A DNA stretch of 28,544 nucleotides, taken from Candidatus Methylomirabilis sp. GTDB taxonomy: Bacteria; Methylomirabilota; Methylomirabilia; Methylomirabilales; Methylomirabilaceae. The notes below the pieces were generated by a model. That model had not been told where the DNA came from. It made no database searches and saw nothing but the letters and a program-made list of their open reading frames with translations. How positions within the stretch are numbered: the stretch's first letter is position 1; each line of letters starts with the position of its first letter. Location: contig JBGQJI010000018.1 of assembly GCA_041498975.1 (NCBI GenBank), positions 1 to 28,544 of the forward strand. The letters are read 5' to 3'. The position numbers were made by a program, and so were the translations under genes. Shown here piece by piece: positions 1-28,544 of the stretch.

Positions 1-1179
1 GCCTGGACCATGCCGATCAAGGCCAGGACCGACATGCTGAGCACTGGAATCCGAACCCCCGTCGGCATCAAGGTGTTGGGGCCCAAGCTGGAAACGATCC
101 AGGGCATCGGCTTGGAGATCGAGACGGCACTCAAACATGTCCCAGGCACCCGGAATGTCTTTGCCGAGCGAGTGGCGGGGGGCTACTACCTCGACTTCGA
201 GATCAAGCGTGACGAAATCGCCCGGTATGGCCTCACCGTGGCTGATGTGGAGGATGTGATCGAGACGGCCATCGGCGGCAGCAACGTGACCACCACCGTC
301 GAGGGGCGCGAGCGATTCCCGGTCAACGTCAGGTACTTCCGCGGGCTCCGCGACAGCATGGACGGGCTCAAGCGCGTCCTGGTCTCGACGCCGATGGGCG
401 CCCAGATTCCGATTACCCAGCTTGTCGATCTCAGGCTGTCGAGTGGCACCACCCTGATCCGGAGCGAGGCGGGCGAGCTCGTCGGCTACGTCTATGTCGA
501 TGTCGCGGATCGGGATATCGGCGGCTATGTCGCTGAGGCACAGCGGGTCGTCGCCGAGAAGGTCAAAGTGCCCCAGGGGTATCACCTGATCTGGAGCGGG
601 CAGTTCGAGTATATGGAACGCGCCAAGGAGCGCCTGAAGCTTGTCATCCCGCTCACCCTCCTGATCGTCTTTGTCCTCCTCTATTTCAGCACGGGGAGCG
701 TCACCAAGGTGTTCATCGTCCTGCTCGCGGTGCCCTTCTCTCTCATCGGCGCCTTCTGGCTCATCTATCTGCTCGGATACAACCTCAGCGTAGCGGTCTG
801 GGTCGGGATCATCGCCCTGGCCGGCGTCGATGCCGAAACGGGGGTCATCATGCTCCTCTATCTCGACCATGCGTACGAGAAATGGCGCAACGCGGGGCGC
901 ATGCGCACGATGGAAGACCTCCAAGAGGCGATCAGCGAGGGGGCGGTGAAGCGGATCCGCCCGAAGATGATGACTGTCATGGCGATCCTGATGGGGTTGC
1001 TCCCGATCATGTGGAGCCACGGCGCCGGGGCCGACGTGATGAAGCGGATCGCTGCCCCCATGATCGGGGGGGTCGTCACGTCGTTCATTCTCGAGCTGAT
1101 CGTGTACCCGGTGATCTTCGAGGTGTGGAGGGGCCGACAGATCCGGAGGCATATCGCGAATGAGGGGCAGGCTCGCTGA
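1..1179 (+). CDS. cusA: CusA/CzcA-family heavy-metal efflux RND permease, C-terminal part (5' end outside window)
   Basis: Frame is open from base 1 (AWTMPIKARTDMLSTGIRTPVGIK). DMLSTG contains the Met equivalent to a CusA Cu(I)/Ag(I) ligand; also WSGQFEY, GIIALAGVDAETG and RIRPKMMT with C-terminal TM helices. Confidence 0.93.
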   Translation, partial: AWTMPIKARTDMLSTGIRTPVGIKVLGPKLETIQGIGLEIETALKHVPGTRNVFAERVAGGYYLDFEIKRDEIARYGLTVADVEDVIETAIGGSNVTTTVEGRERFPVNVRYFRGLRDSMDGLKRVLVSTPMGAQIPITQLVDLRLSSGTTLIRSEAGELVGYVYVDVADRDIGGYVAEAQRVVAEKVKVPQGYHLIWSGQFEYMERAKERLKLVIPLTLLIVFVLLYFSTGSVTKVFIVLLAVPFSLIGAFWLIYLLGYNLSVAVWVGIIALAGVDAETGVIMLLYLDHAYEKWRNAGRMRTMEDLQEAISEGAVKRIRPKMMTVMAILMGLLPIMWSHGAGADVMKRIAAPMIGGVVTSFILELIVYPVIFEVWRGRQIRRHIANEGQAR

Positions 1180-1252
1180 CCGTATCGGGAGACCGACCCC
1201 TGGCCAGGCTCTCGGACGCGCAGCCCATGAAGTGCAATGGCATGGTGATTCG

Positions 1253-1338
1253 TTGTCCCTTTGGGGCATGGCTGTCCCCGGGTCCATTTCTTTAATTTTC
1301 AATTGGTTAGCGAATTCGGTCGGCCTAAGAGTGGGGCA
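1253..1338 (+). promoter_or_regulatory. Putative upstream activating region A (enhancer-binding-protein sites plus IHF-like site)
   Basis: TTGTCCCTTTGGGGCA (1253-1268, imperfect dyad), TTTTCAATTGGTTAG (1296-1310) and AGTGGGGCA (1330-1338). All three recur in the same order and at near-identical spacing at 8004-8091. Confidence 0.6.
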
Positions 1339-1416
1339 CCGCTTTCCACCCTTATACCAGAAGGGCGTAAGCCGAAGCAACCGCTGATCGAGCTGTGATG
1401 GCGTGAAACGCAAGGA

Positions 1417-1429
1417 AATCAGAGGGTTA
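1417..1429 (+). promoter_or_regulatory. IHF-like binding site
   Basis: AATCAGAGGGTTA, 1 mismatch to WATCAANNNNTTR, 52 bp upstream of the -24 GG. Confidence 0.5.
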
Positions 1430-1466
1430 GGTCAAGCAATTCACTGCCGCTTGTGTCCTGTGGCCG

Positions 1467-1483
1467 TTGGCACTAGCGTTGCT
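1467..1483 (+). promoter_or_regulatory. sigma54 (RpoN) -24/-12 promoter A
   Basis: TTGGCAC-TAGCG-TTGCT; GG at 1469-70, N10, GC at 1481-82; intergenic, upstream of the cupredoxin gene. Confidence 0.8.
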
Positions 1484-1607
1484 CTCTAAAGAGCTGGCGG
1501 GCTGGGGTATGGCCGACATAAGCGATCGTTATCTCGCCCAAGCCGGACCCAGAACCCATGGGTCGGGCCGAGGTCACACGGACTATCAGGCAAAGGAGAT
1601 GATGAAG

Positions 1608-1958
1608 ATGAAGACGAAGGCAGCTGGCCTGCATCTTGTGACCGCGTTGCTGGTGCTTGGTGTAACTCTGATAGCTGGTAAGTCGGCGGCGGCCACCATC
1701 GTGAAGGTTGAGGAGTGTTCCATAAGCCCCGAAGAGGTAACCGTTCAGCGAGGCGAGCAGGTCATCTGGAAGGCTATGGGCGTAGCCAAACCAGAGTTTG
1801 AGTTCACGCCGACCGCGGAAGGCGTTCGCCTGAGCATTACCGAACAGGGAGACTTTGCCGCAACCTTCAAGGTCCCGGGAGAGTACCGCTATCACATGCA
1901 TATCCCGAAGGGGGGCCTGTCGGACCCTTGCACCCGTGGGAAGATCACAGTCAGATAG
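1608..1958 (+). CDS. Exported cupredoxin-fold protein with non-canonical metal ligands
   Basis: RBS AAGGAG at 1593-98, ATG 1608 (1599/1602 are alternatives). Signal peptide ending SAAA; SPEEVTVQRGEQVIW and FKVPGEYRY...GKITVR are plastocyanin-like strands. Confidence 0.72.
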   Translation: MKTKAAGLHLVTALLVLGVTLIAGKSAAATIVKVEECSISPEEVTVQRGEQVIWKAMGVAKPEFEFTPTAEGVRLSITEQGDFAATFKVPGEYRYHMHIPKGGLSDPCTRGKITVR

Positions 1959-2191
1959 CGACGGAATGACTCCGCTCCATGGCGTTTTGCCTGCGCCAGG
2001 CATCTCTCACGAAGACCGACAGGGCAGCGAAAGGAACGGCGCGAGCGCTGCCGATTCCTTGAAGCCACGGCCGACTGAGACGTTGTCGTGGCCGTGAGGC
2101 GAGGGGCTCTGCGACCGGCGTGGATCCGACACCGAGCAGTAGATGGGGAACCCTGCCGGCAGCAACCCGCATCTTCAGGAGGAGGAACGAT

Positions 2192-2497
2192 ATGCGAGCC
2201 AGCAGGAAAATTCTCCCCGCAGTCATCGTCATAGCGCTTATGGCGACGACCCTCGGTCTCGTCGCCCCATTCGCTAGGGCGATTGATGTCACTCGGATTG
2301 TCCGGGAGGGACAGCTCCTCGAGATGAGCTTTACCGAAATCACCGTGCACGAAGAGGATGGGAAGTATACCTATCAACTTGGCCCAACCGGTCGCTGGAC
2401 GTTGGATGCGTTGGGGATCGTTCCGGGCGACAGGATCCGCTACACTGTGTACGGGAGCTCGGGGTACGCTCACGACTTCCAGAAGCTGAGCAAGTGA
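2192..2497 (+). CDS. Small exported hypothetical protein (possible OB-like beta-barrel)
   Basis: Strong RBS AGGAGGAGG before ATG 2192; signal peptide ending ARA; beta-rich mature part with IVPGDRIRYTV. Confidence 0.7.
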   Translation: MRASRKILPAVIVIALMATTLGLVAPFARAIDVTRIVREGQLLEMSFTEITVHEEDGKYTYQLGPTGRWTLDALGIVPGDRIRYTVYGSSGYAHDFQKLSK

Positions 2498-2605
2498 GGC
2501 GGCCCGCCCTGGGGACAATGAAATCGGTAAGAGATACGAGGCAGGTAGTATAGCAGCATTGCGCATGCATCGGTTCGAATGCGTCACAGGCAAATGACCA
2601 ACAAC

Positions 2606-2640
2606 CCGAGCCTCGCTGGCAGCACGCCGTCGGGGCTCGG
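2606..2640. terminator. GC-rich stem-loop, possible terminator
   Basis: CCGAGCCTCG (2606-15) pairs with CGGGGCTCGG (2631-40) with one G-U, plus an inner stem; no clear U tract on the + strand. Confidence 0.3.
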
Positions 2641-2915
2641 TATGCCTCTGCTGGGCAGGGTTTCATCGTTCACACGATGGGCGGCGAGCAGTGATCCATG
2701 AACGGTGATGGGAAAGGGTGTCATCTCAGGCGTAGCCGTAGCATTGTTCGAATTGCCTTCGCTCTGCTGTAGAATGTGCGCCATGGGCGGGCTCTTTTGA
2801 TCCCCGCTTAGGGGAACATCTGAACGGTCGAGAAAGAGCGGCGTCAGCATCAAGAGGTATCTGTCGGAAGCCCTCATTGGTATCGAGTGAGGAGGTACTG
2901 GACAGGAGAAATGAC

Positions 2916-4664
2916 ATGACCGAAACCCAACAACCCGATCCCGCGGTCGACAGCGCTACCAATATCGACCGCCTCTTTCGTGCAAGGTTGGGACGCCTCA
3001 CCCTGGGCGTGTCGCCGACTGGGCTGATGCTTGCCTACCTCGACTGGCTGGTGCACCTGACCCTGGCTCCTGGCAAACAGCAGGAGCTCGTCAGAAACAT
3101 GCTGCGCAAGGCGTTCCGGTTCGGTTTCTACACCGCCCGGGCCGCTACCGACCCGACCACCCCACCCGCCATCGAACCGCTCCCCCAGGATCACCGCTTT
3201 GCCAGCGCAGAGTGGAGCCGCTGGCCGTTTAACCTCTACTACGAGTCCTTCCTCCTCTTAGAGCAGTGGTGGCATAGCGCGACCACCGGGGTGCATGGAG
3301 TCTCCCGCCACGCAGAGGATGTCGTGTCGTTTGTCTCGCGCCAGCTTCTCGATCTCTTTGCGCCGGCGAACTTTCCGATGACCAATCCCGAGATCTTGCA
3401 GGCCACGATCGAGCAGGGCGGGACCAATCTGATTCGCGGCGCGATTAACCTCATCGAGGACTGGGAACGCGCTATCTCAAGGCAGAAGCCCGTGGGGACC
3501 GAGGCGTTCAAGGTGGGGGAGACGGTGGCGAACACTCCCGGCAAGGTGATTTATCGCAACCAGCTCATCGAGCTCATCCAGTATGAGCCGACGACCGAGA
3601 CCGTCTACGCCGAGCCGATCCTGATCGTGCCCGCCTGGATCATGAAGTACTACATCCTTGATCTCTCTCCCAACAACTCGCTCGTCAAGTATCTGGTCGA
3701 TCGGGGGCACACGGTCTTTATGATCTCCTGGAAAAATCCGGGGCCGGAAGAGCGCGATCTCGGCATGGAGGACTACCGCACCATCGGCATCATGGAGGCG
3801 CTACGGGCGATCTCTGGAATCCTCCCTGAGCGCAAGGTCCGCGCGGCGGGATACTGCCTCGGCGGGACGCTCCTCTCGATCGCGGCTGCAGCCATGGCCC
3901 GGGATGGCGATGACCGCCTCAATAGCGTGACCCTCTTGGCAGCGGAGACCGACTTCACAGAGGCGGGCGAGCTGATGCTCTTCATCGACGAGACCCAGGT
4001 CACCTATCTGGAAGATATCATGTGGGATCAGGGCTACCTGGACACGAAGCAGACGGCGGGCGCCTTCCAGATCTTGCGCTCCAACGACCTGATCTGGTCG
4101 CGCATGGTGCACGACTATCTGCTGGGCCAGCGGGAGCCGATGACCGACCTGATGGCCTGGAACGCCGACGCTACCCGCATGCCCTATCGGATGCACTCCG
4201 AGTATCTGCGAAGCCTCTTTCTCAACAACGATCTGGCCGAGGGACGGTACAAGGTTGGGGGCCATCCGGTCACCCTTGCTGATATCCGCGCGCCCATCTT
4301 CGCGGTGGGCACCGTGAGAGACCATGTAGCGCCCTGGCGCTCGGTCTTCAAGATCCATCTGTTCGCCGACACCGACGTCACCTTTGTCCTGACCACCGGC
4401 GGCCACAATGCCGGGATCGTGAGCGAGCCGGGCCATCCGAAGCGGAGCTACCAGATGGCGACCCATAAAGAGGGCGAGAAACATCCCGATCCCGAAACCT
4501 GGCAGGCTGTCACACCCCAACATGAAGGGTCCTGGTGGCTGGCGTGGGAGCGCTGGTTGGCGGAACATTCGAGCGAACGGGTGGCGCCCCCGCCGATGGG
4601 TGCGCCCGACCGGGGCTTTCCGCCGCTTGAGGACGCGCCGGGAAGCTATGTCCTGCAGGAGTAG
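2916..4664 (+). CDS. phaC: Class I-type polyhydroxyalkanoate synthase
   Basis: RBS AGGAGA then ATG 2916. Motifs TPGKVIYRNQLIELIQY, PAWIMKYYILDL, lipase box GYCLGG, WNAD, DHVAPW, GGHNAGIV and GSWW. Confidence 0.95.
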   Translation: MTETQQPDPAVDSATNIDRLFRARLGRLTLGVSPTGLMLAYLDWLVHLTLAPGKQQELVRNMLRKAFRFGFYTARAATDPTTPPAIEPLPQDHRFASAEWSRWPFNLYYESFLLLEQWWHSATTGVHGVSRHAEDVVSFVSRQLLDLFAPANFPMTNPEILQATIEQGGTNLIRGAINLIEDWERAISRQKPVGTEAFKVGETVANTPGKVIYRNQLIELIQYEPTTETVYAEPILIVPAWIMKYYILDLSPNNSLVKYLVDRGHTVFMISWKNPGPEERDLGMEDYRTIGIMEALRAISGILPERKVRAAGYCLGGTLLSIAAAAMARDGDDRLNSVTLLAAETDFTEAGELMLFIDETQVTYLEDIMWDQGYLDTKQTAGAFQILRSNDLIWSRMVHDYLLGQREPMTDLMAWNADATRMPYRMHSEYLRSLFLNNDLAEGRYKVGGHPVTLADIRAPIFAVGTVRDHVAPWRSVFKIHLFADTDVTFVLTTGGHNAGIVSEPGHPKRSYQMATHKEGEKHPDPETWQAVTPQHEGSWWLAWERWLAEHSSERVAPPPMGAPDRGFPPLEDAPGSYVLQE

Positions 4665-4669
4665 GAGCC

Positions 4670-5032
4670 ACGGAGGGGGGCTGTCTGCTGACGGTGACCT
4701 TTTACGGTTCTGAGAAGGTGGTTGAGCATTACAATCTCATGGGACCGGTCAAGGCAGCCCTTGAAAGCGCGGTTCGCTATCTGGCCGCTGAACTCGGCTC
4801 CAAGGGGATCAGGGTCCACGCGATCTCACCCGGCCCATTAAAGACCCGGGCGGCTTCCGGGATCGACCGATTCGATGAACTCCTCGAACGGGCTGCTGCA
4901 CGAGCGCTCAAACACCACCTTGTCAGCATTGAAGATGTCGGGGCCCTGGCGGCTTTCTTGGTGGGCGACTGGGCCAAATCATTGACCGGTAACACGACCT
5001 ACGTCGATGCGGGCTACCACATCGTCGGCTAA
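4670..5032 (+). pseudogene. fabI: Enoyl-ACP reductase (FabI-type) C-terminal half only; N-terminal Rossmann region missing
   Basis: TEGGCLLTVTFYGSEKVVEHYNLMGPVKAALE (catalytic Y-x6-K), ISPGPLKTRAASGI and TGNTTYVDAG. Similarity begins about 5 nt after the phaC stop, leaving no room for the N-terminal half. Confidence 0.85.
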
Positions 5033-5059
5033 CGCGGATGCCTCCGGAGGAACCGCTCT

Positions 5060-6454
5060 ATGGAATACATCGAGAACCGAACCTTCGATGAAATAAGCGT
5101 CGGCGATTCAGCCAGCCTGAGCCGCACGCTGACAATGGATGACATCAACCTCTTCGCATTCATGTCAGGCGACGTCAATCCCGCTCATGTGGATGCGCAA
5201 TATGCCAAGAGCGACATGTTCCACAAGATCATCGCCCATGGCATGTGGGGTGGATCTCTGATCTCCACCCTGCTTGGCACCAAGCTCCCCGGCCCCGGCA
5301 CGATTTATCTCGGTCAAACGCTGGATTTCAGAAGGCCAGTCGCCCTAGGGGACACCATCACGGTCTCCGTCACTGCCACCGCCAAGGACCAGGAAAAGCA
5401 CCGGGTCACCTTCGATTGTCGATGCGTCAATCAACAGGGCGAGGTGGTCATCAGCGGCAGCGCGGAGGTGCTCGCCCCGACGGAGAAGGTAAAACGTCCA
5501 CGCATCATCCTCCCGGCGGTCCACATGCACGACCGAGGGGCACGGTACCAGCAACTGATCGCCCGTACCAAAGGGTTGGATCCGATCCGCACGGCGGTCG
5601 TGCATCCGGTTGACAGGAACTCGCTTCTTGGCGCGATCGACGCGGCTGAGGCCGATCTGATCATTCCGGTTCTAGTTGGCCCCGAAGCCAAGATCCGCGC
5701 GGTTGCCGAATCTGAGGGTGTGGACCTCTCGCCGTACACGGTGGTTCCGACGAGGCATAGCCATGAGGCTGCCGCCAAGGCCGTGGCCATGGCGCGTGCA
5801 GGCGAGGTCGAGGCATTGATGAAGGGGAGCCTGCACACCGACGAGCTCATGCATGAGGTGATTGCAAAGGAGACCGGCCTCGGGACGGCCCGTCGGATCA
5901 GCCATGTCTTTGTGATGGATGTCCCCACCTACCCGCGGCCGCTGTTCATCACAGATGCCGCCATCAACATCTATCCCGACCTGGATGATAAGCGCGACAT
6001 CGTCCAAAACGCCATCGACCTGGCCCTCGTCCTAGGATATGAAAACCCGAAGGTCGCGATCCTGTCGGCCGTTGAAACGGTGAGCGCGAAGCTTCGGTCC
6101 ACCATCGAGGCTGCGGCCCTCTGCAAGATGGCGGATCGCAGGCAGATCACCGGGGGAGTCGTTGACGGCCCGCTTGCGTTTGATAACGCCGTGTCAGAGG
6201 AGGCTGCGAAGGTCAAGGGGATCGTTTCGCCGGTCGCCGGAAGGGCCGACATCCTGGTGGTCCCGGACCTCGAATCGGGCAATATGCTGGCAAAGCAGCT
6301 GGAATACCTGGCCGAGGCGCAGTCCGCGGGCATCGTCCTCGGCGCGCGCGTCCCGATTGTGCTGACGAGCCGCGCGGACAAGACCATCAGCCGGATGGCC
6401 TCCTGCGCGATTGCCCTGCTGCTGGCGCGTTATAAGAGGACAACGGCGATATGA
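5060..6454 (+). CDS. Bifunctional MaoC/PhaJ-type (R)-enoyl-CoA hydratase - phosphate acetyl/butyryltransferase
   Basis: N-terminal hydratase motifs SGDVNPAH, IAHGMW and LPGPGTIY; C-terminal Pta/Ptb motifs LMKGSLHTD, TDAAINI, DGPLAFDNA, PDLESGNMLAK and LTSRAD. Confidence 0.93.
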   Translation: MEYIENRTFDEISVGDSASLSRTLTMDDINLFAFMSGDVNPAHVDAQYAKSDMFHKIIAHGMWGGSLISTLLGTKLPGPGTIYLGQTLDFRRPVALGDTITVSVTATAKDQEKHRVTFDCRCVNQQGEVVISGSAEVLAPTEKVKRPRIILPAVHMHDRGARYQQLIARTKGLDPIRTAVVHPVDRNSLLGAIDAAEADLIIPVLVGPEAKIRAVAESEGVDLSPYTVVPTRHSHEAAAKAVAMARAGEVEALMKGSLHTDELMHEVIAKETGLGTARRISHVFVMDVPTYPRPLFITDAAINIYPDLDDKRDIVQNAIDLALVLGYENPKVAILSAVETVSAKLRSTIEAAALCKMADRRQITGGVVDGPLAFDNAVSEEAAKVKGIVSPVAGRADILVVPDLESGNMLAKQLEYLAEAQSAGIVLGARVPIVLTSRADKTISRMASCAIALLLARYKRTTAI

Positions 6455-7683
6455 CCGAGGTCATCCTGGTGCTCAATGCCGGCTCGTCGAGCATCAAATT
6501 CTCCATTTTTGCGCTTGAGGGCGAGCAGCGATCGCTTGCTCTCGTCTACCGTGGGGAGGTCGAAGGGATCGGCGCCCAGCCACGCTTTGTTGTGAGCGAT
6601 TCTACGGGCAAGCACCTGGCGGAGGAGCGTGTCAGGTCAAGAGCCGCAGGCGATCTCAACCACGAAGATGCCCTTGCGGTCTTGCTGGGTTGGATCGATG
6701 GCCATGCTGCTGGATTGGCCATCATGGCGGCGGGTCACCGCGTGGTCCACGGTGGCGTGCTATTTTCGGCACCCGTGCTGATCGAATCGGCAGTGATCAG
6801 CCGATTAGAGAAGCTCGTTCCGCTGGCCCCGTTACACCAACCGCATAACATCGCCGCCATCAAGGCCCTGGTCAAGATGAAGCCGGAGCTACCGCAGGTG
6901 GCCTGTTTCGATACCGCATTCCATCGGACGCAGGGGCCGGTCGCCCAGGCATTCGCGTTGCCACGTGCCTTGTCAGAGGCGGGGATGAAGCGCTACGGCT
7001 TTCATGGGCTTTCCTACGAATACATCGCCCACGCCCTGCCCGGAGTCGCCGGCCCTGCGGCCGATGGTCGGGCTGTGGTCGCCCATCTGGGGAATGGGGC
7101 CAGCATGTGCGCCATGAAAGGTCGCAAGAGCATCGCCACAACCATGGGGTTTACCGCTCTCGAAGGCCTGCCGATGGGGACACGCTGCGGTGCCATTGAC
7201 CCGGGGGTCATCCTCTACCTGATGAGCGAGCAGGGGATGGACGTCGCGGCGGTGACGGACCTGTTGTACCACAGGTCGGGCCTTCTCGGCGTCTCTGGAA
7301 TCAGCAGCGACATGCGCGAACTGCTGGAAAGTCGCGAACCGCGCGCTGCTGAAGCGGTTGACCTCTTCGTGTACCGGATTGGGCGGGAGCTGGGATCCCT
7401 TGTCGCGTCTCTCGGAGGACTCGACGTTCTTGTCTTCACCGCCGGCATTGGGGAGCACGCCTCCGCGATCAGGGCGAGGGTCTGCGAAGACGCGAAGTGG
7501 CTGGGAGTTCGTCTTGATGAGGCAGCCAACCTCAGAGGAGGACCGAGGATCACCCGAGACGACAGCGCTGTTTCGGTCTGGGTGATCCCGACCGACGAGG
7601 AGCTGATGATTGCGCGGCACACGATCACGTGTTTGCAGCAGGCACCATCTTCCCGAGAGGTTGAACGGACGACATCATTGTAG
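6451..7683 (+). CDS. ackA: Acetate/propionate kinase
   Basis: LVLNAGSSSIKF, GHRVVHGG, APLHQP, FDTAFH, RYGFHGLSY, HLGNGAS, FTAGIGE and PTDEELMIA; ATGA overlap with the upstream gene. Confidence 0.96.
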   Translation: MTEVILVLNAGSSSIKFSIFALEGEQRSLALVYRGEVEGIGAQPRFVVSDSTGKHLAEERVRSRAAGDLNHEDALAVLLGWIDGHAAGLAIMAAGHRVVHGGVLFSAPVLIESAVISRLEKLVPLAPLHQPHNIAAIKALVKMKPELPQVACFDTAFHRTQGPVAQAFALPRALSEAGMKRYGFHGLSYEYIAHALPGVAGPAADGRAVVAHLGNGASMCAMKGRKSIATTMGFTALEGLPMGTRCGAIDPGVILYLMSEQGMDVAAVTDLLYHRSGLLGVSGISSDMRELLESREPRAAEAVDLFVYRIGRELGSLVASLGGLDVLVFTAGIGEHASAIRARVCEDAKWLGVRLDEAANLRGGPRITRDDSAVSVWVIPTDEELMIARHTITCLQQAPSSREVERTTSL

Positions 7684-8003
7684 ATGGGGTGAGCATGATG
7701 TGATAGCGCCATTGTCCGGGGTTCATCGTCTTGTTGTGCGCTGCACCGCCCGCCTTGCTCGCTTCCATCATGCACCTCTATGAACCGAGGCCTCCCCCTT
7801 CCGGCACGTACACCGCAGCGATTTGATGAAGTCCGCGATCCTACAGGCAGGCTTGGTGGCCCCGTGCATATCTCTGATACGTCACGTCGGCGCCGCGTGC
7901 CCTATGATCGGGACAACCTGGCCCGGACGCGCGCCCATTTCACCAATCCTGGGGGGGATTGGTACGACCAGCGACCGGCGGCATTGCATTCTGCAGGGAC
8001 ATC

Positions 8004-8091
8004 TTGTCTCTCAGTGGGGCACGCCTGTCACAGAATCCCTTTCGTTAGTTTTCAATCGGTTAGTCGTCTTGCTGCATTTCGAAGTGGGGCA
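8004..8091 (+). promoter_or_regulatory. Putative upstream activating region B, homologous to region A
   Basis: TTGTCTCTCAGTGGGGCA from 8004, TTTTCAATCGGTTAG (8049-63) and AGTGGGGCA (8083-91). Confidence 0.6.
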
Positions 8092-8110
8092 GCCCTTCCC
8101 TGACTGACTA

Positions 8111-8152
8111 GGAGACCCCGGTCTTTCCTGCCGCTGGTTGGTCGGGGTCTCC
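8111..8152. repeat. Perfect 10-bp inverted repeat
   Basis: GGAGACCCCG (8111-20) and CGGGGTCTCC (8143-52). Confidence 0.6.
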
Positions 8153-8217
8153 GCGTGAAAGCTAATGGATTCACAGAATTAGGCCGGCAATCGCGGCCTG
8201 TACGCGCCATCGGATCG

Positions 8218-8234
8218 TTGGCACCGGCATTGCT
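8218..8234 (+). promoter_or_regulatory. sigma54 -24/-12 promoter B
   Basis: TTGGCAC-CGGCA-TTGCT; GG 8220-21, N10, GC 8232-33; IHF-like ATTCACAGAATTA at 8169 (51 bp upstream, 2 mismatches). Confidence 0.82.
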
Positions 8235-8277
8235 TTCCGAGGGGAACCAACGAGGGGTTTAAGGGAGACCCGGCACG

Positions 8278-8718
8278 ATGGATCATCGGATGATTTTGAT
8301 CGCCACCCCGGAGCCGTTGACCGGGCAGGAACTCCGGGGACGCTTCTCAGGTCAGGGGTATAAGACCGTTGCCGTGGAGCGGGGCAGCGATGCCCTGCTC
8401 TCCATCGCCGAGAGAAATATCAGCCTGGTCATTCTGGACATCTCAATCCAGGATCCCTCCGGCCCCAAGACGGTGGAGATCCTTCGAAAGATGCGGCCTC
8501 GCCTTCCAGTGGTCGTCTTTTCCGGCGACCCCTCCGTCGAAACGGGCCGCGAGATCCTTCAGCACGGCGTTTTCTACTACTTTCTCAAGCCGCTTGATCT
8601 CGAAGACCTGGACCAGATCGTCCGGGTCGCCCTTGCGCCCAATAAGCGACTCGGAGCGGGAACGGATCAAGGCGGCTCGAGAACCAGACTGGGAGACGAG
8701 AAAGGAGAGATGGCATGA
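8278..8718 (+). CDS. Stand-alone response-regulator receiver (CheY-like), atypical acidic pocket
   Basis: LVILD (phosphoacceptor), PVVVFSG and GVFYYFLKP; the post-beta1 acidic pair is replaced (ILIATPE); no output domain. Confidence 0.85.
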   Translation: MDHRMILIATPEPLTGQELRGRFSGQGYKTVAVERGSDALLSIAERNISLVILDISIQDPSGPKTVEILRKMRPRLPVVVFSGDPSVETGREILQHGVFYYFLKPLDLEDLDQIVRVALAPNKRLGAGTDQGGSRTRLGDEKGEMA

Positions 8719-9824
8719 CTCGCGTCCGAGGTGCCATGAAGATCGGCCTGCTGGCGGCAGCCTGGCTGCTGGTCTCCGTCACGGACACCCTCGCGCACAG
8801 GGTGGGCGTCCGCGGGACACAGGCGCTCTATGTGGCCAACGAGGGCTCGAATACGGTCTCGGTCATCGATGTCGAGTCGATGAAGGTGACAGCCACCATC
8901 CCGGTGGGCGAAGGACCCCAGCATGTCGCGATCAGCCCGGACCGGCGCCATGCCTTCGTCACCTGCGGCCGTTCCGGAGAGCTCTGGATTGTCGCGTTAT
9001 CGACACACTCGGTCGTCGCCGTGGTGCCCAATGCCACCGGGCCAGGAGGCCAGACCGTCTTCGGGTATGCCGGCACGTATGCCTATGTGACCAATAGCCT
9101 GGACAGCCGCGTTACTGTGATCGAGGCTGCCACCGGGAAGAAGGTGGCGCTGATACCAGTGGGAGAACTCCCCACCAAGATCGACATCTCCCCAGACGGC
9201 GGCCACGCGTATGTCCCAAGCGAGCGCTCCAACACCGTCGCCGTCTTGAACCTCTCCTTGAATGTGGTCGCATCGGAGCTGCCGGCCGGCGTGAAGCCGT
9301 ATGCTGTCGCGGTCTCCACGGATGGGAAGTATCTCCTCGTTTCCGGGGCGGGTTCGAACAGTATCACCGTCATCGATGCCGGAACCCACAAGGTGTTGCG
9401 CCGGATCCCCGTCGGCGATGATCCCCACCACGTTGTGTTCGGTCCTGGCGGAGGGTTCGCCTATGTGTTGAACCGGGCGTCGAACGACGTGAGCATCCTT
9501 CAGATGGCGAATCGTCAGGTGATGGCCACGATCCCTGTGGGAAAGGAGCCAAGCGATGCCGACATCACCCCATCGGGGAGCTACATTTACGTGACCAATA
9601 TGGCCTCCAACGATGTGTCGATCATCTCCACCCGGACCAGCGCCGTGGTGGGGACGATCCCTGTCGGCTCCCATCCCCGCGACATCGTGATCTCAGGCGA
9701 CGGCCGCTACGCCTTTGTGGCCAACACCGGATCGGATGATATCTCCGTGATCAATCTGTTGTCCCAGGAGGGAGTAGGAAAAATCCCGGTCGGCAAGCAG
9801 CCCGGGGGAATCGCGCTGCGCTGA
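8715..9824 (+). CDS. Exported YVTN-repeat beta-propeller (YncE-like)
   Basis: Signal peptide and about eight repeats of YV(A/T)N..SN.VSVID...IPVG..P..I.ISPDG; no CxxCH. ATG 8736 is an alternative start. Confidence 0.9.
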   Translation: MTRVRGAMKIGLLAAAWLLVSVTDTLAHRVGVRGTQALYVANEGSNTVSVIDVESMKVTATIPVGEGPQHVAISPDRRHAFVTCGRSGELWIVALSTHSVVAVVPNATGPGGQTVFGYAGTYAYVTNSLDSRVTVIEAATGKKVALIPVGELPTKIDISPDGGHAYVPSERSNTVAVLNLSLNVVASELPAGVKPYAVAVSTDGKYLLVSGAGSNSITVIDAGTHKVLRRIPVGDDPHHVVFGPGGGFAYVLNRASNDVSILQMANRQVMATIPVGKEPSDADITPSGSYIYVTNMASNDVSIISTRTSAVVGTIPVGSHPRDIVISGDGRYAFVANTGSDDISVINLLSQEGVGKIPVGKQPGGIALR

Positions 9825-9831
9825 GGTGGAG

Positions 9832-10257
9832 ATGGCGGGAGAGGTGACACAACTGTCGGAGATCATGCATCGGGACCTGGTGACGGTGGACAAGGGGGCC
9901 TCGCTGCGCAGGGCCCGGCGGATCCTGGATCAGCACCGGATTCGCCACCTGCTGGTCGTGGACGGCAAACGTCTGGTCGGGATCGTCACCGACAGAGATA
10001 TTCGGACGGCAGCCCCCTCATCGAAGTCCCCGTTGACGACGGCTGAGCGCGAGGAGTTCATGGACGAGTTGAAGGTCGTGGAGGTGATGTCCCGCAGACT
10101 CATCACAGCCTCCCCCGACACGACCATCCGCGAGGCCGCCAGGGTGATGGTGAGCGAGAAGATCGGCTGCCTTCCGGTGGTTAATGGGAATCAACTGGTC
10201 GGAATCGTGACAGAAAGCGACCTCTTGGAGATGCTGATCCGGGGAGAGGAGCCCTGA
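9832..10257 (+). CDS. CBS-pair (AcuB-like) protein
   Basis: IRHLLVVDGKRLVGIVTDRDI and KIGCLPVVNGNQLVGIVTESDL; ATG 9832 follows GAGGTGG (GTG 9826 is an alternative). Confidence 0.92.
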   Translation: MAGEVTQLSEIMHRDLVTVDKGASLRRARRILDQHRIRHLLVVDGKRLVGIVTDRDIRTAAPSSKSPLTTAEREEFMDELKVVEVMSRRLITASPDTTIREAARVMVSEKIGCLPVVNGNQLVGIVTESDLLEMLIRGEEP

Positions 10258-10879
10258 TCACCGTCAGCCAATCTCACCCAGCGACTGTTCAGCTGAAGCA
10301 GGTTTTCGACTCCATCGCCGGAAAGCGGCTGCCGGCGATCTTCCAGAATAGGCGCTCCCTCACACCGTATTCGCTCGATATACACGTAGGCCACCGCGCT
10401 ACAGGACGACCGCGACGGACACCGGCTGGAAAGGCCTCGGTGGCGTACAGGTCTGGCCTGTCGAAAAGCAGGGAACACCGACCTTTGAAAGAGGTTCGGC
10501 GTTGACAGATCGAGGGCCGCTGGCTGTCAGGTGGAGCTCTTGACCAAGCCCACCGTGGTCAGAATGGTGGGGCAGCAAGGATCGTCGCGAAGATCGATGT
10601 CCCAGCAGGGAAGATCGTAGCGAAAATTCGGACGGGGGGTGACCCTCATGCGATTTTGATTGCACTCGATGGGCGCTGGGGGTATGTAACGGTCAGGGGT
10701 ATACCCCACGTGAAGGACAGCAGTATCTTTGGCTTGGACCTGTAGACCGGGAAAATCTCGAACAGATCGCTGGGGTCGGCCCTCAGGCCTGCGATGTCAT
10801 CTTCGCCCAATGATGCGGGAGCGGCCCGAAAGGGTGCTGGACGAGATAGGTTTATGTCTGGATCCGTAAAGGAGAGAAA

Positions 10880-11224
10880 ATGCCGAAGCAGAAGTTATCA
10901 GCACCCTTTGAACAGTTCATGAAACGATTCCCCAGGGCCCATGAGGCGTATGAGCGTCTTGGAGTAGCCTGTCACACCTCTGGCCCTTTGGGTGCGAAGA
11001 CCAGGGAGTTGATCAAGCTCGGAATGGCGATCGGCATCCGCTCAGAAGGTGCCGTTCACTCCCATGTCAGAAAGGCCCTCGAAGCGGGGGCATCGCCAGA
11101 GGAGATCAGGCACTCAGTCCTTCTGGCGATCCCGACCCTCGGCTTGCCAACGACGGTCGCAGCCTTCACCTGGGTCGATGATGTCCTTGACGTCCGGTCG
11201 AAGGTGCGGAGGCCGAGAAAGTAG
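10880..11224 (+). CDS. Carboxymuconolactone decarboxylase (CMD/AhpD-like) family protein
   Basis: RBS AAGGAG; GPLGAKTRELIKLGMAIG..SEGAVHSHVRKALEAGASPEEI; no CxxC. Confidence 0.88.
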   Translation: MPKQKLSAPFEQFMKRFPRAHEAYERLGVACHTSGPLGAKTRELIKLGMAIGIRSEGAVHSHVRKALEAGASPEEIRHSVLLAIPTLGLPTTVAAFTWVDDVLDVRSKVRRPRK

Positions 11225-11581
11225 GCCCTGATCAACGTTCGCAGCTGGCAGAGATCGGAAAGGATGTATGGCTCAAGTGCCATAGAACGCCCTGAGGGCA
11301 CCAAGCCCGATAGAGGCTTCGAAAAATGAATCCGGATGTAGAGGCCATGAATGATCGAATCCGTATGGAGTTGGAGGAAAAGGCACGTCTGATGGCTGAG
11401 ACATTCTCTAGGACATTGGGGTGTCGATGTCCCATGCTTAAGGTGCCGGATTTCTAAAGCCGCGCCGACCTCCCCGGATCAGTTCGCCCGGCTTCCCTGT
11501 GACAGCAATTCCCCAGCGACACCATATCGCTGAGCTTTCTGGGCGACCCTTGGCACAATGGTTTCCAGGACTCGATAATAT

Positions 11582-11594
11582 AATCAACAAGTTA
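11582..11594 (+). promoter_or_regulatory. IHF binding site
   Basis: AATCAACAAGTTA is an exact match to WATCAANNNNTTR in AT-rich context, 51 bp upstream of the -24 GG. Confidence 0.7.
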
Positions 11595-11630
11595 ATACAC
11601 GCCGACTCTTACTGAATTATTGGGTTCAGG

Positions 11631-11647
11631 CTGGCATCCGGCTTGCT
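11631..11647 (+). promoter_or_regulatory. sigma54 -24/-12 promoter C
   Basis: CTGGCAT-CCGGC-TTGCT; GG 11633-34, N10, GC 11645-46. Confidence 0.8.
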
Positions 11648-11719
11648 CCTGTGGCATGCGGGCGGAATTGCTGGGGCAGGGTCATTTACCGATTACCTGA
11701 CCGTGGGAGGGGTGGGGCT

Positions 11720-12004
11720 ATGATTCCTGGCTGGAAGGAGGAGATCGAGGGGGAGTATCTCGAATTCTTGCGGAAACACCAAAAACTCACACCCGCCGAT
11801 TTCGCTTCTCGTTTTGATGTGTCTGAGTGTTGTGCCGTGTACTGGCTCACGGAACTCGCGAGGCGGGGACGGGTTCGGATCCCTACCGTAGAGTTTCTGG
11901 AGGAAGGTGAGACTCCCTGCGGCCTGCTGAACTCGCTGAGCTGTCGCCGGAAAGCCTTTTGCCCTGTCGATGAAGCGACTGAAGTTCCTGCCGAGCGGCA
12001 ATGA
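11720..12004 (+). CDS. Small winged-HTH protein with C-terminal Cys triad (FeoC/Rrf2-like, putative Fe-S sensor)
   Basis: RBS GGAGG then ATG 11720. YLEFLRKHQKLTPADFASRFDVSECCAVYWLTELARRGRV fits a wHTH pattern, followed by C-x7-C-x5-C. Confidence 0.65.
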   Translation: MIPGWKEEIEGEYLEFLRKHQKLTPADFASRFDVSECCAVYWLTELARRGRVRIPTVEFLEEGETPCGLLNSLSCRRKAFCPVDEATEVPAERQ

Positions 12005-12158
12005 GCGAACCGGAAGCGGCTTGCTGCGGACCGGGGACGACTCGACTTGTAAAAGCGTGTTTGGTTTCCCCTGTGTCTCCTTGAGGCGAGCAGAGGGATG
12101 ATCGCCCCGGTGCAGGTTCTTGCCCTGGCGGCGTACTTGACCAGAAGGTGAGGAGGCG

Positions 12159-12701
12159 GTGCCCACGGGGAAAGTGGATCTGGAGAGCGAAGAAGTCCGG
12201 GCGAGAGCGCCGGGAAAGGAACAGATCGTGAGGGTCGGCGAGAAGATGACCAGGGAGGTCATCACCATCAGCCCCAAAGAAGGGGTGATGGTGGCGAAAC
12301 ACATCCTGGATGAGAAGCGGATCCGGCATCTGCCTGTGGTAAGCGATGGAAAGCTGGTCGGGATCATTACCGATCGGGACATCCGCCGCAACCTCCCTTC
12401 GCCGGTCCCAGGCCTCGAAATCCATGAGATGTCCTACCTGCTCGACAAGCTGCAGGTGCAGATGGTTATGACCCGGGAGGTGATCAGTGTGACGCCGCAA
12501 ACCTCGATTGAGGCAGCGGCGAACCTCCTCGTGGCCCATAAGATCGGGGGGCTGCCGGTTCTCGACGGGGAACGCCTCGTCGGGATCATCACCGAGATAG
12601 ACCTGCTGAAGGCCCTCCTTAAGCGCGAACAGGAAGAAGGGGAGAGAGGGACAGAGGAAACCGGCATGTGCTGGCTCGCGAATGCCATGAGGCGGACCTA
12701 G
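12159..12701 (+). CDS. CBS-pair (AcuB-like) protein
   Basis: RBS GAGGAGG then GTG; IRHLPVVSDGKLVGIITDRDI, LPSP..L..HEMSYLLDKL and KIGGLPV..GIITEIDL. Confidence 0.92.
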   Translation: MPTGKVDLESEEVRARAPGKEQIVRVGEKMTREVITISPKEGVMVAKHILDEKRIRHLPVVSDGKLVGIITDRDIRRNLPSPVPGLEIHEMSYLLDKLQVQMVMTREVISVTPQTSIEAAANLLVAHKIGGLPVLDGERLVGIITEIDLLKALLKREQEEGERGTEETGMCWLANAMRRT

Positions 12702-12919
12702 CGTGATTCGGTTCTGCCCATGAAATGCAAGGCTTGCAGGGACCGAATGGCTCGAAGTCGAACGATTCCTCGCCTTGGTGTAGGGCGCCACTCGCGATGA
12801 GCGTCATCCTCATTCCCGGCGATGGCCTCTAGGCACGAGTCGAAGGCTGAAGCCTGTCCGGACCCGACATCCAAGTGTGATGCTCTTCCGCCCACCGATA
12901 GAGATGAGGAGACCGGCCC

Positions 12920-14044
12920 ATGCCCATTGTTATGCCCCCTTGTGCCACTGAAGTAGATCGCCTGGTCTTTGCCAAAGCCCCCAAGCTGGTCTACTGGGAG
13001 CTTACGAGGGCCTGCGATCTCGCGTGCAAGCATTGTCGCGCCGAGGCCATCGCCCAACGGGACCCCAGGGAGCTCAGCACGGAGGACGCCAAGGCCCTCT
13101 TGGCGGAGTTCCGGGCCTTCGGGGATCCTCCGCCGCAACTGGTCATGACGGGGGGGGACCCGCTGAAGCGCCCCGATTTCTTCGACCTCCTGCAACACGG
13201 GCGGGGCATCGGCCTTCCGGTGTCCGTCGCTCCCAGCGGCACCCCGTTGCTGACGCCGGAGGCCATCGGTGCCTTGGCGGCCCGTGGTGTCGAGAGCATG
13301 TCCCTCAGCATCGACGGCGCGACGGCAGAGGCCCACGACCGGTTCCGTGGCATCGCCGGCTGCTTCGATGCCACCGTCCGGGCCGCGAACACCATGCGTG
13401 AAGCGGCCATCCCCCTCCAGATCAACACCCTGGTCACCGCAGAGACGGCGGCGGACCTGCCCGGGGTGTTCCGGCTGCTCCTTGATCTCGGCATCATGCG
13501 GTGGAGCCTCTTCTACTTGATCGGCACAGGGCGCGGCCGGGACCTTCGGGAGATCAGGCCCAGCGAGGCCGAAGTGCTCCACCACTGGCTGTATGATCTC
13601 TCCAGGACGGCTCCCTTCGCCATCAAGGCAACCGAGGCCCCCCACTTTCGGCGCGTGGCCTACCTGCGGATGCAGGCGGAGGGGCTGGATGAAGCCGCGA
13701 TCCGGCGTACGCCTGTCGGGCGAGGGTTCGGCATCCGTGATGGCAACGGCATCATGTTCATCTCGCACATCGGGGAGGTCTACCCCTCAGGGTTCTTGCC
13801 GGTGGTCGCCGGGAGCGTGCGCGACGACAGCCCCGTGTCGCTGTACCGCCACGCCGAGCTCTTCACAGCGATCCGGGACGTCGATCGGTACGGCGGCAAG
13901 TGCGGCCGCTGCGAGTTCCGGGGGATCTGCGGCGGCTCGAGGGCCCGCGCCTTCGCCGCGACGGGTGACGTCTTGGGGAGCGACCCGCTCTGCACGTATG
14001 CGCCTGAGTCTCTGGCGGCTGAAGCGGACACCCGGCCACGGTAA
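12920..14044 (+). CDS. Radical SAM/SPASM protein, NirJ/Ahb-related (resembles TIGR04053 BA_1875 family)
   Basis: VYWELTRACDLACKHCRAEA (CxxxCxxC), TGGDPL, GIRDGNGIMFISHIGEVYPSGFLP and GKCGRCEFRGICGGSRARAFA..DPLC. Confidence 0.88.
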   Translation: MPIVMPPCATEVDRLVFAKAPKLVYWELTRACDLACKHCRAEAIAQRDPRELSTEDAKALLAEFRAFGDPPPQLVMTGGDPLKRPDFFDLLQHGRGIGLPVSVAPSGTPLLTPEAIGALAARGVESMSLSIDGATAEAHDRFRGIAGCFDATVRAANTMREAAIPLQINTLVTAETAADLPGVFRLLLDLGIMRWSLFYLIGTGRGRDLREIRPSEAEVLHHWLYDLSRTAPFAIKATEAPHFRRVAYLRMQAEGLDEAAIRRTPVGRGFGIRDGNGIMFISHIGEVYPSGFLPVVAGSVRDDSPVSLYRHAELFTAIRDVDRYGGKCGRCEFRGICGGSRARAFAATGDVLGSDPLCTYAPESLAAEADTRPR

Positions 14045-14048
14045 GGGG

Positions 14049-14089
14049 AGGAGGCCGGCCATCCCGGCCTGTCGGCACGGTGGCCTCCT
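14049..14089 (+). terminator. GC-rich hairpin after the radical SAM gene
   Basis: AGGAGGCC (14049-56) and GGCCTCCT (14082-89); no strong U tract. Confidence 0.3.
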
Positions 14090-14368
14090 GACTCGCCCGG
14101 CCTCTCTTCGCCGTCCTTTGCACGACTAACCAATTCCCTTCCTGCGAGACCTACCCAGCGAAGAGGTCACTGGTTCACGACGCCATTCCATGAAAGCATA
14201 ATTGCTCGAGTGAATTCCCGCCGCTCTTTCCTTCGATTTGGGACATTATTCATGGGGATGAGGCATGCCGCTCCGTCCCGATCGAATCCGAAATTCTCAC
14301 TAGTTAACGAGGTCCGCCTTCGCATGATGGGGTATCGGTGCCCCAGCAGCGGGGTACTTGGAAGTCAC

Positions 14369-14387
14369 CGGCAATGGCTCATTGCCG
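14369..14387. promoter_or_regulatory. Perfect 8-3-8 palindrome, candidate operator/UAS
   Basis: CGGCAATG-GCT-CATTGCCG, just upstream of the IHF-like site and promoter D. Confidence 0.45.
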
Positions 14388-14409
14388 AAGGTCGAATCTC
14401 TTCCTTTAT

Positions 14410-14422
14410 AATCAGCAAGTTT
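14410..14422 (+). promoter_or_regulatory. IHF-like binding site
   Basis: AATCAGCAAGTTT; TATAATCA(A/G)CAAGTT is shared 14/15 with 11579-11593; 48 bp upstream of the -24 GG. Confidence 0.55.
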
Positions 14423-14455
14423 TAGCCATCAGATTGTCTGGCCGAATGCGAGACT

Positions 14456-14472
14456 CTGGTATATATTGTGCA
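14456..14472 (+). promoter_or_regulatory. sigma54-like -24/-12 promoter D
   Basis: CTGGTAT-ATATT-GTGCA; GG 14458-59, N10, GC 14470-71. Weaker match than A-C but with the same IHF geometry. Confidence 0.55.
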
Positions 14473-14569
14473 CAAAAAAACGAGCGGAGCTTCTTCGGCA
14501 GGCAGGCCTCTGCCATGGGGGGGATTCTCGCGGCCAAACTCACGGGAGCGAAGCTGAGGGGAGGAACGA

Positions 14570-15028
14570 ATGCAGATCAAACGGATCCTGTTTCCGACCG
14601 ACTTCTCGCAGAATGCTGATTATGCGTTCCAGTATGCGCTGACCTTCGCACGGGAGTTTAGCGCCAAGCTGTACGTCGCGCATGTCATCTACTTTCCTCC
14701 ACAAATGCCGGAGTACGATATCGGGCAGGTGATCGACGGCTTGGTCAAGAATGCTGAGAAGAGCTTGAACAAGATGATCGAGAAGACCAAAGAGACGGAG
14801 GTCATCTTCCATCCTGAGGTGCGAGTCGGCGTCGAGCACAGCGAGATCACCTCGCTGGCGGAAAAGGAGAAGATCGATCTGATCGTCATGGGAACCCATG
14901 GGCGGAGCGGGTTGGCTCATGCATTCCTCGGAAGTGTGGCCGAGCGGGTGGTTCGCCACGCCCCCTGTCCGGTCTTGACCGTCAAACCACCGGCGATCAA
15001 AGGGGCGAAAGGGGCCAAGAGAAGGTGA
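14570..15028 (+). CDS. Universal stress protein (ATP-binding type)
   Basis: IKRILFPTDFS and DLIVMGTHGRSGLAHAFLGSVAERVVRHAPCPVLTV (G-x2-G-x9-GS). Confidence 0.96.
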   Translation: MQIKRILFPTDFSQNADYAFQYALTFAREFSAKLYVAHVIYFPPQMPEYDIGQVIDGLVKNAEKSLNKMIEKTKETEVIFHPEVRVGVEHSEITSLAEKEKIDLIVMGTHGRSGLAHAFLGSVAERVVRHAPCPVLTVKPPAIKGAKGAKRR

Positions 15029-16152
15029 GCGAGGCGATGTTGCGGCGACAGGCATTGGCGCGATACCTCGAGTCCGTCCTTGGGGGCTCGGTGGAGGTGC
15101 TGGGGCTTCGGCCGCTAGGGGTCCCTGAGCCCTCGGCCGCAGCGAGGGAGTCCGATGTCCTCCGGACGGGCGACCTCAAGGCGTATGGCTATGGCCGGCC
15201 GATCCAAATCGACCTGCTCCTCAATGGGAGTCCCCGTTCCTTTGTCCTTTCCACGATGCGGGGCGGGTCCGGCTTCGGCCACGATCACTTCGCTGACAGG
15301 GCCGGAGAGTTGATCTGGGCGCATGATGCCTATGGCAAGCTCGCTCGCCACGTCAAGAGCCTCGACGCCGGCTTCATCACCCGGGAAGGGAAATTGCGAT
15401 CGGCCGGGGATGCAGAAGAGTATTTCATCCTGATGGAGAAGGTGGAGGGAACGGCATACCGGCTCGACCTCGAACGGATCGGGACCGAGGGGAGGGTGAG
15501 CGCTCTGGACCTCGATCGGGCTGCGGCGCTTTCGGCATACCTGGCGACGATTCACGCGGAAAAGGGGCAGGATGTACAGCTCTACTTCCGGCGGACTCGG
15601 GATCTGGTCGGCCACGGCGAAGGGATCATGGGGATCCTGGATGGCTACCCCGCCGATTACCCTCTGCTCCCAGCGAAGCAGCAGTACCTTCTGGAAACCG
15701 GCTGCCTTGCGTGGCGCCATCACCTGAAAGAGAAGGTGAAGCGGCTCAGCATCGTCCATGGCGATTTTCACCCATGGAATATCCTCTTTCGGGAGGGGAC
15801 CGATTTCACCCCGCTCGATCGGAGCCGCGGAGAATGGGGCGAGCCGGCCGACGATGTCGCGGCCCTCAGCATCAACTACCTGTTCTTCTCGCTGATGCGG
15901 TCGGGTCGGATGGAGGGGCCATTTCGCCAGCTCTTCGATCTGTTCTACGGGGACTACCTCGAGCGGACCCAGGACTTGGAGCTCAATCAGGTCATCCCCC
16001 CGTTCTACGTCTTTCGGGCCCTCGTGATCGCCAGCCCGCTTTGGTATCCTGATCTGGCGGAAGAGGTCCGGGTGAAGCTCTTCCGATTCGCGCAGGCGAT
16101 GCTCAGGGTTGAGCAGTTCGATCACACGGAGCTCAACCGCTACCTGGAATGA
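15025..16152 (+). CDS. APH/choline-kinase-like phosphotransferase
   Basis: YFILMEKVEG, Brenner motif VHGDFHPWNILF and LDRSRGEWGEPADDVA; GTGA overlap with the USP stop. Confidence 0.85.
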   Translation: MSEAMLRRQALARYLESVLGGSVEVLGLRPLGVPEPSAAARESDVLRTGDLKAYGYGRPIQIDLLLNGSPRSFVLSTMRGGSGFGHDHFADRAGELIWAHDAYGKLARHVKSLDAGFITREGKLRSAGDAEEYFILMEKVEGTAYRLDLERIGTEGRVSALDLDRAAALSAYLATIHAEKGQDVQLYFRRTRDLVGHGEGIMGILDGYPADYPLLPAKQQYLLETGCLAWRHHLKEKVKRLSIVHGDFHPWNILFREGTDFTPLDRSRGEWGEPADDVAALSINYLFFSLMRSGRMEGPFRQLFDLFYGDYLERTQDLELNQVIPPFYVFRALVIASPLWYPDLAEEVRVKLFRFAQAMLRVEQFDHTELNRYLE

Positions 16153-16162
16153 GGGGATCGCC

Positions 16163-16768
16163 ATGGCATGGGTGGCGTGGCTCACAGGGCTTCCCGGAAG
16201 CGGGAAGAGCAGTGTGGCACGTGAGGCTGCCCGTCGCCTGGACGCAAGCGGGATCCGGGTCCGGGTGCTGGAGCTCGACGAGATCCGAAGGATCGTGACA
16301 CCCCGCCCCGTGTATTCGTCCGAGGAGCGCGAGGTCGTCTATCGCGCTCTGGCCTACATGGCGCTGCTGCTTTACAACGAGGGCGTCAACGTGATCGTCG
16401 ATGCAACCGCCCACAGGCGCCGCTTCCGCGACCTGGCCCGATCCCTGATCCCTGCGTTTGCCGAGATTTACCTCTGCGCCTCCCTGGATCGGTGCCGGGA
16501 GCGGGCCGGGGATCGGCGCGAAAGCTTTGCCCCTGCCGATGTCTATGGCCAGGCGGGTCGGGAGGGATCGACCGTACCCGGTGTCGATGAGGCCTATGAG
16601 TCGCCGCTGGATCCAGAGCTCGTGCTTGATACCGAAGGGCTTGAGGTGGGCGAGGCCGCAGAGCGGCTGGTCGGGTTTCTGAAGGGTTTTGGGTCGGCCA
16701 GGCGCCAGGGTTGGTTATCGGGGATCACGAGGGCGGGCCGACCGGGGAGGGGGCGATGGAGATGCTGA
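16163..16768 (+). CDS. Adenylyl-sulfate-kinase (CysC)-like P-loop kinase
   Basis: RBS GAGGGG then ATG 16163; WLTGLPGSGKS, LELDEIR, VIVDAT and VPGVDEAYESPLDPELVLDT. Confidence 0.82.
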   Translation: MAWVAWLTGLPGSGKSSVAREAARRLDASGIRVRVLELDEIRRIVTPRPVYSSEEREVVYRALAYMALLLYNEGVNVIVDATAHRRRFRDLARSLIPAFAEIYLCASLDRCRERAGDRRESFAPADVYGQAGREGSTVPGVDEAYESPLDPELVLDTEGLEVGEAAERLVGFLKGFGSARRQGWLSGITRAGRPGRGRWRC

Positions 16769-17028
16769 CGAATCCACGGACGGCTGGCGATGAGGAGAAA
16801 GAGGGCACACGAAGGCAGGATTGTCCGTATCTGCGGCGGACGAGGATGACCTCCTGGTACCCCATCGAGGGGTACTGCCTGGCCCACAGCGATGGGGGGC
16901 TTCGAGTGGTGACCGTCGCCGAATTTCACGAGCTGTGCACGAAGGCCGAGCACATCCGTTGCGAGCTGTACTGCGGGCGGCGGGGGAAAGGACATGCCGC
17001 GGGAGAACCGGAACAAGGAGGAGCCTGA
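16756..17028 (+). CDS. Small Cys/His-rich hypothetical protein (putative metal-binding)
   Basis: RBS GGAGG then ATG 16756; CPYL...GYC...C-x4-H-x2-C-x3-C; fills the gap between two genes and its stop overlaps the next start (TGATG). Confidence 0.65.
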   Translation: MEMLTNPRTAGDEEKEGTRRQDCPYLRRTRMTSWYPIEGYCLAHSDGGLRVVTVAEFHELCTKAEHIRCELYCGRRGKGHAAGEPEQGGA

Positions 17029-17672
17029 TGTTGGTGGAGAACCGGATGAGGCGCGATCCGATTACGATCAGCCCGGAGACCGGCATCCTCGAAGCCTCTC
17101 GGCTGTTGCGCCAGCACAAGATCCGTCACCTGCCGGTCGTCAAAGGGGGAAGGTTGGTGGGCATCCTGACCGATCGGGACCTGAAACGCGTGTCGCCGTC
17201 ACCGGCGACAAGTCTCTCGGTCTACGAGGTGAACTACCTCTTGGACAAGCTCGAGGCCAAGGAGGTGATGACCAAGCAGGTGGTGACCGTAACCCCCAAG
17301 ACGACCGTCGAGGAGGCGGCCAAGCTCTTGCTGTCTCACAGGATCGGCGGCCTGCCGGTCGTCGAGGGGGAGATGCTGGTCGGGATCCTCACCGAGACCG
17401 ACGTGCTCGAGGCGTTGGTGGAGGCGATGGGGATTCGGGGGTCCTGCTCGCGGGTGGAGGTCGTAGTGGAGGACGCGCCCGCTGCCCTCTACTCAATCGG
17501 CGACATCGTCAGGACGCGGGGGGGCGACATCGTGAGCATTATGACTGCCGGAGCGAGGCACAAAGGAGAGGAACGCAAGGTCTTGATCGTCAGGGTCGAA
17601 GATGAGAACCCCGAAGAGCTGGTGAAGGCGATCGAGAAGGCGGGGTATCCCGTCCTCTCCGCCGCTGCCTAG
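17028..17672 (+). CDS. CBS-pair plus ACT domain protein (AcuB-like)
   Basis: RBS AAGGAGG then ATG 17028; IRHLPVV, DRDLKRVSPSPATSLSVYEVNYLLDKL, RIGGLPVV; C-terminal ACT (SRVEVVVEDAP..IVSI..LIVRV..AGY). Confidence 0.92.
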   Translation: MLVENRMRRDPITISPETGILEASRLLRQHKIRHLPVVKGGRLVGILTDRDLKRVSPSPATSLSVYEVNYLLDKLEAKEVMTKQVVTVTPKTTVEEAAKLLLSHRIGGLPVVEGEMLVGILTETDVLEALVEAMGIRGSCSRVEVVVEDAPAALYSIGDIVRTRGGDIVSIMTAGARHKGEERKVLIVRVEDENPEELVKAIEKAGYPVLSAAA

Positions 17673-17691
17673 ACTCAAAAGAGGAGGGAGC

Positions 17692-18276
17692 ATGAACGAG
17701 AAGCGAATCGAAGATCGATTCCCGAAGACCATCGTCCTCAAGGACGGCACCAAAGTGGTGTTGAAGGCCATGACGCACACGGACAGGGATGCGCTTCATC
17801 AATTTTTTTCGAGGGTTCCGGAACAGGATCGAAAGTTCTTGAAGCATGACGTGTCGAAGAAGGAAGTCATCGATTCCTGGCTGAAGGATATTAACTATGG
17901 GCGGGTTTTTCCCATGTTGGCCGAGGTCGATGGGAAAGTCGTCGGCGACGCGACCCTGCATCGCCGCAGCAGCGGTTGGCTGAAGCATGTGGCGGAAGTG
18001 CGGCTGGTCGTCGATCCAGCCTACCGGCACAAGGGCCTGGGCAGCCATCTGCTGGAAGAGATCATCATGCTCGCGGCCGACGCCGGGGTGGAAAAGCTGG
18101 TCGCCGAAATCGTCGCGGAGGAACGAGCGGCGATTCGGGCATTTCAACGGTTCAACTTCGAGCAGGTCGCGGTCCTGCCGGGCATCGTGAAGGACCAGAA
18201 CGGCAGGTATCAGGACTTGGTGGTGATGGTCCTGGATGTGCCCACTGCGTTTGTTCCGGATTGGTTCTATTTCTGA
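17692..18276 (+). CDS. GNAT acetyltransferase (paralog 1)
   Basis: LKDGTKVVLK, VVGDATL and motif A VVDPAYRHKGLGS. Confidence 0.9.
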   Translation: MNEKRIEDRFPKTIVLKDGTKVVLKAMTHTDRDALHQFFSRVPEQDRKFLKHDVSKKEVIDSWLKDINYGRVFPMLAEVDGKVVGDATLHRRSSGWLKHVAEVRLVVDPAYRHKGLGSHLLEEIIMLAADAGVEKLVAEIVAEERAAIRAFQRFNFEQVAVLPGIVKDQNGRYQDLVVMVLDVPTAFVPDWFYF

Positions 18277-18307
18277 TCGCGAGGGATCCTGAAACAGGAG
18301 GGACGAG

Positions 18308-18871
18308 GTGTTCAAACGCTACCCAAAACGCGCGAGGCTCAGCGATCGTACTCAAGTGACGCTGCGCCTGATGGTGAAGAAGGATCAGCAGGCCCTCTAC
18401 GAGTTCTTTCAGCGGGTCTCGAGGGAAGACCGCCTCTTCCTCAGGGATGATGTCTCGAAACCGGCGACCGTTCAATCCTGGGTCGAGGAGTTGGACTACG
18501 CGCGGGTTCTGCCGCTCCTGGCGCTCGTTGACGGGCGAGTGGTCGGCGATGCCACGCTGCACCGGCGGGTCCATGGCTGGACCCGCCATCTGGGGAAGGT
18601 GCGGCTCGTGATCGATCCCGTGTATCGACAGAAGGGACTTGGAAGCCTGCTGATCAAGGAACTGAAAGAGATCGCCAGGGGCTTGAAGCTGGAGCGGTTG
18701 GTCGTGGAACTGATGGGCAGCCAGCAGGCGGCGCTTGCCGCCTTCCGTCAGCTTGGCTTCGAGCGGGCCGCTGTGCTGTACCGTCACGTCAAGGACCGGG
18801 CAGGCAGGCCCCAGGACCTGGTGATCCTGATACACGATCTGGAGGAAGTGCCGGAACCGGTGTCATTCTGA
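18308..18871 (+). CDS. GNAT acetyltransferase (paralog 2)
   Basis: RBS AGGAGG then GTG; VVGDATLHRR and VIDPVYRQKGLGS; colinear with paralog 1. Confidence 0.9.
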   Translation: MFKRYPKRARLSDRTQVTLRLMVKKDQQALYEFFQRVSREDRLFLRDDVSKPATVQSWVEELDYARVLPLLALVDGRVVGDATLHRRVHGWTRHLGKVRLVIDPVYRQKGLGSLLIKELKEIARGLKLERLVVELMGSQQAALAAFRQLGFERAAVLYRHVKDRAGRPQDLVILIHDLEEVPEPVSF

Positions 18872-18961
18872 CCCGGCGGCCTATGCAGAAGAGGAACGAC
18901 GAAATCCGGGGGAGGCGAAGAACCTCTAACCGTGTGGGTGAAAGACACAGGAGGAATGACG

Positions 18962-19405
18962 ATGGCGCTCATGAAGTGGACACCGTTCGGCGAACTGACC
19001 ACATTCAGGCGAGAGATGGATCGGCTGTTCGAGCGGTTCTTTGGCGAGCTGCCGGGCCTGGGTCTGCCCGGGATGGTCTGGGCACCGCGTCTCGACATGA
19101 GCGAGACGAAGGACAGCCTGGTCGTGAAGGCCGAGCTTCCCGGCCTGGAGGCCAAGGACCTGGATATTTCCGTCTCCGGGGATACTCTGACCATCAAGGG
19201 TGAGAAGAAGCAGGAGAAAGAGGAGAAGGACGAGCACCGTCACCTGATTGAGCGCTCCCACGGCGCCTTTTCACGTATGGTGGAACTGACTGCGCCGGTG
19301 GCTGCGGACAAGATCAAGGCCACCTTCAAGAACGGCGTGCTGACCATCACCCTCCCGAAGACGGAGGAAGCGAAGCGCAAAGCGATCCCGATCAAGGTCG
19401 AATGA
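18962..19405 (+). CDS. Hsp20/alpha-crystallin small heat-shock protein
   Basis: RBS AGGAGG (18949-54) then ATG 18962; MDRLFERFF, AELPG, ERSHGAFSR and ATFKNGVLTITLPK. Confidence 0.96.
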   Translation: MALMKWTPFGELTTFRREMDRLFERFFGELPGLGLPGMVWAPRLDMSETKDSLVVKAELPGLEAKDLDISVSGDTLTIKGEKKQEKEEKDEHRHLIERSHGAFSRMVELTAPVAADKIKATFKNGVLTITLPKTEEAKRKAIPIKVE

Positions 19406-19423
19406 CGGCTGCCCTCGGCAGCA

Positions 19424-19552
19424 GTTCCAAGTTCCGTGTGCTGGGTTCCAAGTTAAGAAACGCTCCAAGTGCCGAGTTCCGGGTTTCCCTAAAGTCCAGA
19501 CCACGGCCCTTCGCGCCTTTCCAACTCGGAACTCGGCACCTGGAAATTGGAA
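19424..19552. repeat. Inverted arrays of degenerate heptamer repeats (GTTCCRR / YYGGAAC)
   Basis: GTTCCAA GTTCCGT GTGCTGG GTTCCAA GTT (19424-54), TCCAAGTGCCGAGTTCCGGGTT (19464-85), and the inverse AACTCGG AACTCGG CACCTGG AAATTGG AA (19523-52). Confidence 0.8.
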
Positions 19553-19591
19553 GTTTTATCCTAGGTTGACGGATCCCATGCGGAGAAATCG

Positions 19592-20113
19592 ATGAAGACA
19601 CCGATGAGAGGACGCAAGCGGTACAATCCCGCGTCATTCAAGAAGAAGGTGGACGTCCAGACCGACTCCTACATGCCCATCGGCGCGCCCGGCAAGCTGG
19701 TGGTCTGCGCCGGGTGCCACGCCATCTCAACAGGGAAGCGATGGCGCCTGGATGAGGAGGCCTATGCCAAGCTTCGTGGGGCGGGGACGACCAGGAAGGT
19801 CTTCTGTCCGGCTTGTGAGAAAATCCGCGATGGCTACCCGAGCGGGCAGTTGACGCTCAAAGGGCCATTTCTGGCCGAGCATCGTGAGGAGATCCTGCGC
19901 ATCATTGCCAACGAGGAGAAACGGGCCAGAGGGATCAATCCGCTCCATCGGATCATGAGCATTAGCGACAAGGATGGGGGACTCGAGATCGCGACAACCG
20001 ACGAGAAACTGGCGCAACGCATCGGGCGGGAGCTCCGCAAGGCCTGCGGGGGCACGGTGGCCTACGGGTGGTCGCACAATAACAAATTCCTGCGGGTGCA
20101 GTGGGAACGCTGA
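19592..20113 (+). CDS. BCAM0308-family (lxa locus-type) protein with two CxxC motifs
   Basis: DSY, VCAGCHA..GKRW, CPACEKIRDGYPSG.LTLKG.FL..HREEI, NPLHRIM and TTDEKLAQRIG match my recollection of this family. Confidence 0.8.
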   Translation: MKTPMRGRKRYNPASFKKKVDVQTDSYMPIGAPGKLVVCAGCHAISTGKRWRLDEEAYAKLRGAGTTRKVFCPACEKIRDGYPSGQLTLKGPFLAEHREEILRIIANEEKRARGINPLHRIMSISDKDGGLEIATTDEKLAQRIGRELRKACGGTVAYGWSHNNKFLRVQWER

Positions 20114-20126
20114 CGGGGCATCTCCA

Positions 20127-21332
20127 ATGACTGAGATCGTTCTGGAGCGCTTGCAGCGGCTGCCCATCGGCAAGCAGCGTGTGGAGATCGTGGAGCGGAA
20201 AGGGTTGGGGCATCCCGACTCGATCTGCGATACGGTGTTGGAGGAGGTCGCAAGAGCCATCAATAGCGAATATCAGAAACGCTTCGGCCGGATCCTCCAC
20301 AACAATATCGACAAAGGGCTCTTGGTGGCGGGGCGGGTGAGCCGGCGGCTTGGCGGAGGGCGGGTCATCCGCCCGATGGAGCTGGTGATCGGCGATCGGG
20401 CCACCTTCCGGGTTGGAAGCATCAAGGTCCCGATCAAGGAGATCGCGATCGAGGCCGCCAAGGAATGGTTCCGAAAGTCTCTTCGCCATGTGGACCCCGA
20501 CCACCACCTTCGGTATAGGGTTGTCCTCGCCCAGGGGTCTGAAGAGTTGGCCGACATCTTCCAACGCGGCACAGGAATCCGAGAGGCCAACGACACCTCC
20601 GCGGCTGTCGGCTACGCTCCCCTGAGTGAGACCGAGCAGATGATTCTCTGGGTGGAGCGGTACCTCAACTCCACCGCCTTCAAGGCGGCGTTTCCCGAAA
20701 CGGGAGAGGATGTAAAGGTGATGGGAGTGCGCGTGGACCGTGTGCTCAACCTGACGGTCGCCATGCCGCTCCTGTGTGAGGCCATCGCCTCTGAGGGAGC
20801 ATACTTCCGCAAAAAGGAGGAGATCGGGGAGGCGCTCCGCCGGGCCCTGCCCCCCTCGCCGGGCATCGAGGACGTCCGACTGACCCTGAACGCCCTGGAC
20901 CGGGAAGGCCGGGGGCTGGGTGGCATGTATCTCTCGCTCCTGGGGACATCGGCGGAGGATGCCGACTCCGGGCAGGTGGGACGGGGCAATCGGGTCAACG
21001 GGGTGATCCCGCTTAATCGCCCCGTGAGCGGGGAGGCGGCCGCAGGCAAGAACCCGGTCAGTCACATCGGGAAGATCTACAACGTCCTGTCGCATCGGAT
21101 GGCCGAGCAGATCTATCAACGGGTTGGCGGTGTCCTCGAGGTGTACGTCTGGCTCGTGGGCCAGATCGGCCGGCCGATCGATCAGCCTTGGGCGGCGGTC
21201 CAACTGATCCAGGCTGCCGAGGCGGAATTGGAGGTCGCCGGGGGAGAGGCACGGCTGGTGATTGAGCAGGAACTGGCGCGCTTGTCCGAGTTCTGCGTTG
21301 AGCTGGCAGAGGGGCGGTATCCGGTCTGCTAA
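20127..21332 (+). CDS. mat: Archaeal-type S-adenosylmethionine synthetase (COG1812)
   Basis: VEIVERKGLGHPDSICD, ANDTS..VGYAPLS, GEDVKVMG, GTSAE..DSGQVGRGNRVNG and AGKNPVSHIGKIYN. Confidence 0.92.
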   Translation: MTEIVLERLQRLPIGKQRVEIVERKGLGHPDSICDTVLEEVARAINSEYQKRFGRILHNNIDKGLLVAGRVSRRLGGGRVIRPMELVIGDRATFRVGSIKVPIKEIAIEAAKEWFRKSLRHVDPDHHLRYRVVLAQGSEELADIFQRGTGIREANDTSAAVGYAPLSETEQMILWVERYLNSTAFKAAFPETGEDVKVMGVRVDRVLNLTVAMPLLCEAIASEGAYFRKKEEIGEALRRALPPSPGIEDVRLTLNALDREGRGLGGMYLSLLGTSAEDADSGQVGRGNRVNGVIPLNRPVSGEAAAGKNPVSHIGKIYNVLSHRMAEQIYQRVGGVLEVYVWLVGQIGRPIDQPWAAVQLIQAAEAELEVAGGEARLVIEQELARLSEFCVELAEGRYPVC

Positions 21333-21353
21333 GGGTAAGAGAGGAGCGCGAAG

Positions 21354-21998
21354 ATGCGAGTCATGGATCGAATGCGGACTTCGCCGGTCAGCATCAGCCG
21401 GTCCGACACCTTGGACCATGCCCTGAGGACCCTGGAGTTCTGGAAGATCCGGCACCTCCCGGTTGTTGAAGGAGATCGTGTGGTTGGGATCGTGTCGGAT
21501 CGGGACCTCAAGAAGGCGGCTCCATCCCCGTTTGACCGTGACACCGCGGAGGAGTACCTGAGGTTGACCTGCGCGGTGACCATCAAGGAGGTCATGTCAA
21601 AGGAGGTGGTGACGATCTCTCCCCACGCTCCGATCGAGGAGGCGGCGAGCCTCATGTTCCGGAAGCGGATCGGCGCTCTGCCGGTCGTTCAGGACGGCAG
21701 GCTTGTGGGGATCATCACCGAGACCGATGTCCTTGGTGTGCTGACCGAGATGATGGGCGCCACCCAAACCGCGTCGCGAGTCGAGATCGAGGTCCCCGCA
21801 AGCCCCGGGGTCCTGACCGAGGTCATCCGGATCGTCGAGGGCCAGCAGGTGGAGATCGCGAGCCTTGTCACCCTGCAGGCGCGAGAAGGGGCGAGGCGCG
21901 TCGTCATCATCAGACTCCGGACCATCAATCCGGATCCCGTTGTCAAAGCGCTCACGGAGCGCGGCTATCCCCAGGTGGTCAGTGAGTTCGTGTGTTAG
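21354..21998 (+). CDS. CBS-pair plus ACT domain protein (second AcuB-like copy)
   Basis: IRHLPVV, SDRDLKKAAPSP, RIGALPVV..GIITETDV; ACT-like SRVEIEVPASPGVL..IIRL..RGY. Confidence 0.92.
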   Translation: MRVMDRMRTSPVSISRSDTLDHALRTLEFWKIRHLPVVEGDRVVGIVSDRDLKKAAPSPFDRDTAEEYLRLTCAVTIKEVMSKEVVTISPHAPIEEAASLMFRKRIGALPVVQDGRLVGIITETDVLGVLTEMMGATQTASRVEIEVPASPGVLTEVIRIVEGQQVEIASLVTLQAREGARRVVIIRLRTINPDPVVKALTERGYPQVVSEFVC

Positions 21999-22173
21999 TA
22001 CCGTTCCAACAATGTATGGCGACTGTGCCGTTCCGCGCGGTCGCGACCATTGCCATAAGGGACGCCGCTCAAACTCGGCCCATCAAGTTGGAACGGCACT
22101 AGAGCGGCATTGGCATCAGGGCCATGTGGATCGTCTCATCTGACGGCGGTCGAATGAGAGGAGGGGAAGGGCG

Positions 22174-22512
22174 ATGACACGAATCGTATCGAACGCGGGT
22201 CGGCTGATCACGGCGGCTGTCGCAGTCCTGGTTATCCTCGGACTGACCGCTGGAGGGGCTCTTGGGAAGGGGGAGGTCCGGGACATGGTCGGCAAGGTCG
22301 TTGCCGTGGAGCCGGGCTCCAAAACGATCGTCATCGAGACGACGGTGGGCAAGAGCATCATGACCGTTGGGGCCGAGGTTCCCGATACGGCCAGCATCAC
22401 GGCAGGGAAGGGGGCCAAGAAGCTCGCGGATGTCAAGGTCGGTGACAAGGTCAGGATGAAGTGGCTTCGCGAAGAGAAGGGACTGGTCGTCCAGTCGATC
22501 GCGATCCAGTAG
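22174..22512 (+). CDS. Small exported OB-fold-like protein
   Basis: Purine-rich RBS, signal peptide, GKVVAVE..TIVI and LADVKVGDKVRM. Confidence 0.75.
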   Translation: MTRIVSNAGRLITAAVAVLVILGLTAGGALGKGEVRDMVGKVVAVEPGSKTIVIETTVGKSIMTVGAEVPDTASITAGKGAKKLADVKVGDKVRMKWLREEKGLVVQSIAIQ

Positions 22513-22702
22513 GCGGGGATTGAAGCGAGCGAGTGGGCTCCTCTGGACATGGCGCGATCATCCGGCCCGTCCGTATGTCTCAGCCCAACGCCGCCGCCCG
22601 GGACGGCCCCGGGCTGAGAGCTCGCGGGAGCTGCCCGTGAACGAGAACAACGCCACTCGCTGATTGGCAGGCTGAGCGGATCGCGGAAAGGGGAGAGGCA
22701 TC

Positions 22703-23188
22703 GTGGCAAAACTGGGCACTCAATTCGCTGTGGTCGCCATTGTCGGCCTCCTTCTGGCAACCGACTCGGTAGCTCAGGTTGGAAGAGATTTTCGGTATAA
22801 GGGAAGTGGAGGCTGGGGGACGGGAGGTCAATACGGCAAGATGTACGATACCAAGACCGTGGAGACCGTGAGTGGGGAAGTTGTCAGCGTGACCAAGATG
22901 ACGCCCATGCAGGGGATGTCCACCGGTGTGCATCTCATGCTCAAGACAGATAAGGAGACGGTCTCCGTTCATCTGGGCCCCGGGTGGTATCTCGAAAACC
23001 AGGACGTGAAAGTCGAGCCGGAGGACAAGATCGAAGTCAAGGGCTCGAGAATTACCTTCAATGGCAAACCGGCGATCATCGCGGCTGAGGTAAGGAAGGG
23101 ATCTGAAGTGTTGAAACTCCGCGATGAAACCGGTTTCCCCGTGTGGGCTGCTTGGAAATCACCCGGAGATCCCAGGCATCGGCAGTGA
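22703..23188 (+). CDS. Exported conserved hypothetical protein (OB-fold-like, Gly-rich N-terminus)
   Basis: Signal peptide ending SVA; YDTKTVETVSGEV, GVHLML, VHLGPGWYL, DKIEVKGS and LRDETGFPVW. Confidence 0.8.
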   Translation: MAKLGTQFAVVAIVGLLLATDSVAQVGRDFRYKGSGGWGTGGQYGKMYDTKTVETVSGEVVSVTKMTPMQGMSTGVHLMLKTDKETVSVHLGPGWYLENQDVKVEPEDKIEVKGSRITFNGKPAIIAAEVRKGSEVLKLRDETGFPVWAAWKSPGDPRHRQ

Positions 23189-23872
23189 ATGGGGCCTAAG
23201 AGGCACTCGCAGGAAGAGGTACTCGATCCCTCGCTCGACCAGAGCCTGGAGGCGCTCTATCGGCTCAACCAGCATGGCGCTGCTGTGCCGGTGAAGGCCC
23301 TGGCGAAGAAGCTCCGGATATCGCGTGCAGAGGCCGCCGAGCGGGTTGTGCGCCTCCAGGCGCTCGGCTTCGTGACGAGCAACGCCGCCCTCGATCTGAC
23401 CTTGACCCCATCGGGAGCGGCATGGGGTGCCGTTCGGATCAGGCGGCATCGCCTCGTCGAGCGCCTGTTGCACGATCAGTTGGGGCTCCCATGGGAACAG
23501 GTCCACGAAGAGGCGGCGCGTATCGCACCGGCCATCTCCTTCGCGCTGGAAGAGCGACTCGATGCCGTCCTCGGCCACCCGGTCGCGTGCCCTCACGGCA
23601 ACCCGATCCCCGCCCCTGACGGATCGGTTATTGTTGAGCCGGCTACACCCCTGGATCGGCTGCGGCCGGGCTCGAAGGGGACGATCGCCGCCATCCTGCA
23701 GGAAGAGCCGCAGCTCCTGCGGTATCTGGCGGCGCTCGGCCTTTTTCCGAAGACGGAACTGGAGGTCGAGGAGGTTGCGCCCTTGGGTGGGCCGATCGTG
23801 GTGAAAGTGGGAGCTTCCAGATACGCCCTTGGCCGGGAAGTGGCGTCGCGGATCCTGATTCGGGAAACGTGA
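23189..23872 (+). CDS. DtxR/IdeR/MntR-family protein with C-terminal FeoA (SH3) domain; metal site degenerate
   Basis: LTPSG, RRHRLVERLL...GLPWEQVHEEA, LGHPVACPHGNPIP; FeoA-like LRYLAALGLFP..APLGGPIVV..ALG. Confidence 0.88.
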   Translation: MGPKRHSQEEVLDPSLDQSLEALYRLNQHGAAVPVKALAKKLRISRAEAAERVVRLQALGFVTSNAALDLTLTPSGAAWGAVRIRRHRLVERLLHDQLGLPWEQVHEEAARIAPAISFALEERLDAVLGHPVACPHGNPIPAPDGSVIVEPATPLDRLRPGSKGTIAAILQEEPQLLRYLAALGLFPKTELEVEEVAPLGGPIVVKVGASRYALGREVASRILIRET

Positions 23873-23876
23873 GACG

Positions 23877-25895
23877 ATGGCACTGACGTGCTGTCAATCG
23901 GTCCTGCAATTCAAAGGCGAGGTGCAGATGACCATTGCCCTGGCCGGTAACCCGAACGTCGGCAAATCCAGCCTCTTCAATCGGCTGACCGGAATGGGCG
24001 TGGTCACCGCCAACTACCCGGGAAAAACGGTGGACGTGAACATGGGCGTCACCCACTTCCAGGATATGGTGGTAGGGGTCATCGATCTGCCTGGTACGTA
24101 TGCACTAGAGCCGGTCTCGGAGGATCAATGGGTGGCGAGACAGGCCCTTCTGGACGGCCGTCCGGATGCGGTCATCTCGGTGGTGGACGCGACAAACATG
24201 GCGCGAAACCTCTACCTGACCTTGCAACTCCTCGACCTGGGGCTCCCGGTGGTCGTGGCGTTAAACCTCATGGATGAGGCCGAGCGCCTGGGGTTGGCAG
24301 TTGACCCGGTCCTCCTGGCCAAGGATCTAGGTGTCCCCGTGGTCCCGACGGTTGCGGTCCGTGGACTGGGGCTCGACCTTGTGATCGCCAAGGCGGTCGA
24401 GACGGCTACGTCAGCGGAGTCGGCGGGGCGTCGCGGACTGCGGTACGGCCGGGACGTGGAGGAGCAGATCGACGCGTTGGCCGCATATCTGGAGGCGGAG
24501 GAGGAGGTCACACCCCCGTTCGGTCTGTCGCCAAGAGCGACAGCGATCCTCCTGCTGGAGTCGGACGAGGAGATGCTACGATGGGCAGAGCAGCAGCCGC
24601 AGGGTGCGGCGATCCTGGCCGAAGCGAGGAGCGCCGCAGCGGAGATCTCTGAGCGGCATGGGGAGCCGGCTCCCCTTCGCCTGACCAGGGAGCGGCACGG
24701 CCTGGCAGGCGCGATTGCGCAAGCGGCGCAAGCCCGAGGCAGAGCTCGACGGTCTTTACAGGAACGCGTCTGGCACCTGACCACAGCCCCCCTGACCGGA
24801 ATACCGATCCTCCTTCTGATGCTCCTGAGCCTTTTCGCCATCCTTTTTTCCGTGGGCAATTTCCTTTCCGATCTCCTGAGCGGCCTCTGGGCCGCTTGGG
24901 CCTCGCCCCCTATCCAGGCCGCGCTCGCCTGGATCCTGGGTGACGGATTCTTCGCCAGAAGCCTGGTCTGGGGGTTCGATGCCGGGATCAATGCAGCCCT
25001 GGCGGTCGGAATTCCTTACGTGTTGACCTTCTACCTCCTTCTGTCCGCCTTCGAGGACACCGGCTACTTGAACGCGGCGGCCTTCCTGACCGATCCACTC
25101 CTGCACCGGGTCGGGCTCCATGGCAGGGCGATCATTCCGTTGGTTGCCGCGGCGGGGTGCAACGTCCCGGCTGTCATGGCCACCAGGACGCTGACGACCA
25201 TGCGGGAGCGAGTGATCTGCGCCACCCTGATCTGCTTCGTTCCCTGCAGCGCCAGGACCGCAGTGATCGCAGGGGCCGTCTCCAGATACCTCGGGTGGGG
25301 GCCGGCCATAGGGCTCTTTGTCATCGTTGCGGCGGTCGGGACGGCCGCCGGGTGGGGATTGAATCGGGTGGTGCCGGGGCGTCGGACCGGCCTGGTGATG
25401 GAGATGTTCCCGTTCCGGCTTCCCTCCTTCAGGAATCTGCTGCGCCGGACCTGGTTTCGCTTCAAAGAGTTCGTCTTTGTCGCCGCGCCGGTGGTTGTTT
25501 CCGGAAGCCTCCTGTTGGGCGGCCTGTACGAGAGCGGGCTGATGTGGCGGCTGGCCGCGCCCCTGTCCCCTGTCACGAGCTGGTGGCTTGGCCTGCCCGC
25601 GGTCACCGGCCTGACATTGCTCTTTGGGATTTTGCGCAAGGAGCTTGCGTTGCAGCTTCTGGTGACGCTGGCCATGGTCCAGTACGGGCGCGGAGCGGGC
25701 GATTTACTCCACTTCATGACCATGAAACAGCTTTTTGTCTATGCCCTGGTCAACGCGCTGTTCATTCCCTGCTTGGCCACGATCGCGGTCCTGGGAAGGG
25801 AGTTGGCCTGGCGAAGAACGCTCCTGATTGCGCTCTTCAACATCGTGGTCGCGCTCGGGGTTGGCGGGCTCGTGAGCCGCCTCTGGATGGGATGA
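23877..25895 (+). CDS. feoB: Ferrous iron transporter B
   Basis: G1 GNPNVGKS, NYPGKTV, DLPGTY and NLMD; gate regions GCNVPA, PCSAR, GLVME and IPCLAT. ATG 23928 is an alternative start. Confidence 0.95.
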   Translation: MALTCCQSVLQFKGEVQMTIALAGNPNVGKSSLFNRLTGMGVVTANYPGKTVDVNMGVTHFQDMVVGVIDLPGTYALEPVSEDQWVARQALLDGRPDAVISVVDATNMARNLYLTLQLLDLGLPVVVALNLMDEAERLGLAVDPVLLAKDLGVPVVPTVAVRGLGLDLVIAKAVETATSAESAGRRGLRYGRDVEEQIDALAAYLEAEEEVTPPFGLSPRATAILLLESDEEMLRWAEQQPQGAAILAEARSAAAEISERHGEPAPLRLTRERHGLAGAIAQAAQARGRARRSLQERVWHLTTAPLTGIPILLLMLLSLFAILFSVGNFLSDLLSGLWAAWASPPIQAALAWILGDGFFARSLVWGFDAGINAALAVGIPYVLTFYLLLSAFEDTGYLNAAAFLTDPLLHRVGLHGRAIIPLVAAAGCNVPAVMATRTLTTMRERVICATLICFVPCSARTAVIAGAVSRYLGWGPAIGLFVIVAAVGTAAGWGLNRVVPGRRTGLVMEMFPFRLPSFRNLLRRTWFRFKEFVFVAAPVVVSGSLLLGGLYESGLMWRLAAPLSPVTSWWLGLPAVTGLTLLFGILRKELALQLLVTLAMVQYGRGAGDLLHFMTMKQLFVYALVNALFIPCLATIAVLGRELAWRRTLLIALFNIVVALGVGGLVSRLWMG

Positions 25896-25905
25896 ACCGG
25901 CCTTC

Positions 25906-26736
25906 GTGTCTGGGATCGCGGTGGTCCAGCGAATCGTGATGATGGTGGACGGCTCCTTCGCGACCGAGACATCGGCGCGCTACAGTCTGGCTCTGGCCAA
26001 GGCCTGCGGGGCGGAGTTGGAGCTCGTATTTGTCGCGGGGGATGAGTTGGGTGCGGCGATGAAGCGGGCCGAGGAATCGCTCCTGCGCCTCTTTCGCCAG
26101 GCACACTCCCTGGGGTTAAAGGTGAGGAGCGTGACCGAGGCGGGTGATCCGGTCCGGGTATTGCGGGAGCATGTGGTGCGGGAGGGGATCTCGCTGGCTG
26201 TGGCCTCGGCGACAAACACCCAGATCGTTCGCCGCCTGCTGCATGAGTTGCCGTGCGCCATCCTCCTGGTTCGGGTGGTGCATCCGGGTCGGATGGCTTC
26301 GCCTCATGAGATCCTGGTCCCGGTCTATCCTGGCGAGTTCGAAGGTGGCGGCATGGAGGAGGCGGCTGATCTCCTCGCGAACCTGGGGGGTTACTGGCAG
26401 GCTCGAATCGTGCTCTTCCAGTTGAGGCGACCGATGACCCAGCTCTTCGATCGGAAACTCTTTGGGGGCGGTGTCCGGGAGCTAGAGGAAACGAAGCTGC
26501 ATCGGTTCATCTCGGCACTGACCCATCGCGGCCTGTCCCCGGGGACGAGGGTTGCATGGGGTCGCCATATCGGCGAGGGAATCACGGCCGAGGCGGCCGC
26601 CAGGCGACATGATCTGATCTTTCTGGGCACGAAGGGGCCAAGGGGGTTCATCCAGCGGTTTCGGGCTGGAGCTGTGGAACATCTGATGCGGACCACCCCC
26701 TGCGACCTGATGCTCTTCCGGCCGGCGGCCGCCTGA
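25906..26736 (+). CDS. Tandem-domain universal stress protein
   Basis: RIVMMVDGS, LPCAILLV, EILVPV, DLIFLG..G and TPCDLMLF; start codon uncertain. Confidence 0.82.
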   Translation: MSGIAVVQRIVMMVDGSFATETSARYSLALAKACGAELELVFVAGDELGAAMKRAEESLLRLFRQAHSLGLKVRSVTEAGDPVRVLREHVVREGISLAVASATNTQIVRRLLHELPCAILLVRVVHPGRMASPHEILVPVYPGEFEGGGMEEAADLLANLGGYWQARIVLFQLRRPMTQLFDRKLFGGGVRELEETKLHRFISALTHRGLSPGTRVAWGRHIGEGITAEAAARRHDLIFLGTKGPRGFIQRFRAGAVEHLMRTTPCDLMLFRPAAA

Positions 26737-26758
26737 ATCGGCAGGGTGGTAAGCGATC

Positions 26759-28544
26759 ATGCAGATTCATCGGCTTTCGCCCGAAGAGGCGCTGGGGGCA
26801 CTTGGGACCTCGGACGAGGGGTTGAGCGACGCCGAGGCCGCCAAGCGGCTCGAACAATTCGGCCCGAACGAACTTCGAGCCGCGGAGAAGATACCCTACC
26901 TTGCCATGCTGGCAAAGCAGTTTACGCATTTTCTTGCCCTCCTGCTCTGGGCCGCGGCGGCTCTGGCATTTGCCGCGGACAGGATGAAGCCAGGGGAGGG
27001 AATGGATCTGCTCGGCTGGGCCATTATTGGGGTTATCGCGGTGAACGCCCTCTTCTCTTTTGTCCAGGAATACAGGGCGGAGCGGGCCCTCATGGCCCTC
27101 AAGCGCCTCCTTCCAATTCACGTCAAGGTCCTCCGGCTCGGGGAGATCAAGGAGATGCCGGCTTCCATGCTGGTTCCGGGAGATCTTGTGATCCTCGCCG
27201 AAGGGGACCGAGTTCCTGCTGATGGGCGGATCATTACCTCAGCCCTGCTGAGGGTGAACAACGCGCCCCTAACCGGCGAGTCGATTCCCAAGACCCGCCG
27301 GCCCGAGGCCGCCCTCGAGGGGACGCTCCTGCAGAGCCCCAACATCGTATTCGCTGGCACCAACATCCTTTCGGGGACCGCGAGGGCGGTCACCTTTGCC
27401 ACCGGGATGAACACCGAGTTCGGCAAGATCGCGCACCTGGCCTCTGCGGTCGAGATGGAAATGAGTCCCCTACAGTGGGAGATCGTGAAAGTCACTCGAC
27501 TGATCGCCGTGCTCTCCGTCGGGATCGGCGTCGCGTTTTTCTGGCTGGGCGTGGCGATCGGGAGAAGCCTGTGGGAGAACTTTGCCTTCGCCATGGGGAT
27601 CCTGGTAGCGATCGTGCCTGAGGGGCTCCTTCCCACAGTCACGCTCTCGCTGGCGGTGGGAGCACAGCGAATGGCAAAGCGGAAGGCGCTCATCAAGAAT
27701 CTTCCCTCGGTGGAGACGTTGGGATGCGCCACCGTGATCTGCACGGATAAGACGGGGACCCTCACCGAGAACCGGATGGCTGTGACCCGTGTCTACGTCG
27801 ATGGACTCGAGGTTCAGGTGTCGGGAGGCTCTTTCATCACTGAGGCAGGCGCCCAGGTGCCTGCCGAGCTTCAGGGTAGATGGGCCCCTCTCTTTGCGAT
27901 CGCGACCGGGTGCAATGATGCCCGCCGCCGTCACGACCTGGCCGGGAAAGGATCGGCATTCGTCGGCGACCCGACAGAGATCGCCCTCCTGCAGTTCGCG
28001 GACGCCGTATCGCGGGATGCCGTTGAAGGGACGACTCGGCTTCAGGAGTTCCCCTTCGACGCCGACCGGAAGCGGATGACTACCATTCACCGGACAGCGT
28101 CCGGGAAGAGGGTCGCCTACGTCAAAGGTGCGCCCGAGCTCCTGCTTCCGCTCTGCTGCTTGATCTATCGCGACGGTAAAGCGAGCCCCCTGGAGGAGGC
28201 CGAGCGCCGGACGATCGTTGACCGCCTGGATCTGTTCGCCGAGTCGGCCTTGCGGGTCCTCGCCCTGGCCTACCGAGAGCTTCCCGAAGGCATGGCGCTG
28301 TCGGTGATGGAAGACGTGGAGCGGGACCTGACGTTCGTCGGCCTGGTCGCCATGCTGGATCCGCCCAGGCCTGAGGTCCCCGAAGCGGTCGCTCGGTGCA
28401 GGAGGGCCGGGATCAAGACGATCATGATCACCGGAGACAACAGCCGGACAGCCCTGGCGATCGCCCGGGCCATAGGGATGGTCTGCGGGGAGTACGCTGC
28501 CGTTCTGGAAGGGCACCAGGTTGAGGCGATGCGGGATGATGAGC
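26759..28544 (+). CDS. Cation-transporting P-type ATPase, type II (IIC-like), runs off the window
   Basis: Not in the ORF track because it has no stop in the window. MQIHRL..GLSDAEAAKRL..GPNEL, LTGES, VAIVPEGLLPTVT, ICTDKTGTLT, PFDADRKRMT, KGAPE, DPPRPEV and MITGD. Confidence 0.95.
   Translation, partial: MQIHRLSPEEALGALGTSDEGLSDAEAAKRLEQFGPNELRAAEKIPYLAMLAKQFTHFLALLLWAAAALAFAADRMKPGEGMDLLGWAIIGVIAVNALFSFVQEYRAERALMALKRLLPIHVKVLRLGEIKEMPASMLVPGDLVILAEGDRVPADGRIITSALLRVNNAPLTGESIPKTRRPEAALEGTLLQSPNIVFAGTNILSGTARAVTFATGMNTEFGKIAHLASAVEMEMSPLQWEIVKVTRLIAVLSVGIGVAFFWLGVAIGRSLWENFAFAMGILVAIVPEGLLPTVTLSLAVGAQRMAKRKALIKNLPSVETLGCATVICTDKTGTLTENRMAVTRVYVDGLEVQVSGGSFITEAGAQVPAELQGRWAPLFAIATGCNDARRRHDLAGKGSAFVGDPTEIALLQFADAVSRDAVEGTTRLQEFPFDADRKRMTTIHRTASGKRVAYVKGAPELLLPLCCLIYRDGKASPLEEAERRTIVDRLDLFAESALRVLALAYRELPEGMALSVMEDVERDLTFVGLVAMLDPPRPEVPEAVARCRRAGIKTIMITGDNSRTALAIARAIGMVCGEYAAVLEGHQVEAMRDDE

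Follow-up and report, generated by a model that had tools for sequence, protein, structure and literature searches.

The four operons of the window (the whole stretch of 28,544 nucleotides that was analysed) probably belong to a single sigma-54 regulon, in which an NtrC-type activator encoded on another contig, C86, would act from paired dyads with the help of IHF bends in response to a survival cue. Each promoter would combine a -24/-12 element with an IHF-like bend near -50 and, further upstream, with activator dyads near -135 and -205 that flank a second IHF-like site. A soluble (GAF)-PAS histidine kinase would phosphorylate the C86 activator, the phosphorylated activator would assemble on the dyads while an IHF-type protein looped the DNA, and the activator would then open the closed sigma-54 complex. 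The computation itself shows that the motifs exist, stand in a fixed geometry and are conserved, and that the activator gene is linked to them; from this we infer that the activator binds the dyads and that sigma-54 fires the promoters. In the window, the predicted regulon would comprise USPs, CBS proteins, Hsp20, kinases, Feo iron uptake, a P-ATPase and phaC-pta-ackA, and outside it an ADP-forming acetyl-CoA synthetase (ACD), FtsH, an RND pump, an OmpA-like protein, single-domain receivers, and a CRP/FNR regulator with a NarL-type two-component system. Judging by gene content, the cue may be a lack of oxidant or energy (low oxygen or low energy), in which case the regulon would be a survival programme of the lxa or DosR type.

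The first-pass annotation had described four sigma-54 promoters, and all four were recovered, P1 to P3 as strict matches and P4 as a weaker one (Table 1). The strict pattern TGGCAY-N5-TTGCW occurs three times in the window against 0.09 expected, with three or more matches in 0/100 shuffles; genome-wide there are 26 matches, three of them in this window, which makes up 1% of the genome length. A relaxed -24/-12 pattern (up to 2 mismatches) was not enriched in the window (21 versus 24.3 expected). The genome carries rpoN, without which the sigma-54 reading would fall (one Sigma54_DBD match, 206 bits), and the NtrC-family proteins that the annotation had proposed to locate are represented by 14 full enhancer-binding proteins (PF00158).

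The dyad TGGGGCA-N4-TGYCCCA lies near -205 and -135 of the window promoters, the two copies being mostly exactly 70 bp apart, and a second IHF-like site sits between the distal and the proximal dyad; at P4, no clear distal dyad was found. The earlier annotation had overlooked these enhancer dyads. Its IHF-like site about 50 nt upstream of each promoter was borne out, two sites being exact (P1 and P3) and the others having, as read by eye, two (8169) or one (14410) mismatches. The exact sequence WATCARNNNNTTR occurs three times in the window against 0.44 expected, two of them at -52 (1417) and -51 (11582), and the genome has an IHF-alpha-like gene (111.4 bits; cut-off 111). Among 115 sigma-54 candidates outside the window, DNA that had not been used to define the dyad motif, the dyad recurred six times at the positions learned beforehand, where 0.34 occurrences would be expected (Poisson P ~2e-6). 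Over the whole genome, the dyad by itself was no commoner than expected (32 sites at up to 1 mismatch versus 32.1), so the signal is carried only by its position relative to the -24/-12 element. A weight-matrix scan found the exact 70-bp spacing in eight dyad pairs, of which only those on C108, C167 and C211 are new support, since the matrix had been trained on 10 of these promoters.

As annotated earlier, the window encodes two USPs, four CBS proteins, Hsp20, a BCAM0308 homologue, an APH and a P-loop kinase, a P-ATPase and phaC-pta-ackA, all on the plus strand. The row behind P4 reads USP, APH-fold kinase, APS-kinase-like protein, CBS-ACT, two GNATs, Hsp20, BCAM0308-family protein, archaeal-type SAM synthetase, CBS protein, two hypotheticals, DtxR-FeoA, FeoB, tandem USP and type II P-ATPase; as a single transcript it is a candidate only, and further promoters might lie in its three gaps of 176-191 nt. 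In the P3 operon, the start at ATG 11720 was preferred because the listed GTG at 11651 would precede the expected RNA start. The phaC cluster, for which separate regulation had been suggested, is most likely served by the promoter at 1469, judging from the sequence: P1 lies 1.4 kb upstream and is co-oriented, and a simple scan found no sigma-70-like promoter or terminator between 1483 and 2877. No phaC was found among 19 other genomes of the genus.

Table 1. Predicted promoter elements, regulatory sites and genes in the window (operon extents are predicted).
Feature	Position	Strand	Remarks
P1 sigma-54 -24/-12 element	1468..1483	+	TGGCACTAGCGTTGCT; GG at 1469; strict match
UAS1 of P1 (distal dyad)	1262..1279	+	TGGGGCATGGCTGTCCCC; 207 nt upstream of GG 1469
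Inter-dyad IHF-like site of P1	1297..1309	+	TTTCAATTGGTTA; block conserved in P2 of relatives
UAS2 of P1 (proximal dyad)	1332..1349	+	exactly 70 bp after UAS1
Proximal IHF-like site of P1	1417..1429	+	AATCAGAGGGTTA; exact WATCARNNNNTTR; 52 nt upstream of GG
P1 operon (predicted)	1509..7683	+	sigma-54 promoter P1 ahead
Cupredoxin-like	1509-1958	+	P1 operon
Hypothetical	2120-2497	+	P1 operon
Class I PHA synthase (phaC)	2877-4664	+	P1 operon
Truncated SDR	4694-5032	+	P1 operon
MaoC-phosphate acetyltransferase fusion (MaoC-pta)	5060-6454	+	P1 operon
Acetate kinase (ackA)	6451-7683	+	P1 operon
P2 sigma-54 -24/-12 element	8219..8234	+	TGGCACCGGCATTGCT; GG at 8220; strict match
UAS1 of P2	8015..8032	+	TGGGGCACGCCTGTCACA
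Inter-dyad IHF-like site of P2	8050..8062	+	TTTCAATCGGTTA; conserved block, 6 genomes
UAS2 of P2	8085..8102	+	70 bp after UAS1
Proximal IHF-like site of P2	8169..8181	+	ATTCACAGAATTA, 2 mismatches; relatives have TTTCAAnnAGTTAGG
P2 operon (predicted)	8278..11224	+	sigma-54 promoter P2 ahead
Single-domain receiver	8278-8718	+	P2 operon
7-bladed beta-propeller	8715-9824	+	P2 operon
CBS pair	9826-10257	+	P2 operon
CMD-family	10880-11224	+	after 620-nt gap; P2 operon membership uncertain
P3 sigma-54 -24/-12 element	11632..11647	+	TGGCATCCGGCTTGCT; GG at 11633; strict match
UAS1 of P3	11417..11434	+	TGGGGTGTCGATGTCCCA
UAS2 of P3	11498..11515	+	TGTGACAGCAATTCCCCA; 81 bp after UAS1
IHF-like site of P3	11582..11594	+	AATCAACAAGTTA; exact consensus; 51 nt upstream of GG
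P3 operon (predicted)	11720..14044	+	sigma-54 promoter P3 ahead
Hypothetical	11720-12004	+	P3 operon; ATG behind GGGAGGGG
CBS pair	12159-12701	+	P3 operon
TIGR04053 radical SAM/SPASM	12920-14044	+	P3 operon
P4 sigma-54-like -24/-12 element	14457..14472	+	TGGTATATATTGTGCA; GG at 14458; weaker match
P4 dyad	14328..14345	+	perfect palindrome TGGGGTATCGGTGCCCCA; 130 nt upstream of GG
IHF-like site of P4	14410..14422	+	AATCAGCAAGTTT, 1 mismatch; 48 nt upstream of GG
P4 gene row	14570..28543	+	runs off window
USP	14570-15028	+	P4 row
APH-fold protein	15025-16152	+	P4 row
APS-kinase-like P-loop protein	16109-16768	+	P4 row
CBS-pair protein (CBS-ACT)	starts 16821	+	P4 row
Hsp20	18932-19405	+	P4 row
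BCAM0308-family	19592-20113	+	NCBIfam NF040826, 134.8 bits vs cut-off 100
CBS-pair protein	starts 21354	+	P4 row
Tandem USP	25906-26736	+	P4 row
Type II P-ATPase	starts 26759	+	P4 row

The same promoter layout stands ahead of at least six further operons in this genome, including those for ACD, FtsH and the RND pump, and the regulon genes are spread over at least nine contigs. On contig C45, a promoter with GG at 6895 heads a CRP/FNR-family regulator and a GAF-HisKA_3 kinase with a NarL-type regulator. The RND pump carries a CusB-type adaptor and, like Feo, the DtxR-like regulator, the cupredoxin-like protein and the P-ATPase, would also suit a metal cue. In relatives, the layout is conserved across four families; in G021, a genome from another family, it precedes a CBS-APH-kinase operon. 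The conservation of -24/-12 elements that had been proposed as a check was found at P2, where both dyads, both IHF-like blocks and the -24/-12 element are kept in 6/7 genomes of the genus while the spacers diverge, and at the ACD promoter, kept in 4/4 orthologous loci (GG and GC in five); the CRP promoter is kept in 2/4, and at P4 only 3/14 genus loci retain GG-N10-GC. A search of 251 genomes with the composite pattern gave 94 matches versus 2 for the reversed control (summed columns), concentrated in families f1, f4, f5 and f7, with 0/21 in f6. In other families, the first genes behind such promoters encode a PEP synthase or PPDK-like protein, the pyruvate:ferredoxin oxidoreductase gamma subunit, an Fe2+ transport protein (f4), a GNAT followed by a USP, or a receiver.

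The earlier annotation had placed the responsible enhancer-binding protein outside the window, and the most likely candidate is the product of the C86 gene at 1040-2413. It shows the NtrC-type architecture REC-AAA+(GAFTGA)-HTH_8 (Pfam), with GAFTGA, Walker A (GETGTGKE) and the receiver Asp all present, and directly upstream lies a (GAF)-PAS-HisKA kinase in which the Pfam scan found no membrane part. When 15 enhancer-binding proteins of this genome were compared with 30 loci chosen by DNA pattern alone, only the C86 type matched (four loci, 70-72% identity). Orthologues (at least 64% identity) occur in 28 of 66 genomes of the order and in 0/21 of f6; activator and pattern occur together in 22 genomes, the activator only in 6, the pattern only in 6 and neither in 32, a table whose P value overstates the association, since relatives do not count as independent samples. 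Within f1 and f4, activator and pattern were also lost together: G010, G018, G001 and G030 have neither. In 11/24 orthologue loci, from three families, a dyad and sigma-54 promoter lie within 600 nt past the activator stop codon, and in G009 the kinase-activator pair directly precedes P2; no such promoter was found behind the activator gene in this genome and nine other f1 loci. No activator orthologue was found in six genomes with pattern matches, of which G063 (96% complete) and G061 have dyad-like matches.

It is scarcely credible that the motif matches are not functional promoters, the operons being read from sigma-70-type promoters and the conserved blocks serving something else. Sigma-70-like matches do lie within the P3 region (TTGGCA-18-GATAAT, 10/12, 11550-11579) and at 14174-14202, but they are not enriched in the window (5 versus 3.1 expected), and the loss of the -12 GC of P4 in 11/14 genus loci, 7 of them entirely without the upstream dyad region, has to be set against GG and GC kept in six genomes at P2 and five at the ACD promoter, and against the shuffled controls, which never reached three strict matches. 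If the -24/-12 elements are real, the dyad might still be the site of another regulator (a repressor or co-activator), with different or several enhancer-binding proteins serving the promoters and the C86 pair only a target or neighbour. The lack of genome-wide enrichment of the dyad alone, a 70-bp spacing far wider than the 5-24 bp between NmpR sites, and the 14 full enhancer-binding proteins would fit such an arrangement, which we nevertheless consider very improbable: enhancers are usually built in this way, as symmetric dyads upstream of an IHF site, and the C86 type alone adjoins pattern matches, in three families, and tracks the pattern even to the losses within f1 and f4.

A different cue, with regulon and activator as proposed, is less remote, though still unlikely: a metal or envelope signal of the ZraSR kind, or a short-chain acid of the kind sensed by AtoSC, with USP, CBS and Hsp20 proteins as general stress cargo. 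The best NCBIfam models are AtoC (NF008469) for the activator and AtoS (NF008468) for the kinase, whose best solved kinase core is ZraS; FeoAB and the other metal-related members named above, and the Fe2+ transport proteins in f4, point the same way. However, the scores fall short of the curated equivalog cut-offs (512 versus 714 bits for AtoC; 302 versus 646 bits for AtoS), the members mostly belong to fermentation or energy metabolism (ACD, pta-ackA, PEP synthase-like, POR) or encode nucleotide-binding stress proteins, and their functional classes match the low-oxygen-induced lxa list. The AtoC and AtoS models are the best match for many NtrC-type regulators.

With respect to FNR, the reported absence of TTGAT-N4-ATCAA was reproduced: there is no exact box in the window and no enrichment at up to 2 mismatches (9 versus 6.8 expected). 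The proposal that sigma-54 acts instead of FNR, FixK or DosR thus stands as to sigma-54 and the missing FNR-box enrichment, but 'instead' is too strong, since the CRP/FNR regulator and the NarL-type system on C45 are themselves behind such a promoter; a cascade is as likely as a replacement of FNR/DosR-type control.

Nitrite-dependent methane oxidisers (NC10 group) are difficult to study and very slow to grow, and we know of no account of how they survive when nitrite, methane or the oxygen that they make themselves runs out. Our result is a predicted regulon for which both the DNA site and the sensor-activator pair can be named; it is found in four families, whereas all 21 genomes of one family lack it, and its genes could serve as markers of physiological state in field samples. 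A literature search found only unrelated papers on Methylomirabilis and sigma-54 or universal stress, and none on RpoN, NtrC or enhancer-binding control among the 12 papers listed of 1,410; a 2025 survey of sigma-54 regulons is silent on the group. Tentatively, the observations may be joined into a wider picture, in which an AtoS/AtoC-like system with sigma-54 would act as master switch for a programme of dormancy or oxidant starvation in most of the order to which these methane oxidisers belong. Its enhancer would be unusual, with two dyads exactly 70 bp apart, one IHF-type bend separating them and another ahead of the promoter. The system would stand in a cascade above FNR-type and NarL/DosR-type regulators, and recruit newly acquired modules such as the phaC-pta-ackA block (0/19 genus relatives), which lies behind a P2-like promoter.

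In proteobacteria and mycobacteria, the USP/CBS/P-ATPase stress set is under FNR or DosR. The DosR (DevR) regulon of M. tuberculosis has USPs, alpha-crystallin, a CBS protein and a type II P-ATPase as cargo and is headed by a GAF kinase with a NarL-family regulator, and to our knowledge mycobacteria lack sigma-54; here, by contrast, the GAF-HisKA_3 kinase, which has one GAF and a HAMP domain, and the NarL-type regulator would be carried as cargo by the sigma-54 regulon. AtoS/AtoC of Escherichia coli, tied to acetoacetate, short-chain acid and PHB-related metabolism, is likewise a two-component system with an NtrC-type activator, but the scores here are far below equivalog level, the kinase has no membrane part in the Pfam scan and the target set differs.

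The annotated likeness to the lxa locus of Burkholderia cenocepacia J2315 holds for the functional classes in Table 4 of PMC3721108, matched by family or function class, with the BCAM0308 family confirmed by its NCBIfam cut-off. Shared are USPs, a small heat-shock protein, acetate kinase, phosphate acetyl/butyryl transferase, an acetoacetyl-CoA reductase type SDR, class I PHA synthase, a cation ATPase, an ATP-dependent Zn protease, an Anr-like CRP regulator, two-component systems and an efflux-type transporter with an outer-membrane part (PMC3721108). Low-oxygen induction was measured for lxa, which has the Anr/FNR-type motif TGA-N6-TCA at 17 intergenic points (PMC3721108), whereas here it is a prediction, the genes are dispersed, the full FNR box is unenriched and sigma-54 elements with an enhancer are found instead.

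A regulatory logic of this kind, which the first-pass annotation had called undescribed, is already in print: as PMC11841059 describes, the NtrC-like regulator NmpR of Myxococcus xanthus activates CBS, USP and P-ATPase/cbb3 genes from sigma-54 promoters under hypoxia. On the present prediction, both systems have an NtrC-like regulator and dyad-symmetric upstream sites, and both count among their targets signalling genes of their own as well as a CBS-domain protein, a single-domain USP and a P-type ATPase (PMC11841059). The NmpR site, GCGCA-N5-TGCGC, is mostly spaced 14-15 bp apart (range 5-24 bp), whereas TGGGGCA-N4-TGYCCCA is spaced 70 bp and accompanied by IHF-like sites, and the sensors differ, a protoglobin kinase (NmpU) and a hybrid kinase (NmpS) in a multi-step relay versus a (GAF)-PAS kinase adjoining the activator (PMC11841059). 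In the window, the NmpR site occurs three times (up to 1 mismatch) versus 1.96 expected, all inside genes and none in promoter regions. The present case would be the second, independent one, after NmpR, of sigma-54 heading a USP/CBS/P-ATPase stress set, with an unusually stereotyped enhancer geometry and with a regulon that is much larger than the one described for NmpR and carries fermentation genes (PMC11841059).

The lxa-like gene set of the window belongs to a predicted sigma-54 regulon of stereotyped layout that extends across the order. The window is contig C18 of an assembly of 2.68 Mb in 241 contigs that is 85% complete, and all of its likely genes lie on the + strand (see table). The gene list of the first-pass annotation proved correct, BCAM0308 homologue included; a search of the whole window with Rfam at the gathering score returned zero matches. 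An archaeal-type methionine adenosyltransferase is encoded in this bacterial stress operon, directly behind the BCAM0308-family gene, a position retained in relatives; in family f4 the gene is likewise retained, together with the APH and kinase genes.

Features of the window and of other contigs of the same genome
Location	Strand	Feature	Remark
Window, first	+	AcrB-type pump gene, 3' end only	
Window, GG 1469		Predicted promoter P1	
Window, after AcrB 3' end	+	Cupredoxin-like protein, then hypothetical protein	
Window, 2877-7683		PHA-acetate block	
Window, after hypothetical	+	Class I PHA synthase, then SDR C-terminal half	
Window, 4694-5032		ORF matching SDR profile	Profile positions 128-236 of 236
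Window, after SDR	+	MaoC-phosphate acetyltransferase fusion, then acetate kinase	
Window, 8111-8152		10-nt hairpin	
Window, GG 8220		Predicted promoter P2	
Window, after acetate kinase	+	Single-domain receiver, 7-bladed beta-propeller, CBS pair, CMD-family protein	
Window, 10181-10194		FNR-box-like match	1 mismatch
Window, 11550-11579		Sigma-70-like TTGGCA-18-GATAAT	10 of 12; overlapping sigma-54-like match at 11551
Window, GG 11633		Predicted promoter P3	
Window, after CMD-family gene	+	Hypothetical, CBS pair, TIGR04053 radical SAM/SPASM protein	
Window, GG 14458		Predicted promoter P4	
Window, after radical SAM gene	+	USP, APH-fold protein, APS-kinase-like protein	
Window, after APS-kinase-like gene	+	CBS-ACT, two GNATs, Hsp20	
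Window, after Hsp20	+	BCAM0308-family protein	NCBIfam NF040826, 134.8 bits, cut-off 100
Window, after BCAM0308-family gene	+	Archaeal-type SAM synthetase (methionine adenosyltransferase), CBS pair, two hypotheticals	Synthetase at 19974-21332; NF003363, 590.6 bits, cut-off 557
Window, last genes	+	DtxR-FeoA, FeoB, tandem USP, type II P-ATPase	
C45, GG 1281		ADP-forming acetyl-CoA synthetase (ACD), receiver, GltD-like protein, radical SAM protein	Same promoter layout
C45, GG 6895		CRP/FNR-family regulator, HAMP-GAF-HisKA_3 kinase, NarL-type regulator, receiver; further genes: porin, cytochromes c, molybdopterin oxidoreductase	Same promoter layout
C118		FtsH	Same promoter layout
C108		Outer-membrane factor, CusB-type adaptor, AcrB gene 5' end	Same promoter layout
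C167		OmpA-like protein	Same promoter layout
C211		340-residue hypothetical protein and Tat-type molybdoenzyme	Same promoter layout
C211, 1992-2465	-	Rrf2-family regulator gene	IscR/NsrR type
C42		100-residue ORF	Same promoter layout
C42, 11560-13464	-	634-residue fusion protein	Tandem USP, three PCP_red repeats, rubredoxin-like domain
C72, C60		Contig ends	Same promoter layout
C86, 1040-2413		Candidate activator	
C86, 2640-3000		Repeat-rich DNA	

All four sigma-54 sites proposed in the first-pass annotation were recovered at the same positions. P1, P2 and P3 are exact fits to TGGCAY-N5-TTGCW, with 0.09 strict matches expected in the shuffled window and three reached in 0 of 100 shuffles; the fourth site, P4 (TGGTATATATTGTGCA), is weaker. 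Genome-wide, the strict -24/-12 element was matched 26 times, and 3 of these matches fall inside the window (1% of the genome). At a relaxed threshold the window was not enriched (21 found, 24.3 expected), so the sigma-54 case rests on the strict matches, their position before genes and the upstream elements. The exact IHF consensus occurred 3 times in the window against 0.44 expected, with two of the sites 52 nt (P1) and 51 nt (P3) upstream of the GG; IHF-like sites had been claimed at all four promoters, and those of P2 and P4 are imperfect. The reported absence of an FNR box from the intergenic DNA was borne out for the whole window, with near-matches at chance level. The genome encodes rpoN and 14 full enhancer-binding proteins (EBPs). 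Also present are an HU-like gene and an IHF-alpha-like gene whose score only just reaches the curated cut-off. The best FNR-box-like match, TTAATGGGAATCAA, is located at the end of a CBS gene and precedes a 620-nt gap upstream of the CMD-family gene. Between the proximal dyad (described below) and the IHF site of P3, the sigma-70-like element overlaps a second sigma-54-like match without GC, TGGCACAATGGTTTC, and a second promoter could be present in this region.

Alignment of the four upstream regions on the GG revealed a putative enhancer site, the dyad TGGGGCA-N4-TGYCCCA, near -205 and -135 at the first three promoters and near -130 at P4, with a second IHF-like block, TTTCAATnGGTTA, between both dyads of P1 and of P2. 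Across the genome, the dyad was present upstream of 12 of 119 relaxed sigma-54 candidates, at positions clustering at -200 to -206 and -128 to -136. For an independent test, the consensus and two position windows learned from the window were applied to the 115 candidates on other contigs, and the dyad was found at the learned positions in 6, against 0.34 expected (Poisson P ~2e-6). The dyad alone was not enriched genome-wide (32 sites, 32.1 expected); the signal is one of geometry. A weight-matrix scan yielded eight dyad pairs spaced exactly 70 bp and added the promoters on C108, C167 and C211, to which its new evidence is limited because the matrix was trained on ten of these promoters. An inverted-repeat finder applied to the four intergenic regions missed the dyads and returned only the hairpin listed in the table, and a composite of two dyads 40-60 nt apart, too strict a pattern, had no match in the relative G008. 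The idea that P1 is a plain duplicate of P2 is unsupported, since their global identity (154/231) is barely above that of P1 with P3 (138) or P4 (141).

The same layout precedes genes on several other contigs (see table), and the predicted regulon amounts to roughly 13 operons. The CRP/FNR-family protein of C45 has just two N-terminal cysteines and scores far under every NCBIfam cut-off, and the AcrB 5' end on C108 and the AcrB 3' end with which the window begins are probably two parts of one gene. The beginning of C60 has several matching positions in relatives and resembles a repeated element, and in-place conservation of the C72 promoter stretch was not found in relatives. The Rrf2-family gene of C211 immediately precedes the dyad pair and the sigma-54-like promoter, and an unusual fusion containing PCP_red, the protochlorophyllide reductase 57 kD subunit domain, is encoded a few kb from the C42 promoter.

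Conservation of the -24/-12 elements in relatives held for some promoters and not for others. P2 retains its two dyads, its two IHF-like blocks and its -24/-12 element in 6 of 7 genus genomes examined while the intervening DNA drifts, and the seventh (G010) has lost both P2 and the receiver gene. The ACD promoter persists in 4/4 orthologous loci and the CRP promoter in 2/4; in the other two, the gene lies within a longer operon. At P4, GG-N10-GC is retained in only 3 of 14 genus loci, several having GT at -12, and in seven genus loci the radical SAM gene extends nearly to the USP gene and no dyad region is present, so that the USP row of most relatives is probably transcribed from further upstream or from a different promoter. 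The full layout was also present in a different family, before a CBS-APH-kinase operon (G021). A composite pattern (GGGR-N8-YCCC, 180-200 nt, TGGCAY-N5-TTGC) applied to 251 genomes of the phylum gave 94 matches against 2 for the reversed control (summed columns). Genomes with a match were found in families f1 (9/19, plus this genome), f4 (11/15), f5 (5/6) and f7 (2/2) and in 0/21 of f6; matches in other groups were a thin scatter, mostly unlike the dyad. Genes behind such promoters in f4, f5 and f7 encode PEP synthase or PPDK-like proteins, a pyruvate:ferredoxin oxidoreductase subunit, Fe2+ transport proteins, GNAT followed by USP, and receivers.

All 15 EBPs of the genome were compared with 30 loci picked by DNA pattern alone. 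Only the C86 protein has close relatives there (70-72% identity, four loci of f4 and f5), the other 14 sharing 56% identity or less with the same four-locus genes. The C86 protein comprises a receiver whose Asp lies in LVLTDLRM, an AAA+ domain carrying GAFTGA, and a Fis-type HTH. A PAS-HisKA-HATPase kinase is the product of the preceding gene; in f4 the kinase also has a GAF part. The single-domain receiver encoded first behind P2 might act as a phosphate sink. The best NCBIfam models for the pair are AtoC and AtoS, with both scores well under the cut-offs, so the predicted pair is named AtoS/AtoC-like only and is not a member of that family. Of 66 genomes of the order, 28 have an orthologue of the activator (at least 64% identity), as against 0 of 21 in f6, whose best matches reach 49-52%. 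Activator and pattern were both present in 22 genomes and both absent from 32, with 6 having the activator only and 6 the pattern only (odds ratio 19.6; these genomes are relatives and not independent, and the P value was given no weight). Three of the six activator-only genomes have variant layouts, namely a variant P2 in G008 and G006 and a promoter one base outside the gap range of the pattern in G021; among the six with the pattern only, two have G/C-run matches rather than dyads, two are 80% complete or less, and the remaining two, G063 and G061, have dyad-like matches. Four genomes at least 92% complete (G010, G018 and G001 of f1 and G030 of f4) lack both the activator and any dyad-plus-sigma-54 match, which suggests repeated loss of the switch as a whole.

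Gene order also links the two. A dyad and sigma-54 promoter starts at most 600 nt past the activator stop codon in 11 of 24 orthologue loci with downstream DNA (f4 7/8, f5 2/2, f1 2/12), and the order in G009 is kinase, activator, P2, receiver, beta-propeller. In this genome, the dyad pair was found on 0 of the 15 EBP contigs, and the C86 pair is followed by repeat-rich DNA with no target promoter. Taken across the order, the comparisons make the C86 pair a well-supported candidate for the sensor and activator of the regulon. The repeats after the activator gene consist of short units of type GTCATTGCGAGGAG and CTCGCAATGAC, strings resembling which also occur upstream of the C108 promoter; they may belong to a dispersed family of repeats at which the assembly of C86 breaks off.

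By function, the gene set matches the lxa genes that low oxygen induces in Burkholderia cenocepacia (Table 4 of PMC3721108), a likeness that covers a Zn protease, two-component systems together with an Anr-like CRP regulator, and the BCAM0308 family. The shared motif of lxa is TGA-N6-TCA, of FNR/Anr type, whereas here sigma-54 and an enhancer are predicted instead. The closest published system is NmpRSTU of Myxococcus xanthus, in which, according to PMC11841059, an NtrC-like activator with demonstrated induction by hypoxia acts at sigma-54 promoters of genes for a CBS protein, a USP, a P-ATPase with cbb3 oxidase, and hemN. The DNA site and the sensor differ from those here, the NmpR motif was not enriched in the window, and the regulon predicted here is much larger and fermentative. 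The available part of a 2025 survey of predicted sigma-54 regulons includes USP genes among Planctomycetia targets and leaves NC10 unmentioned. The first-pass interpretation of an lxa/DosR-like set under apparently undescribed control is partly supported: it stands as to the four sigma-54 promoters and the lxa-like content, and its regulatory logic has a precedent in NmpR. From the gene content, we read the regulon as a programme for survival and substrate-level ATP formation that would respond to loss of oxidant or energy; the main rival, in which the cue is a metal or a short-chain acid, appears rather unlikely.

At an E value of 1e-80 or less, phaC was not found in 19 other genus genomes, which points to the PHA-acetate block as a recent addition behind a regulon promoter, and the block looks horizontally acquired. 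No single donor could be named, as the sequences closest to the MaoC-Pta fusion (70-73% identity) are dispersed among Alphaproteobacteria, Acidobacteriota, Rokubacteria, Chloroflexota and Burkholderiales. In a side test of 80 loci with relatives of the fusion, drawn from many phyla, acetate kinase adjoins in 60 and phaC in 13. By raw counts, taken without a shuffled control, exact FNR boxes number 8 and fall in 6 loci, 36 loci have a box with one mismatch or none, and strict sigma-54 motifs number just 2, both on the opposite strand. Between phaC and pta in the window, an ORF covers just the C-terminal half of an SDR profile (enoyl-ACP or acetoacetyl-CoA reductase type) and probably represents a phaB-like gene that has been truncated.
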